Origin: Candidatus Poribacteria bacterium | GTDB taxonomy: Bacteria; Poribacteria; WGA-4E; PCPOR2b | Assembly (NCBI GenBank): GCA_022822005.1 | Contig: JAJECO010000003.1 | Span: 45,098 to 109,097 of the forward strand | Reading direction: 5' to 3' | Length of the DNA: 64,000 nt | In this document: one piece after another, positions 1-64,000 of the stretch | Layout of the letters: each line of letters starts with the position of its first letter | Numbering within the stretch: the stretch's first letter is position 1 | Notes under the pieces: generated by a model | What the model saw: the letters and a program-made list of their open reading frames with translations, nothing else | The model's database searches: none | What the model was told of the DNA's origin: nothing | Program-made: the position numbers and the translations under genes

Positions 1-21
1 ATTTATCTGACAGTGTACTAG
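1..21. mobile_element. Right end of a CTAG-flanked MITE-like element (family S1), cut by the window edge
   Basis: ATTTATCTGACAGTGTACTAG matches the right TIR at 41274-41293 and the reverse complement of 27007-27026. Confidence 0.7.
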
Positions 22-1457
22 TCACGTTTCGTCAACGTCTTCTCGGCTTCTTTGTAGATCGGGGCATAAATTTTATCACGGGGTACGCAACCGGCAGCGA
101 ATTGGCCAAGTGGATTCGCTTTTGCACGCATCAGCGCTGTGCAGTAACTAACTGCAACACAAACCTTTTGCTTGACCATTTCTCCACTCTCAATCGTATC
201 CCTTGCGTAGTCGGGATATGCCAATGCACCGCGTCCCACAGCAACAAAACTCACGCGCCCATCCCGAATATTCGCCTCGGCGGCGTTGACGAGATATTGT
301 TGCAGCCAACTGTAGCCGGTACCGACAACCGGTAGGTCTGGATACGCTCGCTGGATTTCGCCCGTCAGTTGGATGTGTCGATCAACACCAATTAGTGGGT
401 GTTCAGGAGTTTCATAGCCATCGATTGGTGGGCGTTCAAACGGACGACCAACATGTGGATTGAAGTAGGGACTCCCCGTCGTGACGTTAACCAGTTTAAC
501 GCCAAGGTCCTTGAGGACACCGACCAGCTTAATTGGTTCAGTCATATCCGGTTGTGGCGGATCATCTTCATCGACACCGAAGCCGTAAAGATAAGGAGTT
601 GGAATGTCCCGTGGAACTCCTACTGTCGTCTCTGGATCTTGCATGTAAGCCACACCGTCGTAGACATTGAGTCGGGTCCCAAGGATCAGTTCATCTCCGA
701 TCTCTGCCCGAATCTTACCGACGATGTTGCGGATAAATCGGGTGCGATTTTCAAAGCTGCCGCCGTACTTTCCAGCCCGTGTCTTCGCTGCTAAGAGTTC
801 AGAGAGTAGGTAGGTGTGACACTGCTTGAGATCAACGAAATCGAACCCAATTTTCCACGCTAACTTAGCAGCCTCGACAAAGATATCCTCCTGACGCTCC
901 AGATAATCATCGCTCAGAACAGGGTAGTCATCAGGGATGGGGATCTTGTTTTTCTTGTCGATGAGCGTAACTTTGTCAACAACAGGGTGGCGAAAAGCGA
1001 TCAACGGTTTCTGATAGCTATACCGCCCCGAATGGGTCAGCTGCATCCCAACGATGACCTCTTCATTTGCGCCAAACTCCTCTCGGTGGGCGTTGCGCGT
1101 TAGGTTGAGTATAGCCTCCATTGAACCCGCAGTCTCATCGTTGATTATCAATTGACGACTGTTTGACTTCACTTCATCAAAGAGGGCTGTCGCTTCGCCC
1201 CATATCAACTTTGCGCCGCCCCGTCCGAACCGTTCCCAGCGGCGGATAGTGAGTTCGCTTGGCTTGCCGTCAAGTGTGCCATCACAACCCTCCATGGGAT
1301 GGATACCGAATGCGTTACCGGCAACTTTGTGCCCTATTTGGACGGGCTCAAGCAGCTTTTCGATCTTTTCTTCGAGGCGGATGCTCAATCCGAGCTCGGC
1401 GATCTCAGCCCGTAGCGCATCAATATCTCGATAACGAAAGTGTTTCCTTTTAAGCAT
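18..1457 (-). CDS. NADH:flavin oxidoreductase / Old Yellow Enzyme family
   Basis: HPMEGCD, GGAKLIWGEA, QLTHSGR, GFDFVDLKQCHTYLLSELL and YGGSFENRTRF motifs. Confidence 0.9.
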   Translation of the reverse strand: MLKRKHFRYRDIDALRAEIAELGLSIRLEEKIEKLLEPVQIGHKVAGNAFGIHPMEGCDGTLDGKPSELTIRRWERFGRGGAKLIWGEATALFDEVKSNSRQLIINDETAGSMEAILNLTRNAHREEFGANEEVIVGMQLTHSGRYSYQKPLIAFRHPVVDKVTLIDKKNKIPIPDDYPVLSDDYLERQEDIFVEAAKLAWKIGFDFVDLKQCHTYLLSELLAAKTRAGKYGGSFENRTRFIRNIVGKIRAEIGDELILGTRLNVYDGVAYMQDPETTVGVPRDIPTPYLYGFGVDEDDPPQPDMTEPIKLVGVLKDLGVKLVNVTTGSPYFNPHVGRPFERPPIDGYETPEHPLIGVDRHIQLTGEIQRAYPDLPVVGTGYSWLQQYLVNAAEANIRDGRVSFVAVGRGALAYPDYARDTIESGEMVKQKVCVAVSYCTALMRAKANPLGQFAAGCVPRDKIYAPIYKEAEKTLTKRD

Positions 1458-1486
1458 TAATCATGCCTCTCTGTATTTACCCATTT

Positions 1487-2560
1487 TTACTGCATAGTCG
1501 CGGCCCACAATCTCACAGTTTTGTCAGCACTTCCACTTGCCAGCGTTTTACCATCGGGCGAGAAAGCGACAGAAAATACTGCGCCACTATGCCCGCTCAA
1601 CGTCCGTTGAAATTTCCCGGTCCGCGCATCCCATAACTTCACCTCCCTGTCCCAAGCTCCACTTGCCAACGTTTTACCATCGGGCGAAAAGACGACGGAG
1701 GTTATTTCCTGCCGATGACCTGTCAGTGCACGAATCAATTCCCACGTGCGGACGTTCCAGAGTCGTATCGTGTTTTCTTCGGGCCGACTACTCCCATTCA
1801 CTAAAACCGAACCGTCGGGGGAAAACGCCACAGTTTTCACTGCATCAACCCTACGCCATTTCAGTGTTCTCTCCAATTTTCCCGTCTTTACGTCCCACAG
1901 CCTGATAGCGGTATTGTCAAGTTCGCCACCACTTGCCAGCGTACCGTTGTCGGGCGAGAAGGCTAACGCAAACACTGGACCCTCGCTTCCGGTTAGGGTC
2001 CGTTTTAGTTCACCGGTCCGTCCATTCCATAGCCTCACTGTCTCATCGGACGCACCGCTCGCGAGGAGCGCACCGTTGCCTGACAGAGTCAGTGTGTGCA
2101 CTCGACCGCTATGCCCCTTTAGGGCTGCCTTCAGTTTTCCCGTTTGTACGTCCCATAATCTTACGGTTTTGTCCCAGCTGCTGCTCGTCAGGGTTTCTCC
2201 GTCCGGTGAAAAGACGATTGCAGTCACCATCTGGGTGTGTCCCGTCAGGGTTCGTTTCAACTTTCGCCCCCCCACGTCCCACAGTCTCACAGTCTTGTCG
2301 CTACTTCCACTTGCTAACGTTCTGCCATCGGGTGAGAAGGCAACGCACAGGACAGCACCGCTGTGTCCTTCCAGCGTAAGGAAGTTCAAGGGCTTGTCCC
2401 AAACGTCGTTTTCCTCCGCACCGCAAACGCTTACCAAGCCCATGAGACACGAGAAAACGATCAGATACGATTTCCACTTGAGCGTAGAGCAATCCTCAAT
2501 TCGCTTTGGACCACGGTGTTTTTGTATAAGGGGTATTCTGTAAGACATGAAAGCAAGCAA
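1487..2560 (-). CDS. WD40-repeat beta-propeller protein, probably exported; start uncertain
   Basis: About 7 repeats of GH..V..VAFSPDG..LASGS.D.TVRLWD after a hydrophobic N-terminal stretch. Confidence 0.92.
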   Translation of the reverse strand: MLAFMSYRIPLIQKHRGPKRIEDCSTLKWKSYLIVFSCLMGLVSVCGAEENDVWDKPLNFLTLEGHSGAVLCVAFSPDGRTLASGSSDKTVRLWDVGGRKLKRTLTGHTQMVTAIVFSPDGETLTSSSWDKTVRLWDVQTGKLKAALKGHSGRVHTLTLSGNGALLASGASDETVRLWNGRTGELKRTLTGSEGPVFALAFSPDNGTLASGGELDNTAIRLWDVKTGKLERTLKWRRVDAVKTVAFSPDGSVLVNGSSRPEENTIRLWNVRTWELIRALTGHRQEITSVVFSPDGKTLASGAWDREVKLWDARTGKFQRTLSGHSGAVFSVAFSPDGKTLASGSADKTVRLWAATMQ

Positions 2561-2844
2561 GCTGCTATTTCCAGTTGCTATTCCATTCCTTCTTTATCTG
2601 TCTCTTTTGAGTTCAAGGTCGGGAAACAATCAGTTTTTATTATATCAGATCTACCCAATCTTGTCATCAGAAAGTATTCTGTTGACAAATGGGAAAATTT
2701 CTGCAACACTATAAATTGGAATGAGGGTAGGTCAGAGTTCCTAACTATTTTTCTGCCGCGATCAAGTGAAGCGTAACCCACAAAGTGTCAGCAAAACGCA
2801 GTCCTACGAACAGATAGTTAGACCAGAACAGGAGAATTTACCAC

Positions 2845-3699
2845 ATGGCATCTCATGCAAACTCTACATATCAGGTTGTTGAGGGATGGGGACAACTTCC
2901 CGAAGGGTGGGAGTTCACACAGGTAGCTGGCGTGGCTGTTGATTCCCAAGATCGAATTTACGTCTACAATCGTGGAGAGCACCCCATGATTATTTTCGAC
3001 AGTGACGGCAATTTACTGAACACCTGGGGAGAAGGATTCCTAAAGCATGCACACGGTATTTTTATTGACAGGACAGATATGATTTATCTTGTTGATCGGT
3101 GGTTGCATGCGGTATTGAAATATACGCCGGATGGCGAACTCCTGATGACGATAGGCACGCTTGACCAACCTTCTACAAATGGCGAACCGTTTAATCATCC
3201 GACAGATGTAGCACTGTCCTCAACCGGTGAAATCTACGTTTCTGATGGCTATGGAAATACGCGGATGCACAAATTCTCGGCTGAGGGAGAACATCTTCTT
3301 TCGTGGGGCACCCCTGGTGACGGGCCCGGTGAATTCAACCTACCTCACAGCGTCTGGGTGGATGACAACGATCGCGTCTATGTCGCGGACAGGGAAAATC
3401 ATCGTATTCAGATTTTTGACCCTCAAGGCACTTTTATCGATCAATGGACCGGATTTCGTCAACCGACCGATTTTTTCCTTGATGGGGCTGGACGCTTCTA
3501 TATTGCCGAACTACAGCACCGTGTCAGCATCCTAAACCTGGACGGAGAGATCCTAATGCGGATGGGTGGAGAATCAAGTCACGCCTCCGGCGAATTTGTT
3601 GCGCCACACGCGGTCTGGACGGACTCCCACGATGCGCTCTATGTGGGTGAGGTCTTAGCAGGGCAGCGGATACAGAAATTTGTACCCCAGGATGCGTAA
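2845..3699 (+). CDS. NHL-repeat protein, peptidyl-alpha-hydroxyglycine alpha-amidating lyase-like
   Basis: NHL repeats (FNHPTDVA, FNLPHSVWVD, YVADRENHRIQIF); AGGAG ribosome-binding site. Confidence 0.88.
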   Translation: MASHANSTYQVVEGWGQLPEGWEFTQVAGVAVDSQDRIYVYNRGEHPMIIFDSDGNLLNTWGEGFLKHAHGIFIDRTDMIYLVDRWLHAVLKYTPDGELLMTIGTLDQPSTNGEPFNHPTDVALSSTGEIYVSDGYGNTRMHKFSAEGEHLLSWGTPGDGPGEFNLPHSVWVDDNDRVYVADRENHRIQIFDPQGTFIDQWTGFRQPTDFFLDGAGRFYIAELQHRVSILNLDGEILMRMGGESSHASGEFVAPHAVWTDSHDALYVGEVLAGQRIQKFVPQDA

Positions 3700-4021
3700 G
3701 ACGCGATCCCGAATAGTGAATGCCCGTTCAGGAAAATTGTACTAATTTCGCGCAATATGCACTATATCTTGTACATTAGATGTTGATGTGTTTCATAACG
3801 GTATGGTAGACTTTATGGCAGACACCCTTTGGTGATAGCACTTGTCAAATTCTCATCAACCGCGACTTTCCCTCAGGGAAGCGGTTTTGCCCCGTCAATT
3901 TCGTTGGCAGAAACAGCCAAATCTGGCGACGCTGAGACGCTTCGGTTTTTGACCGGGGATTTATGCCACCGATCCAAAGCATCGAAACGACAGAGCCAAA
4001 AATGATGAAAGTTCCCAGCAA

Positions 4022-5344
4022 ATGATTCAAAAGAAGATTGAAAATCAGACTGCATACGCGGGCGTTATTGGACTTGGCTATGTCGGGCTTCCACTTGCAG
4101 TAACTATGGCGAAAGCGGGGTTTTCTGTCACCGGCATCGACGTAGATCGCCACAAGGTTGAATGTATTCAGGGTGGTCTCTCGGTTGTCTCTGATGTTCC
4201 TTCAGAAGATCTTGCGGCTTTCGTCCATCGAGGACAGGTTCACGCAACGACAGATTATCGGATCCTGAGAGAGTTAGATACAATTAATATTTGCGTACCC
4301 ACGCCGTTGCGTAAGAGTAAGGACCCGGACATGAGTTTTATCATCTCCGCGGTAGACGAAATTGCGCAATACCTACGCAAAGATCAGCTGATCATTCTCG
4401 AGAGTACAACCTACCCTGGCACCACGGAGGAGGTTGTGCTACCGAAACTCGAAAAGAGCGGTTTGCAGGTCGGTGAAGATTTTTTCCTCGCCTTTTCCCC
4501 TGAACGGATTGATCCGGGGAATGCGATATATTCCACGGCAAATACGGCGAAAATCGTTGGGGGGATAACACCTGCCTGCACGAAGGTAGCTCAACTGTTT
4601 TACAAGCAGTTTATTCAGGAAGTCCATGCGGTATCTTCGACCAGAGTAGCAGAGATGGTTAAGCTGCTGGAAAATACCTTTCGGAGCGTCAATATCGGTC
4701 TCGTCAACGAGATGGCATTAATGTGCGATCAGATGGGGTTAGATGTATGGGAAATTGTCGATGCTGCCGCCACAAAGCCGTTTGGATTTATGCCGTTCTA
4801 TCCAGGACCGGGGTTAGGTGGACACTGTATCCCCGTTGATCCACACTACCTATCTTGGAAAGCAAAAACTTACGAGTTCCACGCGCGCTTCATCGAGCTT
4901 GCGAGTGAGATTAACGGCTCGATGCCAGAGTATGTACTTGGTAAAATTATTGACGCGCTCAATCAACACCAGAAGGCAATCAACGGCTCGAAAATTTTGG
5001 TCATGGGTGTTGCCTACAAGAAAAATGTTGGCGATGTCCGCGAATCACCGGCTATTGATGTCATTCGGATGCTTGTGCGGCGCGGTGGTGATATTTCATA
5101 CCACGACCCGTACGTGCCAGAACTGGAGGTTGAAGAGGTCGCTCCGAAGAACGGGCAGCCCACGCGCTATTCCTGTGCAGAGTTGACAGCCGAGTTGGTC
5201 CAGAGTGCTGACTGTGTGGTAATTATGGCAGATCATGGCACTATCGATTACAGCTGGCTTGTAGACCACGCGACAATAGTAATAGATACACGAAATGCAA
5301 CAAAGTCAATTACAACAAACCAGAATAAAGTTCTAAAACTTTAA
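4022..5344 (+). CDS. Nucleotide-sugar 6-dehydrogenase (UDP-GlcNAc/UDP-ManNAc dehydrogenase, WbpA/WecC-like)
   Basis: GLGYVGLP, CVPTP, ESTTYPGTT, FSPERIDPG, GLGGHCIPVDP and DVRESPA motifs. Confidence 0.93.
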   Translation: MIQKKIENQTAYAGVIGLGYVGLPLAVTMAKAGFSVTGIDVDRHKVECIQGGLSVVSDVPSEDLAAFVHRGQVHATTDYRILRELDTINICVPTPLRKSKDPDMSFIISAVDEIAQYLRKDQLIILESTTYPGTTEEVVLPKLEKSGLQVGEDFFLAFSPERIDPGNAIYSTANTAKIVGGITPACTKVAQLFYKQFIQEVHAVSSTRVAEMVKLLENTFRSVNIGLVNEMALMCDQMGLDVWEIVDAAATKPFGFMPFYPGPGLGGHCIPVDPHYLSWKAKTYEFHARFIELASEINGSMPEYVLGKIIDALNQHQKAINGSKILVMGVAYKKNVGDVRESPAIDVIRMLVRRGGDISYHDPYVPELEVEEVAPKNGQPTRYSCAELTAELVQSADCVVIMADHGTIDYSWLVDHATIVIDTRNATKSITTNQNKVLKL

Positions 5345-5383
5345 AATATTATAGACATATATGATACATTCGGGGGATCAACC

Positions 5384-7003
5384 ATGTTTCCAGCAAAAGG
5401 ACACATTGCTACCCACCAATTAGCTTGGATTATCACCGACTGCTGCGGTGAGGAAGAAATTATCAGGATGGCGAATCAGTGTGGTGTGCTGCACGATACC
5501 CAATCTCGGACAGAGATTCGTAAGGATTGGATCGCCTACGATTTAGCAGCGTGTTTTTTCGATGCTGCTGTAACCGAAGACATCGTGAGCCGACACTTAG
5601 CCAAGAAGGCAGAACAAGCTGCGCGCCGAGTCCAATTCATGGATGTCCAAGAAATTCGCGTCTTCTTGAGAAGTGCCGACCAACTTCGATCAGAAGGCGA
5701 ATTGGGCGAGATCTTATGGGCGCTGCTGGTTGATTCACGCGAAGATGTACAACAGCACGGTCAAAGATTGCTTGCTGACCATGATCAATCCGTTCCTGCC
5801 TCCCCTCCTCCGCCCGAGGGTAGAAGCTACACTTCATCATTAGACACCCCACAAGAGTCAGAACAGTCGGAATCAAGCATACCAGATCCGAGTACCTCGC
5901 TACACCACAACCGTGATGAAGAACCGAGTCTTGAATCTACGGAACCTTCTACCGATCCACTTGCCAGTGACCCCGAATACCTGAAGATCACGCCTATCCC
6001 TGAAACAGATTTAGCTCCAGAACAGAGGGCTAAACTAAGCGATGAGCTAAAACAAAACCAACAGCAGATTAATAAACTTTATAGCGCGCTCTCTGAACTG
6101 AAAAATGGATATACGGTTCTGCAAAATGAAAACGACAGACTCAAACAGAGAATAGCAACATTGGTAGACGAAAAGAAATTCTTGCAGAATAGAGAGGCAC
6201 TGTATCAGGAAAGCGAACTCCGCATCGACCGACTCAGCCATGAGAACAGAAGCCTCAAACAAGATGTGGAAAAGTTCTCGAATCAACTCTGTGAATTCCA
6301 CGAACTTCAGGCACAAAAGGAAAAGATAACCGGGGAATTGAAATCGGTTGAGGAGATGGCATATCACTCACAGCAGGTGCTTGAACAGATACAGTCCAAT
6401 TTCTATTCTCAGTTTTCCTACTTGCAGGGAGTCAACGAGGAATACAAGACAGTCATCACAAGGGCACGGCAAAAAGTCGCAAGCCTGTCGGGCCAGCGAA
6501 GCGGTGCAGGCGCGAGCCGTATGCTGGCAGGGCAACCGCGTGTCGGTGTTTTTGTCGATGTCCAGAATATGTTCTATGCTGCAAAAGATCGCTACGCAAG
6601 ACGCCTTGATTATATTAAGCTACTGGACCTCATTGTGGGTCCCCGGAATCTGGTAGCGGCTTACGCCTATGTTGTCCAAATCCCCGAAATTAATCAGGCA
6701 GGCTTTTTGTCGCTGCTCGAACATAACGGTTACACAATCAAGAGCAAGGATCTGCGAATGCGCGGAGATGGTTCTGCTAAGGGGGATTGGGACGTCGGAA
6801 TTGCCATCGATATTGTGTCAATGTTGGATGCACTGGACATTGTGATTCTGGCAAGCGGAGATGGTGATTTCTGCGCGCTTGCGGAACTGATTAAACAACA
6901 CGGAAAGCGCATTGAGGTAGCAGCTTTTGAACATAACACATCGATGGATCTGCAGCGTATTGCAGATCAGTTCTTCCCAATAGGGGATGAAATGTTAATT
7001 TAG
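5384..7003 (+). CDS. NYN (LabA/DUF88, PIN-fold) domain protein with an N-terminal helical domain, acidic linker and long coiled coil
   Basis: C-terminal VFVDVQN, KGDWDVGIAID, LASGDGDF and S.DLQRIADQF motifs; heptad-rich region around aa 215-370. Confidence 0.88.
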   Translation: MFPAKGHIATHQLAWIITDCCGEEEIIRMANQCGVLHDTQSRTEIRKDWIAYDLAACFFDAAVTEDIVSRHLAKKAEQAARRVQFMDVQEIRVFLRSADQLRSEGELGEILWALLVDSREDVQQHGQRLLADHDQSVPASPPPPEGRSYTSSLDTPQESEQSESSIPDPSTSLHHNRDEEPSLESTEPSTDPLASDPEYLKITPIPETDLAPEQRAKLSDELKQNQQQINKLYSALSELKNGYTVLQNENDRLKQRIATLVDEKKFLQNREALYQESELRIDRLSHENRSLKQDVEKFSNQLCEFHELQAQKEKITGELKSVEEMAYHSQQVLEQIQSNFYSQFSYLQGVNEEYKTVITRARQKVASLSGQRSGAGASRMLAGQPRVGVFVDVQNMFYAAKDRYARRLDYIKLLDLIVGPRNLVAAYAYVVQIPEINQAGFLSLLEHNGYTIKSKDLRMRGDGSAKGDWDVGIAIDIVSMLDALDIVILASGDGDFCALAELIKQHGKRIEVAAFEHNTSMDLQRIADQFFPIGDEMLI

Positions 7004-7022
7004 CCCCCCAAGGTAATAAATC

Positions 7023-9017
7023 ATGTCCAGCGCAAAGCCTGCTGCAAAATCACATTTCCAGGGACATGAGCTTCACGATACTTCACCCACCCCAAGCGGA
7101 GAGACCGAGGCCCCCGCCTCTACAGTTGAATCCGCTCTTCCAACCTCTAAAGAAGCACGAGATCAATACGCGCTTGGCAATTGGTATTTAGAACCCGCCC
7201 AGCGTCAGTATCCCCTTGCAATCAATGCCTATAAGCGCGCACTTGAGTTGGATCCGGCGTGTGCGGCAGTCCATCATAGCCTCGGTTTCGCGTATTACAA
7301 AGAAGGCGAGTTTGATCTGGCGCGAGAAGCGCTCCAGAAGGCAATTGAACTCAATCCACTGAACGCGAATTATCACTATGTTTTGGGGCAGTTGCTGGAA
7401 GATTGGATGGGGCTTGATGGCACGTGGGAGAAGGCAATTCACGAATTTACTCGTGCAATCGAGTTAGATCCCTCATACATTGAGGCGTGGTATAACCGGG
7501 GGCTGCTTTACGAGAAACTGGAAGATCTTGAGAAGGCGTGTGAGGATTTCGAGCGGGTTGTTCAGCGTGCACCGACGTTTCATGCCGCACGCCATAACCT
7601 TGGCGTCTTGCACATGAAACGGCAACATTGGGAAGATGCAGAGCGAGTTTTTGAAGAAATCCTTGAAATTGAGCCGCGGGAACCGGATGCCCACTATCAC
7701 CTCGCTGAGATTTACTTAAACCTATATGCCGACGTGGATCGGGCGATTCACTGCTTGCAATACGCAATTGAAAGAGATCCGGCACACTTAGACGCTCGCT
7801 TTGAACTTGGACTGCTTTACGCAAAGCATCGGTATAGGCGCCCAGAATTCCGGCAGCAGGCAATAGACCAATTCATCGAATTAATCAAGCGCAACGATGA
7901 ATTACAGACCTTTGAGCCGCTCGATCAGGTGTTCTTTATCCTTGGCAGCTTGTACGATGACCGTCCAGAAGATGCAGACCTCGCAATCTATGCCTACAAG
8001 ACCGGCTTAGAACACGCCCCTTCACCGCAAGCGCAAAACAACCTCGGACTCCTTTATCTCCAAAAGAATATGATTGATAAGGCTGCTGCAGAATTTAAGC
8101 AGGCTATCCAACGTTACCCGGATTATGAATCACCTTATCATAACCTCGCTAAACTCTACTTCTACGAGCGGGATGAAGAAATCCTGAAAGACCTACGAGG
8201 GTGGTTAGAGACGGAGCCGCAGATCGCTGCGTGTATCATTTTTCATCTCACCCTCTCACTAATGGACGTTGCACGGGCGGAAGCGTACCAGAGCCTCTAT
8301 TCCCAACTACATCGTCTGAAAAACCTGATTAGTGCAACCGGCGGTCAACTTAGATCGGCATCTCGCCAAGCGGAACCGGATTCCCAGTTGCACAACTCAC
8401 TCAATCAGATCCTCACCCAACATGAAGAATGCTATAACGAAATGGTTGAACTCTTGCAGCAGTTGCGTATGGACGAACCGGTCTTTGGCCTCATAGATAT
8501 CAACAGAATCCTTGATACGATGTTGCGGAACCTAATGCCTGTTTTGGAAGCCAAAAAGATCGAGTGTCAGCAAATTTTCGACACACGCTTGCCGCCGGTT
8601 AAAGGGGATTCCGGCCAACTGAAAGAAGCATTTAACAATCTGATTATTAACGCTGTTGATGCGATGGAAGGCGGCGGCTTTCTCCAGATTAAAACCGCCT
8701 ATCTGCCAGAGATCTCCCAGATACAGATCTCCTTTATCGATACGGGGATCGGCATCCCGTATGAAGTGCGGGACCAGCTTTACCAGCCCGGATACACCCT
8801 CAAACAACATGGGAGCGGATTCGGTCTGAACATTGTGCAACGAACGGTTCGTGACCATCGGGGAAGAACCGAACTCCACAGCGAGGAAGGACACGGGACA
8901 ACGTTCTCGATTTATCTGCCGGTTGACCTAGAAGCAACGCCCATCCAGACGAATCTGCAGATGCGTCCCATCTTCTACGAATCGCCACACGAGTTAGGTT
9001 TTGAGGAATTGGTTTAA
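7023..9017 (+). CDS. Soluble TPR-repeat histidine kinase (or kinase-like protein)
   Basis: About 9-10 TPRs, then HRLKNL H-box, NLIINAVDAM, DTGIGI and GSGFGL boxes; no transmembrane segment. Confidence 0.85.
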   Translation: MSSAKPAAKSHFQGHELHDTSPTPSGETEAPASTVESALPTSKEARDQYALGNWYLEPAQRQYPLAINAYKRALELDPACAAVHHSLGFAYYKEGEFDLAREALQKAIELNPLNANYHYVLGQLLEDWMGLDGTWEKAIHEFTRAIELDPSYIEAWYNRGLLYEKLEDLEKACEDFERVVQRAPTFHAARHNLGVLHMKRQHWEDAERVFEEILEIEPREPDAHYHLAEIYLNLYADVDRAIHCLQYAIERDPAHLDARFELGLLYAKHRYRRPEFRQQAIDQFIELIKRNDELQTFEPLDQVFFILGSLYDDRPEDADLAIYAYKTGLEHAPSPQAQNNLGLLYLQKNMIDKAAAEFKQAIQRYPDYESPYHNLAKLYFYERDEEILKDLRGWLETEPQIAACIIFHLTLSLMDVARAEAYQSLYSQLHRLKNLISATGGQLRSASRQAEPDSQLHNSLNQILTQHEECYNEMVELLQQLRMDEPVFGLIDINRILDTMLRNLMPVLEAKKIECQQIFDTRLPPVKGDSGQLKEAFNNLIINAVDAMEGGGFLQIKTAYLPEISQIQISFIDTGIGIPYEVRDQLYQPGYTLKQHGSGFGLNIVQRTVRDHRGRTELHSEEGHGTTFSIYLPVDLEATPIQTNLQMRPIFYESPHELGFEELV

Positions 9018-9061
9018 GTCAGAGGGTGCCCAACGAGCAGGCGCTTCGACGGATAGGCAAC

Positions 9062-9096
9062 AAAAAAGCCCCTTCCACATTGAATATGGAAGGGGC
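9062..9096 (-). terminator. Intrinsic terminator after the tRNA pair
   Basis: GCCCCTTCCA/TGGAAGGGGC 10-bp stem followed by a T6 tract on the minus strand. Confidence 0.85.
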
Positions 9097-9103
9097 GAAA
9101 GAA

Positions 9104-9178
<75 letters not shown>

Positions 9179-9184
9179 AGACAG

Positions 9185-9257
9185 TGAGCCGTACAGGAAT
9201 CGAACCTGTGACCACCTGATTAAAAGTCAGATGCTCTACCTACTGAGCTAACGGCCC
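9185..9257 (-). tRNA. tRNA-Lys(TTT), CCA not encoded
   Basis: GGGCCGT acceptor stem, TAGCTCAG D-arm, CTGA-CTTTTAA-TCAG anticodon arm, GGTTCGATTCC T-arm. Confidence 0.95.
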
Positions 9258-9290
9258 CCAATGGAAATATGTTGACAAAAGCGAGCAGAA

Positions 9291-9319
9291 ATAGTACCCA
9301 ATGCGTTAAGAAACGTCAA
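9291..9319 (-). promoter_or_regulatory. Sigma70-type promoter of the tRNA pair
   Basis: TTGACG-N17-TACTAT about 35 bp upstream of tRNA-Lys. Confidence 0.7.
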
Positions 9320-9344
9320 TCTTAAAATAACGCTCGCAGGTCCA

Positions 9345-10667
<1,323 letters not shown>

Positions 10668-10685
10668 CTATAATCGGGCTGATTC

Positions 10686-11081
10686 TTACCGCTTGGAAAA
10701 TTGGAAACGTGCTCGTGCTCCCTTTTGCCCATATTTCTTTCGTTCAACCATACGGGAGTCACGGGTAAGAAATCCGGCTTTCTTCAAGGCAGGTTTCAAA
10801 GACTCATCAGCTTTAACAAGTGCGCGCGCAAGGCCGTGCAGAATAGCGCCAGCTTGTCCTGAAATGCCGCCACCACGTGCGTTAACGAACACATCGTATG
10901 CACTGCTCTTTTCCGTTAGTTCTGTCGGTTGTTTAGCCAACTGAATCAGGTCTTCCCGATCAAAATATGCTTCGATCGGTTTTTTGTTGACGACGAATTG
11001 ACCGGAACCTCCCGGAATCACGCGTACGCGTGCAACGGATGTCTTACGTCTTCCCGTTCCCCAATACTGTTCTACAGCCAT
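10686..11081 (-). CDS. rpsI: 30S ribosomal protein S9
   Basis: [41 protein letters not shown]. Confidence 0.98.
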
Positions 11082-11100
11082 ACTTCCTCCTCTGAAAAAA

Positions 11101-11535
11101 TTACACTTCTACGACTTCCGGACTCTGTGCTTGGTGCGGGTGGTTTGGACCCACATAAACCTTTAGTTTTTTAATCAGTTTGCGGCCCAGGCGATTTTTG
11201 GGGAGCATTCCTTTGACAGCGTGCCGTATGATTTCTTCCGGTTTTTTCTGCATCTGCTCTTCAAAAGTTCGGACTTTCCCGCCACCGGGGTAACCGCTAT
11301 AGCGAAAGTACGTTTTGTCTGTTGCTTTGTTTCCTGTCACAACGATTTTTTCGGCGTTAATCACAGCGACACGATATCCCATATCGGCATGTGGGGTGTA
11401 CGTGGGGTGATGTTTCCCTCGAAGCATCATCGCAATTTGAGTGGCTAAGCGTCCAAGGACCTTTCCATTCGCATCCACGACACACCATTTAATATCTGTA
11501 TCCGATCCAACAAAAGATGTTTTCATTGCAAGCAT
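11101..11535 (-). CDS. rplM: 50S ribosomal protein L13
   Basis: [41 protein letters not shown]; upstream of rpsI. Confidence 0.98.
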
Positions 11536-11741
11536 GATTTTACCTTCAACAACTTCCCACTGCATCGCAGCGGAAGATTTTCGTCCACTATCTTAATCCG
11601 AGGTGATTTCAAAAAATCGCCTCAGTTTTTTGGCAGGTGGTATGATGATTAGAATCTCTCCCGAATTCACTACAGAAAAATATCAACCTGCCGTAACAAC
11701 TTGCGTTATTACATTTCAAACGCTAGGCACAACAGCCCGAA

Positions 11742-11771
11742 ATAGTATCATCAAAGGGAGGGTTTTGTCAA
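11742..11771 (-). promoter_or_regulatory. Sigma70-type promoter of rplM-rpsI
   Basis: TTGACA-N18-TACTAT with a TG extension. Confidence 0.6.
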
Positions 11772-11894
11772 GGTTTGATCTGGACAATTTTGGATAAATC
11801 AACGAATTCTCGCGCTTTTTGCTTCCTTCCCCCTGTATGCGAGAGGCTCGTTACACTGAATCCGGATAGCGTTACGCATCTGATCAAATTCAGA

Positions 11895-12016
11895 TAGGGT
11901 CATTTAGTTTTTCTGTAGGAGGGATTTCCAAATCCCGACACTTCGCCCCAAGAGCAACTTCCCGACTCTGACCTTTCAAACAAAATGCGTAATAAGCCTA
12001 AAACTGAATAGCCCTA
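11895..12016. mobile_element. MITE-like element, family S4, with GTAG-REP cargo
   Basis: TAGGGTCATTTAGTTTT...AAAACTGAATAGCCCTA inverted ends; second copy at 42559-42681. Confidence 0.75.
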
Positions 12017-12034
12017 AAATTCAGAAAAGTAGGC

Positions 12035-12064
12035 TTGACAAAAAGTAGCATATCATTTTAGAAT
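12035..12064 (+). promoter_or_regulatory. Sigma70-type promoter of the STAS gene
   Basis: TTGACA-N18-TAGAAT. Confidence 0.6.
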
Positions 12065-12144
12065 GAAAGCAGATAGAAAACAGCGGATCTATATTTTTCA
12101 AAATAACCGGCTTTTTGCCACATAACATTTCAGGAGAAGAAGTG

Positions 12145-12489
12145 ATGGATGTCAATGTTGAACACAAGGATGGCGTTATCGTTCTGAAACTTGGTGGGAG
12201 AATTGTGGGTATCGCAGGGGGCGAGCTCAGACAGATAATCGAAGAGCAGCTGGCAAATGCCCCTGACTCCCCTAAATTCCTGTTTGATTTTGCCGATGTA
12301 TCCCGGATGGATAGTTCCGGAATCGGAACGCTGATCGGCTTGCACGTATCCGTTGCACGCAAGAACGGGCGGATCGGTGTGATCAACGTTAGTAACACTA
12401 TCAACAATCTCCTTGTGATAGGGAGGCTAATTACTATCTTTGAACATTTTGACAGCGAAGATGAAGCTATCTCTGCGCTACAGGGATAG
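12145..12489 (+). CDS. STAS-domain anti-sigma factor antagonist
   Basis: DFADVSRMDSSGIGTLI phospho-Ser motif; about 115 aa; AGGAG upstream. Confidence 0.9.
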   Translation: MDVNVEHKDGVIVLKLGGRIVGIAGGELRQIIEEQLANAPDSPKFLFDFADVSRMDSSGIGTLIGLHVSVARKNGRIGVINVSNTINNLLVIGRLITIFEHFDSEDEAISALQG

Positions 12490-12554
12490 CAAGTCCTGCC
12501 ATGGCAAAACGGACCGATTTTGCGTATGGCGCAAACTATCCCGATTCCTACTCA

Positions 12555-13838
12555 TCAGGGACTGTCCGCACGAAACGTCCTTGGCAGCAGTTCATGGACA
12601 GTTCGAACAATCATATCCTCCACAGCAGGTGCGAAGCGCGTGGGGCGATCGTAGTAAATCATCGCCCCTTCGCCTTCGTAGCCACCCTCCCTCAGAATGC
12701 GTCTCGAAGGAATATAGCACGGTACGTCGTTGCAGTACGCATTGACCCACAGACGCGAAGCGTCGCACTCACGCTTAAGACGAACTGAATAATCAACCAC
12801 CACCTCGCCGGGCAGAAAAACGACTGCAAGTTCATCCCCAAAAGTCCAGGTCTGGATCGGGTAGGGGAGCGCAGTCTGAAGGGCTTCGCCGCGATCCAAT
12901 CGATTGAGTTGTATCTGCGCGTGGTAGCCGATTGCCCCGCCGCCCTCCACGCGTTCCTCCCACTCTTGACGGGTAGGCAATGCGTCAAAAGGTAAGTCAA
13001 CGCGCTTGACCTGACCTGTGAGTTTCCCTTCCAAGACGGTAAGGTCACTACCAAGGAGTCGGTTCACTTCGGCGGCAATCGTATGACCATGCTGTCGTGC
13101 AAAGTTTAGCCCGGTCCGCGGTGCGGGATTCGCATCTCCTGCACATCCGATCGCCACCAGTGCAATTGCATCGGGATAATCTGCCTCGATATAGGCACTC
13201 GCATAGCCTGCCCAATCTCCGCAGACAGCGTTAAAATCGCCGCCGAGCGTGGTGCAGTGACAGGCGTAACTGGTGAGAACTGCCCGCAGCCCACCGTCAC
13301 CTCCGACGGCACGAAGCATCGGCAAGGCATGGTCAACGGGACCCCCCTTCGTCCGACGATTAGCGGCGAATCCAACCCTTCCTTCTCCCCACGAGAGAGA
13401 ACCGGGGCAGAGATCAGCGAGTGCTGCCTTTGCTACCTGCTTCAGTTTCTCCGTCAACTCGCGGGTATAGCGATCAATATTCTCCTGATGCGCTTCAGGA
13501 ACTGGCACTCCAAACAGTGTCCGCAGCACGCCTGAGAGGTATGGCGCACTGTGGGTATGCGTGGAACAGATTACAAATTGTTCACGAGCAACACCTGCGT
13601 CTTCCTTTACCTTGGCAGCAACCTCCTCGGTGATGTCATCCGGCACACCACAGTTATCCACCGTTATTAACACAGCAGGACTTTCGGTTCCGCTGCGGAT
13701 CGCTAACGCCTTCGCCCAGATCCGCTGTTCAACGCTATCCGCCTCATCTCGTCGCCCGCCGTAGCCACTGAGTCGAACCGGGAAATCGGGTGTGATATCA
13801 ATCTTTGCGGTACCAACTTGGTAGTTTGTCTCACTCAC
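12555..13838 (-). CDS. Neutral/alkaline ceramidase-like amidohydrolase
   Basis: GTAKIDITP, THTHSAP, YACHCT, GCAGDANP, LPGEVV and YIPS motifs. Confidence 0.8.
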   Translation of the reverse strand: MSETNYQVGTAKIDITPDFPVRLSGYGGRRDEADSVEQRIWAKALAIRSGTESPAVLITVDNCGVPDDITEEVAAKVKEDAGVAREQFVICSTHTHSAPYLSGVLRTLFGVPVPEAHQENIDRYTRELTEKLKQVAKAALADLCPGSLSWGEGRVGFAANRRTKGGPVDHALPMLRAVGGDGGLRAVLTSYACHCTTLGGDFNAVCGDWAGYASAYIEADYPDAIALVAIGCAGDANPAPRTGLNFARQHGHTIAAEVNRLLGSDLTVLEGKLTGQVKRVDLPFDALPTRQEWEERVEGGGAIGYHAQIQLNRLDRGEALQTALPYPIQTWTFGDELAVVFLPGEVVVDYSVRLKRECDASRLWVNAYCNDVPCYIPSRRILREGGYEGEGAMIYYDRPTRFAPAVEDMIVRTVHELLPRTFRADSP

Positions 13839-13860
13839 AGTTCTACCCCTTTATGAAGAG

Positions 13861-14892
13861 TTACGCATCCAGTGTCGGCATATCCACAGCACCCGCCCTA
13901 CGCTCATGGATATTCAACTCCATCGAATCCGGGTAGCGCATCGGAGGGGCGGAGACTTCGCTCAACCTCGCCAACGCATCAGCAGGAAGACTCCAACCTG
14001 AACAACCGATGTTATCCCGGAGTTGTTCCACCTTTGTTGATCCGACGATGACTGAGGTTATGCCCTCCTGTTCCAGAATCCATCGCAAAGCTACCTGTGC
14101 CATGCTCCTGTCCAGTCCTTGTGCGACATCTTGGAGTGTTTCCAAGATTTTCTGTATCCGTGGGTCAAGGTATCGGTCCATTGAAGACTCTGCCCTTCGA
14201 GCAAAACGCGAATCTTCCGGAGGCGGCTCGCCCGCTCTATACTTTCCGGTTAGGTATCCTGACGCCAACGGTCCCCAAACATAGACACCAACCCCTTTAT
14301 CACGACAAACGGGTAAGATTTCTTCCTCAATGTCGCGCGTCAGTAGATTGTACTGGGGTTGCAGTGCCTCATAGCGTGCTAAATTCTTTACCTCGCTAAT
14401 CCACAGGGCATCACACAACCGCCAAGCGTACTCGTTGCTGCAACCGATGTAGCGGACCTTGCCCTGATGTACAAGATCATCGAGGGCGCGTAGGCGTTCC
14501 TCAGTCGGCGTTTCCCTATCGACATGATGGATGAGGAAGAGGTCAATATGGTCAATCTGTAGCCGTCTCAGACTGTCCTCCACCGATCTCATGATATGTA
14601 CCCGTGAAGTGCCGGAATCGTTGATGTCCGTTCCCATTGGGTTGAACACTTTGGTCGCGATAATAAGTTTATCGCGCTTCCCTTTCATGATGCGCCCCAA
14701 AATCGTCTCTGACCGACCTTCAGCGTATGAATTTGCCACATCAAAAAAGTTAATGCCGGCGTCCAACGCACAGTTGAAGATTGCATCCGATTCGGCTTCG
14801 TCGTTGCCCCAATCGGTTGCCCCAAAGGTCATCGTCCCCAAACAGACCTCTGAAACTTTGAGTCCAGTTCTTCCTAAACGTCTGTATTGCAT
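13861..14892 (-). CDS. Aldo/keto reductase
   Basis: LGRTGLKVSEVCLGTMTFG, DVANSY, IATK, GKVRYIGCSN, QPQYNLL. Confidence 0.93.
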   Translation of the reverse strand: MQYRRLGRTGLKVSEVCLGTMTFGATDWGNDEAESDAIFNCALDAGINFFDVANSYAEGRSETILGRIMKGKRDKLIIATKVFNPMGTDINDSGTSRVHIMRSVEDSLRRLQIDHIDLFLIHHVDRETPTEERLRALDDLVHQGKVRYIGCSNEYAWRLCDALWISEVKNLARYEALQPQYNLLTRDIEEEILPVCRDKGVGVYVWGPLASGYLTGKYRAGEPPPEDSRFARRAESSMDRYLDPRIQKILETLQDVAQGLDRSMAQVALRWILEQEGITSVIVGSTKVEQLRDNIGCSGWSLPADALARLSEVSAPPMRYPDSMELNIHERRAGAVDMPTLDA

Positions 14893-14983
14893 GTTTTTCT
14901 CCTTCTTGTAATGCGGTCTGATTTTACTTGCCATTTTATCATATCTCCTCCAGTCGATACAACGGCAAACATCAATTAAAACT

Positions 14984-15011
14984 TTGCATTCCCCATATTA
15001 TTCTGTATAAT
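14984..15011 (+). promoter_or_regulatory. Putative sigma70 promoter upstream of the MFS gene
   Basis: TTGCAT-N16-TATAAT. Confidence 0.5.
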
Positions 15012-15184
15012 GAAAACAGCGATTGTAAGGTAGCTCTTGATTTCCGTTAAGCCCTGGTTCAGCATAGTTGAGACCGGAGACATGCCTATGTGCACCCCAC
15101 CCAAAAATCGAAAGATTTCTGCCGACCTCCATAAGAAATTTAAAGGTACAGCAGATATCTTCCAGAGATAGGTCCCATAAACTA

Positions 15185-16360
15185 ATGTGGAATCGCCAAT
15201 TCATCTCATTGTGCCTTATCCTACTTGCAGCGGGACTTGTCACCGCCCCTATCGAACTCCTGTTCCCGGTCTATGTGGAGGAGGCATTGGGCAAAACCGT
15301 ATGGTTCGCCGCGCTATTACGCGCAGTTCCCATCGCTCTCGGCGGTATATTCGCTTTGGTCGGTGGTGCGTTGAGCGATCGATTGGGTCGGAAGTCCACG
15401 TTAATTTTAGGGATGACAGGGGCACTGGTTGTGGGGGTCGTGTTCATAAGTGAGCAACCGTTGCTAATCTGGGGAGTGCTCTGCTATCAGGGGATTGCCT
15501 CCGGTTTCCGGATAGCGGGTGGCCAATCGTATCTTATCAGCGCCGTTGACGCGAACCGGCTTGGCTTGGCAGCCGCTGTCTACTTCATGACGTACACATT
15601 CGGAGGATCAATGGGCAGCGCAATTGGAGGTGAGTTAATCGATCGCTTCAATTACGGAGTTGTTGGCGGCGGAACGATTTTTGTCATGATCTTGCTCATT
15701 TTGGCAGCGCTTATCCTTCTACCTCGCCTGCCGCGTGGGGGCGATGAACGGAAATCTTTCACTCAAATGTTAGCAGGGTATGGGGAAATGCTCCGACGCC
15801 GAGAGGTCCGGCTATTGCTCGGAATGCGTTTTCTGCCGACTTACTCTTGGGGGACGGTCAGTCTCCTACTGCCGGTTCTGATTGCACGCGCCTCCGGTGT
15901 TAGGCTGGCAGGATACTACGGTGCATCAAGAGATCTGTTTGCCGCCTGCTGCCAGCTGATATCGGGTCGGGTTTGTGATACTGTCGGCGCTAAGGCCACC
16001 GCCCTTGTTGCGACCTGTCTTGTCGCACTGAGTGTGGTCCTAATTACGCTAAATACAGGTTCGACAACCCTGATATTTGTATTGGGGGTCTTCGGTGCAG
16101 GGGCAGCATGGTCGGTTTCAATCACAATGCCTCGCCTCATTGATGAGTTTTTTGCCACGGAGGAGAAGGGACGGGGTGTTGGGATAACGCATCTTGCGTG
16201 GAGTTCAGGTTTCCTCTCAGGACACATGGTGGGAGGCAGACTCGAATCGGTGAGTATCTCCTTGCCGTTTGCTGTGGCTGCGGGTATGGTTGTTATTTCG
16301 GCGATACTCGCGTTTCGGCTTTGGCGGAGCGGGAAAGTGAAAAAAGCGCCTAGCTATTGA
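15185..16360 (+). CDS. MFS transporter
   Basis: About 12 hydrophobic helices; MFS motif A (GALSDRLGRK). Confidence 0.9.
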   Translation: MWNRQFISLCLILLAAGLVTAPIELLFPVYVEEALGKTVWFAALLRAVPIALGGIFALVGGALSDRLGRKSTLILGMTGALVVGVVFISEQPLLIWGVLCYQGIASGFRIAGGQSYLISAVDANRLGLAAAVYFMTYTFGGSMGSAIGGELIDRFNYGVVGGGTIFVMILLILAALILLPRLPRGGDERKSFTQMLAGYGEMLRRREVRLLLGMRFLPTYSWGTVSLLLPVLIARASGVRLAGYYGASRDLFAACCQLISGRVCDTVGAKATALVATCLVALSVVLITLNTGSTTLIFVLGVFGAGAAWSVSITMPRLIDEFFATEEKGRGVGITHLAWSSGFLSGHMVGGRLESVSISLPFAVAAGMVVISAILAFRLWRSGKVKKAPSY

Positions 16361-16439
16361 TATAATTTTTAATGGACAATAAAACGACTTAGGATGTAAT
16401 TTCCACTCAACCTTTTTTGCATCATATCTATCATAAAAA

Positions 16440-16616
16440 ATGACAAGCCGTGAAATTATTGCACGACTTAAAAGAGAAGGATGGCTGCTCCTTCATATTC
16501 GTGGAAGTCATCATCAATACAAACATCCCAACAAGTCAGGCAAAGTTATCGTTCCCCACCCAAGGAAAAATTTCCCGAAAGGTACACTGAGGAACATCTA
16601 TCGGCAGGCAGGTTGA
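16440..16616 (+). CDS. hicA: HicA-family toxin (58 aa, absent from the ORF track)
   Basis: Manual translation MTSREIIARLKREGWLLLHIRGSHHQYKHPNKSGKVIVPHPRKNFPKGTLRNIYRQAG; GSH motif; directly upstream of hicB. Confidence 0.9.
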   Translation: MTSREIIARLKREGWLLLHIRGSHHQYKHPNKSGKVIVPHPRKNFPKGTLRNIYRQAG

Positions 16617-16637
16617 GATTGGCCCTAGAGGTGTTTT

Positions 16638-17048
16638 ATGCGCTACCCAGTTGTTATCCACAAAGATCCAGATAGCGATTACGGTGTAACCGTTCCAGAT
16701 CTTCCGGGTTGTTTTACCGCCGGAGACACGATTGATGACACAATCGCTCAAGCCGCGGAAGCCATCGAATGCCACATTGAAGGGTTGGTACTCGACGGCA
16801 ATTCAATTCCAACACCCCGTAACATTGAGTTCCATCAGAAAAAGCCAGATTATGCCGATGGGGTTTGGGCGTTAGTATCGGTAACTCTTGATAAACTCCC
16901 AGGTGAATCACGTCGTGTTAATATCACTATGCATGAAATTCTGTTAGCATTGATAGACCAACATGCTAAGCAGCATGGCGAGACCCGATCGAAGTTTATC
17001 GCACAAGCAACAATGGAGTTTATCGCAAGTCATAGCACCGTTGAATAA
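16638..17048 (+). CDS. hicB: HicB-family antitoxin with C-terminal ribbon-helix-helix
   Basis: YGVTVPDLPGCFTAGDT and RVNITM motifs. Confidence 0.92.
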   Translation: MRYPVVIHKDPDSDYGVTVPDLPGCFTAGDTIDDTIAQAAEAIECHIEGLVLDGNSIPTPRNIEFHQKKPDYADGVWALVSVTLDKLPGESRRVNITMHEILLALIDQHAKQHGETRSKFIAQATMEFIASHSTVE

Positions 17049-17079
17049 ACGTGCCGTGCATGGGTTGAAAGGACATTCT

Positions 17080-18189
17080 ATGCGTCAGCGGGCTTCGACC
17101 GCGCTCTTTCACGGGGCGGGTCAACCATTTGAACTCTCTAAACAGGAAATTATAGCGCCAAATATAGATGAGGTACTGGTTCAGGTGTCGTTGGCGACGA
17201 TCTGCGGTTCAGACCTGCACACCTTTACAGGACGCCGGACCGCACCCGTTCCGTGCGTATTGGGCCACGAAGCGGTTGGGCGCGTTGCTGCACCGACGCA
17301 GGTTCGCGATGCGTATGGCAATCCTTTGCACGAAGGCGACCGTGTGACGTGGAGCATCATGGCGGCATGTGGTACGTGCGAATATTGTAACAAACGAAAT
17401 CTGCCACAGAAGTGTGAGAAGCTGTTCAAGTATGGACATGCACGAAGTGAGGATCCATATTTCCTCAACGGCGGTTTCGGAGAATGGATTTGCCTTCGAT
17501 CGGGAACAGCGATCTACCGCATCCCTGATGCGGTAAGCGACATCGAAGCAGCACCGCTCAACTGTGCCCTCGCTACGGTTTTGGGTGGACTGGCAACGCT
17601 TGACCTGACGGACCGAGCCAGCGCGGTTGTTCAAGGCGCAGGCATGTTAGGCATTTACGCTGCGTGCTGTCTACGTGAACGAGGGTTTGAAATTGTCGCA
17701 TGCGTAGACCGTGTTACCGAGCGGCTTCGCATCGTGGAAGCCTTCGGTGCAACCCACACATTTAATCTCTCCGAAACCTCCACCGTGGAGATCGAGGAAG
17801 CCTTATACGGTGTAACGGGTGGGCGCGGTGTCGATCTCGCCGTTGAAGTGAGCGGCTCAGAAGCTGCGTTAGTCAACTCGCTTGATTGGTTGGGAATCGG
17901 TGGGAGCTGCTTGACGCTCGGCTACGTCTTCCCACACGCCGATGTCACGGTAGACGCACATAAGGTTGTGACAAAATGCTTGACGGTGCGAGGGAATCAT
18001 AACTATCATCCGTCCGCGTTAGGAGACGCACTTCGGTTTGTTGAGGAGACGCGGGAACGGTATCCATTTGAGGATTTAGTCGGTGCGGTCTATCCCCTGA
18101 AGGAAATCAATCCTGCATTTGATCGGGCGATGCAGGGAGATTTGATTCGAGTAGGCATTAATCCAAGTTTAGAAGGGAAGCCGTTGTGA
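17080..18189 (+). CDS. Zinc-dependent alcohol dehydrogenase, resembling the phosphonate-catabolism-associated family (TIGR03366-like)
   Basis: ICGSDLH, GHEAVG, CGTCEYC..C, LFKYGH, PLNCALAT, GNHNY; overlaps the phnA start. Confidence 0.85.
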   Translation: MRQRASTALFHGAGQPFELSKQEIIAPNIDEVLVQVSLATICGSDLHTFTGRRTAPVPCVLGHEAVGRVAAPTQVRDAYGNPLHEGDRVTWSIMAACGTCEYCNKRNLPQKCEKLFKYGHARSEDPYFLNGGFGEWICLRSGTAIYRIPDAVSDIEAAPLNCALATVLGGLATLDLTDRASAVVQGAGMLGIYAACCLRERGFEIVACVDRVTERLRIVEAFGATHTFNLSETSTVEIEEALYGVTGGRGVDLAVEVSGSEAALVNSLDWLGIGGSCLTLGYVFPHADVTVDAHKVVTKCLTVRGNHNYHPSALGDALRFVEETRERYPFEDLVGAVYPLKEINPAFDRAMQGDLIRVGINPSLEGKPL

Positions 18190-19298
18190 GCCATCGCAAG
18201 GTTTTGATTATCTGCATAGACGCCGGGGGACACGACTACCTCGCCGCCAGCGATATACCCAATATCGACAGGTTAGCGGGGGAGGGCTTCTATCAGCATG
18301 TAAGGTCCGTCATTCCTTCGGTCACAAATGTCAACAACGTGAGCCTCGCCACAGGGACTTTCCCAGAAACGCACGGCATCACGACCAACTATCACGTTGA
18401 CCGCGAGACAGGCAAGGGAGAGTTCGTAGAGGATAACCGCTTTCTACTCGCACCGACGTTATTTGAGCGTGCAAAACAGTCGGGCTTTGCAGAGAAAACC
18501 GCCCTGCTCGTTACGAAGAAAAAGCTGCTCCGTATGCTTGAGGCTGGAACAGATATCGCTATCGCGGCGGAAGACCCGCCGCCCGAAGACGTTGAGTTAG
18601 TTGGACCGGCTGAGGAGATCTACTCGTCGGAGATCAATTGGTGGTTGCTGCGGGCATTACGCGAGGTTCTACGGGAACATGACCCGCAACTCGCCTACTG
18701 TTCAACAACGGACTGGAATCAGCATAAGTACGCCCCGACCGAGGAACATTCGCTGCAGCATATCGCAGAACTGGATCGACTTATTGGAGAGATTGTGGAC
18801 GATGATCCGGAACGTGAGATTTATATCACCGCAGATCACGCGATGTTGCCGAAGGCACGCGCGCTCGATCCGGGGCGTTGGTTGACCGAGCATGGCATCC
18901 CGTCAAGTGCTATTCCTATCATCAAAGACCGCTATGTCGCACATCACGGCAATTTGGGAGGGGCGGCGTATGTTTTTCTCCAGAAAGCGGGAGATCTTCC
19001 GAAGGCAATTGAAATGTTGGGCGCTGCGCCGGGGGTTGAGGAGGTTTACTCGTCAGACGAAGCGGCGGTTCAATTTCGGCTTCACCCGGATCGGATTGGG
19101 GATATTTTTGTCCTCGCAGATCGAGACACCGTTTTTGGCGAACTTACCGAGACAGAGACAGCCGTCGATATCAGATCTCACGGCTCACGGCATGAGAGCG
19201 AAGTGCCCGTCATCGGGTACAATAGCCTGTGGGCAGCAAGCGATTTCGCGTATAACCTTGATGTCGGTCGCTTATTTCTGAAAAGCCTTGCAGATTAA
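18186..19298 (+). CDS. phnA: Phosphonoacetate hydrolase-like enzyme (alkaline phosphatase superfamily)
   Basis: ICID, PSVTNVNNVSLATG..P..HGI, TTDWNQHKYAP, TADH, DRIGD and RSHG motifs. Confidence 0.75.
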   Translation: MSHRKVLIICIDAGGHDYLAASDIPNIDRLAGEGFYQHVRSVIPSVTNVNNVSLATGTFPETHGITTNYHVDRETGKGEFVEDNRFLLAPTLFERAKQSGFAEKTALLVTKKKLLRMLEAGTDIAIAAEDPPPEDVELVGPAEEIYSSEINWWLLRALREVLREHDPQLAYCSTTDWNQHKYAPTEEHSLQHIAELDRLIGEIVDDDPEREIYITADHAMLPKARALDPGRWLTEHGIPSSAIPIIKDRYVAHHGNLGGAAYVFLQKAGDLPKAIEMLGAAPGVEEVYSSDEAAVQFRLHPDRIGDIFVLADRDTVFGELTETETAVDIRSHGSRHESEVPVIGYNSLWAASDFAYNLDVGRLFLKSLAD

Positions 19299-19384
19299 CT
19301 GGTATTTCAGAGGCTGCGCCGAATGCAAGCCGTAATCATACAAAATCGACCTTAGCGTTCATTAGAAAACGGAGAGATAGTAAT

Positions 19385-20746
19385 ATGGCAAGAACTTCAG
19401 ACCAACCCAATGTCATCGTGTTTTTCACAGACCAGCAGCGGTGGGACACAACCGGTGTCCATGGCAACCCGCTGGACCTGACACCCAATTTCGATCGGAT
19501 GGCGCAACGGGGTACACACCTCCATCGCTCGTTCACATGCCAACCCGTCTGTGGTCCTGCACGTTCCTGCTTGCAGACCGGACTTTACGCCACGGAAACG
19601 GGGTGTCACCGAAACGGCATTCCGCTGTCGCCAGATCTGAAGACGCTCGCCCACCATTTTGGTGAGAACGGCTATAGGACCGGTTATATCGGCAAGTGGC
19701 ATCTCTACGACAGAGGTGTTGAGGGTGCCGTTCCTGAATCTGCACGCGCCGGTTATGAATATTGGCTCGCCTCTAACGTGCTTGAGTTTACCTCTGATGC
19801 GTATCACACCGTCCTCTACGATAATGACAACAATGCCGTCAAACTCCCCGGCTATCGCGTGGATGCTGTCACTGACGCGATGATTCGGTATATTGACGCG
19901 CACCAAGGCGATCCATTTTACCTTTTCACCTCATATATCGAACCGCACCACCAGAATCACCTCGACGATTATCCGCCGCCAGATGGGTACCGTGAACGTT
20001 ACGCGGGGAGATGGATTCCGCCAGATCTCGCTGCGTTGGGCGGCTCAACGCATCAGCATATCGCTGGCTATTACGGCATGGTCAAACGCCTTGATGAGGC
20101 ACTTGGTCGGGTGTTGGACGCGCTTAAAAGCCTCGACCTGCTCGACGACACAATTTTGCTCTTTACATCGGATCACGGCTGCCACTTCAAGACGCGAAAT
20201 GCGGAATACAAACGCTCCTGTCACGAGAGTTCAATCCGTGTTCCAACAGCGTTGCACGGTCCCGGTTTCAATGGCGGAGGACAACTTGAACAGTTGGTTA
20301 GTCTCGTTGACCTGCCGCCAACACTTCTGGATGCTGCAGGGATTCCCGTGCCGGACGAGATGCAAGGCCGTTCAATCCTTCCACTAACGCGAGGTGAGAC
20401 GGAAGGGTGGCCTGAAGAGGTCTTCGTTCAGATAAGTGAGTCACAGGTGGGACGTGCTGTACGCACCGAGCGATGGAAGTATGGCGTTACTGCGCCGGGC
20501 GGACGTAGCGCACAAGGTGCGGGGTCGGACCGGTATGTCGAGGAGTACCTGTACGACTTGCAGGCGGACCCGTATGAGTTGGCAAACTTGATTGGACGGG
20601 AATCGCATCAGGAGGTCTCCGCGGTGATGCAGGATCGTCTCATCCGTCGTATGGTAGCGGCAGGGGAAACGGCACCGACCATTGAAGCGGCGTCGACGCA
20701 AGCGAGCGGACAGCGTCGGGTATCTCCTGAAGAGGCGCGTGCTTAA
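19385..20746 (+). CDS. Formylglycine-dependent sulfatase
   Basis: TDQQRWD, CGPARSCLQTG (CxPxR), GKWH, SDHG. Confidence 0.92.
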   Translation: MARTSDQPNVIVFFTDQQRWDTTGVHGNPLDLTPNFDRMAQRGTHLHRSFTCQPVCGPARSCLQTGLYATETGCHRNGIPLSPDLKTLAHHFGENGYRTGYIGKWHLYDRGVEGAVPESARAGYEYWLASNVLEFTSDAYHTVLYDNDNNAVKLPGYRVDAVTDAMIRYIDAHQGDPFYLFTSYIEPHHQNHLDDYPPPDGYRERYAGRWIPPDLAALGGSTHQHIAGYYGMVKRLDEALGRVLDALKSLDLLDDTILLFTSDHGCHFKTRNAEYKRSCHESSIRVPTALHGPGFNGGGQLEQLVSLVDLPPTLLDAAGIPVPDEMQGRSILPLTRGETEGWPEEVFVQISESQVGRAVRTERWKYGVTAPGGRSAQGAGSDRYVEEYLYDLQADPYELANLIGRESHQEVSAVMQDRLIRRMVAAGETAPTIEAASTQASGQRRVSPEEARA

Positions 20747-22188
20747 CGCAACCCAGCTAGATCTGCGTAGACTTTTCGCCCTTCATTGAACAGGTGTAGG
20801 ACTTCCTCCCGCTGTGTGTCCTTTGTGAACCGCCAATCCCGGTTCACTATCTCCATTGCATTGTCAATCGAGCGGACAAAGAACGTCGCGGACTCCTGTG
20901 CTATGCTGTCCGGCCGACCTGTGCCGATGTAGATAGGGCTGGTGTGGGCGTAGACCGGTTGTGCAAAGCTATCACGTGCCTCGCCGAAAGCGCGAGCGGC
21001 GACCCACCCATCGGATTCGATTTGGAGGTCAAATCCCCATTCCCCGTCCTGTTTCTTCCCGTCCAGCGGCACAGTTTGCGTGACTGCCCCGTTCTGAACC
21101 AACTCGACACGGGTGAGCGGATAGTGCGAACCCCACCTAATTTGCCCTGACACGGTGCGAGGCTGACCATTCGGCGATTCGATAGTGCTGCCGGGCGCTT
21201 GACCGTCGAGGTTCAGGAACAGCGCCGGTCCGTTTGTGATAAAGGTACGTCCCGCCTGCAACCCTTTCAACCAACTTTCATAGGTAAAATCGCCATCGGT
21301 TTGGACATAGACGCGGTTGTTCGCGCAGATGAACCAATCTGTCCCGGTCGACGCGGGCAGCGGAATACCGCAGTTGAGCAGGTGATACCAGATGTCGTAT
21401 TCGAGGTCTTTCCATGCAGGATCGAACAGGTTGAAGGCATCCAACTTCCCCAACGCTGCTGCCACCGGTGCTTCCATTCCCCGTCCATTATGGCACCACA
21501 GCACAACGCCTCCCTGCCGTTTGGCATCATCGCAGGCGTAACAGATGGGCGGGTAGTCGGGATCGAAGTCGCTGACCAGCTTGCCGCGACTGACAGGCTC
21601 GACCAGATTCTCAATGTGGAGAAACATGACGTGCCCGGACCCACCGCCGTAAGAGGAGTTATGGCGGTTCTCCTCGCCGCAATCGACAAGATGGTGGGCG
21701 GTCGAGTAGTCGGTCATGAATCCGAGCGGATACTTATTGCTGGCGTACGGGATTTCGCCCCGCTGCAGGAGGCTGATAACGGTTACGCTGAGATCGTGGA
21801 CCTTGGGATCGAGATGCAATCGCGCATCGGGCTGCGCCTCATCCTCATTGTAGTGCAGATGGGTATTTCCCGGATACCACCCCTGCGAGGGAAGGTCTGC
21901 CCACCGTTTGAGATGCAGCTCGACCTCGACCGCCCCTTTCGCAGGCATCGAGACAACCTTGCGAAGGGGTTCGTACTCCGTGCCACGCTCAACCACGATG
22001 TCTGTTGAGCCACGGGGCACGTCCACCGTGAACTCGCCCGGACAATAGAAAAACGGGTCGCCCGGTCCGATCTTCAGGATACTGTCTGCGGGATGGACAA
22101 AGCGCCCACTACTGGTCAGCACGTGGACCTTCGCCTCAACGGACGCACCGGAAACACTGTCTCGAATGATCCCTTTGAGGGTTGCCAT
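20743..22188 (-). CDS. CehA/McbA-family PHP-like metallohydrolase with N-terminal carboxypeptidase-regulatory-like domain
   Basis: GNTHLH, GEE, WCH, GTD, GRTFITNGP and AHTSPIY motifs; start set at MATLKG. Confidence 0.75.
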   Translation of the reverse strand: MATLKGIIRDSVSGASVEAKVHVLTSSGRFVHPADSILKIGPGDPFFYCPGEFTVDVPRGSTDIVVERGTEYEPLRKVVSMPAKGAVEVELHLKRWADLPSQGWYPGNTHLHYNEDEAQPDARLHLDPKVHDLSVTVISLLQRGEIPYASNKYPLGFMTDYSTAHHLVDCGEENRHNSSYGGGSGHVMFLHIENLVEPVSRGKLVSDFDPDYPPICYACDDAKRQGGVVLWCHNGRGMEAPVAAALGKLDAFNLFDPAWKDLEYDIWYHLLNCGIPLPASTGTDWFICANNRVYVQTDGDFTYESWLKGLQAGRTFITNGPALFLNLDGQAPGSTIESPNGQPRTVSGQIRWGSHYPLTRVELVQNGAVTQTVPLDGKKQDGEWGFDLQIESDGWVAARAFGEARDSFAQPVYAHTSPIYIGTGRPDSIAQESATFFVRSIDNAMEIVNRDWRFTKDTQREEVLHLFNEGRKVYADLAGLR

Positions 22189-22220
22189 GATCCTGCTCCT
22201 CTTCGGAGTTACGTAGTACA

Positions 22221-22402
22221 GTTTGTAGTAGCGCAATTCATTGCGCGTTCGGACGGGCGATAAATCGCCCTACTACAAACCTACCGATTTACTGTAGTTG
22301 CCCGTTTCTTAATCCCGCCTGTCCCGATTTATCGGGGATTTATCGGGGACTCATCGGGCGTTGGAAATAGTGTCCAGCAGCGATAAATCACCGCACTACA
22401 AA
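22221..22402. repeat. Two GTAG-type REP doublets (REPIN-like), one with a nested insertion
   Basis: GTTTGTAGTAG...CTACTACAAAC; TGTAGTTGCCCG[insert]..ATCGGGC...CACTACA. Confidence 0.8.
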
Positions 22403-22437
22403 GTTTTGAGCGTTCAAGTGCGTAAGTCCTTACCTTT

Positions 22438-23904
22438 TTACGCTTCGTCACGCAGCGCATCGGCGGGACCCCACGGCGCAAATGCCACCGTTGCGTAGGG
22501 GTTAAAGATGATATCGTCCTCACGTCCTGCGAACCGCCACATCCGACGCACAAGATCACGCTTTACATCCTGGTAATCGGGGTGGTCACTGAGGTTCACC
22601 ATCTCGTGTGGGTCGTTCCGCAAATCGTACACCTCATCGAAGTCAAAGCCGTTGTAGACGTACTTGAATTCTTTGGTGTTCACGACGCGCTGGCTGTAAT
22701 ACAACTCGACACCGTTGAACTGCGTGTGGAATGCGTCCGTCCAGTCGGAAGGCGTTTCGTCTCTCAGGAACGGCACGAGACTCCTACCCGTCAGGTTCTC
22801 CGGCACGGATTCGCCAGCCAACTCGATGAAGGTGGGTGCAAAATCGGCGAGACTGACAAATTCATCGACCTCGCGGTTGGGGTTGGCGATCCCTTGGGGC
22901 CAACGGGCAATCGTGGCGATGTTATAAGCCTCACGGAATGCCGGCACCCCTTTGAGGTATAACCCATGCGCGCCGCAGTAATCGCCGTGATCGCTCATCC
23001 GTAGAACGAGGGTATTGTCCGCCTGCCCTGTCTCCTCTAACGCCTCAAGCACCTCGCCGAACATCGCGTCCTCCATTGTGCAGTATCCCCAGTAGTGCTG
23101 GAGGGACTCGCGCACTTCGTCTTCCGAAAGTTGTCCCCAATACTGCTGACGCGCTCGCTGATAGACGCGGGGTTTGTCTTCGAGTGTGTCGTGGAAGTTC
23201 GGCGGCAGTGGAATCTCTTTGGGGTCATACATCTGGGCGAATCGTTCCGGCACGATGAATGGGTCGTGGGGACCGCTCGGTCCGATGTATAGGCACCACG
23301 GTGCGTCCGCTTGTGCCAATCGCCGCAATCCTTCCAACCCGGATTGGACAACCTGATAGTCCCGGTGATCCTCGTAGCCTTTCGGTGTGTCGGTCGGATA
23401 GGAATTGTATAGCTGGTAGTGTCCCCAGCCGGGACGGAGAATCTGCCCACGCTCCCGTTCCGTTGATTCGGGTTGCTGGGCTTGTTCCTGCCACTGCGCC
23501 ACGGAACGGTGCATGTAGCTGCCTTTGCCGCCCGTGATGTGCAGATCTTCCCAACCACGGTCAGAGGGGTTCTCGGCGTCGGTGACGTGCCATTTTCCTG
23601 CGTACGCTAAATTATAGCCGGAAGATCGGAGTGTCTCACTGAACATCCCAATCCCTTCGTAGAGTTCGTGGTGGATGGCGGTCGGATTGCTGACGTTGTT
23701 ATAGATGCCGTGCCGACTGGGATACACGCCGGTCATGAAGGTTGCCCGTGAAGGACAGCAGTGCGCCGTTGGACAGAATGAACGGGGAAAGAGAACCCCT
23801 TCCCGTGCTAATCTCGTAGCGTTTGGCGTGATACACGGATGGTCTGGATGTACGACATCGGCTTGTTCTTGATCGGTCATAAAGATAAGGATGTTGGGCC
23901 TCAT
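22438..23904 (-). CDS. Formylglycine-dependent sulfatase
   Basis: PNILIFMTDQE, CCPSRATFMTG, GKWH, SDHGD, YDLRNDPHE. Confidence 0.92.
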   Translation of the reverse strand: MRPNILIFMTDQEQADVVHPDHPCITPNATRLAREGVLFPRSFCPTAHCCPSRATFMTGVYPSRHGIYNNVSNPTAIHHELYEGIGMFSETLRSSGYNLAYAGKWHVTDAENPSDRGWEDLHITGGKGSYMHRSVAQWQEQAQQPESTERERGQILRPGWGHYQLYNSYPTDTPKGYEDHRDYQVVQSGLEGLRRLAQADAPWCLYIGPSGPHDPFIVPERFAQMYDPKEIPLPPNFHDTLEDKPRVYQRARQQYWGQLSEDEVRESLQHYWGYCTMEDAMFGEVLEALEETGQADNTLVLRMSDHGDYCGAHGLYLKGVPAFREAYNIATIARWPQGIANPNREVDEFVSLADFAPTFIELAGESVPENLTGRSLVPFLRDETPSDWTDAFHTQFNGVELYYSQRVVNTKEFKYVYNGFDFDEVYDLRNDPHEMVNLSDHPDYQDVKRDLVRRMWRFAGREDDIIFNPYATVAFAPWGPADALRDEA

Positions 23905-23943
23905 GTTTCCTCCGATACAAAGATTGCTTGAGGGGTGTGCATG

Positions 23944-24555
23944 ATAATTGCCTGAATCAGGATTCTCAGGTTTCTTAATCCCGATTTATCGGGGATAGAA
24001 ACCGGAACGTGAAACGGAACTATTTTAAGACGGGACAGGGTGCATTTAGCCCCAGCGGGGCGACATGTTTATAGAATACAGGAACCACCACGCACCAAAG
24101 CCCCAGCGGGGCGACATGTGTAACCTAAGAAGGATGAATGAACCCATGAAATCCCCGATAAATCGGAATTTTCAACTTGAACAATGTGGAAACAACTTTC
24201 TTACTAGGGCGTGTTGACATTTTGCTTTTGCTATTGCGAGAAACGGTCAAATGACTGGAAACGCTGCCAGAAACCGAGTTTTTTCTTCAAAACTCGGTTT
24301 CTTTTCTGGGGATTCTACCTCGGTGAACCGATTTATGTTCCTCTATTATCTGGTTATGATGAAATGTCAACAGAACCTAGCTAGCACCAAAGGTTAATAG
24401 GTTTGGTCTTTCGCTCCAGCGGAGCAATATGTCTATAGCAATGCGGATACGCCCAGCCCTTGCGCTCCAGAGGAGCGCAATGTGTATAGCAAAAGCGGTT
24501 ATGGCTTGGATATGTCTATCCAAGCCAAGCAGGTCTTACTAGCAACTTAGGTTAT
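23944..24555. repeat. Composite cluster of miniature repeats: CCCGAT..ATCGGG units, a GCCCCAGCGGGGC doublet, an S2 element, a GCTCCAG doublet, a GGCTTGGATA hairpin and an S5 end
   Basis: Each module recurs elsewhere in the window (27007-27672, 28150-28227, 29884-29917, 52627-52833). Confidence 0.8.
24204..24380. mobile_element. CTAG-flanked MITE-like element, family S2 (IS5-like ends)
   Basis: CTAG-GGCGTGTTGACATTT...AAATGTCAACAGAAC-CTAG; partial copy starting at 27170. Confidence 0.7.
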
Positions 24556-24605
24556 GATAGATGCGGACTGGGGTGATGTCAAGTTTTTATCGGTTTGAGT
24601 GGCTG

Positions 24606-26849
24606 TTAAAACTCGGTGGTGATCCCGAGGTAGGGGATGATCGGGAATTGGTAGATCTCGTCCTTTTCGGAATAGTCGTCGTTGTAGCTGAAATCGAGCA
24701 GATTCTTGCGATTATAGGCATTCAAGAGTTCAAGAAAGAAACTCATCTCCCAACTGTTAAATCGGAATGCCTTGCTGAGTTTCACGTCCAATCGGTGATA
24801 GGGCGGTAGGCGTGCTGAATTTATCTCCGCGTAATTTGGGATGTAGATCAACTCGTCGTTACGCGGATCGGTTTTCTGAGTGGCGCCTTCTACTGGAGTA
24901 TAGGGATTTCCAGTTCGATATTGCCATTTTAGACCGATCTCCCACGTCGGCGTTAGCCTATAAGTCGCCGCCAAAGTCGCAACATGCGTCTGGTCAAACG
25001 AATAGTATCGATACGGTTCCTCCGGGCGGTCACGCCGTTTAGAAAGCCCATACGTGTAGGATCCCCAACCTAAGAATCGATCTCCGGCACGATGGCGTAG
25101 GAACACTTCTGTTCCCTGCGCAAATCCAGCGCCTTGGTTAAGATATATCATGTCATCATCGTTGGTCACAAGGTTCGCAAGATCTTTATAGTAGCCTGCG
25201 AATTTGAACTCTGTCCCCTCCGACACTTGACGTGTGAATTCCAATACATAATGACTGGCTTGGCTTGTGGTCAGATCAGGATTCCCAACGCTTTGGGTCA
25301 GTCGTGGTGGGCCCGGCACCTGATAATAGTTACCGTAAGAGAATTGGAGTTGAGAGCCTTCCATAATATCCAATAGAAGACTTCCGCGCGGTTGGATAGA
25401 AAAGTCGTCAATAAGGTTAAAGTAATCCACCCGTAAACCGAGCACAACTGACAGGAATGGTAACACTTTATATCGGTCTTGTAGATACACTTCCATTCGT
25501 CTGCCAGATACGGATTCATCGAATTCTTGCTTTTCGATGAACCGTGGATCATAGTCAACTTCGCCCTCATCGGGTGGACGGATGAACTTGCCGGTCGCGC
25601 TGCCCGGTTCAAAACCCAGTATCACGCCGGTTTCAAGTTGATGTTTCGGGTTTAAGGTGTAGGTGATGTCCTCGCGGAGCACGTAATCTGGTGCATCAAT
25701 CTTTAGAGAAAGCTCAGGACCAACATTCACATCAAATTGGAAATTGGAACGGGTCAAGGACAGAAAGGAGGTTACTCGGTCTGTGAGCCGGGAACGGAGG
25801 TGAATCCCAGCCCCTTCAAAGCCGCTTCCGAAGCTAATGTTCCCTCTGACATCCTCGTCCACATCCTCACCATCCAGTTTGAGTGCAAAGTTGTCGCCGG
25901 AGGCAAACAGATTCAGAGAGAGTTGATGCTTATCATTAAGGTCATAGCCTCCCTTTACCTGATAATCCCAGAACCGGGGGAAGGCGGTGATTGCACCACT
26001 ATCAAACGCCAACGATCCGAGAAACAGATCAATGTAACTTCGTCGTCCAGCAAAATACCAGAAACCCTGATCGCTGATTTGCCCCTCCAACAGTCCTTCC
26101 GAGTACAGCACGTTCAGGTTAAATTTTGCGCGAAATCCGTCTCTGTTTTTATTCCGGGAATAGATGTCGATTACCGCCTGCGAATCGACGCCGAATTCGG
26201 CACCGTAGCCGCCGGCGTAGACATCGATCCGCTCAATGACTTCGGAACTGAGGGACGAGACGATTCCGCCGAAGTGGTAGGGATAACCGATCGGCACCCG
26301 ATCAAAGTAGTAGAGGTTGTCTTCATCAGAACCGCCGCGGATATAGAGCGCACCGCTAAAATCGTTTGCGACACCGATACTGGGCAGGGCTTGTAGGGCG
26401 CGCAGCGCATCGCCTGTGGAGCCGGGCACACGCTGGATCTCTGAGCCACTTAAGGTTTGTCTGCCAACGGGTGCCGCGGCACGTTCTCCGGTCACTTCCA
26501 CCTCATCAAGCTCGATTGCTTCCTGTTCAAGGTAAATTTTAAGTTCGGTTGTTTGTCCCGGCTCGATGGTGATGACGACATCCTCCGGCGGCTGATAGCC
26601 TGAAGCGGATACAGTGAGTATGCATTCTCCGGGCGGTAGGTCTCGGACTCGAAATTCGCCGTTCTGGTCGGTTACGGTTCGCTGATTTGTTTCTACGATG
26701 CGAATCCGTGCGGATGGGACCGGCTGCTCAAGATCACGTTGATAGACTGCACCGAAAATTTCGCCGGTGGGGTCGGGGGCTTGTTGCCCAAATGCTGTAA
26801 CGGGGAAGAAGGATAAAACAAGTAAAACGTAGATTGGAAACCGGTTCAC
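24606..26849 (-). CDS. TonB-dependent receptor with N-terminal carboxypeptidase-regulatory-like domain
   Basis: Signal peptide, plug motifs (IRGG..ENL, IERIDVYAGGYGAEFG), beta-barrel pattern, RLPPYHRLD, C-terminal Phe. Confidence 0.9.
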   Translation of the reverse strand: MNRFPIYVLLVLSFFPVTAFGQQAPDPTGEIFGAVYQRDLEQPVPSARIRIVETNQRTVTDQNGEFRVRDLPPGECILTVSASGYQPPEDVVITIEPGQTTELKIYLEQEAIELDEVEVTGERAAAPVGRQTLSGSEIQRVPGSTGDALRALQALPSIGVANDFSGALYIRGGSDEDNLYYFDRVPIGYPYHFGGIVSSLSSEVIERIDVYAGGYGAEFGVDSQAVIDIYSRNKNRDGFRAKFNLNVLYSEGLLEGQISDQGFWYFAGRRSYIDLFLGSLAFDSGAITAFPRFWDYQVKGGYDLNDKHQLSLNLFASGDNFALKLDGEDVDEDVRGNISFGSGFEGAGIHLRSRLTDRVTSFLSLTRSNFQFDVNVGPELSLKIDAPDYVLREDITYTLNPKHQLETGVILGFEPGSATGKFIRPPDEGEVDYDPRFIEKQEFDESVSGRRMEVYLQDRYKVLPFLSVVLGLRVDYFNLIDDFSIQPRGSLLLDIMEGSQLQFSYGNYYQVPGPPRLTQSVGNPDLTTSQASHYVLEFTRQVSEGTEFKFAGYYKDLANLVTNDDDMIYLNQGAGFAQGTEVFLRHRAGDRFLGWGSYTYGLSKRRDRPEEPYRYYSFDQTHVATLAATYRLTPTWEIGLKWQYRTGNPYTPVEGATQKTDPRNDELIYIPNYAEINSARLPPYHRLDVKLSKAFRFNSWEMSFFLELLNAYNRKNLLDFSYNDDYSEKDEIYQFPIIPYLGITTEF

Positions 26850-27006
26850 GTGGCGCTATTCTCCTTTGATATTTTTATAGTTGCGCTTATAGTAAATACG
26901 ATAGAGTTCATCAACGAATTGCACAATCTGGGCGTGATATTCTCCAATATCCCTTGCCACAATGGCACCCTATCCCTCTTAGTGTTGGGTGGACTGAAAA
27001 GGTTCA

Positions 27007-27173
27007 CTAGTACACTTCAGATAAATGCTAATGACCCTGCTCGTAGTGGATTGACAAATCCACTACACAGATACCTAACACATTGCGCTATAGTCCGGGT
27101 ATTTATGGCTTGGATATGCCTATCCAAGCCGAGCGATGGATGACTTGTCACAATTTATTTGACGAAATACTGG
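27007..27173. mobile_element. CTAG-flanked MITE-like element, family S1
   Basis: Reverse-complement homolog of 41152-41293; carries GTAGTGGATT..AATCCACTAC and GGCTTGGATA..TATCCAAGCC hairpins. Confidence 0.75.
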
Positions 27174-27224
27174 GTTCCGTTGACATTTCAGCGGAGCCAG
27201 ATAAAATCTGACGCGCATCGTTAC

Positions 27225-27375
27225 TATGGTAAATTTTAGCATTAATTAGATGCTGTGAGCGGGTCCCGATAGATCGGGATTCGCGGAGTTACAGCACACG
27301 GTGCCCCGATGAATCGGGATTCAAAGCAATGTGCCTACTACTTTTAATGGCTATTTATTTTTAGAGGTCACCATA
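27225..27375. mobile_element. TA-flanked MITE-like element, family S3, with nested REP cargo
   Basis: TATGGTAAATTTTAGCATTAA...CTATTTATTTTTAGAGGTCACCATA; same ends as 37580-37681. Confidence 0.7.
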
Positions 27376-27407
27376 GTCTGTTTCTATTTCTATGACGGAA
27401 ATATCTT

Positions 27408-27672
27408 AATCTGAGTTGACATGTTGGAGCAAAATAAGGGAGCATCCGAACCATGTTTATTTGCAGGGTGGGAACAGATAGGATAGAAGTGGTCCAAAGC
27501 AGGATTATAAATCGCATGAGATGGATTTCATCCGCTGCTGTTAGCCCCAGCGGGGCGACATGTTTATAGAATATCGGAGCCACCATACACAAAAGCCCCA
27601 GTTTTGAATCCCGCCTGTCCCGATTCATCGGGGATTCAAAGCAACTGGGGCTTTAAGCGGCAACTCAGGTAA
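27408..27672. repeat. S5-related shell holding a GCCCCAG REP and a long nested hairpin (27592-27654)
   Basis: AATCTGAGTTGAC...GGCAACTCAGGT ends; AAAGCCCCAGTT-TTGAATCCC...GGGATTCAA-AACTGGGGCTTT. Confidence 0.55.
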
Positions 27673-27690
27673 CCGCATATATTACTGGAA

Positions 27691-28014
27691 CTAAACGGCT
27701 ACTACTCGCTGTTGTCCCTCTCTATCTTCCGAGGGGATAATGCGGATCTCAACATCATGGTTCAGCCGGTTAGGAAATGTCATTAATCGCTCAACGCTAT
27801 AATGGTTAAACTTCCCCTGCTTTAGCCGGGATATTTCAGGTTGCTTCACGCCTAAAACTTTTGCTGCCGCTGTCTGTGTCAATTCTCGCTTTTCTATAAT
27901 CTGAAACACTTCAAATCCCAGTTTTGCCTTGAGAAACAGTTCCTCCGCATTTGGCAAGTCGAGATCCTTAAACACATTGCCGGAACTCTTTTCAAATTGA
28001 ATTTTCTTGTTCAT
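27691..28014 (-). CDS. XRE-family HTH protein (HigA-like antitoxin), no partner toxin seen
   Basis: SSGNVFKDL and LTQTAAAKVLGVKQPEISRL motifs; GGAGG before MNKKIQ. Confidence 0.85.
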   Translation of the reverse strand: MNKKIQFEKSSGNVFKDLDLPNAEELFLKAKLGFEVFQIIEKRELTQTAAAKVLGVKQPEISRLKQGKFNHYSVERLMTFPNRLNHDVEIRIIPSEDREGQQRVVAV

Positions 28015-28039
28015 AATTTGCCTCCAGCCTTCGCCGATA

Positions 28040-28227
28040 AGGGAACCAGGAGGGTGTAGGGAACCAGGGGGGTGTAGGGAACAATGATCGCTGTTCCCCA
28101 CGATTTCTGTTGCCCGATTTCTTGACATGAGCCATAGAGTTTAGGTGCTGTACACATTGCGCCCCTCTGGAGCGCAGGCGTTAGAGGTATGGGCATTCTA
28201 TAGACATATCGCTCCTCTGGAGGCGAA
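28040..28227. repeat. Tandem GTAGGGAAC units plus an inverted GCTCCAG doublet
   Basis: AGGGAACCAGG.GGGTGT repeated; 28150-28227 is a reverse-complement match to 52686-52766. Confidence 0.7.
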
Positions 28228-28263
28228 GAAAGATAATCTTCTCTGAACAGTTGGCAAATGGCG

Positions 28264-28752
28264 TCAATGGTTTTCACCGGCAAGTTGCAATGCTTTATCA
28301 ATGAGTACTGAACTGAGATACAAACCGCGAGTCCGCAACTCCATTATAAGTGGTTTAATCGCATCAATTAATCCTCTCTCCTTCGCCAATAGTAAAACGC
28401 CAATTGTTCCAGTAACCTGTAATCCAATCCGTTGGGCATATCTTCGGGCTTTTAGTTCATCAATAATGACCAAACGCGCATTGTATTCTTCAGCCAATGC
28501 TAAAACTGAGGCTTCGCCGTGATGGAGTCCCGCATAAACTGCTCGCTGAGAATGGGGCAAACGAACGGTTTTAATCCAAGGCGCATTATCAAGCGATGCT
28601 TGGCGTACTATTGCCTCGATTTCGAGAAATTCAGTCCTGACCGCTGGCGGAATCCAGATTTCTGTGTAGAGTTCCCGCAACAAAGACAGTTGGTCAAGTG
28701 ACCATAGCGCAACGAGCGGTGTATTATTGACAATGACTGGCTTTTCTTGCAT
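28264..28752 (-). CDS. DUF3368 PIN-domain (VapC-like) toxin
   Basis: VIVNNTPL, IPPAV, LHHGEASVLALA, IIDELKAR, GTIGVLL. Confidence 0.88.
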   Translation of the reverse strand: MQEKPVIVNNTPLVALWSLDQLSLLRELYTEIWIPPAVRTEFLEIEAIVRQASLDNAPWIKTVRLPHSQRAVYAGLHHGEASVLALAEEYNARLVIIDELKARRYAQRIGLQVTGTIGVLLLAKERGLIDAIKPLIMELRTRGLYLSSVLIDKALQLAGENH

Positions 28753-28996
28753 TTGCGAGAGATTCTTCGAGTTCGTCAGGTGTTTCTCCAAAGGGCGACA
28801 AACCGTGCTCACCGAGAAGCGATATGAATGCGGAGCGCGGCATTCCCGCAAGTTGTGCGGCGAGCCCGGTGCTGAGTTTACCTGTTTCGTAATATTTCAA
28901 CGCCAATAGCAAACGAGCTTCCTCTTCAAATTCTTCCGCCTCTTTTCCAAGTGCCGATAGGATTTCAGTCGGATATTGAATAGCTTGCATCGCCAT
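28724..28996 (-). CDS. UPF0175-family antitoxin
   Basis: LALKYYETGKLSTGLAAQLAGMPR..F; overlaps the DUF3368 gene. Confidence 0.88.
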   Translation of the reverse strand: MAMQAIQYPTEILSALGKEAEEFEEEARLLLALKYYETGKLSTGLAAQLAGMPRSAFISLLGEHGLSPFGETPDELEESLANARKASHCQ

Positions 28997-29038
28997 TTTT
29001 TATCCCTTCGTTAATTTGGCAATTCTACATCAAACGGT

Positions 29039-29836
29039 TCAGACCCGTCCGGGGAATTCTTTTCCGCGGATGGGCATGAAACGGAATTGTCCGCGTGGCA
29101 TCCCACATTCGGTGCCGAGGCGCGCTTCCTCATTTTCGATACCGAGGTATTTGGTCTCGGCGTGGAGGTAGTGCAACGCCAGTCCACGACGCCGATTTGG
29201 GGTTGGGTTCGCACCGGTGCGGTGGAAGTTGAGACCGTGGTGGAACATGCAGTGCCCTGCTTTCAGTTCGACGGGTGTCGGCTTAGCGATTTCTGGATCG
29301 TCAATGAACCGCTGTTTGTATTCGCGGTTGACGGGTCCCCATTTGTGGCTGCCGGGGATGACGGTCATACAGCCGTTTTCGACGGTGGCATCATCCAAGG
29401 CGACCCAACAGGTGACGTGGTCTTGCGGGACAAAGAAGGGCCACGCGGGTGAGTCTTGGTGCCAGTCGGTCACTGTGCCGTTATAGCGGGGTTTCATCAT
29501 GAGTTGGTCGGTGTAGAGCTTGATGTTGGGACCTAAGAGTTCCTCAATGACATCGACGATTTCAGGCTTCTTTGCAGCCGCTTGGAAAAGGTCGTCGAAG
29601 TAGCAGAGTTGTGTCATTTTGCGGACGGTATCGAGCCGGGGTGTAGTCGGCTCCTCGCCTTCACGGAACTCCGCCTCAAGCTGGATGTAGCGCGATGGGA
29701 CGTGGTCTACACGCCCTTCAATGATATCTTCGCTCCGCTGACGGAGGGCTTCTACTTCCTCGTCGGATAGCACCTGCGTATAGGGCAGGTAACCGTATTC
29801 TTCAAAGAACGCTTTCTGATCGGTTGTCAAAGCCAT
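29039..29836 (-). CDS. Phytanoyl-CoA dioxygenase (PhyH) family Fe/2OG oxygenase
   Basis: WHQD, WVALDDATVENGCM.VIPGSH, FHRTGAN..RR. Confidence 0.92.
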   Translation of the reverse strand: MALTTDQKAFFEEYGYLPYTQVLSDEEVEALRQRSEDIIEGRVDHVPSRYIQLEAEFREGEEPTTPRLDTVRKMTQLCYFDDLFQAAAKKPEIVDVIEELLGPNIKLYTDQLMMKPRYNGTVTDWHQDSPAWPFFVPQDHVTCWVALDDATVENGCMTVIPGSHKWGPVNREYKQRFIDDPEIAKPTPVELKAGHCMFHHGLNFHRTGANPTPNRRRGLALHYLHAETKYLGIENEEARLGTECGMPRGQFRFMPIRGKEFPGRV

Positions 29837-29883
29837 GTAGTGTCTCCTTCCTTCTCATGTAACAGAAATGGCAAACCACGAAG

Positions 29884-29917
29884 AGAAACCGAGTTTTGAA
29901 GAAAAAACTCGGTTTCT
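29884..29917. repeat. AGAAACCGAG..CTCGGTTTCT hairpin repeat
   Basis: Exact reverse complement of 24269-24302; degenerate copy at 56120-56150. Confidence 0.75.
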
Positions 29918-29962
29918 GCTGCATGATTTCTTAACATGAACTTTCAATAAAATGGGGCTAGT

Positions 29963-31432
29963 TCATTCGCTGAGATCGTCTTCTGGGTCGCCTTTGTTTA
30001 ACCAGCCGTAAGATTCCAGTTTGCGATACAGTGTCCGCAAACCGATTCCGAGCATTTCCGCCGCTCGCTTTTTGTTATTGCCGGTTTCCGCCAATGTCTT
30101 GCGGATAGCCTCCTTTTCGATATCTTCCATTGTCATTCCAACTGTTCCAACCTTATCGCTCTCCGTATCTACTGAACTCTCCTGATTATCCGGGGTATCG
30201 AGGCCCACTGGAATCCCCATTTGAGTGTCAGGATCAGAATCTATCTCTGAATCTGCGAAACTCGTTTGGAATTCGGAGGAGAAATCGCCGAGATCAAGGG
30301 TCTCCCTTTGCGCTAAGATGATGGCGGTTTCGATGACGTTGCGTAGTTCACGGATGTTTCCATCCCACGCGGCATTTTTCAGGTAATCCATCGCTTGGGG
30401 CGTGATCCCTGAAATGGAGCGTTCATGTTCTCTGCTGAACTCTTTGATGAACGCGCTGGCCAGCAGGGGAATATCCGCGCGTCGTTCTCGCAACGGGGGC
30501 ACTCGAATTGGGAAGCGGTTGATACGGTGATATAGATCGGTACGGAATTTGCCGTTTTTTATCGAATCTTCAAGATCTGCGTTGGTCGCAGCGACGATAC
30601 GGACATCGGTTTTGATGGGTTTATCTCCGCCGAGGCGTGTGAACTCCTGCCCTTCGAGTACACGGAGGAATTTCACCTGTGTTTCGGGTCCCATTTCCCC
30701 GACCTCGTCGAGCAGTAGGGTTCCGCCATTTGCCTGTTCAAACAGCCCCAGCTTGCGGGTCGTTGCGCCGGTGAAGGCACCACGTTCATGACCAAACAGT
30801 TCGCTCTCAAGGAGCTCGCGATAGAGTGCGCCGCAGTTGATTGTCCGATACGGCTTGTCCTTGCGGCGGCTATGGTTGTGGAGCGCATTCGCAATCAATT
30901 CCTTTCCAACGCCACTCTCGCCACGGATGAGGACCGTTGCGTTGGTGGGAGCAACCAGCCGGATCATACGGAAAACCTCTTGCATCGGTTTTGAGGTGCC
31001 GATTATGTTCGCAAACCCGAACTTGTCATCGAGTTGTTCCCGCAGGTTGACGTTTTGGAGGAAGAGCGACCGCTTTTCGAGTGCGTTTTTCGTTGTTTGG
31101 CGCAGGATGTTGATCTGTATCGGTTTCTCAAGGTAACCATCCGCTCCCGCTCTTGTGGCTTGAACGGCGCTATCGATCGAGCCGTAACCTGTTAAGATGA
31201 TGACCTGTGTGTAGGGATAGTTATCCTTTATATGCTTGAGCAGATCAATCCCGCTTAGGTCGGGCATCTTTTCGTCCGTGATGACCACATCGATGTCTTC
31301 AGCGGCTAAAGTCTCCAACGCCTCGCGCCCGCCCGACGCTGCGAATAGGTCGTAACCTTCGCGTTCAAGCACTTCGCTGGCTGCTTCGATACTTGCCGAG
31401 TCATCGTCTACAACAAGGATTTTTGAGGGCAT
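29963..31432 (-). CDS. Sigma-54-dependent response regulator (NtrC/AtoC family)
   Basis: Receiver domain, GESGVGKE, ESELFGHERGAFTGA, WDGNIRELRN, Fis HTH. Confidence 0.95.
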   Translation of the reverse strand: MPSKILVVDDDSASIEAASEVLEREGYDLFAASGGREALETLAAEDIDVVITDEKMPDLSGIDLLKHIKDNYPYTQVIILTGYGSIDSAVQATRAGADGYLEKPIQINILRQTTKNALEKRSLFLQNVNLREQLDDKFGFANIIGTSKPMQEVFRMIRLVAPTNATVLIRGESGVGKELIANALHNHSRRKDKPYRTINCGALYRELLESELFGHERGAFTGATTRKLGLFEQANGGTLLLDEVGEMGPETQVKFLRVLEGQEFTRLGGDKPIKTDVRIVAATNADLEDSIKNGKFRTDLYHRINRFPIRVPPLRERRADIPLLASAFIKEFSREHERSISGITPQAMDYLKNAAWDGNIRELRNVIETAIILAQRETLDLGDFSSEFQTSFADSEIDSDPDTQMGIPVGLDTPDNQESSVDTESDKVGTVGMTMEDIEKEAIRKTLAETGNNKKRAAEMLGIGLRTLYRKLESYGWLNKGDPEDDLSE

Positions 31433-31500
31433 CTTATCACCTGACAAGTTGATTCATCAGTTCATTAGTTCATTTGATGAACTTTTAGCGGATGAACGTT

Positions 31501-32283
31501 CTACCTGAGGGGCAGCACAATGGAGAATTTTGCACCTTGACCGGGGCTGCTTTCCACGTTTATAGACCCGCCATGACCCTCGATCACCTGCTTTGCGATT
31601 GTGAGCCCGATACCAGTTCCACCCTCTTTTGTGGAGAAGAACAGATCAAAGACTTTATCGAGTTGTTCCGGTTCGACCCCTTGACCTGTATCTTCGACAT
31701 CAATTTGTACCCCCTCATCCAACTGTATTGCGCGAACCGTGAGGGTGCCGCCATCTTCCATCGCCTGAACTCCGTTGATGATGAGGTTAAGTAGCGCCTG
31801 CTTGAACTGCGATTGGTCAAGTTGAACGGGGGGCAGCGCGTCTATTTCTCGGTTGACCTGAACCTTCTGCCTTTGTGCTTCTGGCTCGTTGAAGTCCAAA
31901 ACCTCTTCGATCAAGACAGCGAGATCACAGGTTTCGAGCGTCAGTGGCGGCAGATTTGCATAACGACGAAAATCAGTCAATATTCGATTGAGACGTTCCA
32001 CCTCCCCGCGGATACGCCGGACACGCTTCCGCAGCTCGCCGGAAGAACGAGGCTCCTCAGCGGATAGATCCTCTTCCAGAATTTGGAGGTTAACGCTAAT
32101 GCTATTTAGCGGATTTCGGATTTCATGGACTAACTCACGGGTGGTGGGATGTGCTGGTTTAGTAGACTCATTATTGAGTGCTTGGGGGCGCAGGTGTCTC
32201 CGTCGCCGAGCCGCGACAATCAGAATGCCAACGACAAGAATCAGAATGAGTCCACTTGGAATCAACCACCAGGTGACGTTCAT
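31501..32283 (-). CDS. Minimal membrane-anchored sensor histidine kinase
   Basis: One N-terminal TM helix, HEIRNPL, NLIINGVQAM, DTGQGV, GTGIGL. Confidence 0.92.
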   Translation of the reverse strand: MNVTWWLIPSGLILILVVGILIVAARRRRHLRPQALNNESTKPAHPTTRELVHEIRNPLNSISVNLQILEEDLSAEEPRSSGELRKRVRRIRGEVERLNRILTDFRRYANLPPLTLETCDLAVLIEEVLDFNEPEAQRQKVQVNREIDALPPVQLDQSQFKQALLNLIINGVQAMEDGGTLTVRAIQLDEGVQIDVEDTGQGVEPEQLDKVFDLFFSTKEGGTGIGLTIAKQVIEGHGGSINVESSPGQGAKFSIVLPLR

Positions 32284-32457
32284 ACGATTTGACAGGGGAG
32301 ATATTAAGAGAAAGGGCGTTTGTCGTCAGACCCCCGCGGCATCGCCGGGAAAATGTCTATGCAACGCCCGAACGACGAAATTGGTTCATTGGTGTATTGG
32401 TTCACTGGTAGATTATGGCAGATTTTAGAGTTATTTAGACACACCCAATGTACGGCT

Positions 32458-32548
32458 AACCCCCTAAATCCCCCAACCCCTAACCCCCCTAGCCCTCCTT
32501 CCGATTTTATCGGAATCCCGAGTATCGGGACTTGGCAGGGGGACTTAT
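32458..32548. repeat. CCCCTAAATCCCC..GGGGACTT hairpin repeat with nested insertions
   Basis: Uninterrupted copy at 38326-38358. Confidence 0.6.
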
Positions 32549-32625
32549 GAGCCAGCTGCGTAAATCCTACTAATGAACTCAATATGCTCACCAACTCGTA
32601 CTAAAGGTTAAAAACATGAGTACGA

Positions 32626-32650
32626 GCCCGGAAGGGGGATTCCTCCGGGC
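32626..32650 (-). terminator. GC-rich hairpin after secDF, possible terminator
   Basis: GCCCGGA/TCCGGGC stem; no clear U-tract. Confidence 0.4.
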
Positions 32651-32674
32651 TAACACCGATGGATCTATCGGCTG

Positions 32675-35600
32675 CTACACAGTACCTTCTTGGACCTCTT
32701 GGACTTCTTGGATCTCTCTATTCCGAGTTTTCATGTGCCAGAGATGTATGATTGGACTGGCGATAAAAACAGATGAATAGGTTCCAACGATGACGCCCAC
32801 AATTAACGCCAATGCAAAGGTATTAATCTCTTGCCCCGCAGCCGTTTGAAGGAAAATCACGAGAACAACAAAGAGCGTTGTCAAAGAGGTCACCACGGTC
32901 CGGCTCAACGATTGATTGATGCTTCTGTTGATCACCTCGGCAAAGTCGGTCCCCTTGAGCAGCGTACTGTTCTCACGGATACGATCAAACACAACAATCG
33001 TATCGTTCAGGGAGTAACCGATAATTGTGAGGAATGCGGCGACCGTCGGCAGGTTAATTTCCTTCACGAAGACCGAAAAGACGCCCAGTGTAATCAACAC
33101 ATCGTGGATCAGAGCCGCAATCGCACCGATAGCGAAACGGAACTCAAATCGCCAAGAGATATAGAAAAGCAGGATAACTATTGACCAGAGCACAGACCAC
33201 AGTGCTGCCCACTTCAGGTCCTTGCCGACGCTGGGTCCGACCTCATTCACACTTATTGCACGCGGCACGGCTTTCCAGTCTCGATCCCCCTGTAACAACG
33301 CATCAGTAAGGATCTGTCCGACACTCGCTTGGATCTGTATTTGCGCTGCCTGTGTCAGATCCGATCCAATTTCGTTCGCGAGTGCGAAGGTGATTGTGTC
33401 CTCGTCCTCTGTTACCTCACGGATTTCATTTCGCAGTCGGACATCCCCCTCGATAAGCTGAATAGCATCTCCGGGTTGGAACACATGCACCCTCTCCTGC
33501 GCGGAACTCACTTGAACGCTCATGGCGCTTGCGTCCCCAGGATCCGCGGACAACGGCACAACAACCCTCTGACTTTCAAATTCGGTGCTGTAACCGATGT
33601 CAATTGAGGCTTCCTGCTTTGCGGGGTCTACCTGGACTTTTGAACGCTCATAGCCCAGTTCCGTCAATTTAGCCGAGAGTTCCGGTTGGGTGACCACGCG
33701 ATTAAATTTAGCGTAGGTCTTGACGCCGCCCCGAAAGTCAATTCCAAAATTAGGTCCGTTATGCAGAACGAGTGAAACAACGCCGATAGTAATGAGGATT
33801 GCAGATAGAGTGAACCCGATTCGACTCTTACCGAGAAAACCGACGGTTGTGTTTCTGATGGCCTCCCGCCCGATACTTAACCTCTGGACGTTCCGACCGC
33901 CAAGCACCCAGCCGTAAATCTCTCGCGTGACAACGATGGCGGTGAACATACTGGCAAAGATACCGATCCCCAATGTGACGGCAAACCCCTTGATGGGACC
34001 CGTTCCGAAATGGTAGAGCACCGCTGCGACGGCTAACGTCGTTACGTTGGCATCAAGGATTGTCCAGAAGGCTTTTTGGTAGCCGGTCTGGATTGCGGAC
34101 CACACGGTTTTTCCAGTGCGCAGCTCCTCACGGATACGCTCAAAGATAAGGACATTTGCATCAACTGCCATACCGATGGTTAGCACAAGCCCAGCGAGTC
34201 CGGGCAGGGTCAAGGCGGCACCAAACCCGGCAAGTGCGCCCAGAATGATGAGCATATTAAATGCGAGTGCGATGATCGCAACAATACCCGAAAACCGGTA
34301 GTAGATTAACATAAAGATCAGGACGACACCCATGCCGATAACGGCGGCACGAACACCATCGTCGATCGCTTCTTGACCGAGGGTGGGTCCAACGGTCCGC
34401 TCTTCTGCGATTTTCACGCCGACAGGAAATGCCCCGGCTTTGAGAATGTTCGCCAGATATTGGGCTTCCTCAAAGGTAAAGTCTCCGGAGATTTGGGCAT
34501 TTCCACCGAGAATCGGTTCGTTGATTCGGGGCGCAGATTGAACCTTTCCATCCAGCAGAATGGCCAACAGTTCACCGACATGGTTGGTAGTCAGCTGCCC
34601 GAATTGTCGGGTCCCCTGGGAGTCGAAACTCATAGACACGACAATCTCAAAGCTGGTATTGCCCGGGGTCTCGCGCGCATTCCTGATCCGGTCGCCACTC
34701 AGCAGGACTGGGCTCTGCACAACGTACCAACTATTCGCCAAAGCGGTCCCGTCGTCGTTATGGTATCGAATTTCGGCACCTTCGGGGATTTCATCAGGCG
34801 GTGGGGTAGCCGCGGATCCGAACCAAGCGCCTGTACCGGTAGGACTTTTTTCTACCAGTTTAAATTCGAGTCGTCCCATCGTCTTGACGATCTGGAGCGG
34901 TCTCGATGAATCCTTCGCTCCGGGCAATTCTACGATAATTCGGGGACGATTGGCTTCGCGCCGAATAGACGGTTCAGCAACACCGAACGCATCAATACGG
35001 TTGCGTAGCACCACCATGACTTGGTCGATTGCTTGCTCGCTGTATTGTTCCAAGCCGGATTCATTCAAGCGGATCTGATAGGTGATTTCTGTGTCGGTCC
35101 GATTAATTTCCTGGGGGGCATCGAAGAACTCTAACTCTTCAAGATTGTCCTGTGCCGTTTTCAGATATTCAGTCAGCTCGTTTGGGCCCGACAGCCGTTT
35201 CGGGATGCCCACAATGACATTCAGGGCATTTTCCTCTAAGATCGGTTCCGCCACCCTGCAATGGATCTTATCCGTCCGCAATCGATCAGGAATCGATGAG
35301 GCGCGTCCCTTCAGCAGTTCAATTTTTGATTCCTCAAGATCCACCTCAAGAACAAGGTGCACCCCACCTCTAAGATCGAGGCCGAGTTTTAAGCGATTAT
35401 CCGGTATCAGGCGACGGACGATCGCCGGAATAGTTCCGTATAGATGTAGATTTTCCAGAACCCTTTTGAGGTCAGCTTCGCTCTTTGGGGACAAGAAATT
35501 AACAAGGAACTCTCCTTCTTCCGTTGTATCAAATTGGTAATCCACCAACTCTTCAAATCCATTAGCCTCTAATCTTTTCGCCAGGATTTCCCTGAGTTCC

Positions 35601-35830
35601 GTTGTTGCATCCTGAAAGTTGATACCTTCCGGGTATTGAACGTCTCGCAGGCTTACCTTTATTGCATTCTCGTCGGTTACTTCAAATTGGGGGAGCCTCT
35701 CTTGCATCCAGAGGGAGAGATTTCCGTATAGTGGATTGTAGAGATTCTCCGGGGTCGGGATGAGGTACAGTACTGAAAACAGGAGTACCACAAGGATTAA
35801 AATTATTTTCCACACACTAACGCTGTACAT
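32675..35830 (-). CDS. secDF: Fused protein translocase subunit SecDF
   Basis: LGLDLRGG, RNRIDAFGVAEP, VGPTLG, GMAVDANVLIFERIREE, GIDFRGG, GYSLNDTIVVFDRIRE. Confidence 0.97.
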   Translation of the reverse strand: MYSVSVWKIILILVVLLFSVLYLIPTPENLYNPLYGNLSLWMQERLPQFEVTDENAIKVSLRDVQYPEGINFQDATTELREILAKRLEANGFEELVDYQFDTTEEGEFLVNFLSPKSEADLKRVLENLHLYGTIPAIVRRLIPDNRLKLGLDLRGGVHLVLEVDLEESKIELLKGRASSIPDRLRTDKIHCRVAEPILEENALNVIVGIPKRLSGPNELTEYLKTAQDNLEELEFFDAPQEINRTDTEITYQIRLNESGLEQYSEQAIDQVMVVLRNRIDAFGVAEPSIRREANRPRIIVELPGAKDSSRPLQIVKTMGRLEFKLVEKSPTGTGAWFGSAATPPPDEIPEGAEIRYHNDDGTALANSWYVVQSPVLLSGDRIRNARETPGNTSFEIVVSMSFDSQGTRQFGQLTTNHVGELLAILLDGKVQSAPRINEPILGGNAQISGDFTFEEAQYLANILKAGAFPVGVKIAEERTVGPTLGQEAIDDGVRAAVIGMGVVLIFMLIYYRFSGIVAIIALAFNMLIILGALAGFGAALTLPGLAGLVLTIGMAVDANVLIFERIREELRTGKTVWSAIQTGYQKAFWTILDANVTTLAVAAVLYHFGTGPIKGFAVTLGIGIFASMFTAIVVTREIYGWVLGGRNVQRLSIGREAIRNTTVGFLGKSRIGFTLSAILITIGVVSLVLHNGPNFGIDFRGGVKTYAKFNRVVTQPELSAKLTELGYERSKVQVDPAKQEASIDIGYSTEFESQRVVVPLSADPGDASAMSVQVSSAQERVHVFQPGDAIQLIEGDVRLRNEIREVTEDEDTITFALANEIGSDLTQAAQIQIQASVGQILTDALLQGDRDWKAVPRAISVNEVGPSVGKDLKWAALWSVLWSIVILLFYISWRFEFRFAIGAIAALIHDVLITLGVFSVFVKEINLPTVAAFLTIIGYSLNDTIVVFDRIRENSTLLKGTDFAEVINRSINQSLSRTVVTSLTTLFVVLVIFLQTAAGQEINTFALALIVGVIVGTYSSVFIASPIIHLWHMKTRNREIQEVQEVQEGTV

Positions 35831-35853
35831 TCATTTCTCCTAAGGATAAAAAA

Positions 35854-35929
35854 TGGTGCGCCTGGGAGGATTCGAACCCCCGACACGAGGCTTAGGAAGC
35901 CCCTGCTCTATCCCCTGAGCTACAGGCGC
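35854..35929 (-). tRNA. tRNA-Arg(CCT), CCA encoded
   Basis: GCGCCTG acceptor stem, TTCCTAA anticodon loop, GGTTCGAATCC, 3' ACCA. Confidence 0.95.
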
Positions 35930-35970
35930 AGCTCGACTAACGACAAAGGGATAGTATAGCATATTGAGGG

Positions 35971-36486
35971 TTAAAATTCAATTAGAGAAAAAATATCGTG
36001 ATTCAGGAATTTTTCGCGTCCATTGAGGAAAGTAAGTTCGATAAGAACTGCAATTCCTGCGACTTTACTGCCAAGCTTTTCGACGAGTTCGATCGACGCG
36101 GCAATTGTCCCGCCGGTTGCAATCACATCGTCACAGATTACTACGCGACTTCCCGGCGAGCAGGCGTCCTGATGAATAGCGAGGGTATCTACGCCGTACT
36201 CCAGTTCATAACTGGCTTCATGTGTAAGGTAGGGGAGTTTTCCCCTCTTGCGAACGGGCACAAAGCTCACACCTAAACGATAGGCAAGTGCGCTGCCAAA
36301 GATAAATCCACGTGCATCTATTCCGACTATCGTATCAATATCCTTTGATTCGTAGTGGGCTGCCATTGTATCTACCGCATCGCGGAAGGCACCTGGATTT
36401 TGGAGCAGCGGGGTGATATCCTTGAATAGGATTCCGGGCTGCGGAAAATCGGGAACTTCCCGAATAAATTTGGAAAAATCGGTCAT
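35971..36486 (-). CDS. apt: Adenine phosphoribosyltransferase
   Basis: PDFPQPGILFKDITPLL, ARGFIFG, RKRGKLP, YELEYG, DDVIATGGT. Confidence 0.97.
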   Translation of the reverse strand: MTDFSKFIREVPDFPQPGILFKDITPLLQNPGAFRDAVDTMAAHYESKDIDTIVGIDARGFIFGSALAYRLGVSFVPVRKRGKLPYLTHEASYELEYGVDTLAIHQDACSPGSRVVICDDVIATGGTIAASIELVEKLGSKVAGIAVLIELTFLNGREKFLNHDIFSLIEF

Positions 36487-36605
36487 AGATTCACTCCGAT
36501 CTATACAAAGTCGAAGAAAAAAGAAAAAGTTTATCAAAGAAAAATGTGCAAAACGTTAAGGGCGTGAAATGTGAAAACCATTTTTTCATTAGTTCATTGG
36601 TGCAA

Positions 36606-36671
36606 TCGGGCAAGATGCCCGACCTACGGGTGTGGTACGCCTTGATACGCATGTCGCCCCGCTGGAGCTTT
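36606..36671. repeat. GTAG-type REP plus a GCYCCAGCGGGGC unit
   Basis: TCGGGCAAGATGCCCGACCTAC and CATGTCGCCCCGCTGGAGC. Confidence 0.65.
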
Positions 36672-36707
36672 AGACAACAATTTGAGTTGAAATATAAAGA
36701 CAGAGTT

Positions 36708-37553
36708 TTAATACGCTGCTCTTACCTCAAAATCCGCAAGCTGCGTCAAGTAATCGTAGCTTTGCTGTGCGGCATCCTCTGGCTCCATAATTTCGGTGAA
36801 CGCTTGATGCACTGTCACATAGCCGTTGTAGCCAATTTCTGCCAATCCCTCAAAGACACTCGAATAGTCAATGCCGCCCTCATCCTGCAAGCGAATCGGA
36901 TCGTGTGGAACATCTCCGTGAATCCATGTCTCAAGATGCGTCTTTCCGTCAGGACGACGGATATGGTTTTGGAGGTAGACGTTGAACAGGTAGGGTGAAA
37001 AACGTTTGAGTGTTTCGGGACCGTAATCCTGCCCACAGAGGTCTAAATTCGCTGGTTCGTAGATGATACCGAAGTTGTTTCTTCCCACCCGTTTGAGGAT
37101 ATCGACTGAGCCGTCCACCGTTTCAAACAGACTGCGCGTGTGTGACTGATGTGCCAACCGGATGCCTCGCTCGAAAGCTTCGTCGGAAGCCCGTTTCGCC
37201 CAGATGATGTCCTCCTCTTTTTTCATGGCAATCCGGATCAGATTGGCACCCAACAGTTCGGTCAGATCCAAATAAGGGGTAATATTTCGTAGGGCATCGG
37301 GACCTTGGTCATTGTTGATTGGAATTGGGAAATCGCCCGTGACCATGGACACAGCGAGATTGAGTTGACGGGCTCTCTGGCGGATAGCGGTGATTTCCTG
37401 GAGCGGTGTCTGTGTCCCCGCCTGTGACGCTCTCATACAGACCGCATGATAACCGAGTTGATCGGCGAGCGTGGCGATTTGATCAAAGGACCGGATGGTA
37501 TCTTCTTTGGATCCGGGTGCTTCTGCCACCCGAACCGAGAGTGAAAGTTTCAT
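36708..37553 (-). CDS. Sugar phosphate isomerase/epimerase family (xylose isomerase-like TIM barrel)
   Basis: NFGIIYEPANL and IGYNGYVTVH motifs; AGGAG before MKLSLS. Confidence 0.75.
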   Translation of the reverse strand: MKLSLSVRVAEAPGSKEDTIRSFDQIATLADQLGYHAVCMRASQAGTQTPLQEITAIRQRARQLNLAVSMVTGDFPIPINNDQGPDALRNITPYLDLTELLGANLIRIAMKKEEDIIWAKRASDEAFERGIRLAHQSHTRSLFETVDGSVDILKRVGRNNFGIIYEPANLDLCGQDYGPETLKRFSPYLFNVYLQNHIRRPDGKTHLETWIHGDVPHDPIRLQDEGGIDYSSVFEGLAEIGYNGYVTVHQAFTEIMEPEDAAQQSYDYLTQLADFEVRAAY

Positions 37554-37579
37554 CGTTAGAAACGTCTCCTTTTGAAAAT

Positions 37580-37681
37580 TATAGTGGATCTTAGAATTAA
37601 TGAGACACGCCAAACCGGTGCGGTTAGGAAACCGAACCTACCAAGGGCGAAAGTGTCTATTTATTTTTAGAATTCACCATA
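37580..37681. mobile_element. TA-flanked MITE-like element, family S3, with a single REP cargo
   Basis: About 29-bp imperfect TIR TATAGTGGATCTTAGAATTAATGAGACAC / GTGTCTATTTATTTTTAGAATTCACCATA. Confidence 0.75.
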
Positions 37682-37690
37682 AATGTTGTT

Positions 37691-38194
37691 TCAGAACTGG
37701 AATGGCACCCCTCTCATTCGCATTCCAAGCTCGTCATAGGTACGCCTTCTGAGCACCTCTGGCAGTCGGAGCTGGGGCAGTTCCAGATCTTCAAACGCCA
37801 CCTGCTGATTAGGCGTCAGGTCTGCCTGAATATCGTGGATGAGCCCAGAGATCTCTTTGGCATATTCTCTCCGTTGCGCGACAAAACTTCTGAGTTTTAT
37901 TCTCAGTTGGTGCCATTCATACCGAACGCCCCTGTTCAAACGCCCGCCCTCATATCGGCTCATTGGAGGCAGGTTGGCACGACTGTAGTAACGGCGGTAT
38001 TCCGCTTCCACTTCATCCCTTTCGAACTCATAATCCTCAACGATGTCCCGGATGAGCACAATCTTCGGCTCAATGCGCTCCCGTTGCTCTTCCGACAATC
38101 TAAGTGCCGCGGTGGTATCGGGCAGATTAATCAGTTTAACCCCTCCACCACAACCGAGAAGCAGTAGGCTGAAGATAAACAGTTGGAGCCGCAT
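37691..38194 (-). CDS. Hypothetical helical lipoprotein
   Basis: Lipobox LLLLGC; Spy/CpxP-like 'LSEEQ' and 'LTPNQ' motifs; start uncertain. Confidence 0.6.
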   Translation of the reverse strand: MRLQLFIFSLLLLGCGGGVKLINLPDTTAALRLSEEQRERIEPKIVLIRDIVEDYEFERDEVEAEYRRYYSRANLPPMSRYEGGRLNRGVRYEWHQLRIKLRSFVAQRREYAKEISGLIHDIQADLTPNQQVAFEDLELPQLRLPEVLRRRTYDELGMRMRGVPFQF

Positions 38195-38358
38195 GAGGTG
38201 TGAGTTCCATGTGTTCATTGGTTCATTCATTTGGCACATCGGTTCATTAATGAACGAAGTCGGTTTTGTTGCGCGAGTTCCTGGCGTGAACGGTTATTAT
38301 GGTAGCTTTTAGGGTTACTTGCACACAACCCCCTAAATCCCCTTGTCAGGGGGACTTG

Positions 38359-39360
38359 TTACACCCGGCAGTTGTCAAGTAGGTCTTCATCGAGTTCAAT
38401 TCCCAGTCCCGGTGCATCGGGAACGGTTGCGTAGCCGTTTTCCATCTGGACCGCTGGCGTAACAATGTCGAACGCTCGCAGACAATTGAGTGTAATCGAT
38501 GACATCGTCGCATTGGGCATTGTGGCAGCGAGATGGATGAGATACGTGGTTGTTATTCCCATCCCGACAATCTGAATCCAGAGCGGCAGATGCGCTGCCT
38601 CAGAAATATCGGCTTCGCGTTTGGCGTTTGCAGCACGTGAGTCTGGGTAGGCGATGATGAAGGAATCGTTCATGCCCGCCTTGATCGCTTCGACGGGATC
38701 GGGATTGCCAAAGTGGATCGTGATTGGCATATCGCAGCCGCGTCGAATCTCTAAGTATCCGTCGATGTCGCCTTGGGGGATAGGTGATTCAAACGCCTCA
38801 ATGTTGTAATCCCGGAGTTGCTTTGCGAACTCAATAGACTTTGCCGGTGTCTCAAATGAGTCGTTAGGATCAACCCGCAGCTTGTAATCGGACGGAACGG
38901 CCTCAGAGATAGCACCCACCTGTTCGACGATATCGTGCCATGGGCGCGCCTTGATTTTGTGGAGTCGGTATCCGAGTGAATAGGCACGTTTGGCTTCTTC
39001 TGCCCATTCTGCGGCCGGCATATCGATCGACCAATATCCGATCGCCACCTTATCTTGCACCTTTTCGCCAACAAGTTGATGCACCGGCACACCGAGTGAT
39101 TTACCCATGATGTCGTATGCGGCTTGCTGAACTGGGGTGGGTGCCAGTCCGTTCATGAATTCAAACGGATCTCTGCCAACGTACTCCTGAAGATTCTCAT
39201 CGGGCTGCCCTTCAGCTTCGCCGATACCAACGATTCCTGCGTCGGTGTGGACCTTATAGACGGTGTTCCCTTGGTATAGATTCCGTTCGACCATCATTTC
39301 AGCGATGCCTTCATGGTATGGAACGTTGACCGATATTGCGTCGATTTGGGTGATCTTCAT
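38359..39360 (-). CDS. Mandelate racemase/muconate lactonizing enzyme family (enolase superfamily)
   Basis: YDIMGKSLGVPVHQL, KIK, LRVDPN, ESP, PGLGIELD. Confidence 0.9.
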   Translation of the reverse strand: MKITQIDAISVNVPYHEGIAEMMVERNLYQGNTVYKVHTDAGIVGIGEAEGQPDENLQEYVGRDPFEFMNGLAPTPVQQAAYDIMGKSLGVPVHQLVGEKVQDKVAIGYWSIDMPAAEWAEEAKRAYSLGYRLHKIKARPWHDIVEQVGAISEAVPSDYKLRVDPNDSFETPAKSIEFAKQLRDYNIEAFESPIPQGDIDGYLEIRRGCDMPITIHFGNPDPVEAIKAGMNDSFIIAYPDSRAANAKREADISEAAHLPLWIQIVGMGITTTYLIHLAATMPNATMSSITLNCLRAFDIVTPAVQMENGYATVPDAPGLGIELDEDLLDNCRV

Positions 39361-39417
39361 GGTGTTTGTCTCCTCTTGTGGTTTATTCGATTTGTGGATG
39401 CTTGATTCACAGGGTTG

Positions 39418-40905
39418 TCAACTACGAAACCAATCTTTGAGTATCGGATACAGTTCGCAATATCGCTGATAACCTGCCTCATATTGGCGAACCCGATCCG
39501 CATCACATCTGACCGTCTCGCCCAGCACGATTGCTTTTTCACATGCGGACTCGAAGTCCGAAAATATGCCGACACCAACGCCGGCGATGATCGCCGCACC
39601 GATAGCAGACAGCTCCTGCGTCTCCATTATCCGGACATCTTGACCGAAAACATCAGCTTGAATCCTCCTCCAAAGCGGGGACTTCGCCCCGCCCTCACCG
39701 ATACGGATTTCCTCAATCGGAGATCCCAACCGCTTGAAGCATTCGAGCGAGTGTCGGAGGTCGTAGGCCACCCCCTCCATCAGTGCGCGAACCATGTGCC
39801 CCTTAGTATGATGCAACGTCAAACCGAGCCAGCCGGCACGTGCGTGGGGGTCGGGATTCGGCGTTGCCGCTCCTTGAAACCAAGGCATAAAAAACAGCCC
39901 GTCGCTGCCTACGGGCGTGTTTTCAGCCTGTGCAGTCAGGTCTTCAAAACTTTCACCAAACTGATCGGAGGTCCATGCCAGACTCCCTCCACCCGTATAT
40001 GTGCATCCGAGCCAGATGTATTTCCCCGGCACCGCATGGCAGATGGGCCACAGTTGATTGTACCCTTCATCGTTGATAGTTTCGGCAAAAGCCAGCGCGT
40101 GACCCGCAGTGCCAATTCCAACGTTGGCGACCCCCGGTTTGATAACGCCGCCGCCCACCGCCATACACGCCATATCGCCCCCGCCAGCACATACGGGTGT
40201 CCCTACCGCTAACCCCGTTTCTGCGGACGCCTCCGCTGTGATTTCGCCAACCACGAAAGATGATTCGACGATGGGCGGAAAAAGGTCACGACGAATTTCG
40301 AGCGCATCTAAAATCTCATCGCTCCAATCCCGCGTGTAGATGTCCCCAGCCGCCGATATCGAGGCATCCGAAACGTCTGACGCAAAGCTGCCGGTCAGTC
40401 GGAAGCGGATCCAATCTTTCTGAATGAGGGCATACCGGGCATCGTTATAAAGGTCCGGTTCGTGGTCGCGCAGCCAGAGCACTTTCCCCAACGTGTTGAC
40501 AGGGTTCAGCACCTGTAGTACCCGTTTACGAAATAGGTCGCCTGCTCGTTGATTCGCCTCGTCGCACTCTCGCTTCGAGCGCCCGTCCAACCAAGCAATC
40601 GCACGGCGGATCGGCACCCCACGAGCATCCACAAGCATTGCGCTGTTCATCTGCCCCGAAAGCGATACACTTTTTATGTCGTGGATCGAATACGCGGGAT
40701 GGTGGGTCCTGAGTTCTCGGAGCACTTGGCGGCTTGTGTCGCACAGTGCGTTCCACCAATCGTCGGGATTCTGTTCCGCCCAACCGGGGTGCGGTGTCAA
40801 CAACGGATAGTCAGTGCTCGCCATCGACACGATCTGCCCGGCTTCGTCCATCAAGACCGTCTTGGCGTTTGAGGTGCCGAGGTCAATTCCCATAACCAGT
40901 GACAC
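39418..40905 (-). CDS. FGGY carbohydrate kinase, xylulokinase-like
   Basis: GIDLGTS, SLSGQM, KDWIRFRLTG, GGGD, RALMEGVAY, GGAKS.LW. Confidence 0.9.
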   Translation of the reverse strand: MSLVMGIDLGTSNAKTVLMDEAGQIVSMASTDYPLLTPHPGWAEQNPDDWWNALCDTSRQVLRELRTHHPAYSIHDIKSVSLSGQMNSAMLVDARGVPIRRAIAWLDGRSKRECDEANQRAGDLFRKRVLQVLNPVNTLGKVLWLRDHEPDLYNDARYALIQKDWIRFRLTGSFASDVSDASISAAGDIYTRDWSDEILDALEIRRDLFPPIVESSFVVGEITAEASAETGLAVGTPVCAGGGDMACMAVGGGVIKPGVANVGIGTAGHALAFAETINDEGYNQLWPICHAVPGKYIWLGCTYTGGGSLAWTSDQFGESFEDLTAQAENTPVGSDGLFFMPWFQGAATPNPDPHARAGWLGLTLHHTKGHMVRALMEGVAYDLRHSLECFKRLGSPIEEIRIGEGGAKSPLWRRIQADVFGQDVRIMETQELSAIGAAIIAGVGVGIFSDFESACEKAIVLGETVRCDADRVRQYEAGYQRYCELYPILKDWFRS

Positions 40906-41151
40906 GGTTTTTCACCTCTTTCGCGTGAAACGTGATGCGTGAAACGTGAAGAAAAACAACTCGTAGATCTGACGAACCTTTCAAACTCGCTCCCAAACAT
41001 TGAGATGATTACACACACAATCGCAACTTTAATTGATGAGTGACTGAAGGGGTTAAGATGTTGGCAGGAGCACAAGGTAGACCGTTTTACGGGCAGGGAA
41101 ACCCCGCCCCTGCGGGAAGACCGATGGGCTTTGAAATTTAACTGTGATAAC

Positions 41152-41293
41152 CTAGTGCTCTGTCAAGTAAATTATGACAAGTCACTCCCTGCTCGGCTTG
41201 GATAGCCATATCCAAGCCCGACTTGCGGCGGTGTTGTGGTTTTGTCAATCCACAACGAGCAGGACCATTAGCATTTATCTGACAGTGTCCTAG
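41152..41293. mobile_element. CTAG-flanked MITE-like element, family S1
   Basis: CTAG-TGCTCTGTCAAGTAAAT...ATTTATCTGACAGTGTC-CTAG. Confidence 0.8.
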
Positions 41294-41356
41294 GAATACC
41301 GGGCTGCATGGATTCTAACACCCCCGTGCAGCTCGGCATCCTAAATGTTTCTGGGC

Positions 41357-42148
41357 TTAATATCCCAACCCCTGGAGATATTTCCGATTGACGTCCATCC
41401 GGTCCCGATCAGATCGGTCTTCGATCTGGCCCGGGCAGGCTGTGACCCAGCGATCATATCCGATCTCTTCCAAGGTTGTCATAATTTTTGGAAAATCCAT
41501 CACCGTCCCGCTGCCAACATCAACCCAATTTACGTCATAGGATTCGCCATCGCCGCCGGAGAAGCTGGCGTAGTCTTGCAGGTGAACGTAGATCAACTGA
41601 TCCTTGTACCGCTTTATCGACTCGACCGGATCATAACCCCACAACGCTGAGTGCGACACATCAATACACAGCTTGCACTTTCTGAGGAGGCTCATATATT
41701 TCGCCCAATCCTCAATCGAGTCGATCGTCGTATTGGTATGAATGTGGTAACACACCTCAAGGTCGTACTGCCCGGCGTATTCCGCCCATTCCTCTGACAC
41801 ATCTGCAAGTGCAGCGATGTCGTCGTCATTGACGGGACGGTCCTGCGGTTTGCCCGCGCCCATGAACATGAAACAGTCCGCACCGACTTCAGCGGCGAAG
41901 TCCATGCGCCGTTTGTTCATCTCCATCTGTTCCCAATCCTTGTCAATCGGCAGTCCCCGCGCGGTGACCACGACGACCGGCATACCAACGTTATCACAGA
42001 TCTGTCGGACCCGCTTAGGCGTTCCCACCCAATCAAAGGATTGGCGCATCTCCCATCCGTCCCATCCGGCTTCCTTGAGTTCTAACAGAAGCGGTTCGAG
42101 GTCAGGTGTCTGCCATCGTAATGTGCTGTAACCAAGTTTGAAACCCAT
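41357..42148 (-). CDS. Sugar phosphate isomerase/epimerase (IolE-like)
   Basis: YHIH, LCIDVSH, YVHLQD, VGSG..DF motifs. Confidence 0.8.
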   Translation of the reverse strand: MGFKLGYSTLRWQTPDLEPLLLELKEAGWDGWEMRQSFDWVGTPKRVRQICDNVGMPVVVVTARGLPIDKDWEQMEMNKRRMDFAAEVGADCFMFMGAGKPQDRPVNDDDIAALADVSEEWAEYAGQYDLEVCYHIHTNTTIDSIEDWAKYMSLLRKCKLCIDVSHSALWGYDPVESIKRYKDQLIYVHLQDYASFSGGDGESYDVNWVDVGSGTVMDFPKIMTTLEEIGYDRWVTACPGQIEDRSDRDRMDVNRKYLQGLGY

Positions 42149-42216
42149 AATTTAGCCTCCATAATACAATGTGTGAATTGGCTCTGAACGGTCGTGTGTG
42201 AGCCACAACGAGAAGA

Positions 42217-42244
42217 TTGACAAATCAACGAACGAGAGTATAAT
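42217..42244 (+). promoter_or_regulatory. Consensus sigma70 promoter whose -10 box is the insertion site of an S5 element
   Basis: TTGACA-N16-TATAAT. Confidence 0.7.
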
Positions 42245-42245
42245 A

Positions 42246-42428
42246 ACCTGAGTTGCTAGTTGCTAAGCCGGCTCGGCTTGGATAGGCATATCCAAGTCTC
42301 GGACTCTCGGAACGGAGCCATCTTTGCGCGTGTGCAGTGGATTTGTCAATCCACTGCGAGCAGTGAGGAACTCGATTTCGTTTTCATGCTTCCGCTTTGC
42401 GACATTTCACATCAATAGCAACTTGCGT
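42246..42428. mobile_element. MITE-like element, family S5, with 7-bp target duplication TATAATA
   Basis: ACCTGAGTTGCTA...TAGCAACTTGCGT flanked by TATAATA at 42239-42245 and 42429-42435. Confidence 0.8.
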
Positions 42429-42558
42429 TATAATAGCCAATTGAGAATCCACGGTAACGTCCTACAGGCTTGTAATTGCGAAGTTTTCTTTGTAGGCGTT
42501 CCACGAGATTATTATGGAACAGATAGGGGCAGTTGTCAAGGATTTTCTGAGGCTCAAA

Positions 42559-42681
42559 TAGGGTCATTTAGTTTTACTGTAGGAGGGATCTCCGAATCCC
42601 GACATCCCACTGTAGGCGTGATCCCCCGGTTGCACCTGTTCAAACAAAATGGTAAAAAAAGCCGAAAACTGAATAGTCCCA
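42559..42681. mobile_element. MITE-like element, family S4
   Basis: Homologous to 11895-12016. Confidence 0.75.
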
Positions 42682-42702
42682 GAGGCTCAAAAGGAGGCGG
42701 AT

Positions 42703-43485
42703 ATGCGAGTATTTATTCTTGGTGATTTGGAAGGAACCGCTGGAGTCGTCGACTTTCATCAACAGACCTATAGCGATGCGAAATACTATGAGCAAGCAAA
42801 GCGGCTTGCGACCTTGGAGGTGAATGCACTCGTTGACGGTGTATTGGAAGGCGGAGCGCAGGAGGTGTGGTTTTTAGACGGTCACGGTCCGGGTGGAATC
42901 GACTATGAACTGATGCATCCGGAAGCACAGATGATCATCGGTCGTCCAATTTCGGCGCCCTGGGGATTGGATGCGTCGTTCGATGCGTTTATGCTTTACG
43001 GGCACCATTCGATGGGAAACACAGAACGCGGTGTCCTCTGTCACAGCTGGAGTTCGCGCACAATTGCCAACTGCTGGCTTAATGGGGAATTGATAGGGGA
43101 GATTGGATTTAATGCAGCGGTCGCAGGCTCGTTCGGTATTCCAACGGTATTCATCAGTGGGGACGATACGGCAATTGCTGAAACGCAGAGGTATGTCCCG
43201 AACATCGTATCGGTAATGACGAAGAGGGGACTATCGCAGACAAGTGCGTTGTCGCTCGCGCCCGCGAAAGCGAGAGAGCTCTTGCAGACTGGCGGCAGGG
43301 AAGCGATGGGAAAAATTGGAGAAATTAAGCCGTTTAGTATTGATCCGCCTTACGAATTTATCACAGAACTGCTGGACGAAAAGGCGGTTGACGCGAAGGC
43401 GAAACGGTCGGAGGTTGAACGGTTAGATTCGCATAGATACAAGATTGTTGGCGACACGCTCGTCGAAATTGCACACCACCGGTAG
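42703..43485 (+). CDS. M55 family D-aminopeptidase (DppA-like)
   Basis: DLEG, DGHG, GHH, HS, GE and SGDD motifs; GGAGG ribosome-binding site. Confidence 0.9.
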   Translation: MRVFILGDLEGTAGVVDFHQQTYSDAKYYEQAKRLATLEVNALVDGVLEGGAQEVWFLDGHGPGGIDYELMHPEAQMIIGRPISAPWGLDASFDAFMLYGHHSMGNTERGVLCHSWSSRTIANCWLNGELIGEIGFNAAVAGSFGIPTVFISGDDTAIAETQRYVPNIVSVMTKRGLSQTSALSLAPAKARELLQTGGREAMGKIGEIKPFSIDPPYEFITELLDEKAVDAKAKRSEVERLDSHRYKIVGDTLVEIAHHR

Positions 43486-43513
43486 TGCTGTTGGTGGCAG
43501 CAATATGCCCTTC

Positions 43514-44329
43514 CTATCTTCCGAACCGTCGTTCTCGATGGCTATAGTCACGGATTGCCCGAAGGAAGTCAATCTTTCTGAAGCCGGGCCAATAGGTGTC
43601 GCAGAAGTAGTATTCTGAATAGGCGCTCTGCCAGAGCATGAAGCCGCTGAGCCGAATCTCGCCGCTGGTTCGGATAATCAGGTCTGGGTCTGGCAGATTG
43701 GAGGTGTAGAGATGCTCGGTAATCGCATCCGCACTCAGTTCTGCCGCTATCTGGTCCGGTGCTTTACCTTCCGCCGACTCCGATTTTAGGTAACGCCGAA
43801 ACGCCTCGACGATCTCCTCACGCCCACCGTACGCTACAGCGACATTGAGAATAAATTTATCGTAGTTCTTTGTCGCTTCCTCCACATCGCGAATAGCTTC
43901 TTGGAGGCTCGGCGGCAGTAATTCGAGCTTGCCCATGGGCCGCACCTGAATCTGGTTGGTATGGAGCCCTTCGATGGTGAGGAGCGATCGCATTTTCGTC
44001 TCAATGACATTGAAGATCTCCTCCACCTCCTCTTCTTTGCGATTGACAAAGTTATCGAGGGAGCAGATCCAGATTGAGACAATTTTTACCCCCAATTCAT
44101 CGCACCAATGAAGAACTTCTTCCAGCTTGTCCCCGCCTTCAGAGTGTCCGTACTGCCGTTTAGCGGCATCAAAAAAGCCTTCCGTTTTCGCGTACCTCCG
44201 GTTCCCATCCAAGATAATTCCGATATGATAAGGGGTATGCCACTGACTCGCCTCGCGCTCAAGCCGTTTCTGATACAGGAGGTAGAACAGTTGTTTAATC
44301 TTCTTTTTGATGAACTGTAATGGCTGCAT
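43514..44329 (-). CDS. cis-Prenyltransferase (UppS family)
   Basis: IILDGNRRYA, AVAYGGREEI, PDPDLIIRTSGEIRLSGFMLWQ, RERRFGR. Confidence 0.93.
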   Translation of the reverse strand: MQPLQFIKKKIKQLFYLLYQKRLEREASQWHTPYHIGIILDGNRRYAKTEGFFDAAKRQYGHSEGGDKLEEVLHWCDELGVKIVSIWICSLDNFVNRKEEEVEEIFNVIETKMRSLLTIEGLHTNQIQVRPMGKLELLPPSLQEAIRDVEEATKNYDKFILNVAVAYGGREEIVEAFRRYLKSESAEGKAPDQIAAELSADAITEHLYTSNLPDPDLIIRTSGEIRLSGFMLWQSAYSEYYFCDTYWPGFRKIDFLRAIRDYSHRERRFGR

Positions 44330-44345
44330 AATGGATAGATGTAAC

Positions 44346-45293
44346 CTAACGTGAGTTGTCTTCAGGGAGTTCAAAGTCGCTCAACTCAAAATCCCCAGAA
44401 AAAAGTAGATTCACGAATACCCCATCCGTTAATTCCCTTTCGGTCAACAGATAGGTATACTGATATTTAACAACACCGAGGTTCGGAACCACCCAATACT
44501 TTGCGGGTTCGTAATTTGCCGCCTCCAACCGCTGGGAATCGTCAGAGAATTTTAACGCTGGCAGTTGTGACAAACCGACGATTTCCTCCTCAACCAGGTA
44601 GGCATTATTATACGTTCCGGCAGGAACGGTTATTGATACATCCGCATCAATAACACGACGGATCACCCGATGCGCCGGTGATGTTTTAGTTTCAAAGACA
44701 GTCCACTCTTTTCCGACCTGCAAGGGAAAATCCCAGATAAGGCGCGGCGGGAAATGTTTCTGATGCAACACAGGGTTATCAAGAAAGGAAATATAAACAT
44801 CAAATGCCGATTCGGTATAGGTCTGCGGCGTGTTACGGAAATAGGTTGCATACAATGGCAGATCGAAATCCAGAAAATCAGAGTCGATGCGAAAGTAGCG
44901 CGCATTTGTAGAGAGATGATCGACCGCTGCCCGGAAGACCCGCTCCTCCTCCCCGCGATCTGTGCGAACAATTGATTTGATTTCACTGACAGTTGCCTGA
45001 CGATGGGTAAACCCGCTAATGTCTCGTGTACCCTCAATCCTTATTGTAAACGTCTCCTCCAATAGTGCCTGGATGACTTCCCCCTCACCAGGATTATACA
45101 ATCCAAATCCGACGTTAAGATAGGTCCATGCGGATCCGTTGCTTGTAGGGAAATCGGCAGCTTGAAATCCTTCGCTGGAAGGCGGTGAGAGTTCGACTGC
45201 ACCGTGAGGGTCGATCAAACCCTCCTCCCCACAACCGAGGCAGGAAAGTAGCACGATAGAAAAAAGAAAAATAACGACTCTGTTTTTTGTCAC
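44346..45293 (-). CDS. Hypothetical lipoprotein
   Basis: Lipobox CLGC; FP...G..WTY, VPAGTY and YWVVPNLGVVK motifs. Confidence 0.7.
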   Translation of the reverse strand: MTKNRVVIFLFSIVLLSCLGCGEEGLIDPHGAVELSPPSSEGFQAADFPTSNGSAWTYLNVGFGLYNPGEGEVIQALLEETFTIRIEGTRDISGFTHRQATVSEIKSIVRTDRGEEERVFRAAVDHLSTNARYFRIDSDFLDFDLPLYATYFRNTPQTYTESAFDVYISFLDNPVLHQKHFPPRLIWDFPLQVGKEWTVFETKTSPAHRVIRRVIDADVSITVPAGTYNNAYLVEEEIVGLSQLPALKFSDDSQRLEAANYEPAKYWVVPNLGVVKYQYTYLLTERELTDGVFVNLLFSGDFELSDFELPEDNSR

Positions 45294-45338
45294 GTCAAGG
45301 AAGCCTTTATTGTAATGGAAACAATTACGCTTTGCAAT

Positions 45339-47720
45339 CTACTTTAGAATCGCCATTTTGCGCGTGGAGACATAATCGCCGGCTTTCAGGACATAGAAAT
45401 AGACACCGCTGGCGGCGCGCTCCCCCAGTTGGGTGCGTCCATCCCAGTAAGCGGCTTTATCCTTGCTGATGTACCGCCCGCGCGCTTTCATACCGAGACG
45501 CAATGTTCGTACCACCTGTCCTGATACATTGTAGATTTCAACTGAAACGGATGCGTCGTTCCCTAATTCGTAGGGGATCCAAACGTCTGGATTGAAAGGA
45601 TTTGGGTAACTTTGGAGCAGCTGCGTCTGCGCCGGGGCAGCGGGGGTATTCGCAGGGTTAAAGATGGGGGTAATCCCATTTGGGTCAATGCTCGGTGTAC
45701 CCATAATTCCAATTGCATCAACGGGCACAACCGCGTAATAGTAGCGGGTCTCCGCCGGATCGAAACGGCTGTTATCTACCTCGATATCTTGAAATATTGT
45801 GGTGTCCACAAAGTGCGTATCCGTCGCATCGACCCGCCCGACAATATTGATATCATCGTCGGGGATGCCGTCGTCATTCCGATCTGCGGCGTTCAGCACT
45901 TCCGCGGCGGTCTGGAACGGCTGCGGGTCATCGGTTTCGATTAACGATGTATACCGCTTGCGAACGATAACCACTTCACGGATATCCGTCAAATCTTCAA
46001 GTTCCCACTGCACACGCACACCTCTGTCGCCTTCTTGGGAGACTGTGGGCGCCGAAAGAGAGCCGACGGGCGGACGATCTGCCATATAACTGACTGCACC
46101 GCCGAAATAGCCCCCACCGGGGATAACAACCTGCTCGACATCCGGACGTAGATTTATCAGGATGAGTGTGATCTTCTTGATATCGCTCCCGAAATCGTTA
46201 AAGGTGATCTGCCCCTCTTGCGAACGTTGGTAGGTGAACGCCTCCCGGATCTCGTGCGTCCCGTCCTGTTTTTCAACGATAAACTTTGCCCCCCAACCGC
46301 GCACACCAAAAACATCGAGTCGATCCAATTCGTTCTGAATTTCCGCTCGATCTGTCACGTATAGCGCGCTCATGTCGATTGGAGCGATGTCGGCACCATC
46401 AACCTTGACGGCGAATTCGTTCATTACAACGCCGGGAGGCGGTTCAAAGACGATATAGCGTGCCGAGAACGGCTCCGGCATCGCCTCTGAATCAAAGTCA
46501 ACGCGGATAGGATAGCCGTCATGTATATCGCTCGGGTGGATGGCAACCGGCGGAAAGCGGTGTCCATTGAGGTAGTGCTTCCCATCATCCCGGTCATGCG
46601 TAAAGTAGTTCCACTCGGTAAAGGTCTTAAACGCCTCGACCAAGGTTGTACCGTGGTTGGTAAAGACATCTAAAAAATTGCCGAATTCGCGGTAAGAACC
46701 ATCCGTCGAATCCCCAAAAAACTGACGGACAATATCGACATCGAATCGTTCCGCCATATAAAATACCCAGATCACCGCTGCATATTCGCGCAACCCGACC
46801 CGACTGTCGAGCGCGAGGTCAGGCTGATCCAAAAAGATACCAAGCTGTCTGGGGTAATAGTCGTAGGCATCGGTCTCACCAATCTCGTCGGGATCCGGGA
46901 TATCATCGCGATCATCAATCAGTCCCCCATCGTATACTTTTGACTCAATCCATGTCGCTGACGCTTCCATGAACCAACCCGGCATCCGTGCGTTGTACGC
47001 GAACTGAATCCCGTGCAGAAATTCATGTGCGGTGGTTGTTTCTATGAAACGGTTGCCCTCTAACTTGCCAAAATAGTCATAGAGGCGGGAATTTATCGCA
47101 AAATAGGGACCGAAGGTCACGACGGTCGGTCGTATTCGCCCATGATACCAATTGGTCGTTGTAAAGCCGAGCGCCGGAAACTGAAACAGGTACACATCAT
47201 ATTTATGATTGCCGCCGTTGTACGCGTCCCAAAAATCGTCATAAGGCTTTTTGAACCCCATCAGATTGACCTCGACATGGAACGATTTCTCGTGTGCTTC
47301 GGCACAAAGATCGACGTAGTCCGGCACACCGTTCAACGGATTGACATCTTCGAGCGGTGGTGCATGTGGACCGACGGTGGTGTAGTGGAGCCGAAAATGG
47401 GGCGTATCAAACTTGTTTGGGAGATGGACGGAACCGTAAGGGCTGCCGGGTTGTCCGGGCCGCAGGAAAATCCCTTGAAACTCGCGCTGATAGATCGCTG
47501 GCAGGCGGTCCCAGTTCTGGGCGAGGATGTTGAAAGTGTCCGTAAAACATTCCTCAATCTCGCTGGGGGCATAACTCGATTTGGGATTGATATATTTTCG
47601 GGCGGATCGGATGGCGCTATACAACGCCGGATCAGGTGGACGTGCGTCAAGAAAGACGGGCGTGGCAGTGAGAATGCCGAAGGCCAATGACAGGGCTAGG
47701 ATAAATTTCAGGTAGTTCAC
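45339..47720 (-). CDS. Secreted zinc metalloprotease (MXAN_6640-like) with C-terminal FlgD-Ig/T9SS-CTD-like domain
   Basis: Signal peptide, NGVPDYV, AHEFLHGIQ with WFMEASATW, C-terminal LLQSYPNPFNP...SGVYFY. Confidence 0.8.
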   Translation of the reverse strand: MNYLKFILALSLAFGILTATPVFLDARPPDPALYSAIRSARKYINPKSSYAPSEIEECFTDTFNILAQNWDRLPAIYQREFQGIFLRPGQPGSPYGSVHLPNKFDTPHFRLHYTTVGPHAPPLEDVNPLNGVPDYVDLCAEAHEKSFHVEVNLMGFKKPYDDFWDAYNGGNHKYDVYLFQFPALGFTTTNWYHGRIRPTVVTFGPYFAINSRLYDYFGKLEGNRFIETTTAHEFLHGIQFAYNARMPGWFMEASATWIESKVYDGGLIDDRDDIPDPDEIGETDAYDYYPRQLGIFLDQPDLALDSRVGLREYAAVIWVFYMAERFDVDIVRQFFGDSTDGSYREFGNFLDVFTNHGTTLVEAFKTFTEWNYFTHDRDDGKHYLNGHRFPPVAIHPSDIHDGYPIRVDFDSEAMPEPFSARYIVFEPPPGVVMNEFAVKVDGADIAPIDMSALYVTDRAEIQNELDRLDVFGVRGWGAKFIVEKQDGTHEIREAFTYQRSQEGQITFNDFGSDIKKITLILINLRPDVEQVVIPGGGYFGGAVSYMADRPPVGSLSAPTVSQEGDRGVRVQWELEDLTDIREVVIVRKRYTSLIETDDPQPFQTAAEVLNAADRNDDGIPDDDINIVGRVDATDTHFVDTTIFQDIEVDNSRFDPAETRYYYAVVPVDAIGIMGTPSIDPNGITPIFNPANTPAAPAQTQLLQSYPNPFNPDVWIPYELGNDASVSVEIYNVSGQVVRTLRLGMKARGRYISKDKAAYWDGRTQLGERAASGVYFYVLKAGDYVSTRKMAILK

Positions 47721-47786
47721 TTACATTCCTCTGAATCGCGATATTTTGGGGTGTGCCAATCGCATTAAGATAGCGTTATATGGGCA

Positions 47787-47816
47787 ATAATAACATCTCG
47801 GCTCTTTTCTTGTCAA
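47787..47816 (-). promoter_or_regulatory. Putative sigma70 promoter of the metalloprotease operon
   Basis: TTGACA-N18-TATTAT with a TG extension. Confidence 0.5.
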
Positions 47817-48212
47817 TAACTTTGGGGAATGGGGTTAGGGGATTGAACTTGGGTTTGTACTTTTCGCCATTTGTTCCTTATGATATACTGGGAGGTGTTG
47901 ATTTATTGTTCTCCCGGCAGAAAGTGCATTAACACGAGTTGATAGGTTTTACAGATGCATTGCACATTTAAGGTTAAAAGCGACAACTGGCTTGCACGGT
48001 GTCGGGCAACGATCTTGGTTCATTCGACATTGACCTACCGAAGCATTTATCCACAATCGCTCAAAAAATGAACACTACTGTTCGCTATCAGCACACCGAT
48101 TTGAAGCATTTCTGCGCTGCAACAGGTTATACAGGCAGCGTGATTCGGCATGAAAATTGCCCTCCGTTACAGCAATTGAAATTACTCTTCGCAAACGATA
48201 TGGAGGGAAACG

Positions 48213-50561
48213 ATGCAAACCCGACGTTTAATCAAGGTTGCTGTTGCCGTGATCGTTGTGGGAATGGTTGCCGGACTAAAACCGGTATGGGGAGTGAACA
48301 ACTGGCTCCAGCTCGATGACGGGCTGGTTATGGGACAGGTTTACGCGCTTGCAGCGCACGAATCTCGACTATACGCCGGCAGCGAGAACGGTGTATTTGT
48401 TTCTGAAGACAGAGGAGAAAGTTGGTTGCCAACTTCGTTCAATAATTCAGTTAGTACACTGACGGTCGATGGAGCCACCGTTTACGCAGGAACCTGGTCC
48501 CAAGGCGTGTTCCGATCCGATGATACCGGGGTGACCTGGAAACCGATTCGGGACGGATTACGCCTTCACGAACATGCGGGAGAACGCTATTATGGCAATG
48601 TTCGTCACATTCTTGCCACTGACAACAATATTATCAATGTGATGTACCATAATGGCACCTATACATCCACCGACCGTGGAGAGACATGGCACGACATTTC
48701 AACGGAGTGGATGGGGGGCAACAGCATCCACTTGATGACGGAGTTTGACGGCTATCTTTGGAGTGCAGTATCAAACGGTTCTATGTTTCGTTCACCTGAC
48801 AACGGCAAGACATGGGAAAAGCTCCACCGTTTTGCTCATGGTCATGTATACGCCTGGGCGGCACTCAACGGACGACTGTATGTTGGCGGTTACAGGGGGG
48901 TTGGCGTATGGAATGAAACTACGCGGACTTGGGAATATCCCATGACTGGACTTCCAATTGGTAACCTTCACGACCCAGACGCGCTGCCGTACGTCTTCAC
49001 GCTTGCCGTTCACGGTGGTCGGCTGTTCGCTGGGTTGCACAACACACACGGCGTTTATGTCTTTGATTTACAATCAGGAACTTGGTCCTCCGTTGGTTTG
49101 GAAGGACGGTCCGTTCTTTCTCTCCTCTCGCACGGATCGGCGCTCTATGCAGTTACGGAGGAGGATGGCATCTATTACTTAGTCCAAGTCAGGACAGTTT
49201 CCCCTCAAGAGGGCAGCGTTGAGGGTGGCGAACCGATCACGATTTTTGGCAGAGATTTTCCGTATAGGACAACTGTTACGATTGGCGGGAAACCAGTGAC
49301 AGACCTTCGGGTGACCAATACACTGATAACAGGGCTCACACCGCCGGGAGTCCTCGGCGAAGCAGATATTGAGGTTCATTTTCCAGATAGCGGCACTTTC
49401 CCCCTTGAAAGGTGGAAATTTTTTTACACAAACGTCCCGTCAATAACGTTGAAAATGGCTCCAACTCATGGTCCTCAGATGGGCGGTGGAACTGGTATTA
49501 TAACTGGCAGCGCTTTCGCCCCTGATGCGACAGTAAAAGTCGGGAATAATCCGGCGTCGGGTGTTGTCGTCACGCCAACGCTGATTCATTTCACAATTCC
49601 GTCCGGCACGATCGGAACGGCAGATGTTACCGTAACTAACCCAGATGGAAGGAAGTGGATTTTGGAGAATGGGTACACTTACGATTCATTTTCTCCCCCT
49701 GTCATTCGTGAGGTTTACCCGAACAAGGGACCTATCGACGGCGGCACAGAAGTAGTCATCAGAGGGAATTACTTTCTCGAAGGGGTCACAGTTATAATCG
49801 GTGGGATTCAAATAGAGCATTTGGATAGCCTCTCGCCGATCGAAATTCGCTTAAAGACGCCGCCATCACCCCCCGGCCGCACAGAAATTCGTGTGGTCAA
49901 TCCCGATGGTCAACAAGTTGTGCAAGAACACGGATTTACCTACAATGCGCCTCTCGATATTACCAGTGTTACCCCCAATGTGGGACCCATGGAAGGCGGA
50001 ACGCTGGTGACTATCACTGGAACAGGATTTCACCCCATCGCCCGGAGTACTCAGGTTACAATTGATGGGATACCTGCATCAACCATTATCGACATGTCAT
50101 TAACAAGAGTGATAATCAAGACACCCGCGGCAAAGACCCCCGGTACGAAGGATGTTGCCTTAAGGAACCCCAACGGAGAGGAAGTTACGCTTATAGGCGG
50201 GTTTACCTATAACACTTCATTGGCAGTCGAGTCGAAAGGGAAGTTGTTGACCTCCTTCGGTTACGTGAAACAGACCCGTTTACTGCAAAATTATCCCAAC
50301 CCGTTCAACCCAGAAACTTGGATACCGTACCAACTGGCAACGGAAGCGGATGTTACCATCGTTATTTACGATAGCGGAGGACAACGGGTACGGACGCTTA
50401 AGTTAGGGTCTCAACCACCGGGACTATACCTTACTCAAGAGAAAGCAGCGTATTGGGAGGGACGGGATGATACCGGGGAATGGGTGTCCAGTGGTACATA
50501 CTTCTACTACCTGCAAGCGGGGAATTACTCGGCAACAAAGAAAATGATTATACTAAAGTAG
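48213..50561 (+). CDS. Secreted protein: BNR/Asp-box propeller, four IPT/TIG domains, FlgD-Ig/T9SS-CTD-like domain
   Basis: S.D.G.TW repeats; P..GP..GGT.V.I.G..F and V.NPDG repeats; LLQNYPNPFNPETWIPYQL. Confidence 0.85.
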   Translation: MQTRRLIKVAVAVIVVGMVAGLKPVWGVNNWLQLDDGLVMGQVYALAAHESRLYAGSENGVFVSEDRGESWLPTSFNNSVSTLTVDGATVYAGTWSQGVFRSDDTGVTWKPIRDGLRLHEHAGERYYGNVRHILATDNNIINVMYHNGTYTSTDRGETWHDISTEWMGGNSIHLMTEFDGYLWSAVSNGSMFRSPDNGKTWEKLHRFAHGHVYAWAALNGRLYVGGYRGVGVWNETTRTWEYPMTGLPIGNLHDPDALPYVFTLAVHGGRLFAGLHNTHGVYVFDLQSGTWSSVGLEGRSVLSLLSHGSALYAVTEEDGIYYLVQVRTVSPQEGSVEGGEPITIFGRDFPYRTTVTIGGKPVTDLRVTNTLITGLTPPGVLGEADIEVHFPDSGTFPLERWKFFYTNVPSITLKMAPTHGPQMGGGTGIITGSAFAPDATVKVGNNPASGVVVTPTLIHFTIPSGTIGTADVTVTNPDGRKWILENGYTYDSFSPPVIREVYPNKGPIDGGTEVVIRGNYFLEGVTVIIGGIQIEHLDSLSPIEIRLKTPPSPPGRTEIRVVNPDGQQVVQEHGFTYNAPLDITSVTPNVGPMEGGTLVTITGTGFHPIARSTQVTIDGIPASTIIDMSLTRVIIKTPAAKTPGTKDVALRNPNGEEVTLIGGFTYNTSLAVESKGKLLTSFGYVKQTRLLQNYPNPFNPETWIPYQLATEADVTIVIYDSGGQRVRTLKLGSQPPGLYLTQEKAAYWEGRDDTGEWVSSGTYFYYLQAGNYSATKKMIILK

Positions 50562-50661
50562 GGCGGTCGGCGGAGATTTTCTTTAACCTATTCATACGTG
50601 TGATACACATGTCGCCCCACCCCGCTCCCGATTTCATCAAGACAGGCGGGATTCAAAGCAA

Positions 50662-51399
50662 TTAGGGAGTGAATGTCTCAAGAATAGGAGGCGGTTGGCT
50701 ATTTTGCAAAAGAGCCAGCGCGGCTGAGATGATTTTATGCTGTAGGACAGGGTTGTTCGGCTCGCCAAGCGGGTAGCCGAAACGGTACGGCACAGCGAGT
50801 GCACGGGGCGGTTTGACCTGCTCGGTAATTTCCCGAACCAGCGTGATCGAAACGGTTGAGATGCCGACTTCCTCGATCGCACGTTGGATCAGCCCAACGG
50901 ACTGATTGCATAGCGGTCAAACGGGTGTCAGAAATACGACATCGACGCCATCTGCCTTGAGGTGCGCCCCAACCTCTGGGGCGGTGCGTTTGATTAAACG
51001 TCCCGGAGCGGACTGCGATCCCATAAAGCTGAAATGCCGGTCGTTGAGCTCCCCGATTTTGTCCGCCCCTTCTAACTCACGAAAGCGATCAAGCGGAAAC
51101 GCCAGATTCCGATCCGCAAAGCTGCCGGTCTGATCGTATACAGTGCTGCTGTGTGCAGTCGTCAACGCTTGCACATCAACGGTGTTAGGGATTTCACGAT
51201 AGGAGTAATCGCCGCTCATGAAGTGATCATCAAACGGCTCTTGAGACGGTGTATGTAAACCGGCGGTGGTGACCAAGGCAACTCGGCATTCCGTTAGGGG
51301 TCGCTGCAGCGGGGTATGCGGCGTTGTATCGTAACGTCGATAGCGATAGAGTTTCATGAAGATGCGAAGTTTGAAGTCAAGTTCATCAAAGGAGGGCAC
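50662..51399 (-). CDS. PrdB/GrdB-like reductase selenoprotein (UGA read as Sec at 50917-50919)
   Basis: ALVTTAGLH, D.N..FPLDR and HFSFMG motifs; frame continues past the TGA as TPV-U-PLCNQSVGLIQRAIEEVGISTVSI...VKPPRAL.VPYRFGYPLG to TAA at 50662; GTG start after AGAAGGA. Confidence 0.85.
50888..50906 (-). promoter_or_regulatory. Candidate bacterial SECIS hairpin
   Basis: ATCAGTCC-GTT-GGGCTGAT stem-loop starting 11 nt after the UGA, G leading the apical loop. Confidence 0.6.
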
Positions 51400-51467
51400 G
51401 CTGGGGTCCTTCTCTGCATTGTCTAAGTCATACGCAGATAAATATTTCAACTATATTCTTCATGTCA

Positions 51468-51495
51468 ATTATAGCATAAATTGAGATGATGTCAA
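51468..51495 (-). promoter_or_regulatory. Sigma70 promoter of the selenoprotein gene
   Basis: TTGACA-N16-TATAAT with TGn extension. Confidence 0.65.
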
Positions 51496-51549
51496 ATGAG
51501 CTCTTTCTTATCTGAACACGAACTATTTCCGAAACCGAGGTATTCGATA

Positions 51550-52608
51550 ATGGCAGATTCAAAACGAATTGAGCATCATGAACTGATTCAATTCTTCAAA
51601 GAGGCACTGATGGCTGTTGGTACGCCGGCACATGTAGCAGAGGTAGAGGCGGAGATTGGCGCGGAGGTTGATCTTTGCGGCGTACATTCGCACGGCGTGA
51701 GATTGCTGCCGGTGATGGTCGAAAACATCCGTACTGGACTGACGAACCCAGATCCGAAAGTGGAGGTTCTTTCGGAGCAACCGGCTTCGGTGCTCGCGGA
51801 GACAGACCGAGGCATCGGGCGTTATGTTTCCGCTGTGGGGATGGATATGGCAATCGAACGCGCCAAGAGTTACGGGATCGGTGCAGCCACCATCCGGGGC
51901 GTGGCACACTGGGGGCGCGGATATAGCTACGCAGCACGGGCGGCGCGAGCCGGTATGATCGGTCTAGCGTACACAAACGCTATCATTAACTTCCCGGCGT
52001 GGGGAACCTCCGCGCCCTCTCTGGGCAACAACCCGATGGCTATCGGCATTCCCGTGGGTGCAGGGGAAGAACCGGTCGTGTTAGACATCGCCATGACGCA
52101 GATTGCGATCGGCCGGGTCCGTGAAGCCGCCGAAACGGGACAGCGTGTTCCTATTGGATGGGGGTTAGATGCAGCGGGCAAACCCACAACGGATCCGGAA
52201 GCAATCGTCGAGTCTCAACGCTTTCTGCCGATGGGTGAATACAAGGGATCCGGTTTGGCGTTCATGATCGAGCTGCTGACGGCGGGCTTGGCGGGCGGAA
52301 TGCTCTGCTATGAGTTAGGAACCGAGGGGCGCCCAACGGACACCTCCGGAGGTTCATCAAAACTTTTCATCGCTATACGACCTCACGGGGATTGGTTAAA
52401 CGAAAGGACCGCGTCGCTCAAATCCTACCTAAAGTCCGCACCGCCGGCAGAAGAACAGGGCGAAGCACAGTGGCCCGGCGAGGGCAGTTATCGCCACCGC
52501 ACCGAGTATCTCGCAGAAGGAATTCCAATCCCCCTCAAGTTAGCAGAGGAGATGGAGGAACTCGCACAAGAGTTATCTGTGGCGTTAAATTGGATGGATT
52601 GTCGCTGA
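51550..52608 (+). CDS. Ldh_2-family oxidoreductase (ComC/DpkA/YiaK/AllD-like)
   Basis: GVHSHG, HWGR, LGNNPMAIG, LDIAM, PTTDP, YKGSGL. Confidence 0.9.
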   Translation: MADSKRIEHHELIQFFKEALMAVGTPAHVAEVEAEIGAEVDLCGVHSHGVRLLPVMVENIRTGLTNPDPKVEVLSEQPASVLAETDRGIGRYVSAVGMDMAIERAKSYGIGAATIRGVAHWGRGYSYAARAARAGMIGLAYTNAIINFPAWGTSAPSLGNNPMAIGIPVGAGEEPVVLDIAMTQIAIGRVREAAETGQRVPIGWGLDAAGKPTTDPEAIVESQRFLPMGEYKGSGLAFMIELLTAGLAGGMLCYELGTEGRPTDTSGGSSKLFIAIRPHGDWLNERTASLKSYLKSAPPAEEQGEAQWPGEGSYRHRTEYLAEGIPIPLKLAEEMEELAQELSVALNWMDCR

Positions 52609-52626
52609 TTCGGATCTGTTCTAATT

Positions 52627-52848
52627 TGACGCAAGTTGCTAGTGCTGAAAATCCATCAGTTTTCTGTTAAAACTGAAACTCTACCTTTCGCTCCAGAGGA
52701 GCGATATGTCTATAGAACCACCATAGAGTTAATCCCTGCGCTCCAGCGGAGCGCAATGTGTATAGCAAAAGCGGTTATGGCTTGGATATGTCTATCCAAG
52801 CCGAGTAGGTTTTACAACTAGCAACTTAGGTTAATATAATTCACCATA
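52627..52848. mobile_element. MITE-like element, family S5, followed by an S3-like end
   Basis: ACGCAAGTTGCTA...TAGCAACTTAGGT; interior nearly identical to 24410-24554; then AATTCACCATA. Confidence 0.75.
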
Positions 52849-54801
52849 TCACACCCAAAAGCCGTAGGTTGACATCCGTCCCAAGATGCCGAAGAGTGTC
52901 CAGAGGCTGCCGACGGTGAATTCACCGAGAATAAGCCCCAAGAAGAATGGGGCGACGCGACGATGCAGTCCAATCCCACCGTGTCGTAACAACAGCCACT
53001 TGATGAGCCAACTCACGAAAAGGCAGCTCCATGTCACCCGCATTCCCCAACTGGTCGAGATAGCAAAGCCGGCGGGGTGGAAGGGCCACCACACAAAACG
53101 CATACGGAAGAACATCAGCAGGCTGGCGATGATAAAACCACCGACCATGAAGCCACTCTCGACAACTAATGTGTCCGTCGGTGTACTCAGCCAACGGTCA
53201 AGCCGTCGATACGGTTCAAGACCGAACGCGCTCAAGGAGGGGCGGTAGGCACGCGTCTCCATACCGAGTTGATAGCCGCGATCAATCAATGCCCAAAAAC
53301 CTGAGAGCGAGCCGAGCAACGCAGCAAGCATCAGTGCAAACGCGAGACCCCGCAGGTTCATCCGCGTCCGCTCTGCCATTTTGAACCCTTCCAGTTGATG
53401 CGGCATTGGGTGGCTGCGGTAGGCACGATTGATGAACCAGAACATTGAAAACATCACCAGATTCCCGCGTCCCAGTTTTCGGGTGCCGATTGTTCGTGTG
53501 AGGATTTCATCGGGACCGGAATAGTGCAGGTCGTGGACAGGTGTCCCCAACTCCGCCCGCATACGGGTAATGGCAATGGAGATAGCGTAATAGAGGACGA
53601 AGAAGCCGATTGTGATACCCACCGTCGCCCCACCGCGATAGCAGAAACAGACAAGGAACACCATCACACCGATTAGCCCAAGCACCGCTGTGCGATACTG
53701 CATTGGTTCATCTCTGTCGTCGAGCTCTTCCACGCCACCGAACACCTTTCTGATAACCACCATCAGGTGTCTTCGGCTTGCCCAGAGCGCGATAACTGCA
53801 AGCGCGATATAGCCTCCCGACGCCTGTTCTCTCATGTAGGGGAAGTTCGGCAGGCTTTGCAATCCCATTGCGGCACCGGCAACGCGCATCAATCGCCAGA
53901 ACCAGAAGAAAAACCAACACGAAAAGGACAGGTCGAGCGGAATGAAAAATCCGAGCCCGATGGCAAATGGGTAGAACGAGAGTGGCACGCGCCCCATGGC
54001 GTCCCACGGACTCTCTGTGAAAAGATGGAAACTCCGAATCCGAGTCCGAAGTTCAGGGACGATGGGGAAGATGAAATTGAGGCCGTTCAGCAGTGCAAGA
54101 GTTCCCGCGATGGCGAATCCGAGCCACATCACCCGATTCCGAAAGAACGCTTGCCCCCGTGTCTCTGTCATCTGAAGCGGGAGTTGAATAATTGGGTAGC
54201 TAAGTTTCTCGTGCTCAATCCACTGCTTTCGTATGATCACGTTGATGCAGAACATCCCGAAGACCAGTACAAAGATAAACGTTGTCCACCAGAGAACGGG
54301 TGAGATCCAGCCGACCAACTGTTCGGGGGTGTAGAGATTCACCTCGCCCTCATAATATCCGCGGGCAACTTTGCTATCGCTGACGGTCAGCCACTCCGGT
54401 AGGTAGGGCAAAAATAGGTCGCGCCATTCGTTCTCCGGCGTGGCAAAGCGGAAGGCGTGTCCCAGCATCGGCACAAGGATTTCGAGCATGTCGTGCCCTG
54501 TGATGCCAGACGCGATGGAGAGCATCAGGTAGATGATAATAAACTCCCCCTGATTCAGTGCATAACGGGGCGAAAACCACTTGAGCAGCTGATTAACACC
54601 GATAACCACAAAAAGGCTGAAGATGACGTTGAAGAAGAGGGAGATGGTGACCGGATGCCCGGAATAGCGGATGACTTCCATCTCGATGACCCAATAGCAG
54701 TTAATCGGGATGAGCAGGGAGGCAATGAGGAGCGATTTGACGGTGACACCCTCGACCGAGTGCTGCTCCATTTTTGGAAGGGCTGAATCTGATTTTGGCA
54801 T
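52849..54801 (-). CDS. Polytopic membrane protein, DUF6785/DUF6784-like (OPT-related)
   Basis: About 16 TM segments; RKQWIEHEKLSYPI, RMRAELG, WWPFHPAG and PFFLGLILGE motifs. Confidence 0.7.
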   Translation of the reverse strand: MPKSDSALPKMEQHSVEGVTVKSLLIASLLIPINCYWVIEMEVIRYSGHPVTISLFFNVIFSLFVVIGVNQLLKWFSPRYALNQGEFIIIYLMLSIASGITGHDMLEILVPMLGHAFRFATPENEWRDLFLPYLPEWLTVSDSKVARGYYEGEVNLYTPEQLVGWISPVLWWTTFIFVLVFGMFCINVIIRKQWIEHEKLSYPIIQLPLQMTETRGQAFFRNRVMWLGFAIAGTLALLNGLNFIFPIVPELRTRIRSFHLFTESPWDAMGRVPLSFYPFAIGLGFFIPLDLSFSCWFFFWFWRLMRVAGAAMGLQSLPNFPYMREQASGGYIALAVIALWASRRHLMVVIRKVFGGVEELDDRDEPMQYRTAVLGLIGVMVFLVCFCYRGGATVGITIGFFVLYYAISIAITRMRAELGTPVHDLHYSGPDEILTRTIGTRKLGRGNLVMFSMFWFINRAYRSHPMPHQLEGFKMAERTRMNLRGLAFALMLAALLGSLSGFWALIDRGYQLGMETRAYRPSLSAFGLEPYRRLDRWLSTPTDTLVVESGFMVGGFIIASLLMFFRMRFVWWPFHPAGFAISTSWGMRVTWSCLFVSWLIKWLLLRHGGIGLHRRVAPFFLGLILGEFTVGSLWTLFGILGRMSTYGFWV

Positions 54802-54836
54802 AGAGGATAAAGATTATATCACACAGGTTTGGGAAC

Positions 54837-56084
54837 CTATTGCGATGTGCTTCCGAATTGACGCAAGGCTGCGATACGCTGAAGTATCGGTGGGTGGCTG
54901 TAGTTGAGAAAGACAGTCAAGGGGTGCGGTGTCAAATTGCCGAGGTTGGAGACAGAGAGATTTTTCAAACCGGAAATGAGTGGTTCGGGAGAGGCGATGG
55001 TTTCAGCGGCAAAGGCGTCGGCTTCATATTCGTGTTTCCGAGACATATAGTTGAGACCTATAGAGAGAACCAATTCAATCGGAGCGTAAAGAATAGAGAA
55101 GAAAACAATCCCCGCGTAGATGGACGTTTGTTCCATCCGAAACGCATCGAAGAGCCCCCTGTTTTCAACGAAGTGCGAGAGCAGAAAAAGCAGTAGTCCT
55201 GTGTGGAGGATCGACAGAACGGTGCCTTTCAGGACATGCTTTTTCTTGTGATGTCCCACCTCATGCGCAATGACTGAGACGAGTTCGCCAACGGAATGTT
55301 TTTCTATCAGGGTATCAAAGAGCGCGATCCGCTTTTTTGCCCCGAACCCGCTCAAATAGGCGTTCGAGTGCGTTGAGCGTTTAGAGCCATCCATGACGGA
55401 CACCTCTGTGAGCGGGAATTCCACCTTCGCCGTATATCCCTGGATAGCATCTTTAAGTTCGCCCTCCGCCAACGGCGTAAATTTGTTAAACATCGGCGCT
55501 ATCAGGGTGGTAAAAAGTGGCGGCGCAATTACGATGAAAAAGGCTATCAGTCCCCACGCATAGATCCACGCGTAGCTGCCAGTTTTCTCAAAGAAATATA
55601 GCACCCCGCCGAGTAGGGACACACCCAGAACGATTGCCAGCGCGTAGGTTTTGATATGGTCCAACACAAACGTTTTGACCGTCATTTTATTGAAGCCGAA
55701 TTTTTCTTCAATAACAAAATTACTGTAGAGCGAAAACGGGATGGAGATAATATCCCTAGCAAAATAGAGGACGGCAAAGAAAATTAAGCCGGTCAGGATT
55801 GGCGGCAGATTCAACCCGTGGACGAGACCATCCACAGCGTTGAACCCACCCGCCAAGATGAAAGCCAAAATTAGGCATAGATCGAACGCAGACGAAACAT
55901 AGGCAAATTTCGCACCGGCTCTGGTGTATTCTTGGGACTGGCGGTATTTATCCCCATCGTAAAACCCTTCAAATTCAGCGGGGAGCTTTGGATCCAGCGC
56001 TTTTAAGTTCAGATAGCGCGCAACACTGCGAAGCGCGAATTCGCCAATCAGGGCAATCAGTATAACCACAAGGTATATGTTCAT
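54837..56084 (-). CDS. M48 family (Ste24-like) metalloprotease
   Basis: PMFNKFTPL, DGSKRSTHSNAY, AHEVGH, SRKHEYEADAFA, YSHPP. Confidence 0.93.
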   Translation of the reverse strand: MNIYLVVILIALIGEFALRSVARYLNLKALDPKLPAEFEGFYDGDKYRQSQEYTRAGAKFAYVSSAFDLCLILAFILAGGFNAVDGLVHGLNLPPILTGLIFFAVLYFARDIISIPFSLYSNFVIEEKFGFNKMTVKTFVLDHIKTYALAIVLGVSLLGGVLYFFEKTGSYAWIYAWGLIAFFIVIAPPLFTTLIAPMFNKFTPLAEGELKDAIQGYTAKVEFPLTEVSVMDGSKRSTHSNAYLSGFGAKKRIALFDTLIEKHSVGELVSVIAHEVGHHKKKHVLKGTVLSILHTGLLLFLLSHFVENRGLFDAFRMEQTSIYAGIVFFSILYAPIELVLSIGLNYMSRKHEYEADAFAAETIASPEPLISGLKNLSVSNLGNLTPHPLTVFLNYSHPPILQRIAALRQFGSTSQ

Positions 56085-56183
56085 AGAATTTAGGAGGTTA
56101 TTATAATTCACCATAAAAAGAAACTGAATTTTCAAGAAAAACTCGGTTTCCCTTATCTGGTCTACACCTTCTTTGAATAGGGA

Positions 56184-59102
56184 TCAATCGACGAAGATAT
56201 CCTCCAAGCCGATCTCTATCACCTCGCCTACCGCGGTCAACCTGTCCATGTCCATCCTGTTCCGATCCCCGACGATGGAGATGAGTTTCGGATGCCCCTG
56301 AACGTGCGCTTTATGGAATTGGAGCATTAGGTCCATATTCGACGCCCGAATCGACTCATAGCGTGCGATGCGCGGATCGATTGGGACACCTAAACGCTCC
56401 CAAGAACGTACGGCGCCGATGACCTGTCGGAAACCGATTTTCGCCGTGCGATACCGAACGATTCTGGATTGACGCGCCTCATCGAATCGTTCAGGCGATT
56501 CCGGCAGATTATCAATGAGGTCGATGAGCGCCTCCACCGCCTCTGGCGTTTTGTCCGCCTGACAGGCGATATATCCCCACATCAGATTTTGCTCATCTTT
56601 CCGGCTGCCGGTCGCGTATCTGGCAAATGTGGAGTAGGCGAGTGCACGTGCCTCGCGCAGTTCCTGGAAGACGATACCGGACATCCCACCGGCAAAGTAG
56701 GCGTTATAAAGCTGAATGGCAGGATTGTTTGCCTCGTTGTAATCCTCACCCCCGAACTCAATATCCACCTGCGATTGCGCCAGTTCCTTTTGAAAAAATA
56801 GTATCTCGGTCTTTTCAGGCACACGCGTTTTGAGGAAATAGTAAGGTGGCGGTGTCGCTAAGGCCCCCTCGATAGGATGATGCATTTTGAGGGTTGATTG
56901 TATTTCATCAAGAGGGATTGAACCTGTATAACTGATGGTGTGTTTGTAGCTTAGGAGCCCCCGAATCACTTCGTGGAGTTCGTCCACCGTCAGCTTCTGA
57001 ACCGCTTCACTGGGCAACAGCTGCAGATAGCGTGAATCTTTCCCGTGACGGTTGTAATTGACCAGAGCACCTCGGAGGCTACGATAATTTTTCTTGGCAT
57101 CCTCCCGATTGGCGAGGATGATTTTGACAAGTTCCTCAAGCGTCGCGGAGTCAGCGGTAGGATGCGTTAGATAATCCATAGCCAAAGCCAGAGATGCACC
57201 GAAGTTTTCGTCAAGCCCCGAAATGGAAATAGTCGTCTCATTGTTCTCAACACTGAGGCCGAAATCGGTGCCGAGTTTATACCACTCCTTCTTTAGATCC
57301 TCACTACTGTATTCGGACGTGCCGGACTTATCGAGCAGCTGCGCGGCAATATCCAGCTTATTGTTGTGGCGGCTGCCGACATCAACAGAAATCGTGAACA
57401 CAAAGAGATCATTGATTGGGTTCTGGGCGTAATAGAGTTTGGCCCCTTCGTGATAATCGCTAATTTGATAGTCTTTCGCAGCATCGACAAAGACCGGCTC
57501 AATCTCTTCCACAGACATCTCCAAGACCCCTTTGGCAAACTCGGATTGTCGTGTCGCGTCAATCTCAATGGTATCGAGCGCAGGCTTTTCAATGGTAAGG
57601 ACCTCGTGTTGCTCATCTATACGATAGCCTGCGACATAGTTAGCACCAAAATAGCGGTTTGCCACAGCGACGATATCCGCTTTAGCCAGCTTCTCCATCC
57701 GCGAGATTTCCCCGACGGTGGTTTTCCAATCCTGATGGGCGAGGAACGATTCGCGCATGATACTCACTCTCGCACGATTTGACTCCAAATCCGCTTTCTG
57801 AGATTTCTTAAAATCGGTTACGACGGCTGGAATGATCCATTCTTCAAACTCGCCTTTTTTGATTAGCTCAACCTGTTCCAAGAGCAATGCTTCAACCACT
57901 TCGAGGGATTGTCCCTCCTTCGGAATCCCCCACAGATACTGCGCCCCATAATCGTTGTCCAGATACGGATATGAACCTGCCTGTCGGACTTTTTGCCCTT
58001 GATTGAGGTTCAGGTTGATTAGTCCGGCGGTAGCGTTATCCAAAATCATGTCGAGCAGTCTCAAGGCTTCCGCATCTTGGTGATTACGGCTCGCTGTCCG
58101 AAACGCAAGTAGGACGTACTCCTCACCTTGATACTTGACCGTCACACGTTCAGCACCTTGGAGCGGTTCCTCCGTCCACGCCTTGGCTTCGGGAAGTTCT
58201 TTCGGTTGCCATCGGGAGAAATGTTCGTCGATAACGCCAATAGTCTCCGCGCTATTGATGTCACCGGAGATGTGGATTGCCATGTTATTGGGTACATAAT
58301 AGGTATGGTAGAACTGGTACATCTGCTTCAGAGACGGGTTCTTCAGATGTTCGACTGAGCCGAGGGTGGTCTGTTGTCCATACGGATGCTTTTTATAGAG
58401 CAGATCTCTGACAGCTTCAGTGATGATACGACCTTTGTTGTCCATCGACCGGTTCTTTTCTTCGTACACGGTTTCCAGTTCTGTCTGAAAGAGGCGGAAA
58501 ACTGGGTCGATGAACCTATCGGATTCAATAACCGCCCACTGCTTCAGGCGATTGGCGGGAAGATCGACCTTATACACGGTTTCCTCCACCCACGTATGCG
58601 CATTCACGCCGCGTCCGCCCATCGCTTTATAGAGCTTGTCAAGTTCATTCGGGATGCCATATTGGGTGGCAAGTTGCGCGGTTTCGTTAATCGCAGCATA
58701 GATCTCCTTCCGTTTTTCTGGATCAGTTTCGTGGAAATGCTGTTCATAGAAATCCGTAATCTTATCCAGATGTGGCTTTTCTTTCTCGTAGTCGAGCGTG
58801 CCGAAATTTTGCGTGCCCTTAAAGAGCATGTGTTCCAGATAGTGCGCAATACCGGTCGCATCTGAAGGGTCATGTTTGCTGCCGGCACGGACTGAGATCT
58901 CCGCGTAGAACCGGGGTTCCTCACGGTTTTCGGTAAGGTAGACGGTCAAGCCATTGTCCAACTGATAGATCTGAGCAGCCATCGGGTCGTCTGGATTTGG
59001 TTCGTTGATACGTTTATAGCCAGCCCAACCGGTAGACGCGATCAAGCTGAGAATCAAGGCGTAGATGGAGAGTTGAAATAAAATCGGTTTGTTTCGGTAC
59101 AT
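56184..59102 (-). CDS. M16 (insulinase) family zinc peptidase, exported
   Basis: HYLEHMLFKGT inverted zinc motif, NAHT, ELREARALAYS; signal peptide. Confidence 0.93.
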   Translation of the reverse strand: MYRNKPILFQLSIYALILSLIASTGWAGYKRINEPNPDDPMAAQIYQLDNGLTVYLTENREEPRFYAEISVRAGSKHDPSDATGIAHYLEHMLFKGTQNFGTLDYEKEKPHLDKITDFYEQHFHETDPEKRKEIYAAINETAQLATQYGIPNELDKLYKAMGGRGVNAHTWVEETVYKVDLPANRLKQWAVIESDRFIDPVFRLFQTELETVYEEKNRSMDNKGRIITEAVRDLLYKKHPYGQQTTLGSVEHLKNPSLKQMYQFYHTYYVPNNMAIHISGDINSAETIGVIDEHFSRWQPKELPEAKAWTEEPLQGAERVTVKYQGEEYVLLAFRTASRNHQDAEALRLLDMILDNATAGLINLNLNQGQKVRQAGSYPYLDNDYGAQYLWGIPKEGQSLEVVEALLLEQVELIKKGEFEEWIIPAVVTDFKKSQKADLESNRARVSIMRESFLAHQDWKTTVGEISRMEKLAKADIVAVANRYFGANYVAGYRIDEQHEVLTIEKPALDTIEIDATRQSEFAKGVLEMSVEEIEPVFVDAAKDYQISDYHEGAKLYYAQNPINDLFVFTISVDVGSRHNNKLDIAAQLLDKSGTSEYSSEDLKKEWYKLGTDFGLSVENNETTISISGLDENFGASLALAMDYLTHPTADSATLEELVKIILANREDAKKNYRSLRGALVNYNRHGKDSRYLQLLPSEAVQKLTVDELHEVIRGLLSYKHTISYTGSIPLDEIQSTLKMHHPIEGALATPPPYYFLKTRVPEKTEILFFQKELAQSQVDIEFGGEDYNEANNPAIQLYNAYFAGGMSGIVFQELREARALAYSTFARYATGSRKDEQNLMWGYIACQADKTPEAVEALIDLIDNLPESPERFDEARQSRIVRYRTAKIGFRQVIGAVRSWERLGVPIDPRIARYESIRASNMDLMLQFHKAHVQGHPKLISIVGDRNRMDMDRLTAVGEVIEIGLEDIFVD

Positions 59103-59292
59103 GTTTGGGATCCTTCCTTTACGAAAAAACGGCTTCACAGTGATGTCATTTTGTGTTAGACTCATCGAATGCTAAGGTTTTGGGTAGAGACTTAGTTATT
59201 ATACCATAACCAACCGTTATGAAATATACTGCAATCCTAAAAAATCCGTGTGTTAGTTGTAACACATCACATTTCATACAAGGAGTCGTGTT

Positions 59293-60039
59293 ATGACCGG
59301 TGAAGAGAGATTTAGCTTCGATCTCGAAGGCTACCTAATAATCAAGAATGTGTTGTCCGCCGATGAAGTTGCGGAGATGAACGAAATCGCAGATCGCGTC
59401 TTTCCCCCCGAAGGCGATGATACGCGCTACCGCCGTGCCAGTCGGGTTTCGTGTTGGGGAGAATCGTACAAAAAACTGATAGATCACCCGAAGGTGCTGC
59501 CCTACCTAATCGAGTTAATGGGTCCCAAGGTACGTCTCGATCACGACTACTGCATCTTCATGACCGAAGGGGGTCAGAGCGGCAGGCTGCATGGGGGTCC
59601 CGAAGTTGTCGGCGACCATTGGTACAAATATTGGGACGGCGTGATGCGCAATGGGTTGAGTGTCATCACCTACTTCCTGACAGATGCGGCAGAAGGCGAC
59701 GGCGGATTTGCGTGCATTCCGGGCAGCCATAAAACCAATTTTCTCTCAAGTCTGCCCGATGATATCCGCAATTATGAGCGGTCGATGCACTATGTTGTCC
59801 AACCAGCGGTCGAGGCGGGCGATGCCCTGTTCTTCACGGAGGCACTCATCCACGGGACAATGCAGTGGCGCGCCAGCCATGAGCGGCGATCCCTGCTCTA
59901 CAAGTATAGTCCGGGACACTCAGCCTGGTCACAAAATTACTACGATCTGGACGAATTCGACGACCTGACAGAGCAGCAGAAGCGAATGTTGGCACCGCCC
60001 TCTATCGGTCAAAGACCCGATGTGGTTCAGGGGAAGTAA
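59293..60039 (+). CDS. Phytanoyl-CoA dioxygenase (PhyH)-like protein
   Basis: FDLEGYL, GGFACIPGSHK, AGDALFFTEALIHG, RRSLLYKY. Confidence 0.85.
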   Translation: MTGEERFSFDLEGYLIIKNVLSADEVAEMNEIADRVFPPEGDDTRYRRASRVSCWGESYKKLIDHPKVLPYLIELMGPKVRLDHDYCIFMTEGGQSGRLHGGPEVVGDHWYKYWDGVMRNGLSVITYFLTDAAEGDGGFACIPGSHKTNFLSSLPDDIRNYERSMHYVVQPAVEAGDALFFTEALIHGTMQWRASHERRSLLYKYSPGHSAWSQNYYDLDEFDDLTEQQKRMLAPPSIGQRPDVVQGK

Positions 60040-60050
60040 GCGTCCTCGAA

Positions 60051-63000
60051 TCACGCGTCGTGTTTGAGCGCGGGCAGAAGCGGTCTTCGCAGGGCAAAGT
60101 AGACAGCGATTGCGCTGGCAGCCACACCGACCAGAAATACCGAAACCAGCGTCATCGCAAGTGAGACCCATGGCACCTGTGCGCCGGGGGTCATCAGGTG
60201 TGGTCCCACTGCGATGAGCGCAGAAATAGTGCCAATCAGGATCCCAATCAGCAAGAGAAATCCGTTTTCGGACAAGAGCATGAACGACAGGGTAGCCCTC
60301 CGAAAACCGAAGGCGCGCAGCGTTGCTAATTCTCCGCTCCGCTCGATGACATTTCTCAGCAGAACAATCCCCAGACCGAGTGTGCCAAGCAGCAACCCAA
60401 GCCCACCGAGGGTTTGAAAGGTTGAGAGATAGGTATTTTCCACGGCTCGATAGCTGGCTAACTTTTCGGTTGTTGATGTCACATCCAAGCCGTAATCGTC
60501 CAACGTCCTTTCCAGCGTGTGCCCGATCTGTTCTGCCTTTTCGTAGAATCCCTCTGGATCAGGAGTTAGGGGGGTCTGGATTAAAAAATAGCCATATCCG
60601 CTCTGGCTTGGGAAGTGTTTCTTAAAATTGGCTTCGGAGATCAGTAACTCACTTTGAAAAAGGCTGCGCTGTAGAACCCCGACCAAGCGAAGCTTTAATG
60701 ACGCTCCCGATTCGTTCTGGACGCCCAGTTCATCGCCAAGTCCGAGGTGCAAAATCCATTGCGCTGAGTTGTAATCCGCAATGGCTGGAATAACGCCCGG
60801 CTCCAACTCGTCTTCCAGCAGTTCCCACGGATTCTCCCTCGCCACAGCGGTTCCCTGAAATTGAAACCCGCCCCGCTCAATAAAATTCGCTGACACACCC
60901 AAAATGCGAGGCTTTTGGGGGCGATAGAGATTGAGACAACTTGCATCTTCCCCCGGTAGGACGCGGAACGCGAAGGTTTGAACCTGAGATGTAGAATCAG
61001 AGTCAGACTCGGAAAATCCTAACTCAAATCGCCCTTCCTGAGAATTGAGATCGTGATGGAGCGGGATGTCGGACTCAGCAACCAGAGCAAACCCACCTGT
61101 CCCAGAGGTTTTCTGTGGAACCGTCTCCCCTTTTTCTTCGATATGACGGTTCGCACCCACCGCGACGATGACGAAGCAGGCGCAGCCAACCAGCGCGGCA
61201 CAGAGCATACTGCGCCCCGGTTGGCGTCCACTATTTTGGACACCCATCTGCACAGTTGTAGCAACCCTCGGCGAACCCGCTACGCTTCCACCTGACCGCA
61301 GCCAGATCGAGAAGCAGGCCAGCCCCGCAATCAGTAACAACACCCCACTCCCGAAAAATAGTCCAGTCGAAGCGGTAGCACTGGAGACGAGGGCAAATGT
61401 CGTTAACCCCAGGGCAACCCCTAAGCTGGCAAAAGCAAGAATTCGGCTCCGAGTGATCGAACCCGAACTTCGATTGGAGAGTCCATCAGCAGTTGATCCG
61501 CCGGCAATTAGTGTAGGGATAGGCATCCTACCGAGTTGCCGAACGGTCCATCCGATTGACAATAGGATGACGACAAGTGCAATCAAATACCCCAGGACCA
61601 CGCTTAACGGGTGAACATGTAAAGTTAGGAAAGGGGTGCCCACCGCTGCTAACCACCAAGTCCGCAATCCTGCCATCAGCAACCAAGCGTAAATGACGCC
61701 ACCGCCCAGTCCGATTAACCCGCCAATCCCGGCGATTAACCCGCCCTCCTTCATGAAACGTCGGCGCACACTCGAAATGGAATACCCAGCAGCGAGCAGA
61801 ACGCCAATCTCACTCGCTCGTTGTTCGACGCCAAGTCTAAAGAGTAAACTCACCAGAAGCGCAGCGGACGCAATGAGAAACAGACTGAATCCGATAAAGA
61901 GGGTACTAAAATCTGTTGATCCGGCAGCGGCTGCTAAACCGTCCGCTTTAACGGGTTGGAATACCAAACCAACTTGCTCTGGCCGGACTTTGTCCAGCAG
62001 TCGTCTCTCAAAGTTAGTGCGGATTGTCTCCAGATCGACACCAAGAATTGTCCGAATCTGAACCGCGGTTAAATCTCCGAACCGGCTATGCCACAACCGT
62101 TGTGCGGTTGCTCCCGATACAAACGCTTTGGGGGTCGCGCGGAAAAGGTCCCAGTAGACCTCATCTTTTGGACGGATACGGCTAAGATCTACCGGAAAGG
62201 GCGCATTCCACTCGGACATGTCAGCCGCTTCATGGATCCCCGGAAAATCTGGCGTCAGTCCTCTATCGGCTGCCAACCCCTCTATTGCAACAACTCCCTT
62301 CAATCGGAATTGTGCATCTCGTGTTAACAACTTTTCCCTTGGCCCCGCGATGTAATAACTGATATCAATCTGATCTCCAACCTCCGCGCCCAAATCTGTG
62401 GCAGCCCATTCGTTCAGGAGGATTTCGTCATCGGCGAGCGGCGGTGCAGATGAGCCGTCGGTCAACTCAAGGGAAAACGCGCGCTGGGTGTCTAATCCCG
62501 TAATCGTTGAATACGGAATCGCCCGTCCATTGGCTGTGATGGTATTGGCTAAGTAGGTCAGGACCGGTAGAAACAGCGTCCGGCGTTCAATCGCAACCGC
62601 CCTGGCGACTTCAATGATAGCTGGCTTGAGTAGAAACTGGGTACTTTCAAGGGAGAGGTATCCCACTCCCCTGATCAATTCTGAAGGGACATGGCGGAGT
62701 ACCAAGCCGAGGTCTTCTAACTTCAAAGCCTGATGCAACCTATTTTGTAGAGCGGGAAGCGCATCAGTTGCAACGGGATCGGAGGCGTTGGAAGATGCAG
62801 CGGAAACGAAAATTGCGTTGACCTTGGTCTCATTTCCAAGCGCTTTCTGCAGAACTGTTAAAGGGATGTAAGCATTCAACGGTCGGCTCTGGTTGGGGCG
62901 CAGTCCAAAGCTGCCAATACCGTGGTCTGGAAGGATTTTTGTAACGATGAGCCGGAGGGTTTGAAGGACCTCCGATGAATCTCGGTGACCGAGCAAAAAT

Positions 63001-63512
63001 TCGCGATGGATCTCGCTGTGTTTTTCAAAGGAGAACAGGACCTGATCGCCAACTTTTATATCCAATTCCTCCTGGAGGGATTGGTTGATATGAACTGGTG
63101 GAAAGAGCTGTCCCGATTGTTTATCCAGAATAGGAACGGATTGGCTGGAAGCCCCGTCCCACATGCCTGCGAATCGCGCATCGACTCCCTGGATCTGGAC
63201 ACGGGAGGCGCGTGCCTTGGTCTTGGGGTTGACCGCGGTGCCGTTTAGAAGAATAGCCAGTACGGTTTCCGGACGGAATTGTGTTTCCCCCTCCAATCTG
63301 CGGGACAGATCGGCCCCTAACTCTTCGCGAAAAAACCGCTCTGATACGAGCGCGTAGTCGATCCGCCCCAATCGGTCTAAGGTGAGATGGCGCAGGCTGC
63401 CCCGGACAGAGTCACCGACAAGTAACGCGCCTGTGAGTGCCGCCGTCGCAACCGCAGCACCGAGCGACACAGCAAGCTGGATTCGCCAAAAATAGCTTAG
63501 ACTTCGGCGCAT
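60051..63512 (-). CDS. Large FtsX/MacB-type ABC transporter permease with two permease modules
   Basis: EQRASEIGVLLAAG and ERSGELATLRAFGF motifs; multiple TM bundles. Confidence 0.88.
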   Translation of the reverse strand: MRRSLSYFWRIQLAVSLGAAVATAALTGALLVGDSVRGSLRHLTLDRLGRIDYALVSERFFREELGADLSRRLEGETQFRPETVLAILLNGTAVNPKTKARASRVQIQGVDARFAGMWDGASSQSVPILDKQSGQLFPPVHINQSLQEELDIKVGDQVLFSFEKHSEIHREFLLGHRDSSEVLQTLRLIVTKILPDHGIGSFGLRPNQSRPLNAYIPLTVLQKALGNETKVNAIFVSAASSNASDPVATDALPALQNRLHQALKLEDLGLVLRHVPSELIRGVGYLSLESTQFLLKPAIIEVARAVAIERRTLFLPVLTYLANTITANGRAIPYSTITGLDTQRAFSLELTDGSSAPPLADDEILLNEWAATDLGAEVGDQIDISYYIAGPREKLLTRDAQFRLKGVVAIEGLAADRGLTPDFPGIHEAADMSEWNAPFPVDLSRIRPKDEVYWDLFRATPKAFVSGATAQRLWHSRFGDLTAVQIRTILGVDLETIRTNFERRLLDKVRPEQVGLVFQPVKADGLAAAAGSTDFSTLFIGFSLFLIASAALLVSLLFRLGVEQRASEIGVLLAAGYSISSVRRRFMKEGGLIAGIGGLIGLGGGVIYAWLLMAGLRTWWLAAVGTPFLTLHVHPLSVVLGYLIALVVILLSIGWTVRQLGRMPIPTLIAGGSTADGLSNRSSGSITRSRILAFASLGVALGLTTFALVSSATASTGLFFGSGVLLLIAGLACFSIWLRSGGSVAGSPRVATTVQMGVQNSGRQPGRSMLCAALVGCACFVIVAVGANRHIEEKGETVPQKTSGTGGFALVAESDIPLHHDLNSQEGRFELGFSESDSDSTSQVQTFAFRVLPGEDASCLNLYRPQKPRILGVSANFIERGGFQFQGTAVARENPWELLEDELEPGVIPAIADYNSAQWILHLGLGDELGVQNESGASLKLRLVGVLQRSLFQSELLISEANFKKHFPSQSGYGYFLIQTPLTPDPEGFYEKAEQIGHTLERTLDDYGLDVTSTTEKLASYRAVENTYLSTFQTLGGLGLLLGTLGLGIVLLRNVIERSGELATLRAFGFRRATLSFMLLSENGFLLLIGILIGTISALIAVGPHLMTPGAQVPWVSLAMTLVSVFLVGVAASAIAVYFALRRPLLPALKHDA

Positions 63513-64000
63513 CTGCCCGCCTCCAATTCAAAACGCCGTTCAAAGCGAGATGCGAGTTCAAGGCTGTGAGTGACGACGATCAGAATGTTCTGTTCGGCTT
63601 GGTGTAGCTCAAATAGCAAAGACGACACCCCATCTGCGATAGCGCGATCGAGGTTGCCCGTGGGCTCGTCACAGAGAATGAGGCTGGGTGAGTTGATGAG
63701 GGCACGCGCCACGGCGACCCGCTGCCGTTCGCCGCCGGATAGCTCGCCGGGTCGATGGCTCAAACGGTGTGCCAGCCCAACCCGGTCAAGGAGCCCTTGT
63801 GCACGATTTTCGGCATCTCCGTCGTGGTTTTTGAACGCCAAGGCAGGAATCAGCACGTTTTCCCATACCGAATACTGTGGCAACAGATGGTGGTCTTGAA
63901 AGACAAAGCCGATACCCTGATTCCGAAATCTGGCAAGTTGCGGCTCTGCCAGTCCAAACGGATCCTCGCCGTTAATTTCAATCTGTCCCGACGAGGGTCG
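63497..64000 (-). CDS. ABC transporter ATP-binding subunit (LolD-like), 5' part outside the window
   Basis: [35 protein letters not shown]. Confidence 0.93.

Follow-up and report, generated by a model that had tools for sequence, protein, structure and literature searches.

The spacers of the window, a 64,000-nucleotide stretch of a Candidatus Poribacteria genome (G000), contain TIR-bounded shells with REP-like hairpins inside them, which raises the question of whether shells and hairpins combine freely or are inherited together. The initial annotation had proposed a mix-and-match system of five unrelated shells (S1 to S5) with interchangeable cargo. All five were located where it had placed them, with boundaries refined by hand, and their TIR pairs recur: genome-wide BLAST of the nine claimed intervals returned 43-222 matches per interval in the 6.0-Mb genome, with 19, 26, 9, 2, 24, 58, 44, 39 and 6 matches at 80% query coverage or more. 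The same shell composites are seen in single-contig genomes of the genus, which excludes an assembly artefact, and empty sites were found in sister genomes for S5a, S4b, S3b and S1b. Across the whole genome, short high-copy repeats account for 261,197 of 6,000,819 bases, in 3,386 islands. At least two module families are present in 278 of the 730 module-bearing islands; since modules were called with a loose coverage threshold (≥60%), some module counts include diverged or mis-assigned ends. The spacers between genes are crowded with small non-coding IS-derived transposons, some of which carry RAYT-system hairpin repeats as passengers, and all five shells are classical MITEs. The copies of S1, S2 and S3 in the window are listed below (H1 to H6 denote hairpins, and D12 the doublet of H2 and H1).

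27010..27170, plus strand: S1a, an IS630-type MITE carrying D12 (repeat and module mapping)
41155..41290, minus strand: S1b, an S1 MITE in the orientation opposite to S1a (module mapping; empty site in G017)
1..21, minus strand: third S1 copy, the last 21 bases with the flanking TAG, cut by the window start (full copy, C96_44945)
24207..24377, plus strand: S2, an IS630-type MITE in a CTAG target with TA duplication, H5 hairpin inside (24268-24303)
27173..27204, plus strand: solo S2-type end adjoining S1a, with a promoter-like TTGACA-16-TAAAAT within
27227..27373, plus strand: S3a, a MITE flanked by TA and bounded by S3-type TIRs, with a type C interior and two TCCCGAT..ATCGGGA hairpins
37582..37679, plus strand: S3b, a TA-flanked IS630-type MITE with interior type A (GGTGCGGTT..AACCG hairpin)

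In their behaviour, S1, S2 and S3 resemble derivatives of the IS630 family. The TA duplication is exact in 21 of 24, 9 of 10 and 44 of 50 paired copies, respectively, and S1 and S2 lie within CTAG, the classical IS630 target. S1a consists of a left arm, H2 reversed (27037-27069), a 35-nt spacer, H1 (27103-27134) and a right arm, flanked by TA at 27008-27009 and by a degenerate right-hand TA (TG). In S1b, H1 reversed (41188-41218) and H2 (41231-41262) lie between TA copies at 41153-41154 and 41291-41292, inside C-TA-G; the whole 136-nt element is missing in G017, where the empty site reads ..GGTAATC-TA-AGAATATC, and G009 has it at the orthologous position, in a 97%-identical block. S3b is likewise flanked by TA copies (37580-37581 and 37680-37681) and has an empty site in G017. 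The two S3 copies had been said to share no interior, which holds, and S3-like TIRs enclose three interior types in all. The ends of an IS630-family element in G018 match S3 ends at 21 of 26 and 17 of 27 positions; no partner IS for S1 or S2 was found among 10 IS630 loci of congeners.

RUP of S. pneumoniae is an IS630-family MITE with TA duplication. Like MITEs of this kind, S1, S2 and S3 measure 100-180 nt and combine TIRs with a TA duplication. They differ in comprising several unrelated TIR sets, with S3-like ends alone enclosing three or more types of interior, in that some of them hold RAYT-system REPs, and in that no IS630-family transposase was found assembled in this draft genome. RUP is listed among MITEs by Di Nocera, De Gregorio & Rocco (2013; PMC3733652).

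The remaining two shells show longer target duplications.

42246..42428, plus strand: S5a, an IS982-type MITE with D12; 7-bp duplication TATAATA at 42239-42245 and 42429-42435
52629..52831, plus strand: S5b, an S5 shell subfamily in which H3b (52685-52715), H3c (52735-52765) and H1 (52777-52808) replace the H2-H1 doublet
24405..24559, plus strand: right-hand portion of an S5b-type element (H3b, H3c, H1 and S5 end), with terminal heptamer TATGATA
11895..12016, plus strand: S4a, a MITE with TIR TAGGGTCATTTAGTTTT, carrying hairpin H6, with an exact 9-bp duplication
42560..42681, plus strand: S4b, the same MITE as S4a; 10-bp duplication GAGGCTCAAA at 42550-42559 and 42682-42691

S5a encloses H1 reversed (~42268-42296), a 33-nt insert (42297-42329) and H2 (42331-42363), and all 183 nt of it are missing at the same site in G009, G011, G010 and G001; at the S5b site the element is missing in G009 and G017, and G010 has an S3-type element there. 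The S5 end pattern (22 nt, at most 5 mismatches) has 152 matches, against 7 for the reversed pattern, so the shell ends are not chance matches. An IS at G000:C54 has ends ACGCAAGTTGCTAG.., identical to the S5a right end over 17 nt, and encodes a 296-aa ORF matching NF033520 (IS982) at 168.4 bits (cut-off 130). This IS measures 922-923 nt, is represented in this genome by one copy whose transposase ORF is intact, and shows an exact 7-bp duplication in two of five copies from five genomes, the copy in G000 agreeing at 6 of 7 bases. Judging by common ends and a common duplication length, S5 is a miniature of this IS982-family IS. It resembles IS982-family elements in its AC-starting ends and 7-bp duplication, and differs in that only the ends are common, its interior being the REP doublet and ~50 nt of unrelated sequence.

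For S4a, the duplication AAATTCAGA is exact (11886-11894 and 12017-12025), and S4b has empty sites in G009, G011, G010 and G017. Exact duplications of 9 bp and 10 bp were found in 11 and 5 of 37 S4 copies, and a match at ~10 of 11 terminal bases suggests a second IS982-family IS as the possible source of S4.

The hairpin GGCTTGGATA..TATCCAAGCC, which the initial annotation had noticed in S1 and S5, is present in both and is a genuine RAYT-associated REP, since H2 and H1 bracket a RAYT ORF. This gene, RAYT-1, is a 185-aa ORF (G000:C58:206145-206702) that passes NCBIfam REP_Tyr_transpos, with H2 ~60 nt upstream, H1 right after the stop codon and doublet arrays on both sides. G009 and G004 show the same bracketing; for G014, only the upstream H2 was found. 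Three PF01797 ORFs occur in the genome, and all pass NF047646 REP_Tyr_transpos (88.4, 125.3 and 200.3 bits; cut-off 80). D12, with 127 copies in this genome, folds into a pair of hairpins at -26.7 kcal/mol (z -5.64), a stability that none of 200 shuffled sequences reached. It looks like a gene-less miniature of the RAYT-1 unit, in other words a REPIN whose arms are dissimilar.

Nunvar et al. reportedly studied REPIN-RAYT systems in 2010. As in the systems described by Bertels & Rainey (2011; PMC3116915), a single RAYT-1 gene is flanked by its own hairpin repeats, copies are extragenic, exceed 100 and are mostly inverted doublets with a short spacer, and they are more numerous in genomes that keep the RAYT. 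As far as the accessible text of that study goes, the differences are that the two arms are here distinct hairpins, like the left and right ends of IS200/IS605, that the conserved tail is CGAGC(A/G)G and the GTAG tag is absent, that roughly half or more of all doublets sit within DDE-type MITEs, and that RAYT-1 was found in only 4 of the 20 genomes of the genus.

The spacers also contain hairpin elements outside the shells.

24044..24122, plus strand: H3a hairpin direct doublet (GCCCCAGCGGGGC with ACATGTnTATAG tail)
27539-27569; 28146-28233 (minus strand); 36645-36671 (minus strand): further H3 copies
27597..27646, plus strand: H4-type palindromic mini-element (TTGAATCCC..GGGATTCAA around TCCCGATTCATCGGGG)
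22301-22340, 23958-23997, 50602-50662: other H4-type copies
29884..29917, no strand assigned: free-standing H5 hairpin (AGAAACCGAGTTTT..AAAACTCGGTTTCT)
56138-56169: second free-standing H5 copy

Both free-standing H5 copies are perfect hairpins with T-runs on either side, between same-strand genes, as would be expected if the hairpins were host-selected regulatory modules (terminators, mRNA stabilisers or promoters) and not selfish passengers. The promoter-like motif carried by S2 ends is compatible with such a role, as is the insertion of S5 into -10-like heptamers; the TATGATA ending the element at 24405..24559 is the -10 box of a minus-strand promoter-like TTGACA-17-TATCAT. We nevertheless consider this reading the least probable of all, given that, among congeners whose gene order is conserved, almost every spacer varies in the presence or absence of elements, that the hairpins were not picked up by a simple terminator scan and that Rfam families gave no match except three tRNAs.

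Contrary to the mix-and-match proposal, cargo is largely fixed per shell, the outcome that the initial annotation itself had named as speaking against it: 23 of 25 S1 and 12 of 12 S5 carry D12, 8 of 8 S2 carry H5 and 57 of 64 S4 carry H6. The doublets themselves differ, the H2 stem being CA..TG in 29 of 34 S5 copies and TT..AA or TA..TA in 17 of 23 S1 copies (CA..TG in 11 of 18 doublets without shell ends); compared in this way, D12 sequence variants go with the shell. Variation arises from secondary insertion (25 of 216 paired shells contain an added H4-type hairpin), from S5 subfamilies with H3b-H3c replacing H2 (~7 copies), from the interior types behind S3-like TIRs and from S1/S5 chimeras (2 among 113 doublets; four of the six flagged proved false). 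No S1 or S5 copy simply lacking D12 was found. With cargo mostly fixed and D12 variants shell-bound, these data point to rare nested insertion followed by hitch-hiking, with rare recombination. That REPs travel inside IS-derived shells stands, on the evidence of duplications and empty sites; their interchangeability is unsupported.

The probable explanation is hence that two kinds of non-autonomous selfish DNA, DDE-type MITEs and RAYT-tied REP hairpins, are nested, with hitch-hiking by shell lineage. The REP hairpins of the spacers would be tied to the three RAYT genes; in a few events, D12 or one of the other small hairpin elements (H4 or H5, for example) would have ended up inside a MITE, and a DDE transposase recognising the MITE ends would afterwards have copied the composite as a single unit, with a new target duplication each time. 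Composites do have their own target duplications and empty sites, which shows movement as a unit: D12-bearing S5 copies show exact duplications of 7 bp in 18 of 36 and of 8 bp in 5 of 36, and among seven S4 copies that alignment shows to share one H4 insert at the same junction, four have their own 9-10-bp duplications, one of them mismatched. First-look D12 candidates number 127-163 in the four RAYT-1 genomes versus 18-88 in the other 16; because D12 is commonest where RAYT-1 is present, RAYT activity may outweigh hitch-hiking for copy number.

Several observations would also fit active targeting, in which the RAYT-driven doublet and small hairpins repeatedly prefer MITE shells, for instance as hairpin-forming sites on single-stranded DNA, and combinations are continually remade. 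D12 occurs in the unrelated shells S1 and S5 and, at an insertion specific to G009, also in an S4-like shell; H4-type hairpins are found in S1, S3, S4 and S5 alike; five of ten S2 copies occupy the CTAG within an S5 end; and multi-family islands are frequent. Moreover, Di Nocera et al. (PMC3733652) regularly found REP doublets enclosed by the inverted-repeat arms of palindromes. Copies of one shell have identical junctions, however, and together with shell-specific D12 variants and near-fixed cargo this implies that few acquisition events are needed, making targeting an unlikely, though not negligible, account. Under nested hitch-hiking, extra variety would come from MITEs inserting into MITEs, as S2 does, and from shells recombining via their common D12.

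A further alternative, resembling a 'TIRtron', is that the tyrosine transposase itself moves the shells, at least S5, by recognising their terminal repeats. RAYT-1 and its REPs lie inside a unit running from S5 end to S5 end with TAAAATA at both flanks, and Di Nocera et al. mention RAYT-like genes flanked by TIR repeat families (PMC3733652). In the five genomes tested, full S5::D12 copies track RAYT-bearing genomes and not IS982 copy number: four genomes that lack a RAYT contain 6-20 copies of the IS982 IS and only 0-3 matches spanning most of the element; G009, which has RAYT-1 and no such IS982 transposase at E≤1e-40, holds at least nine. As the genomes tested are kin, this distribution may reflect shared history, and the TAAAATA flanks may stem from tandem duplication, because the heptamer also separates tandem S5 units downstream of the RAYT-1 unit. 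The S5 7-bp duplications match the IS982-family IS in length and TAnnnTA type, and the ends are common. IS200/IS605-type HUH transposases, furthermore, are known to insert without duplications, and we regard this alternative as very improbable.

The small dispersed repeats (SDR) of Nostoc were reportedly described by Elhai et al. in 2008. BIMEs, to our knowledge, lack TIRs and target duplications, unlike the shells described here. With BIMEs of E. coli and Nostoc SDR (PMC5861425) the present elements share mosaic intergenic arrays of few short palindromic units, and very small elements nested in other repeats, SDR being set beside them by description. The statement of the initial annotation that no description was known is too strong, given the REP dimers regularly found inside longer palindromes by Di Nocera et al. 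(PMC3733652). In A. variabilis and H. neapolitanus, REP-less arms were not found there, as is the case for S1 and S5 arms; that paper, in its accessible text, treats the arms as possible targets and states that the matter was not investigated. Here, by contrast, target duplications and empty sites, together with a matching IS, establish the arms as MITE ends, and one doublet occurs in two unrelated shells. The apparent modularity of these elements would thus be genealogy, every shell lineage retaining its cargo once acquired.

The source genome (G000, Candidatus Poribacteria) is a 6.0-Mb draft assembly in 97 contigs, with a G+C content of 50%, in which a 13-mer count outlined 3,386 high-copy islands spanning 261,197 bases (4.4% of the genome). 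Encoded in the window (G000:C96:45098-109097) are a sigma-54 activator, a T9SS sorting tail, sulfatases and WD40/NHL/TPR proteins; this non-cyanobacterial gene content, together with the lack of enrichment of GCGATCGC, discarded the identification of the repeats as cyanobacterial small dispersed repeats. An Rfam search of the window returned nothing for the repeats, with three tRNA genes as its sole matches, and a terminator scan gave no result for them either. Gene order is kept in the three congeners compared (G009, G010 and G017), and repeat content differs in nearly all spacers. With respect to the window, G009 also presents about 13 kb of extra DNA at the spacer 26875-27689 and 7.6 kb at 43486-43503. 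Every TIR pair proposed in the initial annotation was recovered by a repeat finder, and the ends of the five TIR-bounded shells (S1 to S5) were confirmed on sequence reading.

TIR-bounded shells and tRNA genes in the window
27010-27170: S1 (S1a)
41155-41290, in opposite orientation: S1 (S1b)
1-21: S1, third copy, cut by the window start
24207-24377: S2, refined coordinates
27227-27373: S3 (S3a), refined coordinates
37582-37679: S3 (S3b), refined coordinates
11895-12016: S4 (S4a), refined coordinates
42560-42681: S4 (S4b), refined coordinates
42246-42428: S5 (S5a), refined coordinates
52629-52831: S5 (S5b), refined coordinates
9104-9257 and 35857-35929: three tRNA genes, Rfam matches

The expected recurrence of these elements across the genome was borne out, with each of the nine claimed intervals producing 43-222 BLAST matches in G000 and a depth per position that reaches about 110-140 in the hairpins, against about 12-85 at the shell ends. 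Clean empty sites in congeners delimited the inserted units for S5a, S4b, S3b and S1b. S5a is missing from G009, G011, G010 and G001, the heptamer TATAATA being present once in the empty site and twice in the filled one, and S4b is missing from G009, G011, G010 and G017, with 10 bp (GAGGCTCAAA) duplicated at the filled site. Both S3b and S1b are missing from G017, with duplication of TA that in S1b falls within C-TA-R. Target duplications were also evident genome-wide. For S5, TAnnnTA-type heptamers are duplicated exactly in 18/36 copies (22/36 with at most one mismatch), and an exact 8-bp duplication was found in 5/36. The TA duplication is exact in 21/24 S1 copies, mostly in a CTA / TAG context, in 9/10 S2 copies, in a CTAG context, and in 44/50 S3 copies, whereas S4 presents exact duplications of 9 bp (11/37) or 10 bp (5/37). 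S1, S2 and S3 hence combine TIRs and TA duplication, as do IS630-family MITEs, and S5 elements span about 110-300 nt without coding capacity.

Two further elements of this kind were observed in the window. A MITE-like element of another family (about 212 nt, 22203-22433) has ends around GTAGTACAGTTTGTAGTAGCGC / GCACTACAAA and an H4-type hairpin inside; neither G010 nor G017 has it at the corresponding site. An S3-type element at 32413-32600, with a CCCCCTAAATCCCC.. interior, carries an inserted hairpin, and the spacer holding it measures 266 nt in the window and 39 nt in G009.

The shells had been regarded as miniature insertion sequences. Comparison of their TIRs with full IS ends sustained this for S5, which matches an IS982-family element, and returned no match for S1 and S2 among 10 IS630 loci of the genus. 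The S5 partner, on contig C54, is a 923-nt IS with ends ACGCAAGTTGCTAG.., 17 nt of which are identical to the right end of S5a, and with an intact 296-aa ORF scoring 168.4 bits on the IS982-family model NF033520 (cut-off 130). Related IS were matched in 10/20 genus genomes at E<=1e-40 and are multi-copy in several congeners. Both ends were located for five copies, two of which have an exact 7-bp duplication (TATGTTA, TATAATA), and the G000 copy agrees at 6/7 bases. Given the shared 17-nt ends and the 7-bp duplications, sequence comparison identifies S5 as a miniature of the C54-type IS982-family IS. A chance origin of the short (8-12 nt) shell/IS matches was rejected, since the matches coincide with IS ends. 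A second IS982-family IS, on contig C95 (197.8 bits, TIR TAGGGTCTTATGCTAGTT), resembles the S4 ends only at about 10 of the first 11 terminal bases, and its kinship with S4 is therefore tentative. IS630-family transposases (DDE_3) were not detected in the G000 draft, and are present in 18/20 genus genomes with up to 34 matches per genome. One such element in G018, with a split reading frame, sits at TA within an S3 copy and has ends fitting those of S3 at 21/26 and 17/27 positions.

Five hairpin families are prominent among the carried or free repeats: H1 (GGCTTGGATA-TGNC-TATCCAAGCC), H2 (CAGTGGATT-TGTC-AATCCACTG), H3 (GC(C/T)CCAGNGG(A/G)GC followed by a ACATGTnTATAG tail), H4-type hairpins (TCCCGAT..ATCGGGA) and H5 (AAACCGAGTTTT..AAAACTCGGTTT). 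The H4-type hairpins form a heterogeneous set; their description as a uniform 44-nt 'nano-MITE' was abandoned, as the perfect TTGAATCCC..GGGATTCAA frame is found in one copy only. H1 and H2 share a GGAT-x-TGTC-x-ATCC core and a CGAGC(A/G)G tail, and usually occur as an inverted doublet (D12) with the layout CTCG-H2(reversed)-spacer-H1-CGAG, of which 127 instances were identified from 153 H1 and 161 H2 module calls. As single-stranded DNA, D12 is predicted to fold into two hairpins at -26.7 kcal/mol, versus -12.1 +/- 2.6 in shuffled sequences (z-score -5.64, with 0/200 shuffles equally stable).

Three G000 ORFs of 185-200 aa match the Pfam Y1_Tnp family and score 88.4, 125.3 and 200.3 bits on the RAYT model NF047646 of NCBIfam (cut-off 80). 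The product of RAYT-1 (G000:C58:206145-206702) is the lowest-scoring of these (88.4 bits, versus 16.2 on the IS200 model, with PF01797 borderline at 22-25.5 bits), and its translation shows the HLH (HUH) and YIHNNP motifs; a PDB sequence search with it gave nothing significant. This gene is preceded, at a distance of about 60 nt, by an H2-type hairpin, and its stop codon is immediately followed by H1; arrays of doublets are present on either side. The same bracketing is repeated in G009 and G004, and in G014 H2 was found upstream, H1 being undetected downstream at up to two mismatches. H1 and H2 are true REPs, and their position upstream and downstream of RAYT-1 makes D12 look like a gene-less miniature of the H2-RAYT-H1 unit; by eye, the right part of the D12 spacer is similar to the RAYT-1 3' flank. 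A GTAG-type tetranucleotide was not seen in the consensus flanks of H1 and H2, which carry CGAGC(A/G)G instead, and the other two genes, RAYT-2 and RAYT-3, are each flanked by their own GTAG-tagged repeats. RAYT-1 is present in one copy in G000 and, at E<=1e-20, in 4/20 genus genomes (G000, G009, G014 and, in two pieces, G004). As a separate observation, the RAYT-2 ORF (G000:C54:113420-113977) contains two in-frame copies of its own REP, GGGGCAAGATGCCCCGCCTAC, encoding a repeated ..GQDAPPTG.. stretch, and more copies flank the gene.

The association of shells and hairpins was analyzed with 24 modules, delimited by their window coordinates, which were mapped to 1,509 padded islands. Modules were found in 730 islands, in 287 distinct arrangements, and 278 of these 730 islands hold two or more families. 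The initial annotation had proposed interchangeable cargo, and this is not what strictly paired shells present, the cargo being mostly fixed for each shell: D12 in 23/25 S1 (three of these additionally holding H4), H5 in 8/8 S2, the small hairpin H6 in 57/64 S4 (seven additionally with H4) and D12 in 12/12 S5 (two additionally with H4 and one with a whole S2 nested). S3 lacks any library hairpin in 94/107 cases and holds H4 in 13. The statement that the two window copies of S3 share no interior was upheld, because at least three unrelated types of interior occur within S3-like TIRs. Single-linkage clustering of S3 interiors and doublet flanks yielded one lump, and samples were read instead.

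For 113 D12 doublets, complete flanks allowed motif tests, which assigned S5 ends on both sides to 34, S1 ends on both sides to 23 and one recognisable end to 32. A further 18 had no recognised end, although several of these bear degenerate S5 arms on reading, and six had mixed ends: in four of these a weak motif had been called wrongly, and the remaining two are real chimeras with S1 on the left and S5 on the right. The two lowermost base pairs of the H2 stem read CA..TG in 29/34 S5-borne doublets, in 11/18 of those without recognised ends and in the D12 copies beside RAYT-1. In S1-borne doublets they are TT..AA (10) or TA..TA (7) in 17/23 and CA..TG in only three, the variants preserving base pairing. 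A third kind of shell holding D12, S4-like and specific to G009, carries an H1-H2 doublet at positions 63192-63398 of an 80-kb G009 region, opposite window 47833-47844. BIMEs consist of REPs in alternating orientation joined by fixed linker motifs, and are not known to have TIRs or target duplications; in contrast, the D12 composites described here bear both.

Nested insertion was also observed repeatedly. Of the S2 copies, 5/10 lie at a CTAG within an S5 end, and S3 is found within an S4 end in at least six copies with the same nesting. About seven S5 copies, S5b among them, have H3c-H3b replacing H2. In seven S4 copies, one and the same 44-nt H4-type insert occupies an identical junction, and in the alignment four of the seven (one with a mismatch) present their own 9-10-bp duplications. 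In addition, some doublets have, at the base of H1, a unit of about 22-33 nt, TCTCGGACTCTCGGAACGGAGCC (42297-42329), with copies elsewhere in G000; in other copies this unit itself holds an H4-type hairpin, which suggests that very small units are nested in several layers.

Overall, the initial interpretation stands in that REPs do travel in IS-derived shells; the cargo, however, is for the most part passed on together with the shell and not exchanged. These data are probably accounted for by nested insertion followed by hitch-hiking. In its simplest form, a few captures of hairpin cargo by shells would have generated composites, these would then have been amplified by the transposase of the outer element, and MITE-in-MITE insertions would have added further to the mosaic. 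No S1 or S5 shell merely lacking D12 was seen, and the capture step is hence one that we infer.

The RAYT-1 locus raises another possibility. At G000:C58:205780-207200, RAYT-1 and its REPs are enclosed by a pair of S5-type ends with TAAAATA on either flank, and two more S5::D12 units follow downstream. The same heptamer separates each of these units, which therefore form a tandem array. At the G009 RAYT-1 locus an S5 end is found on the upstream side only. The G000 arrangement could point to a hybrid element whose interior is an HUH/tyrosine-transposase unit and whose outer ends are recognised by a DDE transposase, and from which the D12-bearing S5 MITEs would derive by deletion; a DDE transposase would then mobilise the RAYT and its REPINs, and D12 would recombine shells. 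We consider this origin rather unlikely. If true, an unrelated DDE transposase would move and multiply a RAYT, supposedly immobile and vertically inherited, along with its REPINs, and the shared REPIN would act as portable homology, recombining IS630-type and IS982-type shells into chimeric MITEs.

The distribution among congeners bears on the role of RAYT-1 and runs counter to a simple hitch-hiking account. First-look D12 candidates, which are not equivalent to copy numbers and come from related, non-independent genomes, amount to 127-163 in the four genomes with RAYT-1 versus 18-88 in the other 16. Among scored candidates, full-length S5::D12 is rare in four RAYT-less genomes with 6-20 IS982 copies (0-3), and common (at least nine) in G009, which has RAYT-1 and no such IS982 transposase at E<=1e-40. 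This pattern may reflect the shared ancestry of G000 and G009, which are 97% identical over an orthologous block, and leaves room for an influence of RAYT on copy number. Both S5a and S5b are missing from G009, and S5 thus moved in the G000 line after the split of the two.

Insertion of S5 may also affect the host. At both 42217-42245 and 24554-24582, an S5-type insertion sits precisely on the -10 hexamer of a strong promoter-like site, which reads TTGACA-16-TATAAT (hand count) at the former and TTGACA-17-TATCAT at the latter. S5 targets a 7-bp sequence similar to a -10 box, and its preference for TATAAT-like heptamers thus leads it to land in such boxes, where it may influence the expression of neighbouring genes. 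An S2 end (27180-27207) itself presents an outward-facing promoter-like sequence, TTGACA-16-TAAAAT, matching at 11/12 positions.

REPIN-RAYT systems (PMC3116915) and MITEs (PMC3733652) are well described. Di Nocera et al. (2013, PMC3733652) report REP dimers within longer palindromes in A. variabilis, T. roseum and H. neapolitanus, leaving them without further investigation, and RAYT-like genes with flanking TIR repeat families. A search of full-text literature found no description of REPINs borne by IS-derived MITEs, nor does the review by Delihas (2011) contain a passage on them. Here, one REPIN rides in MITEs of two unrelated IS families and is copied along with them. In the usual models, REPINs depend on their own RAYT alone for replication, and MITEs on a DDE transposase alone. 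With REPINs copied together with MITEs, a second replicator could therefore confound REPIN counts, ages and "vertical inheritance" as deduced from sequence. Furthermore, nested units make up about 4% of G000 and occupy most spacers in the genus, where repeat classifiers and motif searches are misled by the nesting.

Follow-up and report, generated by a model that had tools for sequence, protein, structure and literature searches.

The described systems closest to the gene analysed here are clostridial PrdB, the GrdB-type reductases and a marine selenoprotein family named after PrdB. In C. difficile, PrdB is a protein of about 26 kDa with selenocysteine (Sec) at position 151; active proline reductase is a PrdA-PrdB complex, a U151C variant is inactive, and the legend to Fig. 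1 of the same paper gives Sec the role of nucleophile (PMC11229817). Cleavage of a C-F bond has been proposed for GrdB-family proteins (PMC10838667), so that the chemistry of this family would not be limited to amino acids. In the Sargasso Sea, 'proline reductase PrdB' (pfam07355, UxxC) was among the most abundant selenoprotein families with 42 sequences (PMC1088965), and 235 Sec and 110 Cys forms were counted for it in the GOS data (PMC2398784, Table 2). The definition of the marine family used here (pfam07355, UxxC with Sec, Cys homologues) is that of the latter table, and the family is also included in the reviews PMC9312934 and PMC13188914. Poribacteria are not named in main-text passages and tables of PMC1088965 and PMC2398784, and the matches of a literature search for PrdB-like, GrdB-like and selenoprotein B family proteins concern Synergistota. 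Enrichment of selA and selB has been described for sponge-symbiont bins (PMC5649159).

We analysed a window of 64,000 nt from an uncultured Candidatus Poribacteria bacterium (GCA_022822005.1, contig JAJECO010000003.1, positions 45,098-109,097 of the forward strand), to which all coordinates below refer; the host genome is 6.0 Mb in size and 97.8% complete. On the minus strand of this window, 50662-51399 is very probably a single gene for a 245-residue GRDB/PrdB-like selenoprotein, in which the apparent internal stop is almost certainly read as Sec. An earlier note, made from the letters of the DNA, had proposed one selenoprotein of about 245 residues at this place, composed of a 177-residue ORF ending TPV-TGA and a further 84 open codons, with an 8-bp hairpin that carries a G-led loop and begins 11 nt past the UGA, and had expected standard gene callers to split or truncate it; the features it described are confirmed, its reading of them is supported, and gene callers do truncate the protein. 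The ORF listing contains an ORF at 50917..51450 on the minus strand that starts from TTG, is 177 residues long and ends ...FLTPV-TGA. Past this TGA the frame runs through exactly 84 sense codons (PLCNQSVGLIQRAIEEVGISTVSITLVREITEQVKPPRALAVPYRFGYPLGEP...TFTP) until a TAA at 50662-50664, and its translation starts PLCNQSVGLIQRAIEE and ends ...ETFTP. We set the start of the gene at the GTG 51397-51399 (MPSFDELDF...), where the homologues begin, giving 245 codons and a read-through product of 160 residues, Sec and another 84 residues. The extent of the coding sequence (50662..51399, minus strand) is supported by the translation, by homologues, by matches to the GRDB and PrdB models and by a single-domain structural model. 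Protein queries were taken from 50668-51399 and hence lack the final proline.

The in-frame TGA (50917..50919, minus strand) aligns with Cys of homologues and is kept in relatives. It would encode Sec161, the first residue of a U161-P-L-C164 (UxxC) motif about two thirds along the 245 residues. The TGC codon of Cys164, the candidate resolving cysteine of UxxC, lies at 50908..50910 on the same strand; this residue is invariant in the protein alignment and is Cys in 9/10 full-length homologues. Upstream, a consensus scan found a sigma-70-type promoter-like site about 70 nt from the GTG start (TTGACA-16-TATAAT, 12/12 positions, with TG; 51468..51495, minus strand), which is a pattern match alone. 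The closest database entries are 156-160 residues long and end ...TPV; since public gene calls for this family in Poribacteria stop at the Sec codon in this way, proteomes, pangenomes and metabolic models of these sponge symbionts carry a broken protein.

Decoding of this TGA as Sec is backed by four independent lines, namely the machinery of the host, conservation of the codon, coding selection downstream of it and the hairpin. In the host genome, tRNA-Sec was found with 76.2 bits (cut-off 47) and was called SeC(tca) by ARAGORN. The genes selB (369 bits) and selA (602 bits) adjoin it on one contig, and selD (370 bits), on a separate contig, is likewise interrupted by an in-frame TGA (...KTCG-TGA-AAKV). 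The tRNA-Sec, SelA, SelB and SelD each score above their curated cut-off, and several further candidate selenoproteins were detected in the same genome.

The codon itself is conserved across the phylum. Matches to the gene were obtained in 140/176 genomes at E <= 1e-10, including 112/112 genomes of one family (f2) and 23/28 of another (f1). Among the matches listed, all places covering at least 200 query residues carry the in-frame TGA, and the three listed places without it are fragments of 69-101 residues. P-[VI]-TGA-P-x-C is present in 29/29 loci of related genomes. Similarly, TGA was recorded in 78 of 80 genome-contig loci (77 from Poribacteria, two from 'uncultured bacterium' and one from Latescibacterota), the remaining two being missed by the regular expression used. 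Eighty metagenome loci, retrieved using an alignment of Cys forms, comprise 74 with TGA, five with TGC and one with TGT. Cys-for-Sec homologues were also sought among full-length database proteins (n = 10), where the Sec column holds Cys in nine and W in one.

Judged by its substitution pattern, the region downstream of the TGA evolves as coding sequence. When 29 sequences are compared over the 66 codons that follow the TGA, the differences per site are 0.161 at first, 0.095 at second and 0.515 at third codon positions, and synonymous exceed non-synonymous codon differences both after the TGA (10720 versus 5139) and before it (6501 versus 4016). A further in-frame stop was found in these 66 codons in 0/29 sequences, and the two alternative frames are closed in 29/29 and 28/29. 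The last 84 residues are 47-55% identical to full-length homologues, so that homology continues beyond the TGA, and among distant kin conservation is higher in the C-terminal than in the N-terminal part (for instance 75% versus 60% in locus L050, 54% versus 46% in locus L056). The gene is also covered by metatranscriptome contigs from four libraries of three studies, which are 85-95% alike; they come from relatives and possibly from DNA, and are no proof of transcription or strand. Several of these RNA-library contigs bridge the TGA, with one piece spanning 50675-51508.

Bacterial SECIS elements, for example that of E. coli fdhF, are stem-loops inside the coding sequence that begin about 11 nt past the UGA; their small apical loop, some 20 nt from that codon, exposes a G and a U. 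The candidate SECIS of the PrdB-like gene is the hairpin AUCAGUCC-GUU-GGGCUGAU at 50888..50906 (minus strand), with its 5' arm at 50906-50899, its loop at 50898-50896 and its 3' arm at 50895-50888. Its 8 pairs include one G-U and it lies within the minimum-free-energy fold. The energy of the hairpin is ordinary (z = -0.56; 53/200 shuffles fold equally well), and the case for it rests on conservation, covariation and a twin in selD. Among Poribacteria, 26 distinct rows show pairing in 94.2% of their cells and compensatory change at two pairs. The wider set comprised 86 distinct Sec-form rows, that is 18 of the 29 Poribacteria rows (11 near-identical rows from the window's own genus were dropped) and the 68 distinct rows to which the 74 Sec forms from metagenomes reduce. 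Here 93.2% of cells are paired, and 3/8 pairs and 18 cells are changed on both sides. None of 500 shuffles attained the observed paired share or the covariation score, 3/500 attained the covarying-pair count, and slid registers in the same set were 4.9-47.4% paired. One compensatory change, from U-A to C-G at columns 15/31 in 12 rows, combines a synonymous His/Asn codon change with an Ile-to-Val replacement.

The hairpin lies inside the very conserved peptide NQSVGLI, so its conservation is partly protein constraint. The Cys forms (n = 6) retain 6.0-6.4 of 8 stem pairs in register versus 7.45 in the Sec forms, and this partial stem indicates that protein constraint accounts for some of the conservation. 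As loop codon, 73/74 Sec forms have GUN (Val) and 1/74 has GGC, versus GCN (Ala) in 6/6 Cys forms, which suggests that the exposed G-U is lost where Sec is not needed. The selD twin is the most telling control: the pattern TGA-N(8-14)-CAGTCC-N(3-5)-GGRCTG occurs at exactly two sites in 6.0 Mb, in the PrdB-like gene and after the selD Sec codon, and a reversed-pattern control gave 0 sites in the host genome. The selD hairpin (UCAGUCC-AGUU-GGACUGG) has the same spacing from its Sec codon as the one in the PrdB-like gene. An Rfam scan of 50300-51800 returned no family, its three snoRNA/lncRNA matches being chance ones with E above 2. A downward extension of the stem (columns 5-11 with 37-42) was considered and left out as weakly supported, being 76.9% paired with one pair mostly unpaired. 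A loose hairpin scan of the whole genome lacked specificity, with 116 candidates, of which four were taken further.

Pfam GRDB (PF07355) matches residues 36-175 of a 261-residue reading with 46.3 bits (cut-off 22). The match takes up profile positions 207-345 of 347, with the end of the model coinciding with Sec, and PF07355 is present in a single copy in the host genome. The best NCBIfam match is TIGR04483 (PrdB equivalog) with 151.9 bits (cut-off 300), aligned over residues 45-250 of the read-through and thus across Sec to 72 residues past it. TIGR01918 (glycine/betaine/sarcosine/D-proline reductase selenoprotein B subfamily) was matched below cut-off (56.3 versus 65.45 bits), as was TIGR01917 (GrdB; 52.1 versus 602.2 bits), of which the C-terminal half alone is covered; the GrdB, GrdF and GrdH models as a group gave 52-67 bits against cut-offs of 602-800. 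NCBI labels the truncated Poribacteria entries 'glycine/sarcosine/betaine reductase selenoprotein B family protein'. The description 'PrdB/GrdB-like' in the earlier note is borne out for family resemblance and for UxxC; equivalog status is not reached for either PrdB or GrdB, however, and searches for the partner subunits did not find them.

The structural model of the read-through product (20-sequence alignment) is one confident alpha/beta domain with a pLDDT of 90.9 and a pTM of 0.92. In this model Sec161 comes after a strand (154-158) and begins a helix (162-177), beyond which lie two more strands and three helices. Invariant in the protein alignment past Sec are P162, C164, Q166, E176 and PPRAL 197-201. 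A sequence search of the PDB found no relative (best E 0.52, ribosomal protein L3), and Foldseek against the PDB gave no match at E <= 0.001. The best VIA-align hits (Z of 8.9, 8.6 and 8.2 to LacI-type sugar-binding domains, microcystinase C and short-chain dehydrogenases) were set aside as generic Rossmann-like similarity that offers no functional lead.

The partner subunits of the known reductases were sought in the 97.8%-complete genome. PF09338 (PrdA/GrdE), TIGR04480 (PrdA) and PF04723 (GrdA) gave 0 matches, and 14 control genomes were likewise empty; as these controls are silent for PrdA/GrdE and GrdA, the result means 'not found' and not 'absent'. The best match to PrdC (TIGR04481) in the host genome was 39.4 bits against a cut-off of 490. 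The predicted product is a GRDB-family (PF07355) protein nearest to PrdB. As its scores do not reach the equivalog cut-offs of PrdB and GrdB, and as PrdA/GrdE, GrdA and PrdC were not found, we take it to be a stand-alone PrdB-like selenoprotein and not a proline reductase.

In the window, the gene is neighboured by a divergent Ldh_2-family dehydrogenase gene (51496-52608) and a gene for a BNR/TIG secreted protein. The Ldh_2 gene was considered as a possible link to pyrroline-2-carboxylate metabolism. It was rejected as a conserved partner, its adjacency being limited to the window's own genus and its best NCBIfam matches being sugar-acid dehydrogenases below cut-off. Same-strand Gfo/Idh/MocA-type oxidoreductase genes flank the PrdB-like gene in 59 of 78 Poribacteria loci, immediately upstream in 46 and immediately downstream in 44; these 59 loci are kin, so the arrangement represents one or a few events. 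Most Poribacteria have a three-gene unit with the PrdB-like gene between two Gfo/Idh/MocA dehydrogenase genes. At the 80 metagenome loci, 205 neighbouring ORFs fell into 139 clusters with no common neighbour, the largest cluster reaching 11/80. A fused TIGR04283 + TIGR04282 'arsenosugar biosynthesis glycosyltransferase', both parts above cut-off, was found at 11/80 of these loci, an MFS transporter beside the gene at 9/80, a MerA-like FAD disulfide oxidoreductase (NF004991, 710 versus 620 bits) at 8/80, a weak UshA-like (seleno)protein match at 5/80 and a DUF547 neighbour at 4/80. A peroxiredoxin neighbour was found at 0/80 Poribacteria loci and 2/80 metagenome loci (one query). Some metagenome-locus neighbours have homologues in the host genome, none of them near the PrdB-like gene. 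Neighbours thus vary between lineages, and a place beside the arsenosugar-type glycosyltransferases (TIGR04283 + TIGR04282) or the MerA-like FAD oxidoreductase is seen for a minority of lineages, from soil and sediment.

Two other readings of the TGA have to be weighed. If it were a real stop, the locus would be a nonsense pseudogene or would encode a genuine 160-residue protein, with the downstream frame untranslated or made separately. Database gene calls do terminate at this TGA, the energy of the hairpin by itself is unremarkable, and the 83 downstream residues, searched alone, match no Pfam family. However, the position of the TGA is unchanged throughout the phylum and among 74/80 metagenome relatives, with Cys in the rest, and the downstream frame shows coding-type substitutions, is free of further stops in 29/29 sequences and is better conserved than the upstream part. 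Moreover, the nearest in-frame start codon 3' of the TGA is 42 codons away, and the modelled fold depends on strands and helices encoded downstream. We therefore regard a real stop as extremely improbable. A UGA read as Trp, Cys or Gly, through a changed code or near-cognate suppression, finds some encouragement in homologue P0019, which has W at the Sec column, but that residue seems to reflect a gene caller at its source that translated TGA as W. TGA is a true stop in 3/7 neighbouring genes with full-length Pfam matches, so there is no genome-wide recoding and the code is standard. The complete Sec system in the genome, a hairpin core common to the selD Sec codon only, and the usual Sec/Cys exchange in homologues without TGA also argue against insertion of another amino acid, which is very improbable.

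Accepting Sec at position 161, the gene might still encode subunit B of a functional reductase for D-proline (PrdB) or for glycine, betaine or sarcosine (GrdB), engaged in Stickland-type amino-acid reduction. The PrdB model is the best NCBIfam match, UxxC occupies the family position tabulated in PMC2398784 and PMC13188914, and some sources call homologues 'D-proline reductase (dithiol) PrdB'. Yet the 151.9 bits are half of the PrdB cut-off, the GrdB, GrdF and GrdH cut-offs are far from being reached, and PrdA/GrdE, GrdA and a real PrdC were not found in a genome of this completeness, whereas active proline reductase requires the PrdA-PrdB complex (PMC11229817). The neighbours, too, are sugar-type dehydrogenases or unrelated genes. 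We consider a working reductase of this kind very improbable; with neither the pyruvoyl partner nor the remaining subunits found, we do not regard the protein as a reductase of D-proline or glycine.

For the selenoprotein reading, the anatomy of the locus suggests how decoding and catalysis may proceed. The hairpin 11 nt past the UGA would present its G-U-containing apical loop to the SelB of the host, which would deliver Sec-tRNA(Sec), the product of SelA and SelD, to the UGA at 50917-50919. In the folded protein, Sec161 and Cys164 would form a U-x-x-C selenol/thiol redox pair, with Sec at the start of a helix that directly follows a beta strand of the Rossmann-like alpha/beta domain. By analogy with PrdB and GrdB, Sec may act as a nucleophile on a substrate carbon or on a disulfide-type bond. 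The adduct would be resolved by Cys164 to a selenenylsulfide, and this could be re-reduced by a cellular thiol or by an FAD-disulfide reductase system. The protein would work alone or with some further partner, the lack of the known subunits being inferred from the searches above.

It is possible, though we put it forward only tentatively, that stand-alone PrdB-like proteins form a separate class of partner-less Sec-dependent reductases that act on a substrate of their own and are not proline reductases. The neighbours hint that the compounds being reduced are sugar-derived or organo-arsenic/selenium ones, UxxC possibly being recycled by a flavin disulfide reductase. The locus adds little leverage on the substrate question of the family. 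The label 'proline reductase' may nevertheless mislead towards proline fermentation in sponge symbionts.

Compared with the bacterial SECIS of E. coli fdhF, the hairpin is alike in placement, in the exposed G and U of a small loop and in its location within the coding sequence; it differs in matching no Rfam model and in its loop, which has 3 nt (GUU) here and 5 nt (GGUCG) in many relatives. With GrdB, GrdF and GrdH (TIGR01917, NF040794, NF040795) the predicted protein has PF07355 and a Sec at the equivalent position in common, but these models are about 430 residues long, the Poribacteria protein matches their C-terminal half, and GrdA and GrdE were not found. The likeness to clostridial PrdB is closer and extends to size (Sec151 versus Sec161 here), to homology across Sec, to UxxC and to the same expected Sec-nucleophile chemistry. 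Set against it are a score below the equivalog cut-off (151.9 versus 300), the fact that PrdA, PrdC and a prd operon context were not found, and a host from a sponge-symbiont lineage in place of Stickland fermenters. Retention of the Sec form in 112/112 genomes of f2 and 23/28 of f1, together with the several candidate selenoproteins of the host, fits the enrichment of selA and selB described for sponge symbionts (PMC5649159).

The marine 'proline reductase PrdB' family is the nearest of all. Its name implies proline reduction, which the gene content of the host does not back. As described, it is abundant in non-fermenting marine and environmental bacteria (PMC2398784), and it shows no substantive difference from the Poribacteria gene, with which it has pfam07355, UxxC and mixed Sec and Cys forms in common. 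This PrdB-like selenoprotein family has been known from marine selenoproteomes since 2005, and the Poribacteria copy, a member by every tested feature, is an ordinary further member of it.

The selD gene of the window's own genome (contig C66, 75130-76050, plus strand) is itself a selenoprotein gene, with an in-frame TGA (KTCG-TGA-AAKV) and a SECIS-like hairpin (UCAGUCC-AGUU-GGACUGG). Compared with the hairpin of the PrdB-like gene, the stem is nearly identical and the spacing is identical.

Two RNA-library contigs, in runs X15 and X18, are about 2.2 kb long and of higher depth; they match the window only across the 44 bases at 50882-50925, which surround the TGA and hairpin of the PrdB-like gene, and diverge on either side of this match. 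They probably derive from a more distant homologue having the same conserved Sec-codon/SECIS stretch. In the full-length database homologue P0019 the Sec column is occupied by tryptophan (PVWPMC), most simply explained as a TGA translated as Trp by a source.

Further candidate selenoproteins were found in the same genome. A formate-dehydrogenase-alpha-type molybdopterin oxidoreductase with Fer2, Fer4 and Molybdopterin domains (contig C10, 7751-10546, plus strand) contains a single in-frame TGA (NCSRA-TGA-HAPTV) followed by a hairpin, and is likely an FdhA selenoprotein. An AhpC/TSA-family peroxiredoxin-like ORF (contig C51, 164704-165312, minus strand) has an in-frame TGA (WRGAY-TGA-PKD) and then the hairpin UUCUCC-AGUU-GGAGAA, making it a candidate Sec peroxiredoxin. 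A loose hairpin scan, which also gave more than 100 unsupported candidates, returned two ORFs with in-frame TGAs in a UxxC context (contig C60, 104144-105208, plus strand; contig C50, 18533-19663, minus strand); one encodes a DUF3179 protein (TTW-TGA-PLC), the other a protein whose N-terminal part is a SnoaL domain (SPG-TGA-PKC).

Among Poribacteria genome contigs (L059-L138), same-strand Gfo/Idh/MocA-type oxidoreductase genes flank the PrdB-like gene in 59 of 78 loci, lying upstream in 46 and downstream in 44 (for example L074, 6086-7141). This arrangement is lost in the window's own genus, with a divergent Ldh_2 gene in its place. Elsewhere in the window, two large secreted proteins (45339-47720, minus strand; 48213-50561, plus strand) carry C-terminal Por_Secre_tail/FlgD_ig domains of type IX secretion sorting; in one of the two, BNR and four IPT/TIG repeats are present as well.

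Outside Poribacteria, a minority of the 80 metagenome loci have one of two neighbours beside the PrdB-like gene: an 'arsenosugar biosynthesis glycosyltransferase' that fuses TIGR04283 and TIGR04282 (11 loci), or an FAD disulfide oxidoreductase of MerA-like type (8 loci), with examples of such neighbours at L205 (782-2194) and L207 (5170-6720). These glycosyltransferase and MerA-like neighbours offer a possible functional lead.
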